This document shows, piece after piece, positions 1-64,000 of a stretch of DNA of 64,000 nucleotides. The notes beneath the pieces are model-generated. The model saw only the letters and a list, made by a program, of their open reading frames with translations, searched no databases and was not told the DNA's origin. The first letter of the stretch is position 1; every line of letters starts with the position of its first letter. Made by a program: the position numbers and the translations under genes. The DNA is from Cyanobacteriota bacterium. GTDB taxonomy: Bacteria > Cyanobacteriota > Cyanobacteriia > PCC-6307 > Cyanobiaceae. The stretch is taken from assembly GCA_046052125.1 (NCBI GenBank), contig JBJOMY010000001.1:672001-736000 (forward strand), written 5' to 3'.

Positions 1-54
1 AGCCAGTGCTCACCTGCGGGGCGTGTGGTCGGTGTTCTCCGCTCCACCCCAGCC

Positions 55-273
55 ATGGCCATTCCCCAAGGCCCCGTCTGCGAAGTCCGCCTGCTTGTGG
101 TTCACCGCTATGAGCCCGGTGTCAGGAAGCTCGGCACCGCCCCACGGCAGGTCGAGTTCTTTGGTCGGCGCGGCAAGCCCGTCAAGAAGATGCGGCTGAT
201 CCCTGCCGAGAAGGCGTTCGCTTTTGCCCGCAAGCTGCAGGGCACACCCGGCTGCACCGTTTCGGTCTGCTGA
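55..273 (+). CDS. Small basic hypothetical protein; paralog of 35126..35341
   Basis: ATG at 55; shares GRRGKPVKK(M/L)RLIPAE and a C-terminal TVSV with the protein at 35126..35341. Confidence 0.75.
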   Translation: MAIPQGPVCEVRLLVVHRYEPGVRKLGTAPRQVEFFGRRGKPVKKMRLIPAEKAFAFARKLQGTPGCTVSVC

Positions 274-317
274 GCCCTCAGGGCTCAGGCCCGGCTGCCA
301 GTTGGTGGCCGGGCTTT
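274..317 (+). terminator. Hairpin(s) after the small ORF, probable terminator
   Basis: GCCCGGC-TGCCAGTTGGTG-GCCGGGC followed by TTT. Confidence 0.4.
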
Positions 318-358
318 GAGTAGTGGGCTGGCAAATGTGGATTTAGCCCATCGAGACC

Positions 359-658
359 ATGGCCACCCGCACCCGCAAGAGCGGCACCGGAAAGAGCAGC
401 ACCAGCAAACAGCGGCGCAGCTCACGAGGCAGCAGCGGTGCAACAGCTGTCGCTCCCACGCTGCCTGGCATCAGTGCAACCGAGCGGCGCAAGCTGGCCC
501 AGGAGGAAGCCCGCTGGCGGGCCGAAAGTGATCTGCGCACCCTGCGGCAGGCAGAAGAGATCCGCCGGGATCCCGCCCGGCTCAAACGGGCAGCCTCCAT
601 GGCCGAAGAGGAAATGAAGGCGCTGCAGGCGGTCCGGGCGATCAAACGGGGGCGTTGA
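359..658 (+). CDS. Basic phage-type hypothetical protein
   Basis: 99 aa; K/R/S-rich N-terminus and helical RWRAESDLRTLRQAEEIRRDP C-terminus. Confidence 0.65.
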   Translation: MATRTRKSGTGKSSTSKQRRSSRGSSGATAVAPTLPGISATERRKLAQEEARWRAESDLRTLRQAEEIRRDPARLKRAASMAEEEMKALQAVRAIKRGR

Positions 659-665
659 AATTGCC

Positions 666-941
666 TCAAAGGCAGGCTCGATAGCGGCTGCGCTGCCGGC
701 GGGCCCGGGCTTTGGAGCGAGCACTGCCGAACTGGGGACTGCTGCCGTCACGGCGGCGCCGCACCCAGATGCCGCGGCGAATCAGCCGAGAGTCGTCGGG
801 ATTGGCGCGGCGGGCGGCCACGATCGCCCCATAACCCTTCTTCTGCTTGCACTCGGCGCGGGAGCGGGCCTGGCTGGCGCTGGCGGCCGGCACCACTGTT
901 GCTGTGGAGCGGTTGCGCCAGAACACCAGATACCAGACCAT
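666..941 (-). CDS. Arg-rich hypothetical protein, last gene of the leftward structural operon
   Basis: 91 aa ORF directly after the scaffold-like gene; purine-rich leader (GCAGAGGGA-ATG). Confidence 0.6.
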   Translation of the reverse strand: MVWYLVFWRNRSTATVVPAASASQARSRAECKQKKGYGAIVAARRANPDDSRLIRRGIWVRRRRDGSSPQFGSARSKARARRQRSRYRACL

Positions 942-961
942 TCCCTCTGCCCCTTCTGCAA

Positions 962-1930
962 TCAGCGGCGCGGTGCAGCTGCCCTGGGTGTGGTGCCCTT
1001 CACGGCCTCCAGGTAGAGCTCGGCGGTGCTCAGGGTCTGCAGATTCACCGTGCCGCCGTGTTCATGGCCGCTTTCCGGCACAGCAGCGGAATAGAGGCCA
1101 CTGCGCTGCTGGAACAGGAAGCTGTACACCGGGTGGCGGCGCAGCTCCTCCATGTAGTCGCCATCGGAGAGGGCAACGCCATCGACGGTGAGGGGCTGGC
1201 CCTTGCCGTCCACCGGCAGCAACCGCTCGCGGCCGTCCACCTCACCCAGCTGGAAGTGGCCGCCGCAGAGCGTCACAAAGGTGTCAAAGAACGTGCCCCG
1301 CTCATCACCGCCGACGCGGCCTTCCGCCTCTGAGAACAGGCGCTCCATCAGGCGTTCCTTGCGCAGGTTCAACACCTGAGAGCGGGCCTCGTCTCGTTCT
1401 TTCTCCACACTGCGTACGCGGCGCAGGTTGGCCTCGTTGAGCTGGCGCTCACGGTCGGCCACCTGCCGCTCGAACTCTTCCCGCTTGCGCTCGGCGTCCT
1501 GCAAGCGGGCGTACTCATCTGGGTTGATCTCGGAGAAGCGGGACAGCTGGGCACGGGCCTTGCGCAGCTCTTTTTCCAGCTGGTTGCTGCGGCGGCGTTC
1601 AGCCCGCAGGGGATCAGCACCGCTGGTGCTGGCGGCGGGAGGGTCGTCGCTGTCGCTGCCGCTGCCGCCGGGGCCGCTGCTGGGATCGGGTGGGGCAGCG
1701 GGATCGAGGTTGTCGTCGTTGCCGCCCAGGTCCACGCCGCCAAGGTCGTCCTCGTCGGGCTCGAGGGGGTCAGGGTCAGCGCCAGCTGGGGCACTGGAGC
1801 CAGCGGGGCCCTGGTTGGGCTGCTGCTGGTGCTGGCTGTAGGCCTGCCATGGAGCAGCAGGGACCTGGGGCGCTGGAGCGGTGCCGCTGCTGGAGCGGCA
1901 GGAGTCAGAAAAGAAAGAGGAGGGCATCAC
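962..1930 (-). CDS. Putative capsid scaffolding protein
   Basis: Acidic low-complexity N-terminus, long coiled coil (LRAERRRSNQLEKELRK...), downstream of portal. Confidence 0.55.
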   Translation of the reverse strand: MMPSSFFSDSCRSSSGTAPAPQVPAAPWQAYSQHQQQPNQGPAGSSAPAGADPDPLEPDEDDLGGVDLGGNDDNLDPAAPPDPSSGPGGSGSDSDDPPAASTSGADPLRAERRRSNQLEKELRKARAQLSRFSEINPDEYARLQDAERKREEFERQVADRERQLNEANLRRVRSVEKERDEARSQVLNLRKERLMERLFSEAEGRVGGDERGTFFDTFVTLCGGHFQLGEVDGRERLLPVDGKGQPLTVDGVALSDGDYMEELRRHPVYSFLFQQRSGLYSAAVPESGHEHGGTVNLQTLSTAELYLEAVKGTTPRAAAPRR

Positions 1931-3165
1931 CCATCACGGCTGTGGTGCTGCGGGCGCCCCGTCCGGGCTGCGCTCGCACTCCCTGTTGCCAGCTCTTCAG
2001 AACCCCTGCTCAGTGACTCATCCAGCACTGGTGCGGAGCGCCTCGCTGGCAGATAGATCCACTCCCCAGCCGGCAGCGGCGTGGAGGGCAGATAGCCCGG
2101 AACCAGCAGCAGCGTCCCCGCAGAGATGGGAGTGGTGGAGCGGTAGACGGGCAGCAGCAGGGTGCTGCCGGTAGGTAGGGGTTCGCTGCTGGGCCAGCTG
2201 CTCAGCTCGGGGTTGAACTGCCGCAGCAGGGAGAGGCTCAGGTTCTGACTCTCCGCCACGCTGCTGAGCGTCTCGCCCTCGGTGGTGACGTAGGGCTCGC
2301 TCTGCTGCAGCACCGGGTTGAGGCTGCGCAGCTTGCTTTCGGTGGTGCCGTGCCGTCCGGCCAGCACCGCCAGCGAATCGCCCTCCACGGCAGTGATCGT
2401 CTGGGTGCTCTCCAGTTGCGGGTTGATTCGCCGCAAGGTGGCCACGGTGGTGCCGTAGCGCTCGGCGATCAGGGTCAAGGTGTCGCCAGAGCGGAGCACC
2501 AGCACGCTGTGGGGCCTGAGCACCAGCTGGATCGCTTCCCCCAGCAGCGGCTGCACCAGCAGGCCGATGCCACCGGGTCCGTAGTCCGCCCCGAAGTGCT
2601 GCACCAGGCAACCGGCGAACTGGGCACGGCCCCCATTGGGCAGCCCGCCCTCGGGCGTGAGCTGGGCCAGGTCGCCCAGCCACATCACCCCCTGGCAGGG
2701 CGCCTGCACCGTGCCCAAGAGCTCCGGATCCCAGGGCAGCGGTGCCTCATCGCGGAAGCCAGGGGTGGTCCAATCCAGCTCGGCCGCCAGCCAGTCGAAG
2801 GTGTTGCTGGTGCTCACCGGCAGGATCGCAGCCCTGCAGAGGTAACCGCGCAGAAGGACGTCGCCCGGGTCGGTGAGGGCGGTGTCGTTGTAGCCGCTGA
2901 CGATCCCCTGCTGCTCCAGGAAGCAGTCGATCACGTGGCGGCGGATCGGCACGGGGTTGCGGCTCTCGGGCCGGTCCACCTCAAACAGGCAGAGGCGGGC
3001 ATTGGCATAGGGCTGCAATGCCAGCCAAAGAGGTGCAGCAACAGGCGGGGCCATCCGGATGTCGATCGCCGGACTGGCCGCAGGCTGCGCCACCAGCTGG
3101 CCCCACAACGGGGCCTGTCGCAGGGGGTTGAGGCCCTGGTTCAGCGGCGAGAGGGGCTGCTCCAT
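1927..3165 (-). CDS. LysM-domain protein (three LysM units, nested)
   Basis: GDTLTLIAERYGTTVATLRRINP, GDSLAVLAGRHGTTESKLRSLNP and GETLSSVAESQNLSLSLLRQFNP. Confidence 0.85.
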   Translation of the reverse strand: MEQPLSPLNQGLNPLRQAPLWGQLVAQPAASPAIDIRMAPPVAAPLWLALQPYANARLCLFEVDRPESRNPVPIRRHVIDCFLEQQGIVSGYNDTALTDPGDVLLRGYLCRAAILPVSTSNTFDWLAAELDWTTPGFRDEAPLPWDPELLGTVQAPCQGVMWLGDLAQLTPEGGLPNGGRAQFAGCLVQHFGADYGPGGIGLLVQPLLGEAIQLVLRPHSVLVLRSGDTLTLIAERYGTTVATLRRINPQLESTQTITAVEGDSLAVLAGRHGTTESKLRSLNPVLQQSEPYVTTEGETLSSVAESQNLSLSLLRQFNPELSSWPSSEPLPTGSTLLLPVYRSTTPISAGTLLLVPGYLPSTPLPAGEWIYLPARRSAPVLDESLSRGSEELATGSASAARTGRPQHHSRDG

Positions 3166-3168
3166 TTC

Positions 3169-3666
3169 TCAGCCCCGCACCAGGGATCCCCGGAAGGGGT
3201 CGGGGTTGCACTGGCGCCAGTTCTGCAGCCGCGGCAGCAGCAGCGCCAACTGGCCGATGTGCTGGCTGCGCTGCCGCCCCAGCACCATCGCCGGTGATGG
3301 TCCCGAGGGGTTCCACTCGCTCTCAGTTTCCTCCAGCAACAACTCGGTGGCGTACTCCACCACCGCCAACTTGCTGAGTGGCAGAGGGTTGGGCACCACC
3401 CCGCCGGCAACCCCTCTGCGGCTGCTGCGCACCGGGGCGTTGAGATCGGCATGCGTCAGGGCCGCTAGCTGCTGATCCAGTTCAGCAATGGCATCGAGAT
3501 GGCCCTGGGCCGTGCAGACGCCGGTGGGGTAGTGGGTCTGCAGCTGGGCCATCTCCCGGTTCAGCGCCGCCAGGGCAGCACTGGTGACCGGGATAGAGAG
3601 CGCGATCCGCAAGGCCTCGGCGTCGCCAGGGCGCCAGGTGCAGGTGGGTGGGGAGGACTGGGTCAT
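3169..3666 (-). CDS. Hypothetical protein, possibly a head-tail adaptor
   Basis: 165 aa, GGGAGGGC RBS, directly downstream of portal; function inferred from position only. Confidence 0.55.
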   Translation of the reverse strand: MTQSSPPTCTWRPGDAEALRIALSIPVTSAALAALNREMAQLQTHYPTGVCTAQGHLDAIAELDQQLAALTHADLNAPVRSSRRGVAGGVVPNPLPLSKLAVVEYATELLLEETESEWNPSGPSPAMVLGRQRSQHIGQLALLLPRLQNWRQCNPDPFRGSLVRG

Positions 3667-3682
3667 GCCCTCCCTTGCCAGC

Positions 3683-5260
3683 TCAGTCGCCAGGGATCGC
3701 CAGCCCCAGCTGCTTGCGCAGCTCGGTCGCGTCGATCACCCCCCGTTCATGCAGCACCAGCCACTCCTGCACCGAGGGCTCGGGTTTGCGCGGCGGCTGG
3801 GGCGGCACCAGCGGGCAGATCTCCACCGTGCAGGCCGGTTCATCGGAGAGCTTCTCGCCGGTGAGCCGGGTCCACTGCAGCAGCAGGGTGCTGAGCATCG
3901 AGCGTTTCTGACCGGCCAGCGACTGCAGCACCGCAAAGCTCTGGCCGGCGGTGAGCGAGACCTCCAGCTCGGTTCGGGCCGGGCCGTGGCCGCCGGTGGG
4001 GATCAGGGCATCGCGGCGCATGGCTTCTTCCAGCTGCTGCAGGTAGGCCCGGTGCTCCGCCAGCGACCGCGCTTCTATTTCGACCCACTGGAACTTGGCT
4101 CCCTCGGGCAGGTCCATGAAAGAGGAGGTAGAGAGCACCAGCCGCTGCGGACGCTGGCCTTCTGCACCGCTGCTTGCAGCAGAGCCCAGGGCGCCGTCGC
4201 TGCGGCGGAAGCCGTAGGCGTCCACCAGGCCGGTGCGGACTCCAACCGGCAGAGCGGTGCGAGAGAGGAGGTCTTCGTATTCGCTGCGGCAGCGGTAGTG
4301 GTTGAGGTACTGGTGCGCCAGACCCAGGTGAGGGAGATCGCCCTTGCCAAAGGCAGTGCCATCTACCGAGTACCAGAGGGCCGGCAGGTCAAAGCGCTGG
4401 GGCAGCAGCGAAGGCTCGCCCACCGGCACCACGTCGTAGCCATCGGGGGCAGCCGGGTTGGGGCTGGCCTGCCAGCTGCGGAGCACCAGGCCTTCATCCG
4501 TCACAGAGAGGCTGCGGTAGAGCCAGGCCGCAGGGTCCGGCACCAGGCCGCCATGGGCATCGATCACCACCGTGGGCACGGCGGCATTGCCACTGGAGAA
4601 GCGGGGCGGCAGGGCCTGCCGGCGGGGTTCCCTCCAGGCGATCTCCACGGGCCCTGACGCCGGTGCAGCCGTGGCGGCATCGGTGGGCAGGCGCCAGTTG
4701 AGCAGGTCACCACGAGGCACCAGCTGCAGGCGGGGCAGCGAGAGGCGGTCTCCCTTGGCGAGAGCCTCCAGCCGGTCGCCTTCCGAGGGCCAGCGGTGCT
4801 GGGGCGGCAGCTGCAGGATCAGGCAGCCGCCATCTCGCAGGGTGAGCAGGTCGGCCAGGAACAGGAACACCCCCAGGTCGGTGCCCTGGCCGTCCACATC
4901 GGTGGCAATCCGACTCAGGGAGTCGGGCAGCTGCTGCCAGGCCAGCCGGGACAGCATGCCGGCGTAGGTGCGGAGGGCATCGCGGTAGAAGCCGGAGGGA
5001 CGGGCGGCCTCCAGGCGCTTGAGATAGGAGGTCTCAGGCTCCTCAATGCCCCGGGGCAAGTAGACCGGGCGGCGGCTGGTGCCGTCTGGGAGCTCCAGCA
5101 GGGTCCAGCAGTCGTAGACCAGCTGCAGGCGCTCCCGCAGGCCGGAGAGGGTGGGGTGTTCCAGCCAGGGGGGATCAGCAGAGGCTTGGGGCTGCGTCTT
5201 GGGTAGGGAAGTGGAGCTGCTGGTGGTGGCTGCTGTCCTGCGTCGGTGGGGTGCGGTCAC
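3683..5260 (-). CDS. Phage portal-like protein (DUF4055-like)
   Basis: YLPRGIEEPETSYLKRL N-terminal motif and LAHQYLNHYRCRSEYEDLL, typical of DUF4055 portals; start uncertain (ORF open to 5323). Confidence 0.75.
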   Translation of the reverse strand: MTAPHRRRTAATTSSSTSLPKTQPQASADPPWLEHPTLSGLRERLQLVYDCWTLLELPDGTSRRPVYLPRGIEEPETSYLKRLEAARPSGFYRDALRTYAGMLSRLAWQQLPDSLSRIATDVDGQGTDLGVFLFLADLLTLRDGGCLILQLPPQHRWPSEGDRLEALAKGDRLSLPRLQLVPRGDLLNWRLPTDAATAAPASGPVEIAWREPRRQALPPRFSSGNAAVPTVVIDAHGGLVPDPAAWLYRSLSVTDEGLVLRSWQASPNPAAPDGYDVVPVGEPSLLPQRFDLPALWYSVDGTAFGKGDLPHLGLAHQYLNHYRCRSEYEDLLSRTALPVGVRTGLVDAYGFRRSDGALGSAASSGAEGQRPQRLVLSTSSFMDLPEGAKFQWVEIEARSLAEHRAYLQQLEEAMRRDALIPTGGHGPARTELEVSLTAGQSFAVLQSLAGQKRSMLSTLLLQWTRLTGEKLSDEPACTVEICPLVPPQPPRKPEPSVQEWLVLHERGVIDATELRKQLGLAIPGD

Positions 5261-5617
5261 TGCCTGCTGTTTGTGGCCAATGCTCTTGCCAGGGGGAGGG
5301 AAATGATGGCAATGACAAACCATGCAGGATGGGTATGCTTTGTAATGAGTCTCAGCTCAATTCAGGACACACAGTCGGGAGCCCATTGGATTCACATTAA
5401 ATACCCCTCCCAAGAACCCGACGGAATGAAATCTTAATCCCATCCTTCATAACGCCAATCACGATCAGCCAATGAACACTGCAAGCTTAGACTCTTATGT
5501 GGAATACAGAAGGTCTTACAGCCTGGCTGCGCAGAGATTATTCAGGTTGATCTGGAGGATGTAATATTCACAAAGGGTTTTTCAGATGCTGGCACTCGCG
5601 ACGAGGAGCACAAGACT

Positions 5618-6250
5618 ATGCTGAACCTACAACAACAGCGAGTCTACGATTGGCTCAACAACGAGCTTGAACTCCCGGTTTTTGCCGAAGCCTATAAAGG
5701 CGCTGCGACTTTCGTGGAACAGAAACCCTCAGGCTATATTTCATTTGTAGCCCATGCTGGCAGGGACTTGATGAATTGTCTTGCATCAACTGTTGCAAAC
5801 ATCAAGTCGAGTCGCGTGCAATACCAACAACACATTGACGAGTTGCAGTCTCACTGGCGAGAAGAGTGGCGACTAAGCAATGAGCTCTCCCCAGATACAG
5901 CCGAGGGAGGATACCTAATACCCATTTTTATATGCAAAAAGATCTCTACCCTGATTGACGATCATAAATCAGGCCGCGTGAGAAGCGCGGATGCCGATGG
6001 CTTGTTCTTTAGCACATTTCTTGATTACTCAGATAAAGAAAAAATCCCAAAGAACTTCGTTTTAGAATGGAAACGCGCAAAAGAGTGGTTTCTTGGACAT
6101 GTTCATCTTCGTGGCAAACCATTCGACAAAGGCGCCGACGATGCCCTGAAAATACATTTCAAATGTCTGGAAAGCTATCTCTACATAGCCGCTAGCAGCC
6201 AGTATGACAGACTGAGGAAACTGAATGAAATCCTGGAAGCAACCAACTGA
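5618..6250 (+). CDS. Hypothetical alpha-helical protein, possibly a HEPN-like nuclease (candidate defence gene A)
   Basis: 210 aa, lower GC than the flanks; AHAGRDLMN and WFLGHVH motifs. Confidence 0.7.
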   Translation: MLNLQQQRVYDWLNNELELPVFAEAYKGAATFVEQKPSGYISFVAHAGRDLMNCLASTVANIKSSRVQYQQHIDELQSHWREEWRLSNELSPDTAEGGYLIPIFICKKISTLIDDHKSGRVRSADADGLFFSTFLDYSDKEKIPKNFVLEWKRAKEWFLGHVHLRGKPFDKGADDALKIHFKCLESYLYIAASSQYDRLRKLNEILEATN

Positions 6251-9125
6251 TGAGATGGTAGAAAAAGTGCTATCATCTGTCAAGAAAGAGACAGATCGAA
6301 AGTACTTCTTCTCCAAGTTGACCAACCCAATGTGGGTAGGACCGCTGCGCGAACGCGGCTTCTTCAGCCACCCTCCCAGCTTGAGACAATTGCCTGATGG
6401 ATATGTGCAATACCCGCATTGGCCAGAGCTAAGTTACCTGGTTGGCATTGCACAGGATGCACCGGATCAAGTAGTTGAGATTATTCTGTCACTTCCCAAA
6501 ACAGACAACCCACGAGTTTACGAAGATATCCTTGAGGCAGCCATTAGACTAAGAGGGAGAAAATCGGCGGAGTTGCTTCCCAAGATTCGCGAATATATAG
6601 CACTTGACAATCTCGTCAATGCCAACAATTTCCCTGAGTTGATAATACACTGGACGAGCCAGGGAAATATTGATGAAGCACTAGAGGTCACTCGACTGGT
6701 CATTCCCTTTCGGGAAGACTCAAGGATGCGAGAGAAGCAGGAACTCCGTAGAATGAATCCAAACTCATTAGATACTTCGCTAAACCCGACACCTTGTTTT
6801 CGCACATGGGAATACCAGAAGATTCTGGACAGTGGAGTTCGCTACCTTTCTGAGCATGAGCCTTTTAAAACTTCGCTCGTGCTGATTGATGCAGTTACTA
6901 GTATGATTAAACTTGGATTTCATCAGGATGATCTTGACCGAAAGGGCGATCAAGACTATTCAGAGATCTGGTGCCGGAGACTAGACAAGCCGGATGAAGA
7001 GGTTCAGGACGAGAAAGAGATCCTCGTCCACGCGCTCACGAATGCCTGCAAGGAAGTCTATAACAATGACAAAGAGGTTATTAGTGATCTAGATCAGGAA
7101 TTGCGGTATCCTCGCTGGAGGATCTTCAAACGGATTCGACAGCATCTCTACTCATCGAACCCAAATGACCAAACCCTTCCATGGATACGCGAAGAGATAC
7201 TCGATCATGAAGAATATTCCAAGTATGAACATCACTATGAATTTCAATTAATGATCCGCAAGGCCAGCGAGCACTTCGGCCATGCTTTGCTCAGTGAAAG
7301 TGAACTGAGAGGCATTGTCAATGCGATTATGCGTGGCCCTTCGCAGGATGAATTCCGTGAGTGGATGGGCGATGAATACAGCGAGGCAGTGTTTCGGCAA
7401 CGCAAGAGCTACTTTCATAGAATTCAGCTACGCCCATTTGCTGCGATTTTAACCAAAGAAGCCCAACAGTATTATGAGGAGCTGGAATGCGATGCCTCGA
7501 CTCAAGCCATAACCGATGAATGCTATTCACCATACGGCGAGGTGGTCAGTGGAACGATCAGCTACCGGAGTCCGAGATCCGCTGAAGACCTAGCAAATAT
7601 CACCGACGAAGAACTTATTACCTATATAAACGACTGGGAAGAAGAGTATCGGGATAAGGAGAATTGGCTCGTGGAGATTAACGTGTCAGCGCTGGCCGAA
7701 GCATTTCGGTCAGTGTTTAAAGAGAGAATAGTTCTAGATGCCGATCGCCTAGATTTTTGGCTTGCAAATCGTGACAGGATTGCCAGGCCAATTTATATCA
7801 CGGCCATGCTCAAGACCATGGTTGATCTCGTCAGCGAGATGAATTATTCTAATCTCCTCCGGTGGATTGAGTTTTGTGTGTGGGTCCTCACGCATCCAGA
7901 CACACCGAAAGTAGAAGGTCAGCCTGAGCCGAGAGACGGATCATCCAGCCATCCAGACTGGGCCAATTCACGCCGGACCGTGGTTGATTTTGTTAATGCC
8001 TGCGTGAGCCAAGATGCGGATGTGCCAATTGAAGTAAGAGACAGTCTTGGTAATCTCATTCGGCAAGCCTGCGTTCAGCCTGACTGGCGGCTAGATAACG
8101 ACCGCTTAGTACTTTTAGGGAGCGATGATCCAATTACTGAGGCTATCAATAATACTCGAAGTCGAGCACTTGAATCCCTTGTCAGCTTTGGCATCTGGAT
8201 TCGTCGTCATTTGCCAGAAGACCGACTTCCAGAGGTGACCGAGACGCTTTCTCACCGTCTGGCTCTGAATCCTGACCTCCCACTAACAAGACCTGAGCAC
8301 GCGCTGCTAGGTATGCATTTTGGAAATCTCTTGTCACTCAATCATGAATGGGCTATCCGCGAAAGGAAGCTCTTTTTTCCGGAGGCTTGTGAAGCGACAT
8401 GGTGGTGTGCATTTGGCTCCTTTATCCGCTTCAACCGTCCGAGCGTATCCACGTTTAACACCATGAGGAGCGAGTTTGAATATGCAATAGGCAGCATAGA
8501 AACTTTAATAAGCAGAAAAAATCATGGCGAGTCGCTCGTTGATCGACTAGGCGAGCACCTTTTCGTTTACTACTTGTGGGGACTTTATCCTCTAACTGGC
8601 AATGAGAGCCTACTTGCGCGCTTTTATGAAAAAAACAATGACTATAGACAAAGGTGGGGGAAGCTTTTCGACTACGTTGGGCGTTCACTGGCAAACAGCG
8701 ACAGCCAATTCGACAAAGCGCTTGTCGACCGCATTATCGCCTTTTTTGATTGGCGTTGGGATGCTGCTGAACCGTTAGAGCTTCGGGAATTTACCTTTTG
8801 GCTTGAAGCCGAATGCCTCGATCCCAACTGGCGTTTGCAATCGTACTCACGAATTCTCGATATTTGCTGTTCAAAGGATGTTGCACTCTCGATTCAGGTT
8901 AATGCCTTAAACAAGCTTCATCAAGATCACCTCGCATTAGTTCTAGAGTGCTTTGCTAAAATCGCGTTTGATCAAGATACTCAGTTGTTTGTTTCAGTCG
9001 ACGAGGCTAGGCCCATCTTGAAGGCCGGTCTGGCTGCTGAAGAACCACAGATCCGTGCAAATGCTGAGCAAGCCCGCGACAAGCTATTGCGAATCGGTCG
9101 CTTTGATTTTTTGGACCTTGGATGA
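6225..9125 (+). CDS. Large alpha-helical hypothetical protein (candidate defence gene B)
   Basis: 966 aa, overlaps gene A by 26 nt; YFFSKLTNPMWVGPLRERGFF N-terminal motif; no Walker A seen. Confidence 0.75.
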   Translation: MKSWKQPTDEMVEKVLSSVKKETDRKYFFSKLTNPMWVGPLRERGFFSHPPSLRQLPDGYVQYPHWPELSYLVGIAQDAPDQVVEIILSLPKTDNPRVYEDILEAAIRLRGRKSAELLPKIREYIALDNLVNANNFPELIIHWTSQGNIDEALEVTRLVIPFREDSRMREKQELRRMNPNSLDTSLNPTPCFRTWEYQKILDSGVRYLSEHEPFKTSLVLIDAVTSMIKLGFHQDDLDRKGDQDYSEIWCRRLDKPDEEVQDEKEILVHALTNACKEVYNNDKEVISDLDQELRYPRWRIFKRIRQHLYSSNPNDQTLPWIREEILDHEEYSKYEHHYEFQLMIRKASEHFGHALLSESELRGIVNAIMRGPSQDEFREWMGDEYSEAVFRQRKSYFHRIQLRPFAAILTKEAQQYYEELECDASTQAITDECYSPYGEVVSGTISYRSPRSAEDLANITDEELITYINDWEEEYRDKENWLVEINVSALAEAFRSVFKERIVLDADRLDFWLANRDRIARPIYITAMLKTMVDLVSEMNYSNLLRWIEFCVWVLTHPDTPKVEGQPEPRDGSSSHPDWANSRRTVVDFVNACVSQDADVPIEVRDSLGNLIRQACVQPDWRLDNDRLVLLGSDDPITEAINNTRSRALESLVSFGIWIRRHLPEDRLPEVTETLSHRLALNPDLPLTRPEHALLGMHFGNLLSLNHEWAIRERKLFFPEACEATWWCAFGSFIRFNRPSVSTFNTMRSEFEYAIGSIETLISRKNHGESLVDRLGEHLFVYYLWGLYPLTGNESLLARFYEKNNDYRQRWGKLFDYVGRSLANSDSQFDKALVDRIIAFFDWRWDAAEPLELREFTFWLEAECLDPNWRLQSYSRILDICCSKDVALSIQVNALNKLHQDHLALVLECFAKIAFDQDTQLFVSVDEARPILKAGLAAEEPQIRANAEQARDKLLRIGRFDFLDLG

Positions 9126-9280
9126 GAATCGGAAGCAAACTCTACGTGTTAGCTCAGGATTTGCTCTTGCCTAGGCTCGGGGGCGAAGCACATAGCACCT
9201 ATGAAAATCCATAAATGAGCTTACCTGCTTTTACGCCAAACGTCATCCTCTGTGGTTTCTCCCAGGAAATAGAGCTAAGG

Positions 9281-9988
9281 TCAGATGTTAGAGGATGTCA
9301 GATCAGTCGACAAGGAAACTACACGCATGGAGCACGCCTCGACAATTTGATGCCAATGCCTACTATTTATTCCCAAGCGATCCAGCATCTCGCCGACGCC
9401 AACTCCTAAGGTCAGCAACCGTTGCCCCTGCGCATGAATCTCCCGCCACGTCGGCGGCACTTTCAGCAGGAACCCGCTGTCCCGCAGAAAGTGGGTTATC
9501 TCCCCATTGGCATAGGTGCGCCCGTAGGGCCGAAAGGGACCCCGTGAGGGGTCATACCGCCGCGCCGCCTTGATCAGCCCGATCATCGCCAGCTGCAGCA
9601 GATCCTCTTTGGGATGAACGGTACGCCTGGCGAAGTTGCCGGCAATCTTCTCCGCCAGATCCATATGCTCCAGCGCCAGGGCATCGGCAGCGGCATGGGG
9701 CCGTACGGGTCGTTGACGCCGCGGCCGGCAGCGTGAAGCCTGTCGGGCCGAAGCCCTTGGCGGATGACGAGCAGGCTCCGCCCAGTTGATCTCCAGCTGC
9801 CCCGCTCGCGCACAACAGGCGGGCCGGCGGTAGGGGCGTTGCCGCAGCATTCGAGCTGCACCGGCGGGGGTCCCCACCAGCACGACCGTGATCGGCAGTG
9901 ACAGCTGCAGCACCGCCGGCTGGCCAGCTACAAGCTCGAGAACCTTTGGTGGCAGCAGATCAGGGGCTTCCATCAGTGCAGCCGCCAT
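9281..9988 (-). CDS. Truncated SigF/SigB-like sigma-70 factor (regions 2-3 only)
   Basis: EDLLQLAMIGLIKAARRYDPSRG-FRPY-NGEITHFLRD; ends about 55 aa later with no region 4. Confidence 0.8.
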   Translation of the reverse strand: MAAALMEAPDLLPPKVLELVAGQPAVLQLSLPITVVLVGTPAGAARMLRQRPYRRPACCARAGQLEINWAEPARHPPRASARQASRCRPRRQRPVRPHAAADALALEHMDLAEKIAGNFARRTVHPKEDLLQLAMIGLIKAARRYDPSRGPFRPYGRTYANGEITHFLRDSGFLLKVPPTWREIHAQGQRLLTLGVGVGEMLDRLGINSRHWHQIVEACSMRVVSLSTDLTSSNI

Positions 9989-10004
9989 CGCCTTCTCTCC
10001 TCCC

Positions 10005-11663
10005 TCACCGGCTCACCAGCAGCGGCGTCACCACCGGCTGGATGCCCTGGGCCTTCCAGTAGCGGCCCTCCAGCCACAGGGCACCGTGGCAGAAGGCATC
10101 CACCAGGTCCTTGCTGCCCTTGGGGAAGCGGATCGCCTCCTCCACCAACGGCTGAGCGCGGTGATGAAAGCGAATCTGCCCGGCCTCCACCAGGGGGGCA
10201 ACGGCATGGGCGCGGGTTTCCTTGCTGCCTCTGGCGGTGATCGGCAGCATCCCCGGCACCCTGCGGCGAAGCGTCTGCAGCACCGCCGGACCATTGGCGG
10301 CGTCCTCGATCAGCACGGCATTGGGGCGCAGACCCTGCTGCTCCAGCGCCTCCAGGCAGCACAGCAGGAAGCGGATCACCTCCGGCAAGCCAAAGCGATG
10401 CCTGGCCGCCCAGAGCACCTCGATCTCCAGGGCAGCTGATGGCGGCGGGCCGACAGGTTCACCCGTTCGGGGGATGACAGCCCGGGGTGGTGGTGCCAAC
10501 AGGCCGACCAGGCAGAAGCCGCAGTAGTCGCTCTCCGCCTCCCCCTTGAACGACAGATCGCATGACAACGCCAGCAGGGCGTACTGCCGTTGCCGGCGAG
10601 CGGTTGCTCCTGCTTCATCGCGTGGGAAGGGCGGACGGATCCACTGCCTCAGGAAGATCGAGCCCGACTCAGGGCTGGGCCGCTGCTGGTACAGCGCTGC
10701 CCACCAATAGGCACCCAGGCGGGCCCGGATCTTGATTAGTTCTGGCAGGGGGAAGCGCTCCGGGCAGAGGGCCTCGCCCGGCTGGCGCCAGTCAGGGATC
10801 AGGGTGCAGGTGGGCGGCAGCATGGGCCGTTCAGTCGGCTCTTCGGCGATGGCCGGCAGATCGAGCACGGTCCAGTGCTGTGGCGCCTCGCCCAGCTCCT
10901 GCTCATACAGCCAGCCGATCACGTCCTGGTGGTCCCAACGGGTCAGCACCACCACCTGGGCCGAGAGGTTCGGCTGCTCTCTGCCGTCTGGCCCCAGCAC
11001 CGATGCCGGTTCGGCGCGGGTGAGCCAGACCGAGCGCAGCCAGTCGATCAGCTTTTGCCGCAGCGCCGGAGAGGCTGCATCACCGGGACCCTTGTAGGGG
11101 TCATCGATGATCCCCAGGCTGTAGCCCTTGCCGGTGAACGGGCCATCCACACCGGCAGCGATGCAGCCGCCGCGCTGGCGGGTGAGCCAGTTGCCGACAG
11201 CCGCCGAGTCACGGGCGAGCAGATGGCCGGTCACCCGGTAAAAGTGGCGCGCCTCGCGGGAGTGGGCGTAGGCCAGCTCCGCCGAATAGGAAGCGATCGC
11301 CGCGAACAGATGCGGGTAGCGCTGCAGGAAGTAGGCCGGGAACAGCTTGGAAACGAGGAGCGATTTCCCTAACCGTGGCGGACAGGTGACGATCAGCCGG
11401 CTGAGCTGACCATCGGCAACGGCCTGCAGCAGCTCGATCAGCACCTCGGCCCAACGGTGGAAGCCATAGCGGGGGTAGGCCTCAGCGATGAAGCTGCGCA
11501 GGCTCCGCGGCTCTGCTGGTTCAACTGCTGTGGCCGTGGTCAGGTGCAGCAGTCCGCTGTCACCCCAGGGGTCGAGCTCCGGCAGCAGCAGGCCGCCTTC
11601 TGCAGGGGCCCGGAGCGTGACCACGGGTGCTGGCATCGCGGTGGCGGTGGTGCTCGCCGTCAT
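10005..11663 (-). CDS. terL: Terminase large subunit
   Basis: Walker A PPRLGKS, Walker B IIDDP, nuclease motifs IEDAANG and KDLVDA; ATG at 11663 overlaps the upstream stop. Confidence 0.9.
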   Translation of the reverse strand: MTASTTATAMPAPVVTLRAPAEGGLLLPELDPWGDSGLLHLTTATAVEPAEPRSLRSFIAEAYPRYGFHRWAEVLIELLQAVADGQLSRLIVTCPPRLGKSLLVSKLFPAYFLQRYPHLFAAIASYSAELAYAHSREARHFYRVTGHLLARDSAAVGNWLTRQRGGCIAAGVDGPFTGKGYSLGIIDDPYKGPGDAASPALRQKLIDWLRSVWLTRAEPASVLGPDGREQPNLSAQVVVLTRWDHQDVIGWLYEQELGEAPQHWTVLDLPAIAEEPTERPMLPPTCTLIPDWRQPGEALCPERFPLPELIKIRARLGAYWWAALYQQRPSPESGSIFLRQWIRPPFPRDEAGATARRQRQYALLALSCDLSFKGEAESDYCGFCLVGLLAPPPRAVIPRTGEPVGPPPSAALEIEVLWAARHRFGLPEVIRFLLCCLEALEQQGLRPNAVLIEDAANGPAVLQTLRRRVPGMLPITARGSKETRAHAVAPLVEAGQIRFHHRAQPLVEEAIRFPKGSKDLVDAFCHGALWLEGRYWKAQGIQPVVTPLLVSR

Positions 11664-12214
11664 GCCCTCGGCTCCGGCGGCTTGATCGGTGCCCGCAGCA
11701 GCCCGCCGATCTCGGCGATCACACGGAAGGCGCCCACTGCAGCGGAGAACTGGCCCGCATCCATCGCCCGGCGGGCGCAGTCGTTGATGGCAAAGATCTG
11801 CTCGGCCTGGTGGCGGCGCCGGTCGGTGATCAGCTCCTCCACCATCCGCTCGCGGGCGAGGTTGAGGTAGCGGTTCACCGTCTGGCTGTTGCGGACCCCC
11901 CATTTCTCACCAGCATTTTCGAGGATCTGCACCAGCGGCAGCCGCTGGGCGATCCACAGCTGGGCCTCGGCGATGCGTCGCTCGATCTCCAGCCGGCTGG
12001 GCCGAGGAGGCGAAATAGCCCGGCGCTTTTGCCGTGGTGGATTGCCGCGGCCCACCGGGCGGCTGGGGTCCACACCCAGCGATTCACCCAAGGGCCGGCC
12101 GTCAGCATCCTCCGTCGGGGCAGCACTGCGCAGGGCCTCGATCGGATCCAGCTGGGCTGCTTGCGGCAGCGCCTGTGCGCCGTGATCAGCAGTGGGGGAG
12201 CGGCCGGCAGCCAC
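11660..12214 (-). CDS. Putative terminase small subunit (HTH)
   Basis: HTH-like KWGVRNSQTVNRYL, translationally coupled to terL. Confidence 0.6.
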   Translation of the reverse strand: MAAGRSPTADHGAQALPQAAQLDPIEALRSAAPTEDADGRPLGESLGVDPSRPVGRGNPPRQKRRAISPPRPSRLEIERRIAEAQLWIAQRLPLVQILENAGEKWGVRNSQTVNRYLNLARERMVEELITDRRRHQAEQIFAINDCARRAMDAGQFSAAVGAFRVIAEIGGLLRAPIKPPEPRA

Positions 12215-12407
12215 GCGTCAGCAACACCTGCAGAGAAAGAAGAAGCACCACCGCGAACCAGATCCAGTGCATTCGTATTCCCGAAAGCATAAGCACTGCA
12301 GCAAGAGTTGCTCGGCTTCGGCTGGGGGGCCGTTTGCGTTGCTGAGCGCTCTGGCCGTTCTGACCACCCAGGACGGTTGGCAGTTCCTGGTGGCCTCCCC
12401 AGGCCCG

Positions 12408-12699
12408 TCTAACGGCCTGAGCTGGTTCTAACAGCCTTCTAACAGCTGCTGTTAGACCTCAGATCCACTGCGCCGCAGCAGCTCTGGGGCGCTGTCCTCT
12501 TCTTTCTAACCTTCTAACAGAAAGAGAGAGATACACAGGAGAAGAGGGGGAGACAGGGGCTCTCTTCTGGATCAGGGGTGTGCGCTGGGGGATATGGAGA
12601 GAGAGCCCCTACCCCCTGTAGGAGCGTTAGACCGTTAGAAACCAGTCACCGCAAGGGGTGTCGCTCTAACAGCCCTGTTAGAGAGCGGCGCCTTCTAAC
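12408..12699. repeat. Iteron field (11 x TCTAAC/GTTAGA), putative replication origin
   Basis: Copies at 12408, 12427, 12438, 12451(rc), 12505, 12513, 12626(rc), 12634(rc), 12665, 12677(rc), 12694, at the 3' end of the primase-helicase gene. Confidence 0.75.
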
Positions 12700-15446
12700 G
12701 CTCCGGGGCCTGTGAGCATGGCCAGGGGCAGGGCCACGGCCCGCGAGCTGCCCAGGCCGCGGAAGTGCACCAGCAGAGAGCGGTTGGCACCGGGCAGGCG
12801 GCTGAGGATCGCCCCCCAGTTGGTCACCCAGGCGGTATCCGCCAGCATGCGGCCGATGGCTTCTGCGCTGTTGCTGATCAGCAGCTCCCCATCCCGCACC
12901 CGCAGGCCATGGCGGGCCAGCAGGTCGGCGGCATCGGCAGGCCGCACCGGCTCCATTGGTGAGGGCATGGCAGTTGACACCAGCTCCACCAGTTCCAGCA
13001 CCGTGCGGGTCACCGCCGAGCGCTCCTCGCTCTCCACCCGCAGCTGGTGCTGCAGGATCCGGTTGAGGCAGCGGCGCTCATCCGGGATCTCCGTGCTCTC
13101 GCGGTAGCTGCTCCAGTCCGCGCCATCGATCAGGCTCTGCACCTCCGCCGCGCTGGGCACCCGCGAGGCCTGCAGCGACCAGGCGCCGGCCAGCAGGGTT
13201 CCGTACTGGTCACCCAGGGCCTGCGAATCGAAGTGGGCCGCCGCCACTCGGGAGCAGACGGTGATCGAGCGGCGGATCACCGGGATCAGCGCCACGGTGC
13301 GGGCGATCAGCCGGTTGGCGAACGCCGGGGTAATCAGCTGCTCGAGGTCCCGGTCCAGCGCCTGCCAGTGGGCCTCCCGTTGCTGCTGGGGCAGCTCACT
13401 GGGATTGCGCAGGTTGAGCGGAGCAAAGCGGCGCCGGTCGGCGCCCTGCTTGAGCCCGGTGGCGATGGAGGAGAGCAGGAACATCGAGCGCACCGAGTAG
13501 CGCGCCACCTCCCCGCCAGGGGAGCCCTTCACGATCGCCGCGCGGGATTCGGAGCTCGCCACCCGGGCCAGCGCCAGGATCGCCTGGATGCGCTGCTGGT
13601 CCTCGCGCTCGTTGCTCTCGGCTTCATCGATCAGCACGGGCAGGGCATCGGAGCGCAGGGTTTGGCGGATGCCGGCTTCTGTGACGCTGCCCACAAATAC
13701 CCGGGCCATGTCGGCGAGCAGCACGCCACAGAAACGCTCAAAGAGGTGCGACTTGCCCGAGCCGGCCGGGCCGCTCAGCCAGAGGTGGGGCCGCCAGCGC
13801 AGGGCACCGCAGATCGGCGCCAGCGTCACCCAGCCAGCCAGGAGCATCGCCGAGGCCGGCACCTCCCAGTGGAAGCGGTCCGCCAGGGTGAGCACCAGCA
13901 GGGCTTCTTCATCAGAGAGCGGCTGGGCATCAGCTGTGCCCACCAGGGCCGCACCGCGCTGGTAGTGGAAGCGGCTGTTGAGGGTGGCGCTGATCGGCCG
14001 CGGCTCGCCGTCCACCACCAGGCGGTCGCCGAGATGGAGCACGCAACGGCCCTCGTCCCACCAGATGCCGCGGCCGCGCAGCAGGTCGGGATCGAACATG
14101 CCGATGGCGGCCTGACGGCAAAACAGATCGGAGGCCGCGGCCGTCCAGTTCACGCCCCGCTTGGAGGGGTAGAGGGTCTCCCAGTAGGCCAAGGGCGCCA
14201 GGCGGCAGAGGTTCACGCCGCCATGGGCAGACGAGCCCAGCCGCATCACCTGGCCGGTGGAGCGGGGTTGGTAGAAGTAGCCGTCGCTGTCGTAGCCCAG
14301 GCAGACGAACGGCTCGGCGCCTGAGGGAAGCGGACGCTCGGGCGGCTCCGGCGGCAGGTGATCGCCAGCACCGCCCTGTTTGTCAGGAGGCGGATCAACC
14401 GCCGGAGCTTGGGTGTCGGCGGCGGCATCGAGGACCGGATGCAGCACGGTTCTGCAGTGGCTCTCCAAGTAGGCCTGGGCTTCTGCAGGGCTCCAGCTGG
14501 CATCGGCCAGATCCCAACCGGCTGCGCCCGGCGCATCCACCAGGTCCCAGTCCTCCTCCGTACAGCTCGGTGGCAGCACCACCGCTACAGGGCAGCCCAG
14601 CTCCAGCAGCAGTGCCGCCAGCCGGGCCATCGCCTCGCGGCCGCTGCTGTCGGCATCGGGCCAGAGGGTGACGGCGCGGCCGGCCAGGGGGCTCCAGTCC
14701 ACGCTGGCGATGGCCTGGCTGCCGCCGCACCAGCTCACCACCACGTGATCGGGAAACAGCCCCACGGCGGCATCGGCCGCCTTCTCCCCCTCGGTGATCA
14801 GCACCGGCGCCCAGAAGTGGCGCTCCAGTTCTGCCAGCCGGTACAGGGGCCGGGGGGCCGGCCAGTCGGAGCGAAAGGGATCGCGGCGGGAGGGAAAGTG
14901 CCAGCCGCCATCCAGCCAGGTGCGCTGCACAAACACCTTGCGGCGCCGGCCGCCCTGCTCCAGTTCCAGCCGCTGCACCCAGAACAGCGGCGCTCCGGCC
15001 GCATCGGTGTAGCACCACTGGCCGCTGGCGCGGCCCAGCTCCGGCGGGGGAGCATCGACCGGCGGGGTGTCTGGGATGCGGGCAGGTCGGCCCGCCTTGC
15101 GGCCAGAGCGGCTGGGGCTGGCAGGGGCTGGACGATGCGGGCCTGGCTCCGCCGGCAGGCCCAGGTGGGCCTCAATGCGGCGGGCGGCGGTGGCGAAGTC
15201 CCACCCCGTCAGGCGCAGCAGCAGATCCATGCCGTTGCCGCCGCCACCACGGTGATCACGGCCGCCGCACTGGTTGCAGAACCAGCCACCCGGGCCGTCA
15301 TCACAGTCCCAGCGGTAGCGATCGGTGCCGCCGCAGGCGGGGCAGGGCTGATGGCGGTTCTCCAGCTGCTCCGGCGCCAGACCGGCGAGCTCGATCAGCA
15401 GCCGCGGCCACTGGCCCGCCGCGGCCGCCATCACGTCGGTGGCCAT
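12678..15446 (-). CDS. P4-alpha-like primase-helicase (zinc finger, TOPRIM, helicase)
   Basis: HQPCPACGGTDRYR...WFCNQCG; EGEKAADA, WPDAD; GPAGSGKS and LIDEAE. Confidence 0.9.
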   Translation of the reverse strand: MATDVMAAAAGQWPRLLIELAGLAPEQLENRHQPCPACGGTDRYRWDCDDGPGGWFCNQCGGRDHRGGGGNGMDLLLRLTGWDFATAARRIEAHLGLPAEPGPHRPAPASPSRSGRKAGRPARIPDTPPVDAPPPELGRASGQWCYTDAAGAPLFWVQRLELEQGGRRRKVFVQRTWLDGGWHFPSRRDPFRSDWPAPRPLYRLAELERHFWAPVLITEGEKAADAAVGLFPDHVVVSWCGGSQAIASVDWSPLAGRAVTLWPDADSSGREAMARLAALLLELGCPVAVVLPPSCTEEDWDLVDAPGAAGWDLADASWSPAEAQAYLESHCRTVLHPVLDAAADTQAPAVDPPPDKQGGAGDHLPPEPPERPLPSGAEPFVCLGYDSDGYFYQPRSTGQVMRLGSSAHGGVNLCRLAPLAYWETLYPSKRGVNWTAAASDLFCRQAAIGMFDPDLLRGRGIWWDEGRCVLHLGDRLVVDGEPRPISATLNSRFHYQRGAALVGTADAQPLSDEEALLVLTLADRFHWEVPASAMLLAGWVTLAPICGALRWRPHLWLSGPAGSGKSHLFERFCGVLLADMARVFVGSVTEAGIRQTLRSDALPVLIDEAESNEREDQQRIQAILALARVASSESRAAIVKGSPGGEVARYSVRSMFLLSSIATGLKQGADRRRFAPLNLRNPSELPQQQREAHWQALDRDLEQLITPAFANRLIARTVALIPVIRRSITVCSRVAAAHFDSQALGDQYGTLLAGAWSLQASRVPSAAEVQSLIDGADWSSYRESTEIPDERRCLNRILQHQLRVESEERSAVTRTVLELVELVSTAMPSPMEPVRPADAADLLARHGLRVRDGELLISNSAEAIGRMLADTAWVTNWGAILSRLPGANRSLLVHFRGLGSSRAVALPLAMLTGPGALEGAAL

Positions 15447-15631
15447 CAGCGCCGGGGGCTCTGGGCTCCAGCGGGCGGTGCAGGTTGCTGCGGGTTGAGC
15501 GGGCGCCCCTCACCCCGCATCACCTGCACCAGGGTCCGCCGCACAAAGGAGGCGCGGCTCTCGATGCCGGCGGCGTGGTCGTCAATCCAGGAGACGACAG
15601 CCTCCGGCAGCTGCAGCTGGATGCGCTTCAT
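15446..15631 (-). CDS. Ribbon-helix-helix DNA-binding protein
   Basis: MKRIQLQLPEAVVSWIDDHA...SRASFVR, a CopG-like pattern. Confidence 0.7.
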   Translation of the reverse strand: MKRIQLQLPEAVVSWIDDHAAGIESRASFVRRTLVQVMRGEGRPLNPQQPAPPAGAQSPRR

Positions 15632-15712
15632 GGTGACAGCACAATGCTTGCCCGAAAGCCTAGCCGCTGTTTTCGGGAGCCCTAAAATCTGTCACGGTGC
15701 TGCCGTGCCGCT

Positions 15713-17107
15713 GTGTCCTTCAGCCTGCGCCCCTACCAGCAGGACGCCGTTGCCCGCGTGCGGCAGGCGTTCATGGCTGGCCACCGCGCCGTGCTCTTTG
15801 TCCTGCCCACCGGTGGCGGCAAGACCGTGGTCTTCAGCCACATCGCCGAGCAGGCCTCCGCGCGCGGCAACCGCATCGCTGTGCTGGTGCACCGGGCTGA
15901 GCTGCTCGATCAGGCCTGTCGCTCCCTGGCTGCCATGGGAGTGCGCCATGGCGTGATCGCCGCCGGCCGCTCGATGAACCTGGCCGCACCGGTGCAGGTG
16001 GCCAGCGTCCAGACCCTCGCCCGGCGTCTGCATCAGCTGCCGGCCGATCTATTCCAGCTGCTGGTGGTGGATGAGGCGCACCACAGCAATGCAGGCACCT
16101 GGGCCAAGGTGATCGGCCACTTTGATCGAGCCCTGCTGCTGGGGGTCACGGCCACGCCGGTGCGGGGCGATGGCCGCGGCCTGGGGGAGTTCTATTCAGC
16201 CCTGGTGCTCGGCCCCAGCGCCGCCTGGCTGTGCGCCGAGGGTTACCTGGCGCCGGCGCGGGTGTTCGCCCCGCCGCTGGGGTTCTCGGTGAAGGGCCTG
16301 CGCCGGCGGATGGGGGACTTCGATCTCAACCAGGCGGCCGGTCAGCTGGGCGGCAGCCGGATCCTCGGCGATGCCGTCAGCCACTACCTCAGCCACCTGA
16401 GCGGCCGCACCGCCATCGCCTTCTGCTGCTCAATCGCCCATGCCCAGGCGGTGGCCCAGGCGTTTGTGGAGCGGGGTGTGGCCGCGGCCTCGATCGATGG
16501 CGCGATGGACACCCTGCAGCGGCGGCGGTTGCTGGAACAGCTCGGCAGTGGTGAGCTGCAGGTGCTCACCAGCTGCAACCTGATCGGCGAGGGGGTGGAT
16601 GTGCCCTCGGTGGGAGGCTGCCTGCTGCTACGGCCCACCCAGAGCCTGGCGCTGCACCTGCAGATGATCGGCCGCTGCCTGCGGCCCCAGCCCGGCAAGG
16701 AGGCGGTGATCCTCGATCACGTGGGCAACATCGAGCGCCTGGGCCACCACCTCGATGAGCAGGAGTGGAGCCTGGACGGGGTGCGCAGGCGCGAGCAGAG
16801 CAAGGCCCCCTCCGTGAAGACCTGCCCGGAGTGCTTCTGCGCCATGGCCAGCGCCGTCAGCACCTGCCCGGAATGCGGGCACCAGTTCCGGCCGGAGAAG
16901 CGCCAACTGGTCACGGTGGCCGGCGAACTGAAGGAACTGCACCAGCAGGAGCTGCGCCGCCAGCGCAAGCGGGAGCAGAGCCAGGCCCGCACCGCCGCGG
17001 AACTGGAGGCCCTGGGCGCCCAACGCGGCATGAAGAACCCGAAGGGCTGGGCGCGGCATGTGATCGCTAGCCGCCAGACGCGGGGGCAGTGGGGGCTGCT
17101 GGCATGA
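15713..17107 (+). CDS. SF2 DEAD/DEAH-box helicase with C-terminal zinc ribbon
   Basis: PTGGGKT, DEAH, TATP, QMIGRCLR, CPEC...CPEC. Confidence 0.9.
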   Translation: MSFSLRPYQQDAVARVRQAFMAGHRAVLFVLPTGGGKTVVFSHIAEQASARGNRIAVLVHRAELLDQACRSLAAMGVRHGVIAAGRSMNLAAPVQVASVQTLARRLHQLPADLFQLLVVDEAHHSNAGTWAKVIGHFDRALLLGVTATPVRGDGRGLGEFYSALVLGPSAAWLCAEGYLAPARVFAPPLGFSVKGLRRRMGDFDLNQAAGQLGGSRILGDAVSHYLSHLSGRTAIAFCCSIAHAQAVAQAFVERGVAAASIDGAMDTLQRRRLLEQLGSGELQVLTSCNLIGEGVDVPSVGGCLLLRPTQSLALHLQMIGRCLRPQPGKEAVILDHVGNIERLGHHLDEQEWSLDGVRRREQSKAPSVKTCPECFCAMASAVSTCPECGHQFRPEKRQLVTVAGELKELHQQELRRQRKREQSQARTAAELEALGAQRGMKNPKGWARHVIASRQTRGQWGLLA

Positions 17108-17463
17108 GCGAACAGGAACTGCAGCAGCGCATCCGGCTGGAGCTGGGCCGGGGCCCGGTGCGGTTGTGGCGCAACAACGTCGGCGCCCTGCGCGATGAAC
17201 GCGGCCGGCTGGTCACCTACGGACTGTGCAAGGGCAGCAGCGACCTGATCGGCCTCAGCCAGGTGCTGATTGGCCCGGAGCACCTCGGCCAGACCCTGGC
17301 GGTCTTCTCCGCCCTTGAGGTCAAGACCACCAAGGGCCGCATCAGGGAGGAGCAGGAGAAGTTCCTGCAGCTGGTGCAGCAGCTCGGCGGCCGCGGCGGC
17401 GTGGTGCGCTCAGTGGAAGAAGCCAGGCTCCTGCTCGGCGGCAGTAGCGGGATCTCCGCCTGA
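17104..17463 (+). CDS. VRR-NUC domain nuclease
   Basis: GSSDLIG...ALEVKT...EQEKF PD-(D/E)xK pattern; ATGA overlap with the helicase. Confidence 0.8.
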   Translation: MSEQELQQRIRLELGRGPVRLWRNNVGALRDERGRLVTYGLCKGSSDLIGLSQVLIGPEHLGQTLAVFSALEVKTTKGRIREEQEKFLQLVQQLGGRGGVVRSVEEARLLLGGSSGISA

Positions 17464-17709
17464 GGACGCACCGGCAGCACAGGGACGGGCAGCAGGGCGC
17501 TGGGCGTGGAGCACCCGGCGGCTGCGGCGCGCCAGGGCCTTCTCCACTTCAGGGACATTCCAGAGCAGGGTGGGCCGCTGCAGCCCAGCACCAGCGGCCC
17601 TGAAGTGATCGCCGGGACGCAGCACCCCATCACGGCGCAGCCGCAGCAGCGTGCGGTCACTGATCCGCAACGCCTTGCAGGCTTCCCGGGTGGAATGGGT
17701 GAACTCCAT
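17410..17709 (-). CDS. Excisionase/AlpA-like HTH protein
   Basis: STREACKALRISDRTLLRLRRDG MerR-like HTH, downstream of the integrase. Confidence 0.7.
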   Translation of the reverse strand: MEFTHSTREACKALRISDRTLLRLRRDGVLRPGDHFRAAGAGLQRPTLLWNVPEVEKALARRSRRVLHAQRPAARPCAAGASSGGDPATAAEQEPGFFH

Positions 17710-18016
17710 TGCTCGTCATCAGGCGACTTGCCGGGACATTAACCGCAGAAAACTGCCATCAACTGCCCCATTCACGGGTATGTCGACATCTACCAATAGG
17801 TTCCCTTTCGGCAATCCTTAGAGATCAGAAGTTGAACCAAGTTCATCATTCTGGGAACCCAACCGGTAACCCACTGCGGCGCAAGCCAAGGGCCCGGAAC
17901 CCTGATGGGAACACGATCAACGGCTGAGCGGGATAACCCAAGGGGCAACAGACCGCAGGCATCAAGAGCGAGGCGGGGAGAGCATCGCCCTTGATGTCTG
18001 CGCAAGAGCCGACGCA

Positions 18017-19552
18017 TCAACCTCGTGCGCTGAGGGCCATCAGCTGCCGGGCGAGGTTGAGCAGCTCTGGGGTGACCTCCTCCGGCAGACCAGCAGCAGG
18101 CGCTGCAGGTGAAGCCAGCTCAGGCATCGGAATGGACGCGGCCGGCAGCGGTGCAGCAGGCGCAATCGCAGGAGCAGGGCGCTGGCCCTCATCGAGAGCC
18201 TTCTGCAAGGCCATCCCCCGCTCAATCTGCTGGGCGGTCTGCTCCACCAGGTAGCGGCGGGCGTGGATCACCTCGCTGTGGCCCATCGCCTGGGCCTTGA
18301 GCGCTGTCGACCAGGTGGTCGTCTCGCGGGCACGGATCGCCCAGGCATGGCGCAGGTCATAGGCCTTGCAGCGGCCCTGCACCGGCGGCGGCTGGGGCCG
18401 GCCCGGGAGGCTTCTGGGGTGATGCCAGCCGAGCAGCTTGACCTTGATCTCACCAGCGGGCTTGGTGGCATGCCGCAGCCAGTGCACCACCACCCGGCCC
18501 AGGGCGGCATTGTTCCAGAACTGGACGCTGCCGTCGCTGGCTTCCGCAGTGCGGATGGGGTAACGCCGGCGCAGCTCGGCCAGCATGGCCCTGGAGTGGA
18601 CCACGTCGTTGAGGCGGTAGCGCTCCAGCCACTCCTCCGGCAGCGGCAGCGCAAAGCGGTGGCCGGTCTTGGTGGCCTGCTCACCATGGCTTTCGAACAT
18701 GCTGATCTGCAGGAAGGTGGGCTCGACGCTGCTTTCGCCAGGCAGCCGCTCGATGTGCCACACCTCGTGGGCCCGCAGGCCGTAGCAGGCAATAACGGCC
18801 ATCACCCAACCCCGCAAGGGGTTTTCCTGCTGCACCTGATCCAGCCAGGCCTCCACCTCAGCCGTGGAGGGGATGAAGCGTGGGGCGGGCGTGCGGACCC
18901 TGCCGCTGGAGTTTTTGAGGCCCTCGAGCTTGGCGCGCAGCTCCGGCGTGGCGATGGAGACCCCCCGCTTGGCCAGGTAGTTCACCATCTGCACCACCCC
19001 GTGAAAGCTGCTGGTGTTGGTCTTGCGAGGCACCAGGGGCTGGGAGCGATCGCGGGCCTGCGCATCCAGCGACGCCGGGGTGTGCAGACAGAAGCGCTCC
19101 AGCTCTTCCGTGCGGGCGAAGGCCTCGTCAGGGAAGGTACGCCCGAAGTACCCCCGGTCGGTGAAGCAGGAGAAGGGGTTGCGGTCCTTGGCTTTGGGGC
19201 CACCCGGAGCAATGTCGGCTTTGATCAGCGATCTGATCTCTCCCCATGTCTGCAAGGGGCCGCAATCAGCAGGAGGTTGTTCACCCGGAGCCAGGTGCAG
19301 CCGCCGCCAGTCGAGCCCTGGCCCGCCGCGCAGCAAATTTCGCTGAGCCGCCAGCAGTAGCTCTACCAATTCGCCGAGATCACCATCCCGGTCGATCCGA
19401 TAGCCGCGGGCGGACTGGCTGCGACCACCTGCACGGGTTTCGTACACGTAGTAGTAGGGACTGTTCCGCCCTGGATGCAGCCGAATCCGATAAGGACAGG
19501 CAGCAAGGCGTAAGCGACAGGAGGCCTGCTGCAGAGCACTACGGGGCTGCAT
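18017..19552 (-). CDS. int: Tyrosine recombinase/integrase
   Basis: YGLRAHEV, KTGHR, YDLRHAWAIR, MGHSEVIHARRY catalytic motifs; adjacent to the tRNA fragment. Confidence 0.9.
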   Translation of the reverse strand: MQPRSALQQASCRLRLAACPYRIRLHPGRNSPYYYVYETRAGGRSQSARGYRIDRDGDLGELVELLLAAQRNLLRGGPGLDWRRLHLAPGEQPPADCGPLQTWGEIRSLIKADIAPGGPKAKDRNPFSCFTDRGYFGRTFPDEAFARTEELERFCLHTPASLDAQARDRSQPLVPRKTNTSSFHGVVQMVNYLAKRGVSIATPELRAKLEGLKNSSGRVRTPAPRFIPSTAEVEAWLDQVQQENPLRGWVMAVIACYGLRAHEVWHIERLPGESSVEPTFLQISMFESHGEQATKTGHRFALPLPEEWLERYRLNDVVHSRAMLAELRRRYPIRTAEASDGSVQFWNNAALGRVVVHWLRHATKPAGEIKVKLLGWHHPRSLPGRPQPPPVQGRCKAYDLRHAWAIRARETTTWSTALKAQAMGHSEVIHARRYLVEQTAQQIERGMALQKALDEGQRPAPAIAPAAPLPAASIPMPELASPAAPAAGLPEEVTPELLNLARQLMALSARG

Positions 19553-19591
19553 CAGCGCCTCCCCGTCTCACGGAATGAGACGCGTGGGAGA

Positions 19592-19609
19592 TCTGTACCT
19601 AGGTACAGA
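19592..19609. promoter_or_regulatory. Perfect 18-bp palindrome upstream of int (LexA-like or Int site)
   Basis: TCTGTACCTAGGTACAGA with a GTAC-N4-GTAC core. Confidence 0.5.
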
Positions 19610-19727
19610 AATGGGTCAAAAGGGGTCCGAAGTGGTCGTCTCGTGTCCCGACCTGTCGGACGTTGGCGATTCATGAGATCCAGCTCCCTGAGAGGGAACT
19701 GGGGCCAAAAGTCGGCTGGGACTGGAA

Positions 19728-19772
19728 TGGGTCGCCTGAGATTCGAACTCAGGACCAATCGGTTAAAAGCCG
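19728..19772 (-). mobile_element. att core: 3' half of tRNA-Lys(UUU)
   Basis: Reverse complement CGGCTTTTAACCGATTGGTCCTGAGTTCGAATCTCAGGCGACCCA contains the anticodon arm, T arm and 3' acceptor strand; no D arm or 5' half upstream. Confidence 0.85.
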
Positions 19773-19887
19773 CAGGGCCTGAGACAAGAAGCCAGTCGCC
19801 AAGAGGGTTTCAGAGAAGTTGTCCCAAGAAAAGTCCCAAGAACCAAGTCGGTGGACCCCAATTGTTGCGCATATCCGCGGCTGAGAC

Positions 19888-20238
19888 TCAGCGCTCATCG
19901 ATTCCACGCCCATTGACTGAGCTCCCCAGGGCCAACCCAGCCAAGATGCTCAGTCCCTGGTTCACCGCGTCATCAATGCGCCCCTGGGGGCGCATGCAGA
20001 ACAGCGCCACGGGGTGCTCGGGAGTGGAACCATCAGAAGGTTGTTCGGCTGCATCCTGATCCACCACGCCCCTGGGAGCGCCTGCCCCATCGACCCGCCG
20101 CTCCACCGCCGACAGCCCATTCATCCGCACATACAGCCAACTGAGGGCGGTGCAGTTGAGCAGGTCAAACGCCAGCGTGGCGCCCTGGAACCCCAGGATT
20201 CCGGTCGAGATCCAGACCACCAGCCGGCGGGAATCCAT
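19888..20238 (-). CDS. Small membrane protein (possible holin-like)
   Basis: Hydrophobic N- and C-terminal segments, near the endolysin. Confidence 0.55.
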   Translation of the reverse strand: MDSRRLVVWISTGILGFQGATLAFDLLNCTALSWLYVRMNGLSAVERRVDGAGAPRGVVDQDAAEQPSDGSTPEHPVALFCMRPQGRIDDAVNQGLSILAGLALGSSVNGRGIDER

Positions 20239-20336
20239 GGAGCATTGGCGAACTGCTCAGAAGGGTTCCGGGGTTGTGCCCGGTCCAGGGCGGTCGCCGT
20301 GGAATCCATAGAATTGACATGAGCTGCGCCTGGTTG

Positions 20337-20627
20337 ATGCGTCTCTCAGAACTCCAGGCCCTCACACCGGAACTGCAGGTGATTGCAGAACGCTACGGCG
20401 CTTCCAACCTTGCGGTCTTCGGTTCCGTCGCCCGCGACGAGGCAACAGAATCAAGTGACATCGACCTTCTGGTTGACCTGCCTCCTGGCACAAGCCTGTT
20501 TCAGCACGCAGAGTTCAAGCTGGACCTGGAGAGCCTTCTCCGGCACAACGTGGATTTGATCCGTCGTCGCAACCTCAAGCCGAGCCTGCGTGATCGCGTG
20601 GAAGCCGACGCCGTACCCCTGGCATGA
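20337..20627 (+). CDS. MNT nucleotidyltransferase antitoxin (MntA-like)
   Basis: VFGSVARDEATESSDIDLLV. Confidence 0.85.
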   Translation: MRLSELQALTPELQVIAERYGASNLAVFGSVARDEATESSDIDLLVDLPPGTSLFQHAEFKLDLESLLRHNVDLIRRRNLKPSLRDRVEADAVPLA

Positions 20628-20965
20628 ACGCACGTGATCAGGAAGCGCTGAGGGACATCGTCGGTGTCATCGATCGCGCTCTGGGGTTTCCGGTCACCGA
20701 CTTCGATGCGTTCGAGCAAACCGATTATCTGCAAGATGCCTTGATTCGGTGCCTTGAAGTCATGGGAGAAGCCGTCAAACGGCTCAGCCCTGACCTCCGC
20801 GAGCAGCACAGCGATCTGCCTTGGCGGGGGATGGCAGGCATGCGTGATCTATTGATTCATGCCTACGACAGGGTTGACCTCGAGGAGGTGTGGCAGGCTT
20901 ATCAGCAGTTCGCATCGATCCGCAATCGTGTTGTGGAGATCCTCAGGGCAGGCGACGCGAGCTGA
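20624..20965 (+). CDS. HEPN/DUF86 RNase toxin (HepT-like)
   Basis: GEAVKRLS...PWRGMAGMRDLLIHAY (Rx4HxY). Confidence 0.85.
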   Translation: MNARDQEALRDIVGVIDRALGFPVTDFDAFEQTDYLQDALIRCLEVMGEAVKRLSPDLREQHSDLPWRGMAGMRDLLIHAYDRVDLEEVWQAYQQFASIRNRVVEILRAGDAS

Positions 20966-20971
20966 CCACGT

Positions 20972-21169
20972 TCAGACCGTGATTTCAATAGCTTCAGCCG
21001 TTTTTACCCCGGCCTCTTCTGCTTCCACCTCAAGCCAGAGATGGATGGCCTCGCGGATGTTCGCCAGAGCCTCATCGCGGGTACTGCCCTGCGAATGACA
21101 CCCGGGTAAATCGAGACAACTCACCGACCAGCCTTCGTCGGTTTCGAGCAGGCGTATGCAGTACGACAT
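20972..21169 (-). CDS. HicB-family antitoxin (orphan)
   Basis: DLPGCHSQGSTRDEALANIREAI. Confidence 0.8.
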   Translation of the reverse strand: MSYCIRLLETDEGWSVSCLDLPGCHSQGSTRDEALANIREAIHLWLEVEAEEAGVKTAEAIEITV

Positions 21170-21270
21170 CCGTGGCTCGGCAGTGTCTTCACCCTATCGG
21201 TGCCATCCGATCACAAGCAGACATTCGGTTGGCTCCGCCGGAACCCTCAGAAGTTCCCTGCTTCTGATGC

Positions 21271-22506
21271 ATGCCACTCACCCCTGAGGGCTGGACCCTG
21301 CTCAAAACCTGGGAGGGCTGCCGCCTGAGCGCCTATCCCGACCCCGCCAGCGGCGGTGCTCCATGGACCATCGGCTACGGCCACACCGGCGCGGAGGTGG
21401 TGCCGGGGCTGACGATCAGCCAGGAACAGGCGGAGGCCTGGCTCAAGCAAGACGTGGCTGAGGCGGCTGGCGCTGTTGACCGGTTGCTCTCCGGCGTCAC
21501 CCCTACGGCTCGTCAACGCGATGCCCTCATCAGCTTCTGCTTCAACGTCGGCGCGGGAGCCTTGGAGCGCTCCACCCTGCGCAAGCGCCTGCTCGCCGGT
21601 GAATGTCCGGCTGTGGTGATCGCCCAGGAGCTCCCGCGCTGGAACAAGGGCCCCGAGGGCCCGCTGGAAGGGCTCAAGCGCCGAAGGGCTGCAGAGGTGT
21701 CCCATGCCCAGGCTCCAGATCGTGTTGATGCAGCTGAACGCCAAGCAACTAGGGCTGCTCAGCAGAACAAGAACGAGCCGATCCAGCTCTTGGACGCCGT
21801 TCGTCACCACAAGGGATTGGCGCATCAGCAAGAGGCCTGGTTGCAGCTGGAGCAGTCGCTCACTGCCGAGCAACGGGGTGCTTTCGCGGAGGTCTTTCGC
21901 ACTCCATGGGCGCGATCGATTGAGCCCCCCAAGCCGGAGGCGCCAGGCCTCATCGAACTGCCGGTGCCCTACCTGAGCCAGAACGACAGCGCCACCAGCC
22001 AAGGGCCGCGCATGTGCTTCTCCTCCAGCTGCGCCATGGCTGCTGTCTTCCTGAAACCGAGCGCCCTGAAAGGCCCCGGCCAACGGGACGATCAATACCT
22101 GGCGTTGGTGCAGCGCCACGGCGACACCACCGATGCCAATGCCCAAGCGAAGGCCTTGCAGAGCCTTGGGCTGCAGGCACGCTTCCGCATGGATGGCTGC
22201 ATCGAACACCTGATTGAGCAGCTCACGCGGGGCATTCCCTGCCCGGTGGGTTGGCTCCACAAAGGCCCTGTCTCATCCCCCTCCGGCAGCGGCCACTGGA
22301 GCCTGGTGATCGGCTGGGATCCTTCCAAGCGCCAGGTGCTGATTCACGACCCCAATGGGGATGCCGATCTGGTGAATGGCGGTTACGTGAGCACCGCCAT
22401 CGACAGTGGCCAGGCCCTGCGTTACTCCGAACGCAACTGGGGGCGCCGCTGGATGGTGGAAGGAACCGGAACCGGCTGGTGGATCGAGATCAGCAAAGGG
22501 ACCTGA
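21271..22506 (+). CDS. Endolysin: GH24 lysozyme plus C39-like peptidase
   Basis: EGCRLSAYPD...WTIGYGHT; VPYLSQND...CFSSSCAM...GHWSLVIGWD...HDP. Confidence 0.85.
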   Translation: MPLTPEGWTLLKTWEGCRLSAYPDPASGGAPWTIGYGHTGAEVVPGLTISQEQAEAWLKQDVAEAAGAVDRLLSGVTPTARQRDALISFCFNVGAGALERSTLRKRLLAGECPAVVIAQELPRWNKGPEGPLEGLKRRRAAEVSHAQAPDRVDAAERQATRAAQQNKNEPIQLLDAVRHHKGLAHQQEAWLQLEQSLTAEQRGAFAEVFRTPWARSIEPPKPEAPGLIELPVPYLSQNDSATSQGPRMCFSSSCAMAAVFLKPSALKGPGQRDDQYLALVQRHGDTTDANAQAKALQSLGLQARFRMDGCIEHLIEQLTRGIPCPVGWLHKGPVSSPSGSGHWSLVIGWDPSKRQVLIHDPNGDADLVNGGYVSTAIDSGQALRYSERNWGRRWMVEGTGTGWWIEISKGT

Positions 22507-22549
22507 GGCGCCCAAGCGGGGAACACTTTCACCAGTTGCTCCGAGTTCC

Positions 22550-22717
22550 ATGAACTACAACCCAGCCATGACACCCATCCCCCTGCACAACGATCACCAC
22601 GTACGAGTTGGCCTGGAGGCGCAGCTGCGCCAGTGCTGGGCGATGTACAACGCCCTGCCCACAGAAGCCAACCGCTATCAACTGGTGCGCCTGGAGCGCT
22701 TGCTGCAGAGCCTTTAA
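22550..22717 (+). CDS. Small hypothetical protein
   Basis: Short helical ORF after the endolysin. Confidence 0.45.
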   Translation: MNYNPAMTPIPLHNDHHVRVGLEAQLRQCWAMYNALPTEANRYQLVRLERLLQSL

Positions 22718-22888
22718 GTGGCAGATCAGGTGTTCAGCGTGTTACAACCGAACCACTGCAGAGGATGACAACCTGCAAACCAGCGGAGTCCATTAAGGCC
22801 TCCCTTTTTTATGGGAACAATGGGGTGAATCAGGCTCGCGACAAGCACTGAAGCGCGTTACGGTCGGGCCGATCCAATCTCAGCTTCC

Positions 22889-23251
22889 ATGCTCACCGGC
22901 TCTGACCTGCTCGCCAAAGTCAAGGAACTGGGCGATGCGTCTAAATCCGATCTGGTGCGCAGCTGCGGTTACGTGAGCACCAAGAAAGATGGCAGCGAGC
23001 GCCTGAACTTCACCGCCTTCTACGAAGCCCTCCTGGAAGCCAAAGGCCTGAGCCTGGGCAACGACGGCGCTGGCCGGGGCAAGGGTGGGCGCAAGCTCAG
23101 CTACACCGCCACCGTGCAAGGCAACGGCAACCTGCTGGTGGGCAAGGCCTACACCGCCATGCTCGACCTCAAGCCCGGTGATGAGTTTGAGATCAAGCTG
23201 GGGCGTAAGCAGATCAAGCTGATTCCCTCTGGCGCGGTGGAAGAGGACTGA
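22889..23251 (+). CDS. Cyanobacterial AbrB-family regulator (cyAbrB)
   Basis: LTGSDLLAKVKEL...FYEALLEAKG...GRKLSY...GNLLVGKAYT. Confidence 0.9.
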   Translation: MLTGSDLLAKVKELGDASKSDLVRSCGYVSTKKDGSERLNFTAFYEALLEAKGLSLGNDGAGRGKGGRKLSYTATVQGNGNLLVGKAYTAMLDLKPGDEFEIKLGRKQIKLIPSGAVEED

Positions 23252-23281
23252 GTCGTCTTACCCAGACGGAGCCGCTGTCAA

Positions 23282-23602
23282 TCAGCGGCTCTTGACGCAG
23301 TAGCTGCCCGAGCTGAACCAGCCGATCGGACAGCTGGATCCCATTTTCTGGATCGCTTGGCGCTGGTTGCTTGGGCTGCTCACGCAGTACGCGCCAGAGC
23401 TGTAGAAGCCGATCGGGCAGCTACCACCAATCTTCTCAAGGGCACCACGGGTGTTGCCGCTCTTGGACGGAACGCAGTAGCTCCCAGAGGCGTAATACCC
23501 CAGCGGGCACCCTCCCACTTTGGGGAGGGGTTGCACGGGTTGTTGGGCCAGAGCGGCGGAGGCAGAGGCCGCCACCATCAGGGCTGGGAGCAGGACTTTC
23601 AT
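23282..23602 (-). CDS. Secreted Cys-repeat protein
   Basis: Signal peptide and three CPxG(Y/F/W)xxSGxYCV repeats. Confidence 0.75.
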   Translation of the reverse strand: MKVLLPALMVAASASAALAQQPVQPLPKVGGCPLGYYASGSYCVPSKSGNTRGALEKIGGSCPIGFYSSGAYCVSSPSNQRQAIQKMGSSCPIGWFSSGSYCVKSR

Positions 23603-24027
23603 GGGTGATACGGCGCGTTGAGCTCAGGCTCGATTGAGGCCGTAGCTGGCCTGGCTGGAAACAGCCCCAGCAGCCAAAAGAGCGGCATGAGAATGCTGAC
23701 CGTAGGCATCACCTCATGAGCGGAGGGATCGTTCATTCGCCCTCGCGCCGAGCTCCACAGGCCGCGATGAACCAGCCATCGTTTGATCGCCTCAACGAAT
23801 CGACCGCGGCGACTGGAGAGCCACATCGCACGCTTCAGCCGGCGGACACGATCTTGGCGCCGGGTTTCAATCTCACGACTGACGATGTAGTGGAGCTCGA
23901 GATCCACCGTGTCGCAATGGGCGCCGAGCTCAATGCGGTAGTAATAATCGAGCTTGTACAGACGTTCATCATCCATGGCCCTGGCCAGACGCCTGTACTC
24001 GTTTCGCGATTCATCGCTCAGGCACAT
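23599..24027 (-). CDS. Hypothetical protein
   Basis: 142 aa ORF overlapping the next gene's start. Confidence 0.4.
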   Translation of the reverse strand: MCLSDESRNEYRRLARAMDDERLYKLDYYYRIELGAHCDTVDLELHYIVSREIETRRQDRVRRLKRAMWLSSRRGRFVEAIKRWLVHRGLWSSARGRMNDPSAHEVMPTVSILMPLFWLLGLFPARPATASIEPELNAPYHP

Positions 24028-24090
24028 CGCTCAGTGAGCTTTGCCTGGAATTTTGGCCCCATAGGCTTAGGGCTGCCGCGGGCTCGCCCG

Positions 24091-24726
24091 ATGCGTCAGC
24101 TCCTTGCCCTGGGTCTGATCACGGTTGGCATGACGCTCCCAGCAGTCGCACAAACCCGCACGGCCACCGTGCTCTCCATCGGCGATGGCGACACCCTGCG
24201 CCTACGCGAGGGCAACCGCACCGTGAACGTGCGCCTGGCCTGCATCGATGCCCCGGAATCCAGCCAGGCACCCTTTGGCGCTCAGGCCCGGCAGCAACTG
24301 CAGGCCCTGGCGCCCGTGGGAAGCAGCGTGGAGCTGCGGATCAAGGCCACTGATCGCTACGGCCGCTCCGTGGCCGAACTCACCAGAGGCGGCCGCAACC
24401 TGAACCAGACCCTGGTCGCGTCTGGTGTGGCGTTCGTGTACTGGCAGTACATCGGTGGCTGCGACCGGCAGACCTACGGTCGCCTCGAAACTGAGGCCCG
24501 GCTGAAGGGGGTTGGCGTGTGGGGTGTCAGCGGTGGGCTGACGCGTCCGTGGGACTACCGCTCTGGCCAACGCAAACCCAGCTCAAGCTCAAGTGCACCG
24601 GCGGGTCGGCGCTACACCTGCAGCCAGATCGGCTCCTATGCCCAGGCCCAGGTGTTATTGCGGCAAGGGCACAGCTACCTCGATGGGGATGGTGATGGGG
24701 AGGCCTGTGAGGGGTTGAGGGGGTGA
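24091..24726 (+). CDS. Secreted thermonuclease (SNase) with Excalibur Ca-binding domain
   Basis: GDGDTL, VRLACIDAPE, DRYGRSVA; LDGDGDGEACE. Confidence 0.85.
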   Translation: MRQLLALGLITVGMTLPAVAQTRTATVLSIGDGDTLRLREGNRTVNVRLACIDAPESSQAPFGAQARQQLQALAPVGSSVELRIKATDRYGRSVAELTRGGRNLNQTLVASGVAFVYWQYIGGCDRQTYGRLETEARLKGVGVWGVSGGLTRPWDYRSGQRKPSSSSSAPAGRRYTCSQIGSYAQAQVLLRQGHSYLDGDGDGEACEGLRG

Positions 24727-24828
24727 GTGGGAGAAGGTCATAAATCAGGATTGCATCCCTGCAAGAGCAAGCCCGTAGGGTGACAACTAGCAATGCTTGG
24801 ATGCCGCTGAGCAGGAGAACCGAGAAAA

Positions 24829-27807
24829 TCAGACTCGTTCAAACTGAAGGACATCATCAAGATTTCGTGCCGGCATGAAGACGGCTTGACTGTCACCAGA
24901 TGCCAATGCTGCGAAATGTGCTTTCCCGCACTCAATCTTGGCTCGCTCTTTGTCTCGAAGATCGTCGGCAAAGAGTCCGCTCTTGGTCTCCACCACGAAG
25001 TACAGCCTTTCGGAACCGTCTTTCTCTACGAGTAGGGCCCAGTCCGGGTTGTAGGAACCCAGTGGCGTCGGCACTTTGAACCAACCAGGCAACTTGGCGT
25101 ACACCTTCACTGCACTGTTGTTCTCGAGCTGGTCACCAAAGCTACGCTCCGTCTCAGAGTCGTAGACCACCTGCTCATAGACGGCCTTGGAAACATCAAG
25201 CAGATTCTTGAGGTAGCCGGTCAACTCTTCTTGTTCGAACAGCTCCTGCGCGTAGTAGTGATCGTCGCCGAGACGCTGATACTTGATGCCATCCACAATC
25301 GCAAGGCGTTTGCAGCGATTGATTGCGTCAGCGGTCAGCTCGATGAACGCTTGCGGATTACGCTTGAACTCGTCAAGACGCAAGCTAGCGCTGAGTATGC
25401 GCTGAAGACTACGCCTCGTAAGCTGGGTTCGGTCCTGCAGTTCCGTCAGCAGATCAGGAAGTTCAATATCGCCCTCATCAAGAACCACAGTGGCGGCCCC
25501 TTGGCGTTCAGTTGCTTCCACACCTGCCTGCCCAATGGCGATCTCGGCCTTACGCCATTGCAGTCGAGTCTTAGGAATCGGCGGTGCTGACTGCACGGCG
25601 CGGAGACAGCTCTCGATCAGTTGTTCATTATCAAACTGCACCCTGTAGGTCGTCTTGTGCTTGATGCGGTCCCACAACGCCTTGAATTCAGGGCTGTGAA
25701 GGACAGCCTGACGGGTACGCACCTGGCGACGCTCATCGGCGTTCTTGATCTCCAGCCGCCCCGCCAGCTTCTTGAGCGTGGCTGTGATTTGCTCGCGCTG
25801 CGCCTCGAATGACTCGGGCAGACTGAGCGTGTCAGTCTTCAGGGCTTGCCGGAGCGAGTCCTGCACTCTGCCCTGGTTGTCGAGATGCCCTGCAGCTTTG
25901 AAGTGCTCCCACAGAACCTTGGACTGTTCAACACCAAGGGGCACTGAAGAGCCGTCAGAGCAAATCACAGAAACGCTGGCAAATTCATGGACTGCCACGA
26001 CACCAAAGCGGATGCCAGTGTCCTGCTCGATTTCCTTCTGCAGATTTTCGGCAAACTGCTCGTAGCTCTCCATTGCTACGACTGTCAGGGTATTGACGTC
26101 GAAGCCTCGGATTCGCTCGCCTTGCTGGTTGACACAAAGGCGGAGACCACGGCCGATGGTTTGGCGTCGCTCGCGCTCAGTCGTGATGTCGCGCAGCGTA
26201 CAGATCTGGAAGACATTGGGGTTGTCCCAGCCTTCTTTGAGGGCTGAATGCGAGAAGATGAACTTCAGAGGAGTTTTAAGAGACAATAACTTCTCCTTCT
26301 CCTTCATGATCAGGTTGTAGGCGCGTTCGGCACTGTCACGATTGGCCTGGTTGTTATCGGAAGTATTTGTCCATCCCCCAGTTCTGTCAATCGAGAAATA
26401 GCCGTTGTGCACCTCCTCAGCCGCATGAGAGAGATCCACTTCTTGAAAAAGTGTGTGGTAATCGGGTAGGGTTGCCGCACGGCGATACTCCTCCTCGAAG
26501 ATGCGCGCATAATCGCCTTTCACTGGGTTGCCGTCGGCGTTGTAAGAGCGGTACTTCGATACCTCGTCAATAAAGAAGAGAGACAAGACCTTGATACCTT
26601 GCAGACGCAGCCGTTTCTCCTTGTCGAGATGCTCTCGGATGGTGCGGCGGATCATCTCGCGCTGAACAGCCAGAACATCCACGTCTCCCCAGGCCTGCCC
26701 CTGCCGCAGAAACTGCTCACCGCCGGGCACCCGCAACTCAAGGTATTCGTTTCCCTTAGCAACACGGATCTCACCGACCCGGCAGTCGGCATAGATAGGG
26801 CGACCAGTAGTCTGCGCGAGATCGTCGCCATCTTGCACAATGACGGTCTGCCGACGAATCCCACCCGCCGCTGTCAACATGTCGAGCTCAACCTGAGCAC
26901 TGATCTGACCGCGTTGACTCTTCACAGACACAAGCCGCACATAGGGCTTGTTGTAAGCATCTTCTACCGTGGCTGAGGCCACTTCGATTTGCTTGACAAG
27001 CCGCTTCTCATAGGCGTCGACAGCATCCAAGCGATAGACCATGTGATGCCTATCAAGATGCGTGGCGGAGTAGCGCAGCGTGCAGAGTGGATTCATGGCT
27101 TCAAGAGCTCTCTTGCCACTCCCTTGCAGGCCACCATCGACACTCTGCGGTTCGTCCACTATGACAATGGGACGAGTTGCTTTGATCAAATCAATCGGCT
27201 TCTCGCCACCTGTCTTTTCGCTATCCTTATAGAGGTTATTGACATCACGTTTATTGATAGCCCCCACGGTCACCACCATTATCTGGATGCTTGCACTGGT
27301 TGCGAAGTTGCGAACCTGACCAAGCCTGGATGAGTCGTAGAGGAAATAGTCGAATGGGATGCCTGCATAGAGCCCTTTGAAGTGCTGCTCCGTGATCTGC
27401 AGTGTCTTGTAGACGCCTTCTTTGATCGCTACCGACGGAACGACGATGACAAACTTGTTGAAGCCGTAGCGCTTATTCAGCTCGAAGATTGTACGCAGGT
27501 AGACATAGGTCTTGCCGGTACCGGTCTCCATCTCCACAGTGAAATCGCCCGAGGCAAGCTCAGCGGTAGGGGGCAAACCATGCCGCAGCTGAATGTCGGC
27601 GAGATTCTTCAGAAGCTCGTCGTCCAGGAGTGTGAGGCGGTTACCGACCCCAAGATCACTTTCAAGACCCGGTATGAATAAGCCACCTAGAGCACTTTTG
27701 GTGACTGTGAACTCGGTGCGGCAGGTCTCTTGACCACGAAACAGATCGCAGACTGCGTCGATGGCGGCGAGTTGATAGTCGAGATTGGCTTCGAAGTGGA
27801 GTTTCAT
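24829..27807 (-). CDS. res: Type III restriction endonuclease Res
   Basis: EMETGTGKT, DEPQ, EGWDNPNVFQIC, YNPDW...VVETK. Confidence 0.92.
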   Translation of the reverse strand: MKLHFEANLDYQLAAIDAVCDLFRGQETCRTEFTVTKSALGGLFIPGLESDLGVGNRLTLLDDELLKNLADIQLRHGLPPTAELASGDFTVEMETGTGKTYVYLRTIFELNKRYGFNKFVIVVPSVAIKEGVYKTLQITEQHFKGLYAGIPFDYFLYDSSRLGQVRNFATSASIQIMVVTVGAINKRDVNNLYKDSEKTGGEKPIDLIKATRPIVIVDEPQSVDGGLQGSGKRALEAMNPLCTLRYSATHLDRHHMVYRLDAVDAYEKRLVKQIEVASATVEDAYNKPYVRLVSVKSQRGQISAQVELDMLTAAGGIRRQTVIVQDGDDLAQTTGRPIYADCRVGEIRVAKGNEYLELRVPGGEQFLRQGQAWGDVDVLAVQREMIRRTIREHLDKEKRLRLQGIKVLSLFFIDEVSKYRSYNADGNPVKGDYARIFEEEYRRAATLPDYHTLFQEVDLSHAAEEVHNGYFSIDRTGGWTNTSDNNQANRDSAERAYNLIMKEKEKLLSLKTPLKFIFSHSALKEGWDNPNVFQICTLRDITTERERRQTIGRGLRLCVNQQGERIRGFDVNTLTVVAMESYEQFAENLQKEIEQDTGIRFGVVAVHEFASVSVICSDGSSVPLGVEQSKVLWEHFKAAGHLDNQGRVQDSLRQALKTDTLSLPESFEAQREQITATLKKLAGRLEIKNADERRQVRTRQAVLHSPEFKALWDRIKHKTTYRVQFDNEQLIESCLRAVQSAPPIPKTRLQWRKAEIAIGQAGVEATERQGAATVVLDEGDIELPDLLTELQDRTQLTRRSLQRILSASLRLDEFKRNPQAFIELTADAINRCKRLAIVDGIKYQRLGDDHYYAQELFEQEELTGYLKNLLDVSKAVYEQVVYDSETERSFGDQLENNSAVKVYAKLPGWFKVPTPLGSYNPDWALLVEKDGSERLYFVVETKSGLFADDLRDKERAKIECGKAHFAALASGDSQAVFMPARNLDDVLQFERV

Positions 27808-27817
27808 CACGTAGCTC

Positions 27818-29692
27818 TCACAGGCTCCGCACGTTTGAAATGCCGTGCTGGTTCAAGATGGCTGAGAGATTGGTTTTGGCCACATCGTCGGCAAAAGCAC
27901 TGTCGCGGAACACACAGGTGGTATCTCCAGCTGGGGCAAGGTCCTGATGCCATGCCACCAATCCCTGAGCAAGTGGCTCCACCTCTGCAAAGGTGATTGC
28001 TGGCGCGAGACAGACCATCAAGACACCACCGCCAATATTGTGTACAAGCTTGCCGCCTAATTCTTTCTGTTCAACCGGTACGCACAGATCAAGGCCTAGC
28101 TTCAGTAGCAGCTCATAAAGAATGTCCTGCTCGCTTCGGTCCTGCTTTATATTTTCTGTGTAATCAAGAATGGTTTGGTCGAGATTGCTCGGGTCTGGCT
28201 CCCACGCTCGGATGTTGCTTGAGTCAAGCTTAAAAACGCGAAAGCCAAGATCGCCAGTAAACAACGGGTTCTGACTCTTAATCTTCTTTGCAGCGCGGCG
28301 TAGGCGTTCCTTTGCAACATCCGCAATCGTTCGATATTCAGCTCGACTAATCGGCTCAGGGAGCTGCACAAGGAAATGTCTTATGGCCATGGGTGTAGGT
28401 GCACTTATGCACTCCATTGCCGCATGACCAAACGCCGCTGATCCGCAAAAGAAGTCAAGCACTGTGTCTCCGTTACTGCAGAAAAGCTCGATGAGCTTGC
28501 GCATGAGACGAACAGGTTTAGGCGTATCAAAAGGAGCGTCGCCATCAAAGAGAGCTTTCAGCTCCAGTGTCGCTTCTTTGTTGTGCCCAGCAAACTCAAA
28601 ATCCCACCATGTGTGTGGCGTAATACCACGTTCTGATTCCGATAGAAACGCTTTCAACATGGGCCGGGCATTCTGGTTGACTCCCCACCAGATTCGATTA
28701 TCAGCTACCCATTCATCAAACTGAGGTCTATTGCACCTCCAGTACCGGTTTGGCGGAGGGTCAAAACTCTCGCCTGTTGGCCCAATAATTGTATAGATAC
28801 CGGCTGAATATGGTCTGCTTGCCGAAAGATCCTGGGCACGCCAATCTCCTCGCGGATCATTGTCTGGGTTTCTGTATGCCGCTAATTGCTCACTTGTGCG
28901 ATCCCACGAATTCACCGTGACACTTTGCTTATCGCGCGCATACACGAGAATAAAATCATGCATATCAGATAGCCATTTAGCGGTCACATTTGACACATAG
29001 CGCTTTTGCCAGACAATAGTTGCTAGATGATTTTCTTCGCCGAAGACGTCGTCACAGACCTTCCGTAGATTTGACTGCTCGGAGTCGTCGATTGAGATGC
29101 ATATAACCCCATCGCCACGCAGAAGGCTCCTGGCATTCTGAAGTCTTGGGTACATCATATTTAGCCAGTCCGTGTGAAATCTTCCATTCGCATCTGTATT
29201 GCTGCTTGTGGCCCGCCCGCTCTCTAGCTGGCCTGTTAGCTCCAAGTAGTTTCTGATATTATCCTTAAAGTTGTCTGGGTAGACGAAGTCGTTGCCGGTG
29301 TTGTAAGGAGGATCGATGTAAATCAACTTCACTTTGCCAGTGTAACTCTTCTGCAAGAGCTTGAGCACCTCAAGATTGTCACCCTCGATCATCAGGTTCT
29401 GCGTGGTTTCCCATTCCAGGCTCTCTTCGGGGCATGGGCGCAACGTGCCCGTTGATGGAGTGAGTGCAAGCTGACGTGCCTGGCGTTTGCCATACCAATT
29501 GAGCCCGAATCTTTCATCTGCATCGGTCACGGTGTTGTCACCGACCAGCGCCTTCAGCACATCTACATTCACGGCTGCACCATCCGGCCCTTCGTTCACC
29601 AGTTCTGGAAACAGCGCCTTGAGCCGTTCGAGATTCGCCGCAAGGAGGTCGGGGCTCATGGTCTCGGGGTCGCCGGCGGTCAGTTTCTTCAT
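27818..29692 (-). CDS. mod: Type III DNA methyltransferase Mod
   Basis: IEGDNLEVLK, IYIDPPY, DFFCGS. Confidence 0.92.
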   Translation of the reverse strand: MKKLTAGDPETMSPDLLAANLERLKALFPELVNEGPDGAAVNVDVLKALVGDNTVTDADERFGLNWYGKRQARQLALTPSTGTLRPCPEESLEWETTQNLMIEGDNLEVLKLLQKSYTGKVKLIYIDPPYNTGNDFVYPDNFKDNIRNYLELTGQLESGRATSSNTDANGRFHTDWLNMMYPRLQNARSLLRGDGVICISIDDSEQSNLRKVCDDVFGEENHLATIVWQKRYVSNVTAKWLSDMHDFILVYARDKQSVTVNSWDRTSEQLAAYRNPDNDPRGDWRAQDLSASRPYSAGIYTIIGPTGESFDPPPNRYWRCNRPQFDEWVADNRIWWGVNQNARPMLKAFLSESERGITPHTWWDFEFAGHNKEATLELKALFDGDAPFDTPKPVRLMRKLIELFCSNGDTVLDFFCGSAAFGHAAMECISAPTPMAIRHFLVQLPEPISRAEYRTIADVAKERLRRAAKKIKSQNPLFTGDLGFRVFKLDSSNIRAWEPDPSNLDQTILDYTENIKQDRSEQDILYELLLKLGLDLCVPVEQKELGGKLVHNIGGGVLMVCLAPAITFAEVEPLAQGLVAWHQDLAPAGDTTCVFRDSAFADDVAKTNLSAILNQHGISNVRSL

Positions 29693-29705
29693 CGGGTCTT
29701 GGGGC

Positions 29706-30461
29706 TCAGAGCCGTGTCAGAGCGGAGGCTCGTGCGGCCTCCGCCCGCTTTAGTGCCAGGTTCAGTTCTACCTGGCGAGGCACCTGCCTCTCCTTGGCCG
29801 CAGTAGCCCGTAAGCGAGCGATCTCGGCGTCGAGCCTGGTGGCTTCACGCAATGCCTCCCGTCTGGCCACGGCATGCTCCAGCGAGCCCGGCAAGCTGAA
29901 GCGTCCTGTGAGTTGGGCAGCCAGGAGCGCCTGCACCGCATCGATCCACCCCTGATAGAGCCTGAACAGGTCAGCTCGCGGCTGGGAGCTCAGGGAGAGC
30001 GACGCAAGAAAGGCTGTGGTCGCCTGGCCTGAGCTGGTCGGGGCGACAGCCGCCACCATGTCTGCGTCGAGAACCGTTGCGCCCGCCTCGGCCTGCGACA
30101 AGCGCTTGTGTGCCAGTGAGAGGGTGAGCCCTGCGTTCATCCCCATGAGCAGTAACAGCGGGTAGGGCACGGCGCGGTGAAGGAGCTCTGACAGCCTCTC
30201 GGCTTTGGCTCCGTCTCGCAGGGCCACGCTCAGAACCGCGATCTCCAGGTATTCACGAGTCGCATCACGAAACGCGGGTATGCCGATGGTGGTGGGTTTG
30301 AGAGTCGCCACCCATTGCACCTCTTCGATGCCGTCCCTGATGCGGCGCTTGTCCGCAGCCGTGGGAGCTCCGTGCTCCAACAGCAGCGTCTTGGGTACAC
30401 GCCGGTCCACCAGTGCATTGGGCGGCAGGTCCAATGCGGCAATCAGCTCGGCAGTGTTCAT
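29706..30461 (-). CDS. DUF4391 family protein
   Basis: RRVPKTLL...LHRAVPYP...ERQVPRQVELN; usual position upstream of mod. Confidence 0.75.
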   Translation of the reverse strand: MNTAELIAALDLPPNALVDRRVPKTLLLEHGAPTAADKRRIRDGIEEVQWVATLKPTTIGIPAFRDATREYLEIAVLSVALRDGAKAERLSELLHRAVPYPLLLLMGMNAGLTLSLAHKRLSQAEAGATVLDADMVAAVAPTSSGQATTAFLASLSLSSQPRADLFRLYQGWIDAVQALLAAQLTGRFSLPGSLEHAVARREALREATRLDAEIARLRATAAKERQVPRQVELNLALKRAEAARASALTRL

Positions 30462-33400
30462 GTGCCTAGCTCCGGAAGGATGACGAGGTAGGCAATCACT
30501 TCAAAGTCATCGATCCCGCCAAATTCACCGGCCAAGACATGCGTACCACCCGGCGTGAACAGACTGGCGACCGCACGTTGCTCGGTCTTTCCGGCTACAG
30601 ACCCCACCGCAGTCGCCAGTGATCGCTGCGCATAGCTCATGTCTTCGCCTTGCTTGGTGGCTTTGTCAAAACGAGCGCAGGCTTCGAAATCCGGTTGCTC
30701 GCGACCACTGCAGAGACGCTTCAGCCGATCAAGGATGCGTTTGGCTTGGGTAAAGGGGAGGAGCACTTCACCGGCTTCACTGATGTGGACCAGGTAATGG
30801 GGTGCCATGGGGTAGCCAGGCTCGAAGGCCTGCATGGCAGCCTCCCCCTCTGCCCTCAGGCAGAAAATGATGCCGGGAGGGATGTCAGCCTCGGCTGTTG
30901 TGGCGACGGCCATCGTGCCCAGTGGCAACGTCTCAAGAACGTCGGGATGAGCGCGCAGGTACTCCGCGAGGTCGATGCGGAAGTCGCTGAGCGTCAAGTC
31001 GGCAATAGAGACTCCGGTGGAAAGGTCCTCGAGATCGATGACTGCGTCTTGCAGCTTGAGGAGCTGCTTGCGCCGATACTCAAGATCATTCATGGGGTTG
31101 CCTGATTGCTGTTCAATCAGGTTTTCTTCGCCGGTGGCTGAGATATCAAGCAGCACCATGCGTCCGCTGACGCGCTGCTCCAGATTGATGTATTCCTCTA
31201 GCTCCATATTAGGCCAGAAGTTCACAAGCTGGATCTGTGTATTAGGTGAGCCCAGTCGGTCAATTCGGCCGAAGCGTTGGATGATGCGAACAGGGTTCCA
31301 GTGGATGTCGTAATTGATCAGCCAATCGCAGTCCTGTAGGTTCTGGCCCTCAGAGATGCAGTCGGTAGCGATGAGCAGATCGATCTCACCCTCGCCAGCA
31401 AGGGCAGCAGGCCGTTCCTTTGATCTTGGGGAAAAAGCAGAGAGGATCGACGCTAGGTCCTTTCGCAGTTGAGGCAACGTGGTTTGGATTCCGCCCGTTC
31501 CTGTAACCAGTGCTGTATCAATGCCATGGGCCTCAGTTGCCCACGGAGCCAGCTGCTCATAGAGATACCTGGCGGTATCAGCAAAGGCAGTGAAGACAAT
31601 CACCTTCCGGTTTCCAGGGTTGATCGGCTGCCGGCACTTTTGCGAGATGAGCTCGCGTAAAGCGTTGAGCTTGGCGTCCCGTTCTGGATGGATCTCCTGT
31701 GCCGCAGAGACGAGCTTGGTTAGCCTGTCACGGTCCTCAAGCAGGTCCTGCTTCCAGCGCACAAGGTCTACATCCTTCAGCAGCACTTTGACCTTCCGGC
31801 CCACGAGAAGGCTCTCGAATGTTGGATCGTCAAATTCCAAACTCTCGATGTCCAGCTCTTCGAGCTCATCGGCTTGTGCTTCGATTCGAGCAAGAGTTGC
31901 TTCCACATCGCTCAGCTGGCGCTGAAGGGTCAGCGCAAATGAGGACACGGCACTCTCCATCCGCTTAAGAACGTTGACGCGCAGAAGATGAATCAAGCTC
32001 TCTTCACGGTCTGCCTGGCGGAAGTACCCAGAGCCGCCTTTGACCTCGGTGCTGTACTTGCGGTCATAGGCCGCCTGCTTGTGTGGGAGTACATAGCGGA
32101 GCGGCGCATAGGAAGCCAGGTTTAGTCGCCGGATCTCTCGATTAATGTCAGCAATGGGCGGGAAGGACGATGCACAATCCACATCAGCCTTGATGTTGAG
32201 TGGCTTGAGCCGGTCAGGGAAGCGACCGGTTTCTGCAGTGCCGTAGTACTTCTCGATGTGTCGCCGGGATCGTGCAATTGTCAGATGGTCGAGCAGCATG
32301 AAGTAGTCGAAGCCCAGCATCTCGACCAAGAGAGAAGGCGTCCGGTCGGTCTCTTCCAGATCAAGCCAGCGATTGAATTGCTTCTGTGCTAATCGCGTGG
32401 TGGCATCGATGCTGTTGATTCCATGATCTACCAGTGCACGATCGTCACCTTCAGTAGCAAAGGAGATTTGATTGCGTAGATCAGCAAGACGATTATTGAC
32501 CGGAGTGGCCGAGAGCATGAGGACTCGCGTCTTCACCCCTTCGTGGATAATCTTGCGCATCAAACGGTCGTAGCGGGTCTCGCCTTCAGCTTGGGGCGTC
32601 TTCTTGTTTCTAAAGTTGTGTGATTCGTCAATGACCACGAGATCATAATTGCCCCAATTCACATGAGCAAGATCAATATCACCCGAGAGACCGCCCTCGC
32701 GTGAGAGGTCCGTGTGGTTCAGAACGTCATAGTTAAAGCGATCTGCGGCAAGGATGTTCCGACGATCATTGGCTGTATAGAGGGTCCAATTGTCACGCAG
32801 CCTCTTCGGGCAGAGCACTAGCACTCGATCGTTGCGTAGTTCCTGGTACTTGATGATGGCCAGGGCCTCAAATGTCTTACCAAGGCCAACGCTGTCAGCG
32901 ATGATGCATCCACCGAAGCGGTTGAGTTTGTCAATGGCGCCGATCACGCCATCGCGCTGGAACTTATAGAGCTTGTTCCAGACGACAGTCTTGCGGATAC
33001 CCGTTGCCGAATTAACAATCTGCTCTTCATCAAGCTGGCCTTCATTCCCACTGAAAAGGCTTTGAAGAATCAGTGCATAAACAAGTCGTGGGTCGCAGTG
33101 GCTTGCTATCTGCTGCAGGCGCTCAAGCAGACTTGTCTTGACCGGCTGATCCTGTTCCAGTGAATTCCATTGATCCTTGAACCACTTATCAATCAACCGG
33201 GCCTCCTCGTTGTTTTCCGATGCCTGAATAAGGCTCAGTGGGTTCCCCGGGGCTGTCCCTAACCCATCACTACTCAAGGACAGCGAGCCAAGTAGCGCCT
33301 GAACTGGCTGGCCATCTGCTTCTCGAATCACGATGGCGCCTTGCGGCACCGTCGAAATGGCCTGCCGTAAGTGCACCTTCTGCGTTAGCCATTGCAGGAG

Positions 33401-33655
33401 TTGACCCGCTATCCAACGGATCTGGAGTCTGTTACGAGCAGGTCTGTCAGCAACAGAACCAAGCAACTCGAGATCTTCTACGTTCGCTGGAAGAATTAAC
33501 TGACAAGTGTCAATATCCTTTAGTTCAGAGAAGAGTTCAGCAAATGAAAATGCAGACAGGGTTGCACTCACAACGCCTAACTCCACTCCCCTCCTGAGCA
33601 GTGGACGTACATGGTCAACAACTCGATCGTTTCCCGTGTTACGGACGATTCTCAT
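30458..33655 (-). CDS. SNF2-family helicase with degenerate PLD-like N-terminus
   Basis: DSVGLGKT, DESH, LSATP, QRFGRIDR. Confidence 0.88.
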   Translation of the reverse strand: MRIVRNTGNDRVVDHVRPLLRRGVELGVVSATLSAFSFAELFSELKDIDTCQLILPANVEDLELLGSVADRPARNRLQIRWIAGQLLQWLTQKVHLRQAISTVPQGAIVIREADGQPVQALLGSLSLSSDGLGTAPGNPLSLIQASENNEEARLIDKWFKDQWNSLEQDQPVKTSLLERLQQIASHCDPRLVYALILQSLFSGNEGQLDEEQIVNSATGIRKTVVWNKLYKFQRDGVIGAIDKLNRFGGCIIADSVGLGKTFEALAIIKYQELRNDRVLVLCPKRLRDNWTLYTANDRRNILAADRFNYDVLNHTDLSREGGLSGDIDLAHVNWGNYDLVVIDESHNFRNKKTPQAEGETRYDRLMRKIIHEGVKTRVLMLSATPVNNRLADLRNQISFATEGDDRALVDHGINSIDATTRLAQKQFNRWLDLEETDRTPSLLVEMLGFDYFMLLDHLTIARSRRHIEKYYGTAETGRFPDRLKPLNIKADVDCASSFPPIADINREIRRLNLASYAPLRYVLPHKQAAYDRKYSTEVKGGSGYFRQADREESLIHLLRVNVLKRMESAVSSFALTLQRQLSDVEATLARIEAQADELEELDIESLEFDDPTFESLLVGRKVKVLLKDVDLVRWKQDLLEDRDRLTKLVSAAQEIHPERDAKLNALRELISQKCRQPINPGNRKVIVFTAFADTARYLYEQLAPWATEAHGIDTALVTGTGGIQTTLPQLRKDLASILSAFSPRSKERPAALAGEGEIDLLIATDCISEGQNLQDCDWLINYDIHWNPVRIIQRFGRIDRLGSPNTQIQLVNFWPNMELEEYINLEQRVSGRMVLLDISATGEENLIEQQSGNPMNDLEYRRKQLLKLQDAVIDLEDLSTGVSIADLTLSDFRIDLAEYLRAHPDVLETLPLGTMAVATTAEADIPPGIIFCLRAEGEAAMQAFEPGYPMAPHYLVHISEAGEVLLPFTQAKRILDRLKRLCSGREQPDFEACARFDKATKQGEDMSYAQRSLATAVGSVAGKTEQRAVASLFTPGGTHVLAGEFGGIDDFEVIAYLVILPELGT

Positions 33656-33661
33656 TTCAGC

Positions 33662-34705
33662 TCATCCACGGAGTGCTTCGCGATGAACACTCAGGAAGTG
33701 TTCTTGTTCGCGGCTGAATGTCTTGATCTGGTTGGCTCCCTGAATCCCCCAGCAACGCAGGGCCTCACCAGCCGCCTCATGGCTCCAGATCAATTCACCG
33801 GTGGTATCGAAGCTGATCCAGTGGCGATCAAAGAGCTTGTCGATATGGGGCGAGAGCAGTAGCCCGTTGGCGCCACTGAGACGCTCCGCGTTATCGCAGT
33901 CCCGCCAAGGCTTGATATGGCTGGCCACAAGAAATTCCTGGCGTGCCAGGCCCGTCACACGGCAGCAAGGCTCGAGTTGCGCCACGCGTTGACGAAACAA
34001 TCCCTGGCCCAGGCGTGCTTTGGTCAGGGCCTCTCGCTCCGTTGTGTTGGGCAGCGCCTGCAATTGGTGCACGTCGTCCAGCAATGCAGCCGCCGCACTG
34101 CCCTCTTCTCCCAGAACCACCAGGTGCACCTGGACGGCACGATCAACGTGGTCCTCGATCAGCTTGAGCAGCAACCGGCCGAGTTCATCGCTGAGCCCTG
34201 CGAGATACACCCCTTGGTTACCGCGCCCCGTGCTGGTGCTGATCGGGCTATGGCGCTCTGGCAGGAGCGGCTGCAGAAGCTCAAAGAAGGTCTGCGGGAC
34301 CAGCGGACTGCTCAAGGGCTGCCAGTTGACGCGAACCAACCAGCCCTCCGCACCCCAGTAGTCCCCTGTCATGCCGAATTCGGGGGGCTTGGGTGCGGTG
34401 ACAGCGACTTGCTCGACCAGACCGATCTGGCTGATCTTGCCGTTGGCGTAGCTGAACACCACGTCTCCGCCCTGGCACTTGGCCAGGTTGTCGTAGGTGA
34501 CGTTGCGCCGCCCATCGGCATTGGCCTTGGGTGACCACACGTAGCCCCCCTCCGTCTCTTGCCGGTAGGTCTGCTTGTGGTTCACCCACCAGAAGGCCAC
34601 GTCAGAAAGCCGTGCTCTTCTTGTTGTAGCTAGAGCAATCGGTGAGCGCCTCAGTAGCTCTGCTAGTCGGGAATCACGCTGCGCACGCCACCACGCAAGT
34701 GGCAT
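33662..34705 (-). CDS. HNH endonuclease (candidate modification-dependent restriction enzyme)
   Basis: WWVNHKQTY N-terminal domain; RLGQGLFR...CRVTG...ASHIKPW...NGLLL...DKLFD; real start may be near 34600. Confidence 0.85.
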   Translation of the reverse strand: MPLAWWRAQRDSRLAELLRRSPIALATTRRARLSDVAFWWVNHKQTYRQETEGGYVWSPKANADGRRNVTYDNLAKCQGGDVVFSYANGKISQIGLVEQVAVTAPKPPEFGMTGDYWGAEGWLVRVNWQPLSSPLVPQTFFELLQPLLPERHSPISTSTGRGNQGVYLAGLSDELGRLLLKLIEDHVDRAVQVHLVVLGEEGSAAAALLDDVHQLQALPNTTEREALTKARLGQGLFRQRVAQLEPCCRVTGLARQEFLVASHIKPWRDCDNAERLSGANGLLLSPHIDKLFDRHWISFDTTGELIWSHEAAGEALRCWGIQGANQIKTFSREQEHFLSVHREALRG

Positions 34706-34780
34706 GAAAGATCAGTTTGAGTTGCTCACCTTCAAGCCGGAGGCATTGCACCTGCAGCTTGTTGTGGGGGAGAGGCCGGT

Positions 34781-34978
34781 TCATCCCTGCGCCTGGCGTT
34801 CGTTCTCGAGCTGCTCCTCCTGCCAGGCGCGCTGCAGGTCTATGCGTGTGATCCGGTAGCCGAGTCGCCGTGCCGCCAAGATCAGCTCCTTGCGGGAGCG
34901 GCAGTGCTTGAGGGCGCGTTGGAGCGCTGCATCAGCCTCCACGTCGGCGACAAAACGCTCTAGCTCTGACCAGCTCAT
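34781..34978 (-). CDS. Nif11-like leader peptide family protein
   Basis: MSWSELERFV...LQRALKHCRS..ELILAARRLGYRIT. Confidence 0.75.
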   Translation of the reverse strand: MSWSELERFVADVEADAALQRALKHCRSRKELILAARRLGYRITRIDLQRAWQEEQLENERQAQG

Positions 34979-35125
34979 CGGAGGGAAAGCCCTGGGTCTA
35001 TCACCATGTCAATGCTGTCTGATCTGCGCCAGGTTCCGTGGATCACAGTCCGTCAGACCCTGCGTCAGCACTGAGAAAATCGGCCGGGAGACCGGCCGGC
35101 GGGAGGCGCAGCCTCCCGAGGTGGC

Positions 35126-35341
35126 TCAGATCACTGAGACCGTGGTGCCCTTTTGGCCCTGGAAATACCGGGCCATGGCATGGGCATCTTCTGCAGGAAT
35201 CAGGCGGAGCTTTTTGACGGGCTTACCGCGGCGACCGATGGGGGTGGTGATGCGCTCATGGCCATAGGCCTTGATGCCATCGGGATAGGTGTGGAGCACC
35301 AGGAAGCGGATCTCGCAGCAGGGAGCGGTGGGACGGGCCAT
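35126..35341 (-). CDS. Small basic hypothetical protein; paralog of 55..273
   Basis: CEIRFLVLH...GRRGKPVKKLRLIPAE...TVSV. Confidence 0.75.
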   Translation of the reverse strand: MARPTAPCCEIRFLVLHTYPDGIKAYGHERITTPIGRRGKPVKKLRLIPAEDAHAMARYFQGQKGTTVSVI

Positions 35342-35488
35342 GGAATCAGCGGCGTGGAACACCCGACCGAGGCCCACTGCGGCAGAGGCGGCAAGGACCG
35401 CGCAGCGGCCCGGCCTGATCCTTGCCGCCTCTGCCGCAGTGGGCACGCTGGGAGGGTCCACGCCGCTGATTCCATGGCCCGGCCCGCC
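35327..35488. repeat. Long imperfect inverted repeat
   Basis: 35334-35358 pairs with 35457-35481 (25 bp) and 35372-35397 with 35419-35444 (26 bp). Confidence 0.9.
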
Positions 35489-35536
35489 GTGGCTGTGTGG
35501 TGAGCCGATCGCTGGTGCGGACCGCAATGAACAGCC

Positions 35537-35657
35537 TCAAGGCCTATGGCCATGAGTGGATCACCGAGAGGGTGAGCAGTCCCTTAAATGCACCCCACCG
35601 GCTCAAGGCGCACCACCAGAAGCGCCGCGCCGTGCACCTCCAGGATCGTCCCCTGGT
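35537..35657 (+). repeat. About 120-bp direct repeat, copy 1
   Basis: TCAAGGCCTATGGCCA...GGGTGAGCAGTCC...ATGCACCCCACCGGCTC...CACCTCCAGGATCG also at 38927-39044. Confidence 0.85.
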
Positions 35658-36291
35658 TGATGACTGAAGCGAGACACACCAACATGCACCGCGAGCGAAC
35701 AAGTCAGAGGTTGGGCGTTATGGCCTCCGCTGGCCTCGCCCAATCTGTTCCAGTGCAGCGAGATTGACTACTTAGAGCACATGAACCTGACAGTCACGTG
35801 ATGAGGAATCCAGTGCTGGCGCGAGCACTGGATGCACCAAGGCTGGGAGAGGGGTCAGTTTCCCAATCAAACAACTCAGACAAGAAAGAGTGGTTCTCTG
35901 ATTGAAATTCGGCAGCGCTAGCCACTGGGATGGCAAAAACGGAGCGCTGGGAGAATCAATTCATGCCAAGTCTCAGAACATCTCAATCTGCGAGCTGCTA
36001 GATCAAAACAGCAATCCATGCTGCCGCTACGACAACGACAAGTAAGACGACAAGCAAAAAACGAGTCAGCCGTCTCGTGGGCACTGGTCACGCTGCATCA
36101 GTCCGACTTCCATGGTCGCATCCGGAATCAGTGCGAGAGCAGTCAAAGGTGCATTGCGATGTCATATTTCATACAGAAGACAGTAACTATGCAGGCCTGA
36201 TCATTGATCAGCTTCTCCTAAGGTGACGGGAAACAAAGAGCTGGCTGGCCGACGAATGATTTCGGTCCCAGAGAGGAGTGAGCCGGAACGC

Positions 36292-36891
36292 ATGAGTAGC
36301 GAGATTTCGCTCACACTTAGACCTGGAGAGCAACTACCGCTACCAACAGCAGAAGAAGGGCCGTCGTTTTTCTCGCTCAAGACTAAGCATGGAGTAGGAC
36401 GGCTTGCAACATTTTCCAAAATCAAGAGGTCCGATATAACCCTAGGATTTACTGGTGCATTGCATTGTGAGTGGCTCATTGCTCCCAGGGAAGCTCAACT
36501 ATCAATAGAGGCTCTTACGCCACTTCAAATGACAGTCATAGCTACAGACTCCTTTTGCAAGGAGCACGAACTAATAAGGTGCTGGCTCTGGGATCTTCAC
36601 CACGTCAGACATCCTGTGGGGGCAATGGCGCGACTAACCGCTTTGCTTCAGTTGATGATAATTCGTTTTGGAAACCGAATAAGCGAGGGATACACATTGC
36701 CCTTTTCTCTGTCCCACTCAAGACTTGCGGAGATAATTGGTGTCACAAGATCAACGGCAACGCGGCTTCTGAGCGTTCAGCGCCAACAAGGATGGGTCCA
36801 AGTGAACAGTCAGAATGGAATGTATGTCGTTACTCCATTAATGATGGATCTCACTCCAAAGTGGATGACTGAACTTGTTGATAATGCCTGA
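36292..36891 (+). CDS. Crp/Fnr-family regulator (divergent)
   Basis: LPFSLSHSRLAEIIGVTRSTATRLL HTH. Confidence 0.75.
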   Translation: MSSEISLTLRPGEQLPLPTAEEGPSFFSLKTKHGVGRLATFSKIKRSDITLGFTGALHCEWLIAPREAQLSIEALTPLQMTVIATDSFCKEHELIRCWLWDLHHVRHPVGAMARLTALLQLMIIRFGNRISEGYTLPFSLSHSRLAEIIGVTRSTATRLLSVQRQQGWVQVNSQNGMYVVTPLMMDLTPKWMTELVDNA

Positions 36892-37228
36892 CAGGAAAAC
36901 CCTCTCAGCTGATCTGGACGGTACTCACTCCCGTCCGCAGCGGCATTTACCTCCCTTCCATTTGGAGCATTTGCTTTGCTTGCAACCTTTCTTTTTCTCC
37001 TGCTTCAGTCCTGAACTGGATTGAGGCAAATCGACACTCTGCTGGCCTGGGGTTTGGGGCATGGCAGCTGTTGGAAGAGGCGGGATCGGGCTTTGCGCCA
37101 CGTCCAGGCTAAGCGGTCTAAATCGCACAGGGGGGAGGCATTCTCAACAGGCACCTCCATGAGTAACTTTGGTGACAAGGCCCCATCGCCTCGGCGATCG
37201 GTCGATTCTCCTCCATAGAACCCCCGTC

Positions 37229-37807
37229 ATGCCCCTCTCTCCCGCGAGTTCAGCGCTCCAGGTGCAGACCGGCCCTGCCGGTCGCGCAATTGCTCAACCT
37301 ATGGAGGTGTCGCTGCTGGAGGCCCTGCAACATCACCTGACGATGGAGCGCCAAGCCAGTGCGACCTATTTCGCTATGGCGGTCTGGTTTGCCGAGCGTG
37401 AGCTCCGTGGGTTTGCTCACTTCTTCAAAGGCGAATCTGCCGATGAGCAACAACATGCAGCACGGTTCGCGGACTACCTGATTGCTAGAGGACAGACAGT
37501 CATTCTCGACGCCCTAGTAGCCCCCTACCAGCAATGGAGCTCTCCTGAGGAAATTTTGACGGCTTCATTCCGAATGGAAGCCGATGTGACAGCGTCACTA
37601 CAGCAGATGTACGGAATGGCTGAGCGTTGCTCGGACGTTCGAACCACCACGTTTCTTGATCCGATTGTTGACGGTCAGGTGACATCAGAAAACCGCATCG
37701 CGCATCTGATGGGGCGCGTTCGCTTTGCCCAACATCAGCCTGCTGCATTGCTTCTCATTGATGGAGAGCTAAGCGATGACAAGTGCGAACCTGCCTCCCT
37801 CAGCTGA
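37229..37807 (+). CDS. ftn: Ferritin
   Basis: MERQASATY...ESADEQQHA...MEADVT...Q...E ferroxidase-like residues. Confidence 0.85.
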   Translation: MPLSPASSALQVQTGPAGRAIAQPMEVSLLEALQHHLTMERQASATYFAMAVWFAERELRGFAHFFKGESADEQQHAARFADYLIARGQTVILDALVAPYQQWSSPEEILTASFRMEADVTASLQQMYGMAERCSDVRTTTFLDPIVDGQVTSENRIAHLMGRVRFAQHQPAALLLIDGELSDDKCEPASLS

Positions 37808-37829
37808 GGGGACCGGCCCTCCAAAGCGA

Positions 37830-38186
37830 TCAATCACGCCGGCAGAGTTCGATCAAAAAGTCCAGCATCAAAGCGTCTAAGGCTTGCTTCCGGCGACGCC
37901 AGCGTTCAGCCGTTGTGAGCAGTTCCTGGCGTCGATTTCTCAGATAAAGGCACTCAAGATTCAATCTGCGTGAGAGGGCTGCATCCTGGCAACTCTGCAG
38001 GATTGCTGAAACTTGAATGCAGCGGTTTCGAATCCTTTCGGCTTCTCGGCACAGACTGCCGACAAGTGAATCGGAAGTGCAGCTAAGGGCAGTCATATCC
38101 GTGGCGGGAGAACAATCAGAAAGCGATGGAGGAGCCTGCGATGAAAGCAGGCTCGAAACAAAGGATTGGCTCCGATTCAGAGACAA
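37830..38186 (-). CDS. Hypothetical protein downstream of the IdiB-like regulator
   Basis: Helical ORF; start uncertain. Confidence 0.5.
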   Translation of the reverse strand: MSLNRSQSFVSSLLSSQAPPSLSDCSPATDMTALSCTSDSLVGSLCREAERIRNRCIQVSAILQSCQDAALSRRLNLECLYLRNRRQELLTTAERWRRRKQALDALMLDFLIELCRRD

Positions 38187-38718
38187 TCACTTGACCATCA
38201 GTGCGTAGCCGGCTGAACAGCTTGGTGGTAGTCACTCTGGTGACACCAATCAACTCACCGATTCGTTCATGGCTGAGCTTGAAGGGCAACACACACCAGG
38301 CCCCAGACCTCTTCCCCATCCGCGTCACTAGTACGCCCAGTAAGGCCTGCAGACGCTCCTCCGCACGACCGAGATGGCGGATCCGTAGCAATTGCAGCGT
38401 CCACTCGTTCACCGGATCAAAGCCTTCAGCCGCAACGGGGATGGCATCGCTGCTGAACACCAAAGGCGTCAACGCTTCCACGCACACGCCCTCGCTGCAG
38501 AGGCGCTCCGGTCGCAACTGATCACCGGGCTGCAAGAACGCGATCGTCATGCCCTCGGTCTCCTCGCAGGGGCAATAGACCCGGGCCATCCCCTCGACAA
38601 CCTCAATACAGCAGGCATCCGGCAGTAAAGCGGGATTCAGCAGAACGCTGTGCCCGGCTGGGAGTCGGACTGTCCGAAAGGGCGCTGTGGGCAGAAAACG
38701 AAGGCTCATGAGGCCCAA
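38116..38718 (-). CDS. Crp-family regulator, IdiB-like
   Basis: RVYCPCEETEGMTIAFLQPGD; LSHERIGELIGVTRVTTT. Confidence 0.8.
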   Translation of the reverse strand: MGLMSLRFLPTAPFRTVRLPAGHSVLLNPALLPDACCIEVVEGMARVYCPCEETEGMTIAFLQPGDQLRPERLCSEGVCVEALTPLVFSSDAIPVAAEGFDPVNEWTLQLLRIRHLGRAEERLQALLGVLVTRMGKRSGAWCVLPFKLSHERIGELIGVTRVTTTKLFSRLRTDGQVIVSESEPILCFEPAFIAGSSIAF

Positions 38719-38730
38719 GATCCAGGGTTA

Positions 38731-38786
38731 TTGCGAATGGCTCGCAACATAAGCAAGACAGCGGCCTTTTTGCAAGCGATTCTCAA
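38731..38786. promoter_or_regulatory. Two Fur-box-like sites
   Basis: TTGCGA-ATGGC-TCGCAA (38731-47) and TTGCAAGCGATTCTCAA (38770-86) resemble TTGAGAAT-N-ATTCTCAA. Confidence 0.5.
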
Positions 38787-38926
38787 GTGCAACGCGCTCT
38801 GACGAGTCGCCCCTTGGCTCGATGCCCCCGGGTTCTAGTGACCTGGAGAAGCCCACCTCGCCCCCCTTGCGCGCGGCTCCGGCTGTCAGTGCGTGTAGAC
38901 CCCACCACGCAAAGAGTGGTGAGGCG

Positions 38927-39044
38927 TCAAGGCCTATGGCCACGAGCGCATACCAGCGGGTGAGCAGTCCATCAGATGCACCCCACCGGCTCCAGACGCA
39001 CCACCAGATGCGCCGCGCCGGGCACCTCCAGGATCGCCCCTGGT
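38927..39044 (+). repeat. About 120-bp direct repeat, copy 2
   Basis: Aligns by eye with 35537-35657. Confidence 0.85.
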
Positions 39045-39196
39045 CAAGGGCTGCGCGAGGCGAGTGGCTGGTTGGTGTGGCGCGATCGCCCCGGCGGTGC
39101 CGGTGCTCACCGCGCATCAGCGGATGGACTCGCCCCTTGACTGGCGGGGCGGTCCTGTAGGCGTCCCGTCGCTGCGCCGTAGGGCGTCAGAGCGTT

Positions 39197-39472
39197 ATGG
39201 CTACGCATGTTTTGGGGTATGGCCCCGAGGATCCGGTTGGTCTGGTGGAGTCCTGCTATCGGGCCGTGGAGTGGATCCTCGCCACCCACGCCGCCAAGGG
39301 GGTCTTGATCCCCAGGCCCTGGATTGATCACCCCTATGGGGAGGAAGAGATTGCGTTGCTCGAGGAGGAGTTGCTGCCAGCGATGGCTGGGTTCCTTGCT
39401 CGGGTTGATGCGATTGATCGCGCGATTGAGGCTGATCAGGAGCTGGAGTTCCAGGCCCCTCAGGCCCGCTGA
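39197..39472 (+). CDS. Hypothetical acidic protein
   Basis: 91 aa ORF followed by a hairpin and T-run. Confidence 0.6.
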   Translation: MATHVLGYGPEDPVGLVESCYRAVEWILATHAAKGVLIPRPWIDHPYGEEEIALLEEELLPAMAGFLARVDAIDRAIEADQELEFQAPQAR

Positions 39473-39477
39473 GGGCC

Positions 39478-39501
39478 AGGCCGGCGGTGGCCGGCCTTTT
39501 C
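39478..39501 (+). terminator. Intrinsic terminator
   Basis: AGGCCGGC-GGTG-GCCGGCCT-TTT. Confidence 0.6.
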
Positions 39502-39520
39502 TGCTGCTCCCGGGGGCGGA

Positions 39521-39910
39521 TCAGGTTTGGAGCGGGTTGCGCGGTTCCAGGGGAAGAATGCGCACCCGTTGACGGCGCTCATCGGCAACGATCAGGGCAC
39601 CTTGATCCAGCTCATCGCTGTAGCTCTCGAGAAGATTGAGCACCAGCGAACCGATCACCTCAGGCAACACGTTCAAGCAGCGCACCTGCAGAACACTGGG
39701 GCCATCGGCACCAGAGAGGGCAAGCATGGTCCCGAAGTCGAGATCGTGGGTAAAGACCGCATAGCGATGGGCCAGGGCCCAGGCCATCAGGTCGCCATCC
39801 GGAGCGCGTGGATCGCCCACCTCGGACCAATGCACCGCCTCGTGACCGGCTGCTTGCAGGAGAGGGATCCACTCAGTCGACAAGTTCATATCGACCAGAA
39901 GCCGCGCCAT
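39521..39910 (-). CDS. DUF5615 PIN-like toxin
   Basis: LLVDMNLS...THDLDFG. Confidence 0.85.
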   Translation of the reverse strand: MARLLVDMNLSTEWIPLLQAAGHEAVHWSEVGDPRAPDGDLMAWALAHRYAVFTHDLDFGTMLALSGADGPSVLQVRCLNVLPEVIGSLVLNLLESYSDELDQGALIVADERRQRVRILPLEPRNPLQT

Positions 39911-40137
39911 CAGGTCAGCACCAGCGCCTCCTCTCGCTCCTCGAGGCGCCAGGCTGCGTAAGCAAGGGCCTCATCGATATCGGGTGATTCCAGCAGTGGG
40001 TAAGCCGCCAGGATCCGCTCGCGGCTGACGCCACTGGCTACAAGGCCAACGATGGTGCCAACGCTGATCCGAAGCCCGCGGATACAGGGCTTGCCGCCCA
40101 TCACGGCTGGGTCGTGCGTGATTCGGGAGAAGGCCAT
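39910..40137 (-). CDS. DUF433 antitoxin
   Basis: RITHDPAVMGGKPCIRGLRI. Confidence 0.88.
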   Translation of the reverse strand: MAFSRITHDPAVMGGKPCIRGLRISVGTIVGLVASGVSRERILAAYPLLESPDIDEALAYAAWRLEEREEALVLT

Positions 40138-40164
40138 GGGACCAGCGTAGGCAGCGCGAAGGGA

Positions 40165-41040
40165 TCAAGCCGTAGCGGATTCTGCGAGGAAGCTCTCAAT
40201 CCAGCGCTGGTGCCGGCTGGTGGTGATCAGCCCCGCCAAGGATGGTTGAGCCTCAGGCACCTGGAAGGCAGCGCGGAAGCCTTTGGAGAAGGCCTCGAGC
40301 CGAGCGGGGGCGAGGGCCTTGATTCGGTCCTGCAGCGCAGTGATGGCAGTGGGCGGAAGGGGAGCATCAGCCATCTCAGGCGATGGGCTTTTGGTTGCAG
40401 CTGCCACCGGCTTGGCATCGCTCACCTGGCGCTGCTGCTTGTCGTAGAGCGCCAGGCCAAAGGGATTGCCAAAGGTCATCAACGCCCGTTTGGTGGCATC
40501 GGTTTCAGCTTCCTTGAGCGCGGATTCATGGGCCAGGCCCTTGTCGGCATCAATGCCATGGCCGGCCCCTGAGCCCTCACGGATCAAGGTGCGGTGGCCA
40601 GCGGTAACGGTGATGCGCACGCGGGCGGTGTAAGTGACACCCCAGCCGCTTTTGCGATCCCGCCCAATCGGGCGTTCGTGTTCGGTCACGCAGCGGCTGA
40701 TCAGGGTGCAGCGCTCCCAGCCATCAAACCCAAAGATGCGGTTGGCCTCTGCGATCACCTGCCACCCCTCGAGGTAGCTCACCCGGCTGCGGCCCTGCTC
40801 CCGCTGCCGCACATTGGCCCGATCCAACGGCGCCGACAGCAACGCCACCTGCCTCTCACTAAAGCCGGGGCCATGGGCCCCCTCGAGGTGGGCGGTTGCA
40901 GGTGCGGGCGATGGTTGAGCAGCGTCTTGGCTGAGGGTTTCGCGCAGCAGCTGGAGCGTTGTGGGTGGCCGGCTCGTGGCATTGCGGCGCACAGGCGCCG
41001 AGTGGGTTGTGGTGGTGTTGGCTGTGGATGTGATGGCCAT
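40165..41040 (-). CDS. Rad52/Rad22-family single-strand annealing protein
   Basis: YLEGWQVIAEANRIFGFDGW; KEAETDATKRA...GNPFGLALYD. Confidence 0.88.
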   Translation of the reverse strand: MAITSTANTTTTHSAPVRRNATSRPPTTLQLLRETLSQDAAQPSPAPATAHLEGAHGPGFSERQVALLSAPLDRANVRQREQGRSRVSYLEGWQVIAEANRIFGFDGWERCTLISRCVTEHERPIGRDRKSGWGVTYTARVRITVTAGHRTLIREGSGAGHGIDADKGLAHESALKEAETDATKRALMTFGNPFGLALYDKQQRQVSDAKPVAAATKSPSPEMADAPLPPTAITALQDRIKALAPARLEAFSKGFRAAFQVPEAQPSLAGLITTSRHQRWIESFLAESATA

Positions 41041-41124
41041 GGCGATGAAGTGGCGTGTGTGGAGTGGAGAAAAGGAAATGGGGCCCGCACCTGCAAAACC
41101 CCATTGCGAGGCCCCCCTTGGGGG

Positions 41125-41778
41125 CTAGGTGATGGACCAGTGGCGGCGTTTGATGAGGCGTGCGCCGGGGACGGCGGTGGCGGAGAGGGAGAAGGCGAGG
41201 TGAGCGGCTTCTGGTTTGGGGAGGCCTGAGATGGCGGAGGAGATGACGGAGCGGATGCGGGCCTTGATGGAGGTTTTGTTGGGGGTGGTGGTGGTTTGGG
41301 TGGTGAGGAGATCTGGCGGGAGGAGACCTGCGTCATCGATCTCGATGGCTTCTGTGGTGCGTGAGGTGAGGCGGTGATCGAGGAGGTTGTGGGCGGTGGC
41401 GGATGGATCGAGGCGGGAGAGCAGATGAATGAGGGTGGATTCGAGGGCGTCAGCGCGGTTGTCTTCTCGTTTGGCGAGGGCTGAGAAGCGCTTGGATTGG
41501 CCGGAGTGGTAGTTGGCTTCTGCGCGGAGGCGTTCGATCACCCAGCAGGTGGCATCGGCTTTGCGGAGAAAGGCCTCGCGCTTGTTGTCTTCCAGGGCGA
41601 GGGATTCCTCGAGATCGGCAATGGCGAGAGCACGTTCGTCGTCGTCCTCGGTGTCGAGGCGTTCAGAGAGATGAGCAATCCAGGAGGTTTCGACCTGGAG
41701 ATCGGTGCCGAGCTCCCAGAGGGTGGGGAGCTGGGGGGTATCGGCGGGAGGGGTGGTGATGGCGATGGCTACGGACAT
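41125..41778 (-). CDS. Siphovirus Gp157-like protein
   Basis: Coiled coil, KADATCWVI, IEIDDAGLLP...PNKTSIK...VPGARL. Confidence 0.7.
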   Translation of the reverse strand: MSVAIAITTPPADTPQLPTLWELGTDLQVETSWIAHLSERLDTEDDDERALAIADLEESLALEDNKREAFLRKADATCWVIERLRAEANYHSGQSKRFSALAKREDNRADALESTLIHLLSRLDPSATAHNLLDHRLTSRTTEAIEIDDAGLLPPDLLTTQTTTTPNKTSIKARIRSVISSAISGLPKPEAAHLAFSLSATAVPGARLIKRRHWSIT

Positions 41779-41820
41779 CGGTGTTTGGGTGCGAGGAATG
41801 GGAGGGAGAAGAAGGGAGGC

Positions 41821-42309
41821 CTATGTCGCCTGAGGGATCTGGATCACCTCGATGGGGATGGCCGAGCGGCGGCTGATGCGATGGGCCTGATCCACCAGCG
41901 AGGCCGTGCCGCGGGATCCCGGGAAAGTGATCACGAGCAAGGCAGCGCCGAGGGGAAGAGCGGAGGCCAGATCCAACGAGCGCTCGAGCATCTGGCGGTT
42001 ACGGATCGGGCCGGCGGCGCGGCCGTGCTCGCTCCAGGCAGCAGGGCAGGCGATCTGAAGCCAACCGAGCTGATCGGCAGCTGCGGCGATCGCTTGATCC
42101 GCGCCGCGGGCAGCGCCATGGAGCAGGGCCTGCACCAAGCGACCACGGGTGGCGCGCAGGAGATGGGTGGCAATCAGCTCGGAGGGCCAGGTGAGATCAC
42201 GGCCACCACCGGCCACGATCACCAGCTGGCCACTGCCAGGGAGAAAGAGTGAGCTGAATAAAGAAGCAGCAGGCGGCGCCAATGCGGCGGCCTGGGTGAG
42301 CGAAAGCAT
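41821..42309 (-). CDS. DUF2493 (YspA/SLOG) protein
   Basis: GGGRD, HGAARGAD, GRAAGPIRNRQM, FPGSRGT. Confidence 0.85.
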   Translation of the reverse strand: MLSLTQAAALAPPAASLFSSLFLPGSGQLVIVAGGGRDLTWPSELIATHLLRATRGRLVQALLHGAARGADQAIAAAADQLGWLQIACPAAWSEHGRAAGPIRNRQMLERSLDLASALPLGAALLVITFPGSRGTASLVDQAHRISRRSAIPIEVIQIPQAT

Positions 42310-42385
42310 GGGAAGAAAATGAGCGCAAGAGGATTTCTTTCAAGGGCTCCGGCAACAGCGGAGGCCATCCCTTGATCACCTCTTT

Positions 42386-42408
42386 ATTGTATCAGTACGG
42401 GCGTACTA
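42386..42408 (-). promoter_or_regulatory. LexA box adjacent to a -10 element
   Basis: AGTAC-GGGC-GTACT at 42394-42407; TACAAT on the minus strand at 42386-42391. Confidence 0.7.
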
Positions 42409-42950
42409 TGCGCCAGGCGAGACGGGGCTCTACGGGCTCTCTTCTTGAATCTTTACGGCTCTAGATCTGAGCAACTGAGGCATCAGCAGTGCGGCAACTC
42501 TTCTAAGAGCTGAGCATCGATCAATCGCCCAGAACGCAGCCACCACAGCTGCTTCCAGGAGCATCAGGTAGGCCTGATAGAGCCATGCCACCGCAGCCGC
42601 GGGAGGACGCTGTGCGTGATGAACCAACGCCACACATCCCGGCGGCGGCAAGGACACAAGAGATCACGCGAGCGCCAGGGCCGGTGTCCGCGCAGCGGCC
42701 ACGCCGGCTCGCGAAGCCCTGGCGCCGTGTGACATCCTGAATCACCTGCCGCCGGGTGGCGATCAAGAATTAACGGTTGAACAACCGCAGCAAAGAAAGA
42801 AGCCACACGGTGTGCATCAAGCGCCCCAGTCACATTTGGTGAGAGCCTCAGCCCGGGTCAGTCACCCATCGCCCAGCAGAACGGATTTGGCTGGTTGCAG
42901 GTCATAGAGCACTGCTGCTCTCTGGCCTCCTCCCACACACCCAAGCAGTC

Positions 42951-43370
42951 ATGAGCCCTTCTGCTTCCCGCTCTCACCGCCTGAGCGCTGCAGCGCGACT
43001 TGGCTTTGTTCTTGCCGCTGCGACCGCCGCATTGATTCCCCTCTCGGCATCGGCGCGGCCCTGGCCGATCCCGCAGACCAGCTGGAACAGCAGCGTTCAG
43101 GACTATCCCGCGCCCACCGCACCGCCACGGCCCTGGTGGAACCCAGGAGTCAACACTGGCTATCAGGCTTACGCCACTCCACCGCTGACTCCTGAGCAAC
43201 AGATCCAGCGCTGCAACACCGGCCGCCTGATCGGTGGCCTCGGTGGTGGTGCCGTGGCCTACGCCATGTCACGGGATGACGGACGGGCCTGGGCGATTCC
43301 CCTCGGTGCACTGCTGGGATCACAAGTCGGCTGCAATGCGGCCGCCGGTCGCGGGCCACTGCCCTGGTGA
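42951..43370 (+). CDS. Glycine-zipper 2TM secreted/membrane protein
   Basis: Signal peptide; GRLIGGLGGGAVAY...WAIPLGALLG. Confidence 0.75.
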   Translation: MSPSASRSHRLSAAARLGFVLAAATAALIPLSASARPWPIPQTSWNSSVQDYPAPTAPPRPWWNPGVNTGYQAYATPPLTPEQQIQRCNTGRLIGGLGGGAVAYAMSRDDGRAWAIPLGALLGSQVGCNAAAGRGPLPW

Positions 43371-43378
43371 GGAGCGGC

Positions 43379-44089
43379 TCAGCTCTGCTCAGGTTTCTCC
43401 GCTGTCCAGATCCAGCCCTCCTGCCTGGCTGTGACCAAATCCAAAGGCGCACGTGCGCGGCCTTGGATGAAATCAGCCGCCGCGAGCGCGGCCACTAAGG
43501 CGTCGATGGCATCGGCCGAAGTTGGAAGAATGCCGTCGAGGGCAGAGAGATCAAGCAACGGCTCCAATCCCTCAATGGAGCCGCCCTTGCCTTCTGATCC
43601 ATGGGCAAGCCGTGTTGCTGCCGGATAAACCTCAATGGCAGCGAAGGGGTTCACATCCATTGGAGACCAGGCCAATGGGATCGCCATCCGCGTCGACGTC
43701 CTCAGCGTCTGCAGCAGATCGAGTGCAGCGACAGCCGTGCGCGAAATGAAATTGGCGCCGACTTCCAGGGGGCGCTTGCGGAAACGGTTGTAGATGTCGT
43801 CGTCGGTCTGCCTGCGGAAGAGGGCATGGGCGCTGGCACCCATGGCATCTCCTGCCTGATGTCCCGCGAGAGCCCGCTGCAGCTCAATCGGCCAGCCCAG
43901 CGGTGCATCGAGGGCCAGTAAGGCTCTGCCCGATTCCTTTAGCCAGGCACCGACGATCTCCTCGGGCCTCTCTTGAGGGCTAGCGGTTCTACACGCCTTG
44001 ATCCGCACGCGCTCGCCATCCCATTGACCGAGCGCTAGCCCCACCTTGTTGGGCTGCGTGGCGCAATCGATGCCGATCAGGGCAACCAT
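43379..44089 (-). CDS. DUF429 family (RNase H-like) protein
   Basis: IGIDCA, LDAPLGWP, RRQTD, IEVYPAA, DAIDA. Confidence 0.75.
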   Translation of the reverse strand: MVALIGIDCATQPNKVGLALGQWDGERVRIKACRTASPQERPEEIVGAWLKESGRALLALDAPLGWPIELQRALAGHQAGDAMGASAHALFRRQTDDDIYNRFRKRPLEVGANFISRTAVAALDLLQTLRTSTRMAIPLAWSPMDVNPFAAIEVYPAATRLAHGSEGKGGSIEGLEPLLDLSALDGILPTSADAIDALVAALAAADFIQGRARAPLDLVTARQEGWIWTAEKPEQS

Positions 44090-44106
44090 CGCCGCTGAAG
44101 TACTGC

Positions 44107-44307
44107 TCAGACTCTGGCCTGAATCCACTCCTGCAGCAGTTGCTGTGGGTCAACACCGACCAGCAACTCATCGGGAACCACAGCCACCCGGCGTAGATCG
44201 GGTACTTGCCTGCGCACCTGCGAGATGGCGTGATCGGGATCCATCGCCCGCACCGGCTGGATGCTGCAGCGCTCCTGATCGCAGAAGAACACAGAAAACG
44301 CTGCCAT
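44107..44307 (-). CDS. Small hypothetical protein
   Basis: MAAFSVFFCDQERCSIQPV..., 66 aa. Confidence 0.5.
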   Translation of the reverse strand: MAAFSVFFCDQERCSIQPVRAMDPDHAISQVRRQVPDLRRVAVVPDELLVGVDPQQLLQEWIQARV

Positions 44308-44471
44308 GCCTGGGGCCTTGAACGGAAATGGGGTGGACTGCGGTGTGAGGAGTGCAGCCCTGTGCATGGCTGTGATGACGGCCAGGGGGTGATGACCGCT
44401 CCTGACGCGTGAAGCGAGCACCGCTCGGTCATGGCTGAGGTGATGGCTGATGCGCAACACCAAGACGACTG

Positions 44472-44805
44472 TCAGTGGTGATGCCCAAGTGCGCTGATGG
44501 GCTCGAGCACCTCCAACAACGCCTGCAATTCCGCCTGCGGCTCCCGCTGCAACACCACGATCACGTCCGGTCCGGGGTCTGCCGCTTGCGCGAGTGCTGC
44601 ACCAACGGCTCCCTGAAGTTGCCCGGCCAGCTGCAATGCCATCAGGGCAAACGCTCCATCCACGGCGACCACCGCCAGGCTGGCCAGCCACTTCATCGCC
44701 ACCCGAGAGGCGGGGTCCTAAAACGAGAAGCAATGCAGAAGCTCACGACATGCCGGCGCGTGAATGAAGAGAAGCGCCTGAAGTCGCGTGCGCTTTCAGC
44801 GCCGA
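44472..44805 (-). pseudogene. Diverged second copy of the dnaG 3' end
   Basis: VAVDGAFALMALQLAGQLQGAVG...VLQREPQAELQALLEVLEPI vs the DnaG C-terminus; in-frame stop near 44719. Confidence 0.85.
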
Positions 44806-44951
44806 AGCAGTAGTGGAGAATTTAGCAAGTTGAGATTTGGCAGAATACTGGCAAGAATGTCCCTTGTTGCAATTATTTTATCGAGGACCTGATTGAGAGG
44901 GCGGCTACTTACTGGGCATTGACTAGTTGCAACCAGGGTCCCTTCCCATAG

Positions 44952-45971
44952 TCAGGGCCCGGGACACGGTGGGGCATAGCACGTGCCTGGGTCATTCCCT
45001 CCATGAGACGCAGAAGACAAATCAAATACATCAGCATCAGATATATCATCGTGAACCCGCACATCCCGATTACCTGGGCTTGCTGCCAGGGCTTTAATCA
45101 CTGGTGTCGTGAATTGCCGCCTGCCTGCCCCACCATTGGCATTAAAACGCCACTTGATATCTGCCGAGAAGCGTGATCTAAAGGCGCTGTCGTAGGACAG
45201 GTTGGTGGCGAGGGTTAGGTCGTTATTGATGGCGTAAGCAAGGCGCCCCAGAACGCCAGAGCCATCTGCTGTATTTAAGTCGCCGTTTTGGTAGTAATAA
45301 CCAATCGATGCTCTTAGGGCAGGTGTGATGTTGTGGCCAGCGTCCAAGCCATAAGTATCCAGTGCGCCACCGTCGTAGACGCTGTTGAGCTGTTGCTCAG
45401 TATCGCCCGTTGGAATGAGGGCATAAGCGTTAAAGCGCCACTTGTTGGACACGGCTTCTGCATTGACTGCCGCCTGTTGGAAGAAGACAGTGCGTTGCCC
45501 TGAGACCGAAATGCCCGTATCGGCATTGCCAGTGCTCATCGGGCGAGTGTCATAGCCCGCATTGATGCCATACATCCAGCTGCGGTCACCGTTAAGCCAG
45601 CGGTAACCAAGGCGGGACGACGTGGAGATGGTGGTCCCCGTCACCAGAGTGTTGATGATGCTGCTGCTATTACCCCAGTCAGCGAAATTGGCATTCGCCA
45701 GCACATCTAAGAAGGCAACGCTGTTGTTGCCGATGACCAGTGGCAGAAAGCCGCCAATGCCTGCCTGGTTGGGGGTGCCAGCAGCCTGGGTCTGCCCCTG
45801 GACGCCAACCTGTGGTTTGACAACATCCTTGAGGTTGATGCTCATCAGCCCAAGGTCATTGGCTGTGCCTTGCGCGAGGTGAGCAGGTTTGGCGCTGGCC
45901 GCAGTTGTTGCGGTGGCTGCAAGGACCGCAGTGCTCAGTGCGGCAATGGCCAGAGAATTGGCAGGGCGCAT
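44952..45971 (-). CDS. Outer-membrane beta-barrel protein (inverse autotransporter beta domain-like)
   Basis: Signal peptide; SRLGYRWL, YGINAGYD, NLSYDSAF; picocyanobacterial AGTPNQAGIGGFLPL motif. Confidence 0.65.
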   Translation of the reverse strand: MRPANSLAIAALSTAVLAATATTAASAKPAHLAQGTANDLGLMSINLKDVVKPQVGVQGQTQAAGTPNQAGIGGFLPLVIGNNSVAFLDVLANANFADWGNSSSIINTLVTGTTISTSSRLGYRWLNGDRSWMYGINAGYDTRPMSTGNADTGISVSGQRTVFFQQAAVNAEAVSNKWRFNAYALIPTGDTEQQLNSVYDGGALDTYGLDAGHNITPALRASIGYYYQNGDLNTADGSGVLGRLAYAINNDLTLATNLSYDSAFRSRFSADIKWRFNANGGAGRRQFTTPVIKALAASPGNRDVRVHDDISDADVFDLSSASHGGNDPGTCYAPPCPGP

Positions 45972-46215
45972 GGTCGCCAGATTTTTGGTCATGGTATGGC
46001 AGATCGGTTGCAGCGCAAGGCATTTTGCGTCAGTACCGTTGTTGCGCAGTGTGTCCATCCCCGACCAAGTCAGACCCGTCTCGACAAACCCTATAAGGTC
46101 TTCCGATTTCTGTGCTGATCCTTCTTCACCCACAAAGGGTATCGGTGCAGTAGAGCAAGAAACAAAACCTCATTTTACGATCTCGGGCATCATGAAACCT
46201 CTGTGGTCGATGGAT

Positions 46216-47940
46216 TTATTGCTGAGTCAAATGAGCAACTCCTTGAAATGATGGATGCACTGACTCGGAAACCTTTATAGGCTCAAATACATCTAACAAC
46301 TCCTGCAGTTCTTCCTGAGGCTCTCGCTGCAACACCGCAATCACATCCACCCCCGGCACTGCGGCCTGGCTGAGCTCGCCTCCCGCAGCGCCCTGCAGCT
46401 GGCCCGCCAACTGCAACGCCAGTCCGGCGATCGAGCCATCCACCGCCACCAGCGCCAGGAGCTTTAGCCACTCCATAGCCACCCGACAGGCCGGGTCTTG
46501 AAACGCGATGCACTGCAGCAAGCTGCGGCACTCTGCTGCATGCACAAAGAGCCGCAAAGCGCGGCGTTCAGCGCGTTGTCGGGCTGTCCCAACGCCGACC
46601 TCGAGCACGCCAGGGAGTAGCGACACCCCCTCGCTATGGGAGACGCCATTGCCGGCTAAGGCCTGCTCCAAGCGCTGCTCCGCTGTGCGGCGAAGCACCC
46701 CCTCGGGCAGCTGCTCCACGAGAGCCTGACCGTCACGCTCTATCGCTTGCAAGATCTCCAGCGGTGAATCTCCAGGCCTTACGGATAGGGGAGCCAGGAG
46801 CCGATCGAGCCGCCATTCCAACCAGTGACGTGCACCAGCGATCAGGCCCTCGATGGCACTGGGTCCATTGCTACGAAGCAGCCCGTCAGCGTCCTGCCCC
46901 TCGGGCAGCTGCACTACCGAGGCGCTCAGCCCACCGCCCACCAACTGCGGCTGCAACTGCTCCAGCAACTTCTCCGTCGCTGCTTGCCCGGCCCGGTCAC
47001 CATCAAGAGCAATGAGCAGATGCTTCATCCCCTGGCGTTGCAAGAGCTGCAGCTGCAGCGCCGACACGCTCGTCCCCAGACAAGCCACGGCATTCGTGAA
47101 CCCCGCCTGGTGGAGCTGGATCACATCCAGCGGTCCCTCCACCAAGAGCGCCGTTCCCTCCTTCCGGATCGCCTCCGCGGCTTGGTCCAGGCCGAACACC
47201 ACGCCATTGCGCTGAAACAGCAGATCACCACTGCTATTGCGGTACTTAGGTTCCTGATTGCCAGTGGCCCGGCCGCAGAAACCCACGGTTTGACCGGATG
47301 CTTCGTTCAGGGGAATCACCAAGCGACCGCCGGCAACGCCTAACTGCCAGGTGCGGGCGGTTTCAGGGGTGATGCCACGGGCCTGCAGGTAATCAGCGCC
47401 TGCACCGCCCTGCTCGAGTTGCTGCAACAGAGCCTGGTGGAACTGAGCCCGCTGCTCACCGCGCTTGGCCATCAGTTGCCGGCGCTCGCGCCACTCCTGC
47501 TCGAACCGCGCCTGCGCCTCGGGGTCGCCCTCGGCGACGCTCACCCCCGTGCGCCGCGCCAGCTCGAGCACGGCTTCCTGAAAGCTCAGGCCCTGCCTGT
47601 CCTGCAGCCAGCCGATGGCATCGGTGCCTTTGCCGCAGACAAAGCAGTGCACGCGGTTGCGCGTTGGGCTGACAGACAGCGAGGGGCGGCGATCGTCATG
47701 CCAGGGGCAGCGGGCGAGGAACTCCCGGCCACTCTTCTTGAGTTCAGCGGGCCCAAAGAGATCGGTGATCTGGGCCCGCTCGCGCACGCTCTCCAACACC
47801 GCCGGCGTGAGCAGCCCAGACGAGCGCCCGGTGGGATGCCCACTGGGAGCCCTACGGGCCGCGCCTGCAACCACCCGATGAGGGGCGGCTTTGCCGCTGC
47901 CATTGCCACTGGTGTTGGAGAGCATGAGCATCAGAGGCAC
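46216..47940 (-). CDS. dnaG: DnaG-like primase
   Basis: CPWHDDRRPS..CFVC zinc finger; KYRNS, VEGPLDV, LDGDRAG, GQDAD. Confidence 0.9.
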   Translation of the reverse strand: MPLMLMLSNTSGNGSGKAAPHRVVAGAARRAPSGHPTGRSSGLLTPAVLESVRERAQITDLFGPAELKKSGREFLARCPWHDDRRPSLSVSPTRNRVHCFVCGKGTDAIGWLQDRQGLSFQEAVLELARRTGVSVAEGDPEAQARFEQEWRERRQLMAKRGEQRAQFHQALLQQLEQGGAGADYLQARGITPETARTWQLGVAGGRLVIPLNEASGQTVGFCGRATGNQEPKYRNSSGDLLFQRNGVVFGLDQAAEAIRKEGTALLVEGPLDVIQLHQAGFTNAVACLGTSVSALQLQLLQRQGMKHLLIALDGDRAGQAATEKLLEQLQPQLVGGGLSASVVQLPEGQDADGLLRSNGPSAIEGLIAGARHWLEWRLDRLLAPLSVRPGDSPLEILQAIERDGQALVEQLPEGVLRRTAEQRLEQALAGNGVSHSEGVSLLPGVLEVGVGTARQRAERRALRLFVHAAECRSLLQCIAFQDPACRVAMEWLKLLALVAVDGSIAGLALQLAGQLQGAAGGELSQAAVPGVDVIAVLQREPQEELQELLDVFEPIKVSESVHPSFQGVAHLTQQ

Positions 47941-49631
47941 TCCACGCCCGGGTACAGGTCACTGCCGATGAACAACTTGCGGGCGTTGTCGGCCTCGAGG
48001 TAGCAGTGGCCGCGGTCCATGCGGATCGTGGTCTTGCTGAAGTCGTTCTCGCCGGTGGTCTGGCCGTGACGGCATTTGCCGTGGTGGATGTCGAGAACAC
48101 CGGGCTGGGGCTGGCTGAATTCATCCACCTTGGGGCGATCGATCAGCCACACCGCTGAGGCATAGCGCTCCAGCTCAGACGTCCCCGCCAGATGGGACAC
48201 ATCGGGGCCGGTGGGGTTGCCGTAAGCGCCGCGGTTCAGCTGGGCGATCACGAAGACATCCAGCTCACAGCGGCCTGCCAGGGCCTTGATGGCCGTGGCC
48301 CTCGCTGCCAATTCAGCCGTGGTGTTGCTCCCATACCCAGGCGTTGGCCCCATGGCATGGAAGTGATCGAGCACCACCGCCGCCAGCTCGGGGTGGGCGC
48401 TCTTGCAGTCCTCCACCAGGGCCGCCAGCTCTTCCACCGTGGCGGCAAATTGCGATTGGTAGAACACGTGCCCCATGCGCTGGCCATTGGTGGCAAGGCC
48501 ATCGCCGAACTGATCGGCGAGCTGCTTGAGGTGCTCGAGATCGCGGCCCTCGATCACCTCCCCGCGGCCCTCGAGTTCGTTGGCCGAGTAGCGCGAGGAG
48601 AACACGCCGCTGGCCTTACGGCAGTAGTTGGCAAACAGGCGGGCACCGATCGCACGGCGGCTCAGTTCACAGGAGAGAACCAGAACAGAGGCACCGTTGT
48701 AGGCCAACCCCATCGCAGCGGCGATCCCCACGGTCGTCTTCCCGACGCCCGATCGCGCGGCTAATACCCAGGTGCTGTCGCCAGTGCCCGGGAGCACACC
48801 ACCGCGCATGTCGATATCAAGCGAGGGAATGCCTGTCGAAATGGATTTGGGGCGTTGATCCGCAGGCAACGAGGCCAGAGCCACGCACTCACGGGTGGAA
48901 TCAGCCACCGCGCAGACCTCCTTGTTCTGGCGATAACGCCCTGCGGTGATCGAGGTGGCGTCATTGAGGAGCTGGCGGCAGCGCTCAAGTTCGCCATCGA
49001 TACCGCAATCGATCTGCTCCCGTGCCAGGAGCTTGCGCACGCCTGAATAGAACAGCGCCCTGGCCTTGGCGCTCTGGAACAGCTGGCAGGCGATCTTGAA
49101 ATCCAGCTCGGGGTGAATCAGGCCGTCATCACCCCAGGCGATCACCTCCGAAAGCGCTTCTTCCATCTGGAGCAATGAACCGCGGAAGCGGCCTTCCAAG
49201 GCGCGTTGGCGCAGGTCCTCACGAATCGCGTTGGCATTGAGCACATCAATGTCACGCCGGCCGCGGAACAGCTCATCGATCTCCAGTGCCAAGGCTCTTA
49301 GGCCCGGTTGGGTCCAGATCGAGCCAGGCACCACCTCGTCAAAGCGCAGCCCAATGGCGCGGCGAAACAGGCCCCAGCGTTCGCGTTGGTCGTCGGTCCC
49401 AACCAACACGGCAGCCAGGAGATTCTTTTCGTGCTCCGCCAGGGAGTGATTCGCAGGCACCGTTGGCACCTCGGCCGCCATCAAGCCAGCGGCGGTCTCG
49501 ATAAAGACGCCGTCATCGATCATCTTTTGGAGCAGCGCCGGGTCAAAGGCGCCGGGGATGGTGGTCTTGAGCTCCTCGTTGCCGGGGTCGTTGTTGCCGG
49601 CACCGGAGTTCGCGTTGGTGTTAGCGGTCAT
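47931..49631 (-). CDS. DnaB-like replicative helicase
   Basis: STGIPSLD, ARSGVGKT, VLDHFH, AQLNR, KCRHG. Confidence 0.85.
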   Translation of the reverse strand: MTANTNANSGAGNNDPGNEELKTTIPGAFDPALLQKMIDDGVFIETAAGLMAAEVPTVPANHSLAEHEKNLLAAVLVGTDDQRERWGLFRRAIGLRFDEVVPGSIWTQPGLRALALEIDELFRGRRDIDVLNANAIREDLRQRALEGRFRGSLLQMEEALSEVIAWGDDGLIHPELDFKIACQLFQSAKARALFYSGVRKLLAREQIDCGIDGELERCRQLLNDATSITAGRYRQNKEVCAVADSTRECVALASLPADQRPKSISTGIPSLDIDMRGGVLPGTGDSTWVLAARSGVGKTTVGIAAAMGLAYNGASVLVLSCELSRRAIGARLFANYCRKASGVFSSRYSANELEGRGEVIEGRDLEHLKQLADQFGDGLATNGQRMGHVFYQSQFAATVEELAALVEDCKSAHPELAAVVLDHFHAMGPTPGYGSNTTAELAARATAIKALAGRCELDVFVIAQLNRGAYGNPTGPDVSHLAGTSELERYASAVWLIDRPKVDEFSQPQPGVLDIHHGKCRHGQTTGENDFSKTTIRMDRGHCYLEADNARKLFIGSDLYPGVECL

Positions 49632-49666
49632 GGCCTGAACAGCGATGGGACGTGTGGGCCCTGGAT

Positions 49667-50734
49667 TCAGCGCCTGGCCTCCTGAGCGAACTGCTCAGCG
49701 GCCTTGCCGGGCTCACCGAGTCCGGCGGCTTCCAGGAGTTCTGCCAGCCGTTGCTTCTCAGAGGCGGGGAGGTCAAAGGCCTCCATGCCCTGACAACGCC
49801 AGGCGTGATCCCCCCAGACCAGGAGCTTGCGAGCGCGAGCGAAGTCCGGGTGGTGAATGACGGCCAGGTGGCCGCTGCCCACCTCTGGAGTGTTCCCACC
49901 GATTCCGCCACAGAGCCACCCGGAGTAAGGCGCCGTTGAAAGAGCCGTCTGGCCCTGGTTTCCCCAGCAGAAGACGTGCCAGAACTCCACCCCCAGACCC
50001 GCTGCTTTGCGATCAGCGCTGAGGAGGGCCATGGCGCAATCGGCGCCGTTGCGGCCCTGGGGGTAGGTCAAGCGCCAGAACTCAGGCACGTGCCGTAGGG
50101 CGCTGATCAGCACCGCCCAGAAGGCCTCGGCGCCGCCGGCGTGGCGGATCGCCTTCTGCAGCCGGCTGGCCAAAGCCGATCCCGTGGGGTTGTAAGCGGG
50201 CCAGGTCTGGGGCTTGTGTTGGTTGTAGGTGGCAACGAACTGAGCGATCAACGAGCTTTGTGGAGGCGTGTTATCCGGCTCAGCTGAGGGTTCCGGCTCA
50301 GTGGCTGGAGTCGCCTCTGGCTCTGCTGGCGCGAGGGTCGATCCCGGCGCTTTGCATGCTTGTGGTGCTTCCTGGGGCTCTGGCCCCCCAACGGCTACCG
50401 CGCTCAGATCTGCGTCCTCGTCCTCCAGGAGGGGCTCATTCAGGTAAATCCGCGTGCCATGAATACCGCTGCTGTAGGTCAGCCAGCCCAGGGTCCTCAG
50501 ATCCTGAAGGTCTTCTCTGAGCAGCCGCGGTTGCAGATGCCAAGCCGCTGCTAGATCCCGCAGCACCAGGTGCACTTCACGGCCTTCGCGCGCACGAAAT
50601 TGCAGATGGCCATAGAGCTGGGCAACGCGCAAGCAACGGCTTGCCCCCGTCGATCCACGCAGCTCACGCCCCTGCTGTTGCAGGGCTCGATACGTGCGAT
50701 CAATGCCGTCAGTGCTAAGGGCGTAGAAACGCAT
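49667..50734 (-). CDS. Putative replication initiator
   Basis: N-terminal wHTH-like segment; first gene of the operon with dnaB/dnaG; iterons upstream. Confidence 0.55.
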   Translation of the reverse strand: MRFYALSTDGIDRTYRALQQQGRELRGSTGASRCLRVAQLYGHLQFRAREGREVHLVLRDLAAAWHLQPRLLREDLQDLRTLGWLTYSSGIHGTRIYLNEPLLEDEDADLSAVAVGGPEPQEAPQACKAPGSTLAPAEPEATPATEPEPSAEPDNTPPQSSLIAQFVATYNQHKPQTWPAYNPTGSALASRLQKAIRHAGGAEAFWAVLISALRHVPEFWRLTYPQGRNGADCAMALLSADRKAAGLGVEFWHVFCWGNQGQTALSTAPYSGWLCGGIGGNTPEVGSGHLAVIHHPDFARARKLLVWGDHAWRCQGMEAFDLPASEKQRLAELLEAAGLGEPGKAAEQFAQEARR

Positions 50735-50888
50735 GGAGCGGATCAGGAGGACATGCTCCTGTCGTCATGCCGGAGGCTACCGGGGGCAACCTGCACACCC
50801 TCCCTGGAGCGGCTCGAGGCAGCGAGCTGTTCTGTCTTGCTTCTGAGTCCTGATCCTTCAGCCGCTTGCGTTTGTTATGGCTGTTGTT

Positions 50889-51026
50889 CTTTAAACCTTA
50901 TAGATCTATAGATGGTGGACCTCTCCGTTCCCTTTGAAGGAACTCTCCGGCTCCTATCAAGCGAACTCAGCGGTCTCATCAAGGAACCTGTCAGGTTCTC
51001 ATCGAGGATTCGGGAGGTTCTTTCCA
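50889..51026. repeat. AT-rich tract plus 4-5 tandem 22-bp iterons, putative origin
   Basis: TATAGATCTATA, then GGACCTCTCCGTTCCCTTTGAA / GGAACTCTCCGGCTCCTATCAA / GCGAACTCAGCGGTCTCATCAA / GGAACCTGTCAGGTTCTCATCGA from 50917. Confidence 0.65.
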
Positions 51027-51205
51027 GACCAACGCCGCACTGCCACTAAATCCGCTACTTCCAGATCGGGCAAGTCCGCCAGGATCTGCGCGCTGCTCAG
51101 ACCAGCGGCATAGAGCTCGAGAATGTCGGCCACGCGGATCCGCATCCCGCGGATGCAGGGCCTACCGCCGCACTGCTGAGGGTTGGTGGTGATCCGATCA
51201 CGCAT
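50999..51205 (-). CDS. DUF433 protein (orphan, possibly truncated)
   Basis: RITTNPQQCGGRPCIRGMRI; C-terminus runs into the iterons. Confidence 0.7.
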   Translation of the reverse strand: MRDRITTNPQQCGGRPCIRGMRIRVADILELYAAGLSSAQILADLPDLEVADLVAVRRWSGKNLPNPR

Positions 51206-51872
51206 GCCTGCACCCTAGGTGCGCTGGACGGAGCTGTTGACGACATCGGTTACAGCGCCACACCCCCTGAGCCATGACCCCTCGGTGCCCTCTCACCGCC
51301 CGCGGGGGGTCTAGCGAGTGCCACAGGGCCGCACTCCTCACGCGCGGCTTTCGACGGCTCTCCGGTTCTGCAGACCCTGGGGGCTCGTTGGGTGTTGGGT
51401 GCTGGCGAATCAGGCGGGAGATCCTGCAACGCGCTTGAGGCAGTCGTCCATCACTCCCGCCGATGCGACGCCATGAACTGCTTTACCCCAACCCCTGACG
51501 GGACATACGTCGCTCTCCCGCAAAAGCGCCGCGATGCAGAAGACCGGCCTGGCAGAAGCTCTGGCCAAGGATCTGCTGCACAGCCTCGAAGGCTGGCTGT
51601 CCTATGGCGTGTTGCTGGTGGTGCCATTCCTGATCTGCCGCTACTTCCATCTCTGATCGAGCAGCCCAGTCTGTCGAGGTCGAGTATCTCGATGCCATGG
51701 CCATCGGACTGCTCAACGCAGAAGACACGATCAAACACGTGCAAGACGTGAGGCCTTTGCAAGAGCGGCGATCCATGGGACAGGCATGGTTGACACAGAG
51801 CGCCTCACGCTTTTTCCCACGAGCAAAGCGATGGCCAGACTCGCTAAACCTGCCTGGCCACGATTGCAGCGC

Positions 51873-54680
51873 TTAGGGGTTATCGGATGTCGCACTGCGT
51901 CGCCACAGGCGCCACACCTTCTCCAGTTCCAGATACAGGAAGAACAACAGGCTGAAGCCCACGCAGATCAGAAGGTCATGGCCGCTGAGCGGCGTTGTTC
52001 CGAAGAACGTGGAGAGGGCTGGCACATACAGCAGTAACAACTGCAAGCCCGAGGTCAGAACGACGGCCCAGATCAGCCAGGGGTTGGAGAAGGGCGCTAC
52101 CTGGACCAGGGGCAGGTCGCTGCGGGCTGAGAGGGCATGGCCCATCTGAGCCAGGCAGAGGGTGGTGAACACCATCGTTGCCCAGGGGGCGTCATGGCGT
52201 GCGGCGTAAAGCATCAAACCGATCACGATCACGGCGAACACCACACCGATGCGCAGGATGTAGCGGCCGATGCCCCGCGCAAAGATCGATTCACCGGGTT
52301 CGGCAGGCGCCTTCTCCATCAGCCCCTGCTCGCCGGGCTCCAGGGCCAGAGCCAGGGCCGGCACGCCGTCGGTCACCAGATTCATCCACAGGATCTGCAG
52401 CGGCGTCAGCGGCACACCCACCAGGCCCAGAAGCGGTGCTGAGGCGATCGTGATCAGCTCGCCCACATTGCTGCCGAGGATGTACTTCACGAAGCGGCGG
52501 ATGTTGGCGTAGACCAACCGCCCCTCCTCCACGGCATTCACGATCGTGGCGAAGTTGTCATCGAGCAGCACCATGTCGGCGGCTTCCTTGCTCACCTCGG
52601 TGCCGGTGATGCCCATCGCCACGCCGATGTGCGCCTGCTTGAGCGCCGGGGCGTCGTTGACGCCATCGCCGGTCATCGCCACCACCTGGCCATTGGCCTG
52701 GAGGGCCTTCACGATCCGGAGCTTCTGCTCGGGCGGTACGCGGGCGTAGACGTTGCAGCGCGCCACTGCCTCCTTCAGGGCGGGCTCATCCATCGCCTCA
52801 AGCTCACGGCCGAGGATTACCTCGCCGCTGCTGTCGGTCAGGCCGATCGCCGAGCCGATCGCGCGGGCGGTGAGCGGGTGATCACCCGTGATCATCACCG
52901 GGCGAATCCCCGCCTGGCGGCAGGTAGCCACAGCCTCCGCAACCTCTGGACGGGCCGGATCCAGCTGAGCCATCAAGCCCAGAAAGATCTGACCATTGAG
53001 GTCATGGTCGGGGCTTTGGTGGTGGGGAGCGCAGGCGAACGCCAGGACCCGCAGTCCACTGGCTGCTAGTTGCTGAGCCTGCTCCAGCCACCACTCACGC
53101 TGAGCTCCTCCCATGGAGATCACGCCGGAGCCATCGACCCAGCGATCGCAGTGGCTCACGATCACTTCCGGTGCGCCCTTGCAGATCAGGAGACGATCGG
53201 AGCCGGCGCCAGCGGTCCCGAGCGGCGCCTGCAGTTCGCCGCGGGGATCCTCGATCCACACCGCCATCAGCTGCCGCTCAGAGCTGAACGGGATCTCGCC
53301 GTCGCGGCGGAAGTGGCTGCGCAGCTCGAAGTCATCGATGCCAACCTTCTGAGCCACCACCGACAGGGCGCCCTCGGTGGGATCGCCCAGGACATCCCAG
53401 CTGCCGTCGGCCTCTTGCTTCAGCTCGGCATCACTGCAGAGCACACCGGCGTTCAGAAGCAGGGTTTGCAGCCCCTTGGCGGCACCAGGCTCACAGCCTT
53501 GAGGCTGGGCGAGCGCGGATTCGATGAAATCACCGGTTGGTACATAGCCCTGGCCCGTGACCTCAACCCTGGAGGTTCCGAGGCGCAGTTCCTGCACCAC
53601 CTGGCGGTTCTGGGTGAGGGTGCCGGTCTTATCCGAGCAGATCACGGTCACCGAGCCCAGGCCCTCCACCGCCGGCAGGCGGCGGATCAGGGCAGCGCGG
53701 CGCACCATGCGCTGGGTGCCGATCGCCAGGGTCACGGTGATCACTGCCGGGAGGCCCTCGGGCACGATCGCCACCGCCATCGACAGCGACACCTCCAGCA
53801 GGTTGAGTGGGTCCTGCTTGAGGAGCAGGCCGAGTGCCACCACCAGCGCCACAAGAGCGAGCGCGCTGCCCACGAGCACCTTGGCTAAGCCATCGAGACG
53901 TTCCTGGAGCGGCGTGCTCTCGCCGCCGGCGGTGTTGATCAACTCAGCGATCTGGCCCAGTTCGGTCGCCATACCGGTGGCAGTGACGACGGCGACACTG
54001 CGACCACGCACCACTTCCGTGCCCTGGAACAAGCAGTTCTGCCGCTCCAGAACCGGCGTGCCCTCCTCGAGCACCAGGTCGGCCCGTTTGAACACGGCTT
54101 CTGCTTCACCGGTCAGGGCGGCCTCCCGCACCCCCAGGTCGGCGACCTCGATCAGACGGGCATCGGCCGGAACGCGATCACCGGCCTCCAGGCGAATCAG
54201 ATCGCCAGGCACAAGCAGTTCACTACTTAGACGCTGCCAGCTGCCATCGCGGCGGACTTGCACCAGGGGCTGCGCCATGTCACGCAGCGCCAGCAGTGCC
54301 TGTTGGGCCTTGCTCTCCTGCAGGTAGCCAAGCAGGCCGTTGAGGACCACGATCACCAGGATGGCGATGGCGTCCTTGGGGAATTCCTGCTGGTGGATCG
54401 AGACAGCCGCTGACACAGCGGCCACCGCCAGCAACATGATCAACATCACGTTGCTGAACTGATCCCAGAGGATCTGCCAGTTGCTGCGGCCCGCCGAAAG
54501 TTCCAATCGGTTGGGGCCGCCGTCGGCCAGGCGACGCGCGCTCTCAGCGGTCGACAGGCCCTCGGGACTGCAGCTCAGCTGCTTCAGGGCATCGGGAACC
54601 GCCAGCGCATGCCAAGGCGTTGTGCGTTGCGGGTCCAAGGCTCGGTGGGCAAACGGGCGAGACCCTAAGGCAATCGACAC
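51873..54680 (-). CDS. P-type IIA cation (Ca2+)-transporting ATPase, PacL-like
   Basis: [30 protein letters not shown]. Confidence 0.92.
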
Positions 54681-54880
54681 GCTGTTTTGGCCGAAAGCGT
54701 CTGCTGGAGAGAGCGGACGGGCGGACTTCGGCAGCAGGCGTTAACGATCGGTGCTCCGCTTCTGATCGTGCAACCAGGCGTGGACGCCCAGGCTTGTGAG
54801 TGCTTGGCCGGTTGGCCACCGCAGTAACCCAACCCGGCCGAACGGCGCAAGGGTGAAACCACGGGGAATGCTCCCGGCAG

Positions 54881-55828
54881 ATGCCGCCCGTCCCCATGCC
54901 CCCTCGTCACGCCCCCGTTGCCTCCACCGTGAAGACCTGGCTGAACACCAGCAGTGCCCATCGCCCGCTGTGCGAACGCACGGTGATGGAGCTCTCGCGC
55001 CGGATTCAGCGTTGGCAACAACACCCCGATGGCCCAAGCCATGCCCCCAAGCCCGTGCGCCGCAGTGCCCTGCGGGCCCGTGAGCAGTTGGTGCGCCACA
55101 ACCTGGGCCTGGTGGCCCACACCTGGGGCCGCCACCGCTGCAGCCTGCCCGCCCATGACGACACCACCGCCGATGCGCTGCAGGAAGCGGCGCTGAATCT
55201 GGTGCGCGCAGCAGAAAAGTTTGATCCAGCCAAGGGTTACCGGTTCTCCACTTACGCCACCTTCTGGGTGCGGCGGGGGTTCGCGGAGTTTGAACAACGC
55301 GCCAAACGCGCGATTCGCTTCCCGGCGGAGAAGGCAGCGGTGGTGCTCAAAGCGCTGCGCCTGAGTCAGCAACACCAGAGCAGCACGGGCGATGAACCGG
55401 AACTGGAGTGGTTAGCGGCTCAGCTCAAGTTCGATGGCAAAGCCATGAACACCAAGCAGCTGGCGGAGTTCATCCGCCAGTGGGATGCCACCCGCACCGG
55501 ATCCCTCGATGGCGCCGAGGAGGACGGCGACGAGAGGGGCACTTCCACCCGACTGGATCAGGCGTCTCTGCAGCATGCGAGTGCTCAGGAGCAAGCATCA
55601 GAAGCCGACCCACAACACGCGGCCCTGCCGCAGTTGATGAACTGCCTGGATGAGCAGGAGTACCGCATGATCCGCAACCGATACCTGCGCCGCCCGCCCC
55701 TGAGCCCCTGTCAGTTGCGCCGCTCCATGGGCGGAATGGAGCCGCACCAGATGCAGCAGTTGGAAGCAACGGCCCTGGGCAAATTGCGCCAAGCGGCCAC
55801 AGAGCACGACCTCAAGATTCAGGACTGA
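54881..55828 (+). CDS. RpoD-like sigma-70 factor (divergent)
   Basis: AREQLVRHNLGLV, KFDPAKGYRFSTYATFWVR; degenerate region 4. Confidence 0.85.
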   Translation: MPPVPMPPRHAPVASTVKTWLNTSSAHRPLCERTVMELSRRIQRWQQHPDGPSHAPKPVRRSALRAREQLVRHNLGLVAHTWGRHRCSLPAHDDTTADALQEAALNLVRAAEKFDPAKGYRFSTYATFWVRRGFAEFEQRAKRAIRFPAEKAAVVLKALRLSQQHQSSTGDEPELEWLAAQLKFDGKAMNTKQLAEFIRQWDATRTGSLDGAEEDGDERGTSTRLDQASLQHASAQEQASEADPQHAALPQLMNCLDEQEYRMIRNRYLRRPPLSPCQLRRSMGGMEPHQMQQLEATALGKLRQAATEHDLKIQD

Positions 55829-55846
55829 TCCATCCCCAGCCAGCGG

Positions 55847-56695
55847 TTGGCCGTACAACGCCCGGGGGCCAGTTGTCCTCAGGCGTTTGTGGTATGTGGC
55901 GCAGATCTGGGCTGCGTGGCTACAGCGAGGGGGTTGCCGATTGGCGGCATGACTCCTGGTGAAATCTGCACCACCCTGCTCACCCACAAGCAACGGGTGG
56001 CAGAGGCGGCTCACGGGTGGACGGTGGTGATTTGCAGCGCCGACAACGAACTCGTTGCCATGGCGGCCCTACTGGTGCCCCACTGCTCTCTGGCGGCGGG
56101 TTCCATTGCAGACCTGCTCGCCGGCTTGCCCGCGGGGAGCGAGCGATTGCTGGTGATCTGCGACGACGCGCTCCCCGATGGCGGTGCGACAGAGCTGATG
56201 GAGCAGCTGCGGGCGGCTCAGCCCCAAGCCACCTGCCGCTTTCTGGCCTATCTCCCCAGGACCATGGCGCCCGAGAGGCTCGAGCAAATGCTCGCCCATG
56301 GCTGCGATGCAATCTGTTGCCGCAGCAGCGGCGGAACGGGCACGGTGCTCAGCACCTTGGTGCAGGCGCTCCACGGGCAGCAGAGCGTCGATGAAGTCTT
56401 TCGCCGGCGTCTGCGGCGCGGGTCTTGCGGCCATCGCCAGCCGCTGCTCAAGCCCGCTGAACAGGAGTTGGTGCTGCTCGTTGCTCGCGGGCACAAGGCA
56501 CCGCAAATTGCGGCCCTGCGGCAGAGACGCTGCGACACCATCCGGCGTCAGCTGAGCGCCATCTACCGCAAGACCGGGGTGCGTGATCAACGCGGGCTGA
56601 TCGCCTGGGCACTGGCCCATGGCGTGATCAGGCCACTGGATCTCGACTCAGGAATCCATCAAGCCAGGATCACTGAGATCAGGCAACGGCCTTAG
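55847..56695 (+). CDS. LuxR-family regulator with degenerate receiver domain
   Basis: LKPAEQELVLLVARGH...TIRRQLSAIYRKTGV; start uncertain. Confidence 0.75.
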   Translation: MAVQRPGASCPQAFVVCGADLGCVATARGLPIGGMTPGEICTTLLTHKQRVAEAAHGWTVVICSADNELVAMAALLVPHCSLAAGSIADLLAGLPAGSERLLVICDDALPDGGATELMEQLRAAQPQATCRFLAYLPRTMAPERLEQMLAHGCDAICCRSSGGTGTVLSTLVQALHGQQSVDEVFRRRLRRGSCGHRQPLLKPAEQELVLLVARGHKAPQIAALRQRRCDTIRRQLSAIYRKTGVRDQRGLIAWALAHGVIRPLDLDSGIHQARITEIRQRP

Positions 56696-56704
56696 CGTGG
56701 AGTC

Positions 56705-56935
56705 ATGGATCTGCTTGATCGCATCACCGTCGACCCAGCCATCCGGTTTGGGAAGCCCTGCGTGCGGGGGACCCGACTCACGGTTGGTGATGTTCTGGGC
56801 ACCCTGGCTGCCGGCTGCAGTGAGACCGAGCTGCTTGAGGACTTCCCACAGCTCAGCCATGAGGATGTGTTGGCTTGCATGGCCTTTGCCGCTGAACGTG
56901 AACGCACCTTGATGGTGTCCACGGGGGTGGGTTGA
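56705..56935 (+). CDS. DUF433 antitoxin
   Basis: RITVDPAIRFGKPCVRGTRL. Confidence 0.88.
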   Translation: MDLLDRITVDPAIRFGKPCVRGTRLTVGDVLGTLAAGCSETELLEDFPQLSHEDVLACMAFAAERERTLMVSTGVG

Positions 56936-57282
56936 GCCTCAAGCTGCTTCTCGACGAGAACCTTTCTGAGCGTTTGCTTCCGCTGCTCAGCGAAGCGTTT
57001 CCAGATTCGAGCCACATCCGCTTACTCGGTCTCGGCGGTGTCGATGACCGCTCCGTCTGGGAGGAGGCCCGTGCTGGTGGCTATCTGCTGCTGACCAAGG
57101 ACGACGATTTCCTTGGAATGAGCCTGAGCCTCGGCTGGCCACCAAAGGTGGTCTGTCTGGCCATTGGCAATGCCTCGAATGCAGCCACAGCCCGGCTGAT
57201 CCTTTCAAGGCTGGAGGAGATTCGCTACTTCAACGACCATCCAGAAGCCGGCTTCCTCCTCCTCAAGCCAGCCTCTGGATGA
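56932..57282 (+). CDS. DUF5615 PIN-like toxin
   Basis: LLLDENLS...TKDDDF. Confidence 0.85.
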   Translation: MSLKLLLDENLSERLLPLLSEAFPDSSHIRLLGLGGVDDRSVWEEARAGGYLLLTKDDDFLGMSLSLGWPPKVVCLAIGNASNAATARLILSRLEEIRYFNDHPEAGFLLLKPASG

Positions 57283-57315
57283 TCCAGTGTTGAACGCTGA
57301 TCAGCGTCAATGGTT

Positions 57316-57771
57316 TCAGGCCGCCGCTCCTGAACGGTGCACTGCTGCTGAAACGGAAACCAACGCGTTCCGCCGCGGCAGATGGCAACAGGCACCGGAG
57401 CCAACCAACACATCACTGAGCCGCTTGGCCGCCAGGAGTGCATCGAGCTCGATGAGTTGCACCGCCTCGCGCTGACGCGGAAGCCAACCGGCGAGCAAGC
57501 CGCGATCACCCAGGGGCAGGGGTTTGGGTAGCTCGAGTCGTTGGCCGAGGAACGGCAACCAGCGCTCAACGCCATCGGCCTCACGCCACGGTTCAAAGCT
57601 GGCCACCTCCACCAGCTGCTTGAGCGTGGACTCGCCGTAGCTGAGGGACGTCAAATACATCACGTCCTTGAGCTGTTCAGCCTCAAGGGCAAGGGGCATC
57701 CAGAAGCCGCGATCGGCGGCGTTCTCGATCGCATCACGGTGGTGATGGGTGAGCAGAACCTTGGTGGTCAT
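57316..57771 (-). CDS. Hypothetical protein
   Basis: 151 aa ORF. Confidence 0.55.
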   Translation of the reverse strand: MTTKVLLTHHHRDAIENAADRGFWMPLALEAEQLKDVMYLTSLSYGESTLKQLVEVASFEPWREADGVERWLPFLGQRLELPKPLPLGDRGLLAGWLPRQREAVQLIELDALLAAKRLSDVLVGSGACCHLPRRNALVSVSAAVHRSGAAA

Positions 57772-57825
57772 GGCAGCGAGGAATCACTGCACCGGTTCTG
57801 GCTTTGCGGTCCTCAGTGACACCGC

Positions 57826-57882
57826 CCACAGGTGTGGCATCACCAGCGCCACAGACGTGGGATCCACAGGCCACAGGTGTGG
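57826..57882. promoter_or_regulatory. Three phased palindromic boxes CCAC-N4-GTGG
   Basis: CCACAGGTGTGG (57826), CCACAGACGTGG (57849), CCACAGGTGTGG (57871). Confidence 0.65.
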
Positions 57883-58254
57883 CATGGCTGTCTCTGGTGG
57901 AACAACACCAGCCAGTCGGGATCGGTGATTCCACGCACAGCGGGGGGCCAGCGAGCAGCCATTCCGTCAGCCTTTCTTCCAGCCAGATCGCCCCAACCGC
58001 AGCCCCAGCACCACCGCAACGGGGGCCCTGCCCCCCTCGGAACCCTATGGGGCGTTGCTTGTTGTTCATGCCTGTTGAGTTCCGAGGTGCCGCCATTGGC
58101 GGGGTGATGGCACTGGTGGTGCAGGCGTGTGGGCCGACACCGCTCGGGGCGGTGGTGCGTGGGGCGTTGGTGCAGCCCATGCATGCCCGCCAATCCATTG
58201 CAGCGCAAGGAGTTCAAGGCAAGGCCAATAGCCTCCCGCACCTGCAAACCACGC

Positions 58255-58695
58255 ATGCCCAAACGCTGTCTGCGCCGGCCGATGACCAGTGAGCAGCGGG
58301 CGTTTGCCTGCAAGCACCTGGGCCTGGCGCATCAACAGGCGCACCGCTTTGCGCGCCGTTGGTCGATGGCCGTCGACGACCTGATTGGCCCCGCCTACGA
58401 GGGTCTTTGTAAGGGTGCGATTGGCTTTGATCCCACGCTGGGGCATCGCCCCTCCAGCTATCTCGTCCCGAAGGTGAAAGGCGAGTTGCTGCACTACCTG
58501 CGCGACACGGGCTTCTCGCTGCGCATCAGCCACCGGCTGCGGGAGCTGTGGATCAAAGCGCGCCGATACGTCGCCCAGGGCCTCAGCGATCAGCAGATCG
58601 CCGATCAACTCCAAGTGCCCCTGGAGCGCTGGCTGGATTGTCGCCGCGCCTGCGGACAACGGCCGATTCCGCTGCATGAACTCCAGCGCGATTAA
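58255..58695 (+). CDS. Truncated SigF-like sigma factor (regions 2-3 only)
   Basis: DDLIGPAYEGLCKGAIGFDPTLG...KGELLHYLRD; paralog of 9281..9988. Confidence 0.8.
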   Translation: MPKRCLRRPMTSEQRAFACKHLGLAHQQAHRFARRWSMAVDDLIGPAYEGLCKGAIGFDPTLGHRPSSYLVPKVKGELLHYLRDTGFSLRISHRLRELWIKARRYVAQGLSDQQIADQLQVPLERWLDCRRACGQRPIPLHELQRD

Positions 58696-58784
58696 GCGCT
58701 GAGCTGCACACCACTCCGGAACCCTTTGGGGTCTCAGCAGCTTGTTCAACCACCCCCAGTAGCCTCCCGCACCTGCATCTCTCT

Positions 58785-59957
58785 ATGGGTTCAGCCAAAC
58801 ACCGCCACCAACCAGCCCGTCATCTCCCTGGACGGGGAGCACAACCGGCCAGCAACACTGATCAAGACCGCGAACTGCTGCAGTTCAACGTGCGCCTGGC
58901 CAAGGCACGTCAGGCCCAGGCCGACACCAACCGGATTGAGCGCAAGGCCTTCCGCGAACACGCCCGCATCGAGAACGCCGTCACCGCCTACACCCGCGAG
59001 CTGTGCTCGCTTCTGGATGAACGGGGCTTTACGCAAGGCGTGACGCTCTCCCGCATCCCGGACGGCGGGGATGCAGTGCTGATCGTGCAACTGAGCGATC
59101 TGCACTTCAACGAGCGGGTTGAACTGCCCTCCAACCGCTACGACTTCACCGTGGCCGCGCAGCGTCTGGCCAAGCTCGCCCAACGCGTCAAGCAACTGGG
59201 CCAGAGCTATGGCGCCCGCAAGGTGGTGGTGGCCTGCCTGGGGGATTTCCTCAACAGCGACCGGCGCCTCGATGAGCTGCTCTCCAACAGCACCAACCGT
59301 TCCAGAGCAACCCTGCTTGCCGTCGACATCCTGCGGGCGTTTCTGCTCGATCTACGCGAGCAGTTCGAGCTCGAGGTCTATGGCATCACCGGCAATGAAA
59401 GCCGCGTGAACAAAGAGCTGGGCTGGAGCGATGAGCTCGCCACCGACAGCTACGACCTGATGATCTACGAGATCCTCAAGCGCGGCTTTGCCGGCACAGA
59501 AGGGATCAACTTCTGCGGCTTCCGGGCCAATGAGCTCTTGTTTGAGGTGATGGGCCGCACCTTCCTCTGCCTGCACGGCCACCAGATCGGCGCGAACGTG
59601 CAGAAATCGGTGCAAGAGATCACCGGTAAGTACGCCGCCCAAGGCATCACGGTGGACTACACCCTGTTCGGCCACCTACACGCCAGCGCCATCGGCGACT
59701 ACCACGCCCGCAATGCCTCGCTGGTGGGCAGCAACGCCTACTCAGAAGCAGGGCTGAACTTCTGCAGCAAGGCGGCGCAGAACATCCACATCGTGTCTGG
59801 CTCCAAGGGCACGGGCGCTATCGATGGCGTGAAGGTTGACCTCCAGGACATCAGCGGGATCGAGCCCTACCCCTTTGCCGCCGAATGGGAGGCCTACTGC
59901 CCCAAGAGCGAGCGCAAGCTCCACACCCCCTCTGTCGTTTACCAGGTTGTTGTCTGA
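58785..59957 (+). CDS. Calcineurin-like metallophosphoesterase (phage type)
   Basis: SDLH, LGD, GNE, HGH, GHLH. Confidence 0.75.
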   Translation: MGSAKHRHQPARHLPGRGAQPASNTDQDRELLQFNVRLAKARQAQADTNRIERKAFREHARIENAVTAYTRELCSLLDERGFTQGVTLSRIPDGGDAVLIVQLSDLHFNERVELPSNRYDFTVAAQRLAKLAQRVKQLGQSYGARKVVVACLGDFLNSDRRLDELLSNSTNRSRATLLAVDILRAFLLDLREQFELEVYGITGNESRVNKELGWSDELATDSYDLMIYEILKRGFAGTEGINFCGFRANELLFEVMGRTFLCLHGHQIGANVQKSVQEITGKYAAQGITVDYTLFGHLHASAIGDYHARNASLVGSNAYSEAGLNFCSKAAQNIHIVSGSKGTGAIDGVKVDLQDISGIEPYPFAAEWEAYCPKSERKLHTPSVVYQVVV

Positions 59958-60337
59958 TGACTGTTTCCACTCCTTCCCGCACCTGCGCCTGCGCTAGGGG
60001 CGCCAGCGGCAACACGGCGCTTGAGCTGCAGAGCGCGCTGCTCCAGGCGATCACTGGGCTCACGCAACTGGTGAGTCAGCTCAGCCAACAGTTCCCGATC
60101 ACCCAGCCGACTGCTCCTGCAGCAGAGCCCTGGATGGAGGAGCGCCCCAGCCAGGCAACCAAGCCGACATGCGTGCCCAACCTCTCAACCCTCTGGGATG
60201 AGCTGTCGGTGGTGGAACTGCGCTCGCTCTTGCGCAGCTATCCGATTGATCGCTCCTCCCTGCCAGCCCCGATCGAACTGCTGCGCCGCAGCGAGCTCAT
60301 CGAAGCCCTCAACCAAATCCAAGCCCTCGGTGCTTAA
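59957..60337 (+). CDS. Hypothetical protein
   Basis: TGATG coupling; C-terminal SAP-like helix pair (LSVVELRSLL...RSELIEAL). Confidence 0.6.
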   Translation: MTVSTPSRTCACARGASGNTALELQSALLQAITGLTQLVSQLSQQFPITQPTAPAAEPWMEERPSQATKPTCVPNLSTLWDELSVVELRSLLRSYPIDRSSLPAPIELLRRSELIEALNQIQALGA

Positions 60338-60390
60338 GGGGCGAAAGGCCCCTCGCGAATCAGACCCGTTCACCCATTCCACACACGCCT

Positions 60391-60867
60391 ATGACCACAA
60401 CCCTCACCACCGCCAATCCCGCCGCTCTCGGCGAACCCATCCCCGGATCACCGGAAGCGCTGTTGCTCTTGGCCAACGCGGGAATACTGCCCGCCAGTGC
60501 CGGCGCCGACGATCCCCGCTTCTCAGCCGACGCCATCACCACCTGCGTCACCCGACTGCTCGAGGTGAAACAGCAGAAGGAACTCCTGGCCAATGAACAG
60601 AAGGAACTGAACGAACAGCTGCGCCTGGCGCACTTACGCGGTGACCTGCTCACCCTGTTGCCAGCCGGCAAGGACGGCAACGGCTATCAGATCACCCCGG
60701 ATCTCGTGCTCAACCGCCGCCCCGGCCGCAAGCAGTGGAGCTACTCGATCGACTGCAAAGAGATCGAATGCCAGCTCAAGGCACGCCAGAGCTATGAGCA
60801 GCAGAGCGGCCTCGCCAGCTACAGCCTCGGTGCAGCGTTCTGGGAGGTGCGGGCGAGCAAGGGCTGA
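60391..60867 (+). CDS. Hypothetical phage-type protein
   Basis: 158 aa with coiled coil, followed by a terminator. Confidence 0.65.
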   Translation: MTTTLTTANPAALGEPIPGSPEALLLLANAGILPASAGADDPRFSADAITTCVTRLLEVKQQKELLANEQKELNEQLRLAHLRGDLLTLLPAGKDGNGYQITPDLVLNRRPGRKQWSYSIDCKEIECQLKARQSYEQQSGLASYSLGAAFWEVRASKG

Positions 60868-60893
60868 GTCCGCACATCACGGCGCAAGTGATC

Positions 60894-60924
60894 AAAAGCC
60901 CTGGGTTACGGCCCGGGGCTTTTT
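60894..60924 (+). terminator. Intrinsic terminator
   Basis: AAAAGCCCTGGG-TTACGG-CCCGGGGCTTTTT. Confidence 0.75.
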
Positions 60925-61440
60925 GGCATCCAGTGTTCAGCTCCAATCAAAAACCCCCGAGCAGCGCCCGAGGGTCATTGGCTAATCACGTCGAATGAAG
61001 CGTTTGGTCTGGATCGAAGCTGCTGGCGTTGGCGCCTGGGGCCGAACGTTCCAGATGTGGGTTGGTTGGTTCTCCTGGGGCACCTATGGCGGTGCAAACG
61101 GAGTGTCGACGGTTCAGACGCACCATTCAGTGTCCGAACTGACGACCCGCCCACGGTTGGGTGAAGACTGTTGGAGCAGGGGCCTGCAGTCAGCTTGCTT
61201 CTGGCGGGTAGCGGGGTGGCGTGTCGTCCATCTGGGCGCCTCCTTGGTTGATGGACACACCATCGCGCCGCCGCTGACGCCAGGCAATCGGGATTTACAC
61301 GCATTGCCTTTGCAGCCAAGCGGGAGCAGGGTGGGTTGTTTGGTGCGTTCAGCGCAGGCAGCCGGATTTCGGGCTACACCCGTTGCCCCTCGCTCGCCAC
61401 CCTGGAGGTTCATCTCTAGGTGCAGAAACCACCCGGTTCC

Positions 61441-62529
61441 TCAGCTGGAGATGCGGAAGCCCTGCTTGAGCCATAGCGACACATACACCAAGGACACCAA
61501 CACCGGCACCTCGATCAACGGGCCAATCACACCGGCCAGGGCCTGTTGGGAACTGATTCCCCAGATGCTGATACAGACAGCAATCGCCAGCTCAAAGTTA
61601 TTGCCAGCTGCGGTGAAAGCCAAAGCGGATGTGCGCGTGTAATCCAAGCCGCTTCTCTTGCCTAGGGCAAATGCGGTGCTCCACATGATCACGAAGTAGA
61701 GAAGCAGAGGCAAGGCCACCCGCAAAACCTGGCCTGGATTCGCAGTGATCGCCTTGCCCTGGAGAGCAAACATCACCACGATAGTGAAGAGCAAGCCGTA
61801 TAAAGCGAAGGGAGCAATCCTGGGAATGAATCGCTCTTCGTACCAGCGGATGCCTTTGGAACGTACGCCAATCTGACGGGTCAGGAACCCAGCCACCAGA
61901 GGAATCCCAAGAAAGACCAGTACGGCTTTTGCAATCTCCCAGAAGGAGAAGCTCAGAACTTGGCTTTCAAGCCCAAGCCAGCCAGGAAGCACCTGCAGAT
62001 AGAAGGTGCCCAACAAGGCATAAATAAGGACCTGCAGAATGGAATTAATCGCAACCAGCACTGCAGCCACTTCACGGTTTCCCTTGGCCAGATCAATCCA
62101 GATCAGCACCATCGCAATGCAAGGCGCAATACCAATCAGGATCAATCCAGTCCGAAAGGCAGGTTGATCTGGAAGGAACAACCAAGCCAAAGCGAACATC
62201 AACAGTGGCCCCAACCCCCAAACCAACCCAAGGGCCAGCTTCAGCAGGCGGGGATCACGGGCAGCGTGGCCCAGTTCGCCGTAGCGCACTTTGGCCAGCA
62301 CTGGATACATCATCAACAACAAACCGATGGCGATCGGCAAAGAGGTGTGATCCACCTGCACCGCAGTGAGCGCAGCCTGTATGCCAGGCACCAGCCGTCC
62401 GAGCAGGAGACCACTGGCCATCGCCAACAGGATCCAGAGCGGTAGGAGCCGATCGAGCACAGGCAGCGAGGCCAACACAGTGGCCTCTTTGGACGACGGC
62501 TGCGCTGAGTGGAGAGCGTCGTCTCTCAT
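61441..62529 (-). CDS. acr3: ACR3-family arsenite efflux transporter
   Basis: GLLLMMYPVLAKV, APCIAMV, GNNFELAIAV, GPLIEVPVL. Confidence 0.92.
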   Translation of the reverse strand: MRDDALHSAQPSSKEATVLASLPVLDRLLPLWILLAMASGLLLGRLVPGIQAALTAVQVDHTSLPIAIGLLLMMYPVLAKVRYGELGHAARDPRLLKLALGLVWGLGPLLMFALAWLFLPDQPAFRTGLILIGIAPCIAMVLIWIDLAKGNREVAAVLVAINSILQVLIYALLGTFYLQVLPGWLGLESQVLSFSFWEIAKAVLVFLGIPLVAGFLTRQIGVRSKGIRWYEERFIPRIAPFALYGLLFTIVVMFALQGKAITANPGQVLRVALPLLLYFVIMWSTAFALGKRSGLDYTRTSALAFTAAGNNFELAIAVCISIWGISSQQALAGVIGPLIEVPVLVSLVYVSLWLKQGFRISS

Positions 62530-63239
62530 GGCATGTGGGGCGCTGCGATTTGTAGTCGGGCCTCCGTTCCGTCGGGGCCTAGGCAGCAAGGCAGATGCCC
62601 TGTCTTCACCCAGATCGTGCAACCCGGTTCACTGCAAGGTCGATGCACACTGCCCGGTGGATTGCGCAGCCAGCTGCCAGCGGGATAGGTGCCGTGCTCG
62701 TCCTGGAACACACCAGACAACACATAAATCTCCTCGCCGCTTGGATGGCTGTGGGGCTGAAACACCGTGCCAGGCGCCCAGCGCACCAGCGCCACGTGCT
62801 CCGAGCCGTAGCCGTGTAGGGGCATGACCTCGAGCCCATTCACAAGCCCAGGAACCCAAACACCGGAGCTGGTATCGATCACCAGCCGCTGCTGATCTCC
62901 CGGGTGCATCTGATACAGCTTCACCAGAATCGTGCAGCCAGCCTTGCTGAACGGGGTATGGCTCGATCCCACCGGATTACGCAGGTAGCTGCCGGCGGGG
63001 TAGTCCCCGTGCTCATCCGAGAACGTGCCCTCGAGAACAAGGATTTCTTCTCCACCGGGATGGCCATGGGGCTCGAAGTGACTGCCGGGGGCGTAGCGCA
63101 CGATTGAGGTGGCACGGGCCACCTCTTCCCCGCGGCGATCCAGAAGGCGGCGTTCCACGCCAGCCATTGGTGAGGGCTGCCAGGCCAAAGCATGGGTGTC
63201 GAGCACCACGCGTTCGCTGAGGTCGGCATGCAGGTCCAT
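62526..63239 (-). CDS. ChrR-like double cupin protein
   Basis: Two HxHPxGEEI...DEHGxYPAGS.LRNP repeats. Confidence 0.85.
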   Translation of the reverse strand: MDLHADLSERVVLDTHALAWQPSPMAGVERRLLDRRGEEVARATSIVRYAPGSHFEPHGHPGGEEILVLEGTFSDEHGDYPAGSYLRNPVGSSHTPFSKAGCTILVKLYQMHPGDQQRLVIDTSSGVWVPGLVNGLEVMPLHGYGSEHVALVRWAPGTVFQPHSHPSGEEIYVLSGVFQDEHGTYPAGSWLRNPPGSVHRPCSEPGCTIWVKTGHLPCCLGPDGTEARLQIAAPHMP

Positions 63240-63253
63240 TCAGCTGATTCTGA

Positions 63254-63532
63254 TCAGCTCACTTCCGGCGCCCAGCCCCGTTGGCGGACCATGTCATCCG
63301 TCCAGCCCTGACAGCGCCTGACCAGATGCTCACCCTGGGCAATCAGTCCGTGGTGAAGCTGGCAGGTGAGCAAAGGGATGCAGTCAGCACCGGGGTGGTA
63401 CCTGAACCAATGGCAGGTCATGCAGACCTTGCGGCTGCGACTGGGACGCAGCACGTCCTCATCCAGATAGGGCCAGGCTTCGCAGTCGCTGCCTGCAGCC
63501 ACTGAGGTGGCCCGGATTCGAGAAGCAGTCAT
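63254..63532 (-). CDS. Small Cys/His-rich picocyanobacterial protein
   Basis: CMTCHWF...LTCQLH...HL..RCQGW...GWAPE. Confidence 0.65.
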   Translation of the reverse strand: MTASRIRATSVAAGSDCEAWPYLDEDVLRPSRSRKVCMTCHWFRYHPGADCIPLLTCQLHHGLIAQGEHLVRRCQGWTDDMVRQRGWAPEVS

Positions 63533-63545
63533 CAACCCCTCTATG

Positions 63546-63560
63546 CATACACTTGTACTA
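63546..63560 (-). promoter_or_regulatory. LexA-box-like site
   Basis: Minus strand TAGTAC-AAGT-GTATG, 14 nt upstream of the ATG at 63532. Confidence 0.5.
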
Positions 63561-63617
63561 GCAGGGATTGGCTGGGTTGGCGCGGGTCGTGCTGATCGGT
63601 TCCGGATTCCTCCAACA

Positions 63618-63652
63618 AAGGAGCCCCGGGCCATGGGCGCCCGGGGCTTTTT
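63618..63652 (+). terminator. Intrinsic terminator
   Basis: AGCCCCGGGC-CATGGGC-GCCCGGGGCT-TTTT. Confidence 0.65.
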
Positions 63653-64000
63653 GAGCCAGTGGGTTGTTGGTCTCCCACCGCCTCTTGGTCATGGCTCAGG
63701 TCTGCGGCGGAGCGCAAGGCCTGTCGGAACTCTTTGGGGCCTTTCCCCATGTCCTTTGTTCAACTCTTTTCCGCGCTTCTTCTCCTGGCTGCGCTCGTTG
63801 CTGCAGCGACCTCAGACCTGCTCCAGCAGCGAGCTCGGGCCCTTTGAGCTCGACCACGCCTTTGCTGCCTTTGAGCAGGGTGATTGGTTGGCAGAACTGG
63901 ACCTCCTGCAACTGGGTGTTGCCCTGCAGCGCGGCGCCATCGCCCGCGGCGGCTACGACGGCCGCTCCTTTGACCTGATGGTCGCCATCGCCGATGTCCT

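What the first reader, a model, noticed from the sequence alone, without database searches (positions are those of the whole stretch)
55..19772. tRNA-Lys-integrating element with terminase, portal and scaffold but no visible capsid or tail: candidate new cyanobacterial phage satellite
Seen: int, xis, VRR-NUC, helicase, RHH, P4-like primase-helicase with iterons, terS, terL, a sigma factor, portal, an unknown gene, a LysM protein and a scaffold-like gene. The leftward operon ends at 666 against convergent small genes, where a major capsid gene would normally follow the scaffold. Known: P4, PICIs and tycheposons combine an integrase, a primase and partial packaging genes. Inference: this element supplies its own motor, portal and scaffold and borrows capsid and tail from a helper, a combination I do not recognise in the described classes.
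Basis: partly seen in the sequence, partly recalled or inferred. Interest (0 to 1): 0.8.

Follow-up and report, generated by a model that had tools for sequence, protein, structure and literature searches.

The report
Capsid-encoding, apparently tail-less cyanobacterial mobile element
The stretch is one end of a 72-kb virus-like element whose capsid gene lies just outside the window; it belongs to a widespread, well-conserved family in freshwater picocyanobacteria that encodes a complete virus head and many anti-phage defence genes but no recognisable tail.

Summary
The central claim, no capsid gene, is a window-edge artefact.

The element spans about 72.3 kb (contig C1 619392-691726) between two tRNA-Lys fragments. 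It carries a head and packaging module related to cyanosiphovirus S-CBS2, fibre-like genes, a cell-wall/lysis-like block, replication and recombination genes, two sigma factors and about 35 kb of defence cargo (DISARM, a Dsr1-like gene).

Relatives share the capsid protein at 96-99% identity across many Vulcanococcus, Cyanobium and Synechococcus genomes. One relative is a perfect 56-kb tandem dimer at tRNA-Gly. Another is a 49.9-kb contig with terminal repeats. Capsid dN/dS is 0.04.

No tail tube, tape measure, sheath, baseplate or neck gene was recognised in any copy examined, and the longest gene after the capsid gene is 348 aa.

My leading reading (0.4) is a capsid-forming element that needs tails from a helper phage. 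The close rival (0.33) is an autonomous phage with an unrecognised minimal tail. It is not a cf-PICI, P4 or tycheposon member.

The parts
1..273 (+). 3' end of a 256-aa gene (C1 671503-672273), part of the conserved + strand block between the scaffold and capsid genes
   Evidence: ORF; conserved in relatives at 37-96% aa; no family hit
359..658 (+). 99-aa basic protein, last gene of the + strand block; the overlapping - strand ORF 343-669 looks like a wrong-strand artefact
   Evidence: Sequence read; no family hit
666..941 (-). 91-aa basic protein, last gene of the portal-to-scaffold operon
   Evidence: Found in 22 related loci at 48-92% aa; dN/dS 0.21
962..1930 (-). Head scaffolding-like protein (322 aa)
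   Evidence: phrog_206 E 5.3e-11; 29% identical to the S-CBS2 gene next to its capsid gene
1927..3165 (-). 412-aa protein with three LysM repeats; N-terminal ~215 aa unknown; sits where minor head or ejection proteins usually lie
   Evidence: PF01476 E 1.2e-18; PDB matches cover the LysM part only; dN/dS 0.15
3169..3666 (-). 165-aa helical protein conserved next to the portal in all subfamilies; function unknown
   Evidence: 332 homologues, all 'hypothetical'; AF2 pLDDT 56, no usable fold match
3683..5323 (-). Portal protein (546 aa)
   Evidence: phrog_145 E 4.1e-18; DUF4055 E 2.2e-9; 29% identical to the S-CBS2 portal
5618..9125 (+). Low-GC (0.47) cargo insertion: 210-aa unknown plus 966-aa Dsr1-like defence candidate, in a variable hotspot between sigma and portal
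   Evidence: GC; PADLOC Dsr1 E 7.7e-19; other genes occupy this site in relatives
9281..9988 (-). Sigma-70 family factor directly after terL, the same order as in S-CBS2
   Evidence: Sigma70_r2 E 1.5e-11; phrog_351 E 3.4e-17; S-CBS2 terS-terL-rpoS order
10005..11903 (-). Large terminase; the true start is probably about 80-100 codons inside this ORF
   Evidence: phrog_38 E 2.6e-75; 37% identical to S-CBS2/S-CRES terL from residue ~124; relatives are 521-548 aa
11660..12214 (-). Putative small terminase (184 aa), assigned by position only
   Evidence: No family hit; 69.5% identical paralogue upstream of terL on contig C3
12408..12699 (.). Iteron field: 11 TCTAAC sites in both orientations; candidate replication origin, or a pac or regulatory site
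   Evidence: 11 of 15 window sites lie here; 0 of 100 shuffles reach 15; repeats
12678..15446 (-). Primase-helicase (922 aa) with N-terminal zinc ribbon and Toprim
   Evidence: Zn_Ribbon_Prim E 1.6e-10; phrog_35358 E 3.7e-130
15446..15631 (-).
   Evidence: No family hit
15713..17107 (+). SF2 DNA helicase (464 aa)
   Evidence: ResIII E 1.1e-31; Helicase_C E 2.3e-14; phrog_16 E 2.1e-103
17089..17463 (+). VRR-NUC nuclease (124 aa)
   Evidence: PF08774 E 2.1e-8; phrog_93 E 5.3e-14
17410..17709 (-). HTH_17 (excisionase/AlpA-type) DNA-binding protein, weak match
   Evidence: PF12728 E 4e-5, 24.2 bits against a cut-off of 27
18017..19552 (-). 511-aa probable divergent tyrosine recombinase (integrase)
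   Evidence: No family hit. Paralogues of 36% and 27% identity lie beside the intact tRNA-Lys and a tRNA-Met. The only local BLASTP similarity to a relative's weak Phage_integrase/XerD-type protein covers two short motif regions
19727..19772 (-). 46-nt 3' fragment of tRNA-Lys(ttt): att site between this element and the next element to the right
   Evidence: 97.8% identical to C1 738247-738292; aligned with the other two copies

Best explanation
The finding is the right-hand 19.7 kb of a 72.3-kb integrated, phage-derived element (C1 619392-691726), bounded by two 3' fragments of tRNA-Lys.

SHOWN.
- It encodes a complete head and packaging set related to cyanosiphovirus S-CBS2: putative terS, terL, portal, scaffold, capsid protein and a jelly-roll accessory protein. 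The capsid gene and what follows it lie left of the window.
- It also encodes fibre-like proteins, a cell-wall/lysis-like block, a primase-helicase with an iteron field, a helicase, VRR-NUC, RecT/Rad52-type recombination genes, two sigma factors and about 35 kb of defence and other cargo.
- It belongs to a widespread, mobile family under purifying selection.
- No copy examined carries a recognisable tail or neck gene.

INFERRED MECHANISM.
1. The divergent tyrosine recombinase excises the element at the tRNA-derived att sites.
2. The primase-helicase replicates it from the iteron field.
3. The element's own sigma factors switch on the virion operons.
4. terS/terL fill self-made capsids decorated with fibres.
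5. The cell-wall block helps release.
6. Because no DNA-delivery tail is encoded, the filled heads most likely become infectious only after joining tails made by a co-infecting tailed cyanophage. That would be a large capsid-forming, tail-borrowing element.

I put about 0.9 on the anatomy (steps shown) and about 0.4 on the tail-borrowing step.
For: CAPSID OUTSIDE THE WINDOW. L001:13345-14283(-) hits phrog_212 at E 4.9e-54 and PF20911 at E 2.1e-12. Its best phage relatives are PSS2 (41%) and S-CBS2 (40%). terL's best relatives are the same phages.

BOUNDARIES. There are three copies of the 46-nt tRNA-Lys core. In relative G014 the genes at the far left end of this element directly follow the helicase/VRR-NUC genes, as expected for one circular element.

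MOBILITY AND ACTIVITY.
- In G017, 50,412 bp are 100% identical at an offset of 56,093 bp, ending inside tRNA-Gly.
- IMG/VR record G063 is 49,900 bp, is classed as having direct terminal repeats, and has a 99-bp identical overlap at its ends.
- Related elements sit at tRNA-Lys, tRNA-Gly and tRNA-Pro.
- The capsid protein occurs in 54 loci of genome contigs at mostly 96-99% aa identity.
- It was found in 10 of 36 same-genus genomes and in 0 of 24 genomes of other families.
- Median dN/dS: capsid 0.04, portal 0.09 (one pair only), jelly-roll protein 0.10, fibre-like p225 0.24.
- Contigs from 4 of 4 RNA-library runs laid (3 studies) cover the sigma, fibre, capsid and cell-wall genes.

NO TAIL FOUND.
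- Pfam and PHROG scans of the called ORFs of this copy gave no tail, neck or baseplate hit.
- The same holds for G017 (66 ORFs by Pfam), for the ORFs of G063 that lack a counterpart here (37 by Pfam, 14 by PHROGs), and for the C3 paralogue. The only 'tail' hits are collagen-repeat fibre matches.
- After the capsid gene there are only 4-6 genes. The longest is 348 aa here and 673 aa in any subfamily.
- None of S-CBS2's tail genes has a tblastn match in this genome.
- PF10145, PF05709 and PF04984 have no hit in this 99.96%-complete genome, while the control genomes do respond.

THE GENES AFTER THE CAPSID GENE LOOK HEAD-ASSOCIATED.
- p144 folds confidently (pLDDT 81.6) into a jelly-roll beta-sandwich. 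Phage capsid accessory and cement proteins are among its tied weak matches (Z 5.7-6.5).
- p225 shares 44% identity over 89 residues with a protein that carries the phi29 head-fibre domain PF11133.
Against: - Absence of profile hits does not show absence of a tail. S-CBS2's own virion proteins are mostly annotated 'unknown structural protein', and five conserved proteins here remain unassigned: p165, the N-terminal part of the LysM protein, the WPVH-motif protein, p80 and p64.
- No head-tail adaptor or connector was recognised. A tail-borrowing capsid would need these to dock a foreign tail.
- The element has features unusual for known satellites: 50-72 kb in size, its own cell-wall/lysis-like genes, its own sigma factors, and fibre genes that vary between subfamilies as receptor-binding proteins do.
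- No candidate helper is identified, and this genome holds no tailed prophage that I could detect.
- My gene calls come from a crude GC3-based script and produced at least two wrong-strand artefacts.
- The RNA-library evidence rests on assembled contigs. It cannot prove transcription or rank genes.
- A terminal repeat on a metagenome contig shows a circular or concatemeric template, not packaging.
Confidence: 0.4

Rival explanations
1. An autonomous temperate phage with a very small, so far unrecognisable tail. The tail would be built from the conserved unknown proteins next to the portal (p165, LysM protein), from the 7-bladed propeller p348, or from both. The fibre proteins would act as its receptor binders. 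On this reading it is the first widespread functional prophage family of picocyanobacteria.
For: - It has a full set of integration, replication, regulation, packaging, head, fibre and cell-wall genes.
- It is mobile, conserved and probably expressed.
- The distal genes of the virion operon vary between subfamilies as host-range genes do: propeller, collagen fibres, an LRR-like 673-aa protein.
- The LysM protein could be a wall-binding tail or ejection protein.
- Genome sizes of 50-72 kb are phage-like rather than satellite-like.
Against: - No adaptor, nozzle, tube, tape measure or baseplate was recognised in four full copies.
- The head genes' nearest relatives are long-tailed siphoviruses, yet no gene is long enough to be a tape measure.
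- The only proteins conserved across all subfamilies besides the head proteins are p165, the LysM protein, a jelly-roll protein and a largely disordered protein.
- p348 is missing from the C3, L068 and L076 subfamilies.
Confidence: 0.33
2. A domesticated or defective prophage family. It would be kept for its defence cargo or for a gene-transfer-agent-like or vesicle-like export of DNA, and would no longer be an infectious element in its own right.
For: - It carries large defence cargo: DISARM DrmD/MI/A/B/C, a GmrSD-like gene and a Dsr1-like gene here; Hma and PifA in G017; McrBC and Type I R-M in G063.
- There are several copies per genome.
- PHASTER-type tools have reported short 'prophage remnants' in related strains (passages of PMC6337551 and PMC9716671). 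I did not test whether those are the same family.
Against: - The copies sit at different tRNA sites with different integrases. There is a 100%-identical tandem dimer and a terminally repeated 49.9-kb contig.
- The capsid protein is 96-99% identical across species, which points to recent horizontal spread rather than vertical inheritance.
- terL, portal, capsid, primase and integrase reading frames are all open here.
Confidence: 0.15
3. One reading: a roughly 20-kb satellite with its own motor, portal and scaffold that borrows both capsid protein and tail from a helper.
For: Within the window alone no capsid gene is visible.
Against: - The capsid gene lies 5.7 kb beyond the window edge, in the same operon direction, and is conserved in synteny in all relatives.
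- There is no att copy near window position 55.
Confidence: 0.02

Closest known systems
Capsid-forming PICIs (cfPICI), as defined in de Sousa et al. 2023 (PMC10085698, passages read). Their tail-less capsids that join foreign tails are described in 10.1101/2025.02.11.637232 (start of the abstract seen only in the search listing).
   Same: An integrated element with its own terS/terL, portal and capsid genes and no tail genes. If the leading reading holds, the lifestyle is the same: make and fill its own heads, take tails from a helper.
   Different: No head-tail adaptor or connector was recognised, and these are cfPICI core markers. The element carries cell-wall/lysis-like genes, whereas holin profiles are 'forbidden' in the cfPICI model. 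It is 50-72 kb. It uses a scaffold rather than a prohead protease. It has its own sigma factors and fibres. Its head genes derive from cyanosiphoviruses. Its host is a cyanobacterium.
Cyanosiphoviruses S-CBS2, S-CRES1-3 and PSS2
   Same: They are the best phage relatives of the capsid protein (40-41%), terL (33-37%), portal (29%) and scaffold (29%). The order terS-terL-sigma factor is the same.
   Different: Those phages carry a long-tail module: tape measure, tail and tail-fibre genes. None of it is found here. This element is integrated and carries large defence cargo.
Tycheposons, including the PICI-like ones, of Prochlorococcus (10.1101/2020.12.28.424599, passages read)
   Same: Picocyanobacterial elements at tRNA genes with a tyrosine recombinase, primase/helicase and excisionase. 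They occur in tandem arrays and carry cargo.
   Different: Per that text, tycheposons 'lack these complex functional traits' (their own capsids). The PICI-like ones carry only a terS or a capsid gene and no cargo. This family has the whole head module plus cargo.
P4-type satellites
   Same: A zinc-ribbon primase-helicase with iterons, an AlpA/HTH_17-type protein, and integration next to a tRNA.
   Different: P4 has no capsid, portal or terminase genes (recalled from general knowledge, not from a call). Psu/Sid/Delta homologues were not searched for.
'Relic prophage' island of marine Synechococcus WH8016 (10.1101/325100, passages read)
   Same: A roughly 70-kb island at tRNA genes in a picocyanobacterium with an integrase and phage-like genes. 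Its authors also considered helper dependence.
   Different: That island has no recognisable structural proteins and has a split DNA polymerase. This family has an intact head module and no DNA polymerase.

Membership tests
cfPICI (SatelliteFinder definition, PMC10085698) | Own capsid, portal, terS and terL genes | tested here: met
   phrog_212, phrog_145 and phrog_38 hits. terS is assigned by position only.
cfPICI (SatelliteFinder definition, PMC10085698) | [quoted passage not shown] | tested here: inconclusive
   No Pfam or PHROG hit in any copy. Five conserved small proteins remain unassigned. The p165 model is too poor to judge.
cfPICI (SatelliteFinder definition, PMC10085698) | No tail genes | tested here: met
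   No tail tube, tape measure, sheath or baseplate hit. Only collagen-repeat fibre matches appear, in subfamilies.
cfPICI (SatelliteFinder definition, PMC10085698) | No holin or lysis genes (taken from the helper) | tested here: inconclusive
   The internal block holds a YkuD-domain protein (E 1.7e-6), a lysozyme-like PF18013 protein (E 7e-8) and an 88-aa protein with one hydrophobic segment. No holin profile hit was found.
cfPICI (SatelliteFinder definition, PMC10085698) | Sequence kinship of the core genes with known cfPICIs | not tested
   No cfPICI profile or sequence was available. The best relatives of the capsid protein and terL are cyanosiphoviruses.
Tailed temperate phage (Caudoviricetes prophage) | HK97-type capsid protein, portal, large terminase | tested here: met
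Tailed temperate phage (Caudoviricetes prophage) | Tail: at least an adaptor plus a tube or nozzle | tested here: inconclusive
   None recognised by Pfam, PHROG, tblastn with S-CBS2, or three whole-genome family searches. Unknown proteins remain.
Tycheposon (10.1101/2020.12.28.424599) | tRNA-site integration by a tyrosine recombinase, with primase/helicase hallmark genes | tested here: inconclusive
   The att fragment and the primase-helicase are present. The recombinase has no family hit. Kinship with tycheposon hallmark profiles was not tested.
Tycheposon (10.1101/2020.12.28.424599) | No capsid machinery of its own (at most a terS or a capsid gene) | tested here: not met
   The full head and packaging module is present.
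Tyrosine recombinase (for the 511-aa protein) | Match to Phage_integrase (PF00589) or Xer-type models | tested here: not met
   No hit at E <= 0.01 (Pfam) or E <= 0.1 (NCBIfam). Support is indirect: its position beside the att site, paralogues beside tRNA-Lys and tRNA-Met, and local similarity in two short motif regions to a relative's weak integrase. The R / H-x-x-R / Y motif assignment is read by eye against a recalled consensus.
DISARM class 1 (cargo, left of the window) | drmD, drmMI, drmA, drmB and drmC together | tested here: met
   PADLOC: DrmD E 2.6e-298, DrmMI E 0, DrmA E 2.7e-268, DrmB E 1.1e-77, DrmC E 4.6e-55.

The most novel reading that the evidence does not exclude
Freshwater picocyanobacteria host a family of 50-72 kb 'giant' capsid-forming satellites. 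These are phage-derived elements that excise, replicate, build and fill their own S-CBS2-type heads with head fibres, and help lyse the cell. They have lost the whole tail module, so they depend on tails from co-infecting cyanosiphoviruses. They also serve as the main vehicles of defence islands (DISARM, Hma, R-M, Dsr-like) between Vulcanococcus, Cyanobium and Synechococcus species.
Probability: 0.35. Interest if true: 0.85.

Novelty: new variant of a known kind. Interest (0 to 1): 0.62.

Why it matters
Lysogeny in picocyanobacteria is a long-standing puzzle. [quoted passage not shown]

This family is intact, under purifying selection, multi-copy and apparently active, and it occurs in record titles of strains such as Vulcanococcus limneticus LL, Synechococcus sp. 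WH 5701 and Cyanobium sp. Cruz-8D1. The question is therefore directly testable at the bench.

- If the particles are tail-less, this extends capsid-forming satellites to cyanobacteria and to a much larger size class.
- If they carry a tail, it is a new minimal tail architecture on a siphovirus-type head.
- Either way, the family moves tens of kilobases of anti-phage defence genes between species.

It also shows how a window edge can create a false 'missing capsid'.

Tried and rejected
- tRNA in the window: ARAGORN and Rfam found none. Only a BLAST of the real tRNA-Lys region found the fragments.
- Integrase: PDB phmmer gave only chance hits at E >= 0.1. Pfam and NCBIfam gave nothing.
- p144 and p225: PDB phmmer gave nothing usable. 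tblastn against 50,697 phage records gave no match at E <= 0.01.
- ESM Atlas gave only leads: a Bbp16-carrying cluster at score 0.92 for p144, and fibre families at 0.88-0.91 for p225.
- p165: 332 homologues, but the 120 listed are all 87-98% identical and unnamed. AF2 on 12 sequences gave pLDDT 56. The VIA search gave Z <= 6.3 on helical chains, which is noise.
- p144: Foldseek against PDB and BFVD gave no match at E <= 0.001. The best VIA score was Z 7.1, with unrelated sugar-binding and capsid-accessory jelly rolls tied, so a 'cement protein' role is compatible but not shown.
- WPVH-motif protein: 43 clusters at 50% identity. It has a conserved ~35-aa N-terminal motif, a long acidic disordered linker and a short conserved C-terminal motif. 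I did not fold it.
- The '344-aa' ORF downstream of the fibre genes is rejected as a gene. The real gene is a sigma factor on the other strand. The 108-aa ORF at window 343-669(-) is rejected likewise.
- Excision reads: not tested, because the two ends lie 72 kb apart and only contig-level runs were offered. RNA-run parts without cover (the low-GC insert, most of DISARM) are not evidence of silence.
- Literature searches found no description of this family. The 8-18 kb 'prophage' loci phiSynAce1/2 (PMC6337551) might be fragments of such elements. I did not test this, and I did not look at that paper's supplementary tables.
- Earlier-scan box TGGCAAYAG: see Noticed in passing. The counts are too small for a claim.

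Full report
1. WHAT IS IN THE WINDOW.

The window is contig C1 672001-736000 of a 2.64-Mb, 10-contig genome of about 64-65% GC. The source runs suggest it is a freshwater metagenome-assembled genome.

- scaffold-like 962-1930(-)
- LysM protein 1927-3165(-)
- unknown 165-aa gene 3169-3666(-)
- portal 3683-5323(-)
- sigma factor 9281-9988(-)
- terL 10005-11903(-)
- zinc-ribbon/Toprim primase-helicase 12678-15446(-)
- SF2 helicase 15713-17107(+)
- VRR-NUC 17089-17463(+)
- a weak HTH_17 protein 17410-17709(-)

The iterons are real: 11 of the 15 TCTAAC sites in the window lie in 12408-12699, and none of 100 shuffles reached 15 sites. A low-GC (0.47) insertion at 5618-9125(+) holds a 210-aa unknown gene and a 966-aa Dsr1-like gene.

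The putative terS, the 'RHH' and the 511-aa 'integrase' match no family.

2. THE tRNA AND THE BOUNDARIES.

Neither ARAGORN nor Rfam finds a tRNA in the window. The intact tRNA-Lys(ttt) lies at C1 738248-738319 on the complement strand, 2.2 kb beyond the right edge of the window.

A BLAST of that region finds two more copies of its 3' part:
- 46 nt at window 19727-19772 (97.8% identical).
- 142 nt at C1 619250-619391 (87% identical), 52.6 kb left of the window.

The locus is therefore a tandem array:
- Another element (A) occupies window 19773 to about 66247, between the fragment and the intact tRNA.
- The element in question (B) spans C1 619392-691726, 72.3 kb.
- Left of 619250 lies what looks like the remnant arm of a third element.

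Nothing marks window position 55 as an end.

The 511-aa protein next to the fragment has paralogues of 36% and 27% identity beside the intact tRNA-Lys and beside a tRNA-Met. Its only similarity to a relative's weak Phage_integrase/XerD-like protein lies in two short motif regions. I accept it as a divergent tyrosine recombinase by inference.

3. THE CAPSID GENE IS JUST OUTSIDE THE WINDOW.

Annotating the 60 kb to the left shows a 312-aa major capsid protein at C1 665345-666283(-), that is window -6655 to -5717. It hits phrog_212 at E 4.9e-54 and PF20911 at E 2.1e-12. Its best phage relatives are PSS2 (41%) and S-CBS2 (40%). These are the same cyanosiphoviruses that are nearest to terL, and S-CBS2 also shares the portal and scaffold.

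Between the scaffold and capsid genes lie two features:
- A conserved + strand block with a YkuD-domain protein, a lysozyme-like PF18013 protein, an 88-aa protein with one hydrophobic segment, and others.
- A 2.3-kb low-GC insertion that is specific to this copy.

4. WHAT FOLLOWS THE CAPSID GENE.

On the same strand come six genes.
- p144: AF2 pLDDT 81.6, a jelly-roll sandwich. Phage capsid accessory and cement proteins are among tied weak matches at Z 5.7-6.5. The ESM lead is Bbp16.
- p244: a conserved ~35-aa motif, an acidic disordered linker and a short C-terminal motif. The family comprises 43 clusters at 50% identity.
- p80.
- p225: fibre-like. It is 44% identical over 89 residues to a protein that carries the phi29 head-fibre domain.
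- p348: seven ~44-residue repeats, which suggests a beta-propeller.
- p64.

The next apparent ORF is a wrong-strand artefact over a second sigma-factor gene.

After that comes cargo:
- DISARM class 1 plus a GmrSD-like gene.
- An AAA_33/WYL protein, SNase and AbrB-like proteins.
- A two-component system, an AcrB pump and an EamA transporter.
- Gp157/Rad52, Fic, SSB and RecT/PD-(D/E)XK genes.

5. THE FAMILY.

The capsid protein recurs as follows:
- In 10 of 36 other genomes of the genus, and in 0 of 24 genomes of other families.
- In 54 loci of the species-representative genome collection, mostly at 96-99% aa identity, in Vulcanococcus, Cyanobium and Synechococcus (including WH 5701) and in lake MAGs. 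A few bins labelled as other phyla are probably mis-binned.
- In 9 IMG/VR loci.

This genome holds a second, roughly 50-60% identical copy on contig C3 at tRNA-Pro, with the same gene order.

In G017 a 56,093-bp unit is present twice in perfect tandem, ending inside tRNA-Gly(ccc). IMG/VR record G063 is a 49.9-kb contig with terminal repeats, so its template was circular or concatemeric. It has the same backbone and different cargo: McrBC, Type I R-M and a toxin-antitoxin pair. G014's gene order shows that the far-left genes of element B follow its helicase/VRR-NUC genes on the circular map.

Median dN/dS against up to 15 relatives, using ungapped hits only:
- capsid 0.04
- portal 0.09 (one pair)
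- p144 0.10
- p165 0.13
- LysM protein 0.15
- p225 0.24

Contigs from 4 of 4 RNA-library runs laid (3 studies) cover the sigma, fibre, capsid and cell-wall genes. This is only weak support for expression, because contigs cannot prove transcription.

6. IS THERE A TAIL?

I found none.
- Pfam and PHROG scans gave no tail tube, tape measure, sheath, baseplate, adaptor or connector hit. The scans covered the called ORFs of B, 66 ORFs of the G017 unit (PHROGs on only 6 of them), the ORFs of G063 without a counterpart in B (37 by Pfam, 14 by PHROGs) and the C3 copy.
- The only 'tail' PHROG hits are collagen-repeat fibre matches in the C3 and L068 subfamilies.
- In every subfamily the capsid gene is followed by only 4-6 genes before the operon ends. 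The last ones vary: propeller, collagen fibres, or an LRR-like 673-aa protein.
- S-CBS2's tail genes have no tblastn match in this genome.
- PhageMin_Tail, Sipho_tail and Phage_sheath_1 have no hit in the 99.96%-complete genome, while the control genomes respond.

Caveats: absence of profile hits is not absence of function. Five conserved proteins remain unassigned. My gene caller is crude.

7. MECHANISM AND ODDS.

Shown: the anatomy, the family, its mobility signatures and the purifying selection.

Inferred:
- excision by the recombinase
- replication from the iteron field
- sigma-driven late operons
- packaging into self-made heads that carry fibres
- release helped by the cell-wall block

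The delivery step is open. I give these odds:
- 0.40 that tails are borrowed from a helper cyanophage
- 0.33 that a minimal, unrecognised tail is encoded
- 0.15 that the family is domesticated, defective or GTA-like

8. COMPARISON WITH KNOWN SYSTEMS.

- cfPICI: the element would work like a cfPICI if it is tail-less, but it is not a member. No adaptor or connector was recognised, lysis-like genes are present, the size differs several-fold, and the head lineage differs.
- Tycheposons: these lack capsid machinery of their own.
- WH8016 'relic prophage': this has no structural genes.
- S-CBS2-type phages: these have long tails.

Eight literature searches found no description of the family. Short PHASTER 'prophages' in SynAce01 might be fragments of it, but I did not test this.

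I found that box three times here, upstream of virion genes.

9. VERDICT.

- The real object is larger and, in a different way, more interesting than the one proposed.

Noticed in passing
window 19773-64000 (continues to about 66247): A second integrative element (A) lies between the tRNA-Lys fragment and the intact tRNA-Lys. It has no virion genes. It carries relatives of S-CBS2's endolysin (46%), DnaG-type primase, DnaB helicase, sigma factor and gp079 (51%), plus Rad52/Gp157. It also holds a Res/Mod/DUF4391/SNF2/HNH defence cluster, an MNT-HepT pair, a P-type ATPase and its own 440-aa integrase paralogue. Two more copies of this second family are in the genome (C1 about 159-182 kb at tRNA-Met, C3 about 17-40 kb). 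On both C1 and C3 a copy lies close beside a head-encoding element (directly abutting on C1).
   Followed up: partly
window 5618-9125: A variable low-GC hotspot lies between the sigma factor and the portal. Here it holds a 966-aa Dsr1-like gene (PADLOC E 7.7e-19) plus a 210-aa unknown gene. At the same site the C3 copy has an OLD/AriA/PtuA-like ATPase, G017 has three genes including a Double-GTPase, and G063 has a 325-aa unknown gene.
   Followed up: partly
L002:12495-19777 and L001:630-8714 (C1 644495-660714): A complete DISARM class 1 set (DrmD, DrmMI, DrmA, DrmB, DrmC), with a GmrSD/HEC-05-like gene inserted between drmMI and drmA. It is carried as cargo of the element.
   Followed up: yes
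A one-mismatch copy lies upstream of p64. The counts are small: 3 in the window against 1.3 expected, and 2 in L001 against 0.34 expected.
   Followed up: partly
L019-L024 (G017 contig C18, 90001-210000): A 56,093-bp element is present as two 100%-identical tandem copies ending inside tRNA-Gly(ccc). Its cargo is an Hma-like system (HmaA/B/C hits) and a PifA/KAP NTPase.
   Followed up: partly
L001:10027-11073(-) and L001:11073-11750(-): p348 is built of seven ~44-residue repeats with a W-x-x-[VLI]-C-W motif. It shares a short N-terminal motif with the neighbouring fibre-like p225, which suggests a common docking site on the particle.
   Followed up: no
L001:12112-12846(-) and alignment A2: A protein family of 43 clusters at 50% identity has a conserved ~35-aa N-terminal motif (R-I ... 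W-P-V-H-L-x-G-W), a long acidic disordered linker and a conserved short acidic C-terminal motif. It is found right after the capsid-accessory gene in all subfamilies. Its function is unknown.
   Followed up: partly
L001 14671-17430 and 18197-18830: Contigs in public RNA-library runs skip these stretches. Related elements in lakes therefore lack this copy's low-GC insertion and its lysozyme-like gene, which only 6 of the 55 loci searched carry (54 from genome contigs plus the C3 paralogue).
   Followed up: partly
C1 619250-619345 against 738150-738247: The roughly 97 nt beyond the leftmost tRNA-Lys fragment resemble (87% over the whole 142-nt match, which includes the tRNA core) the arm next to the intact tRNA. 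A DUF429 gene is duplicated on both sides. This suggests the remnant of a third element, related to element A, left of element B.
   Followed up: no
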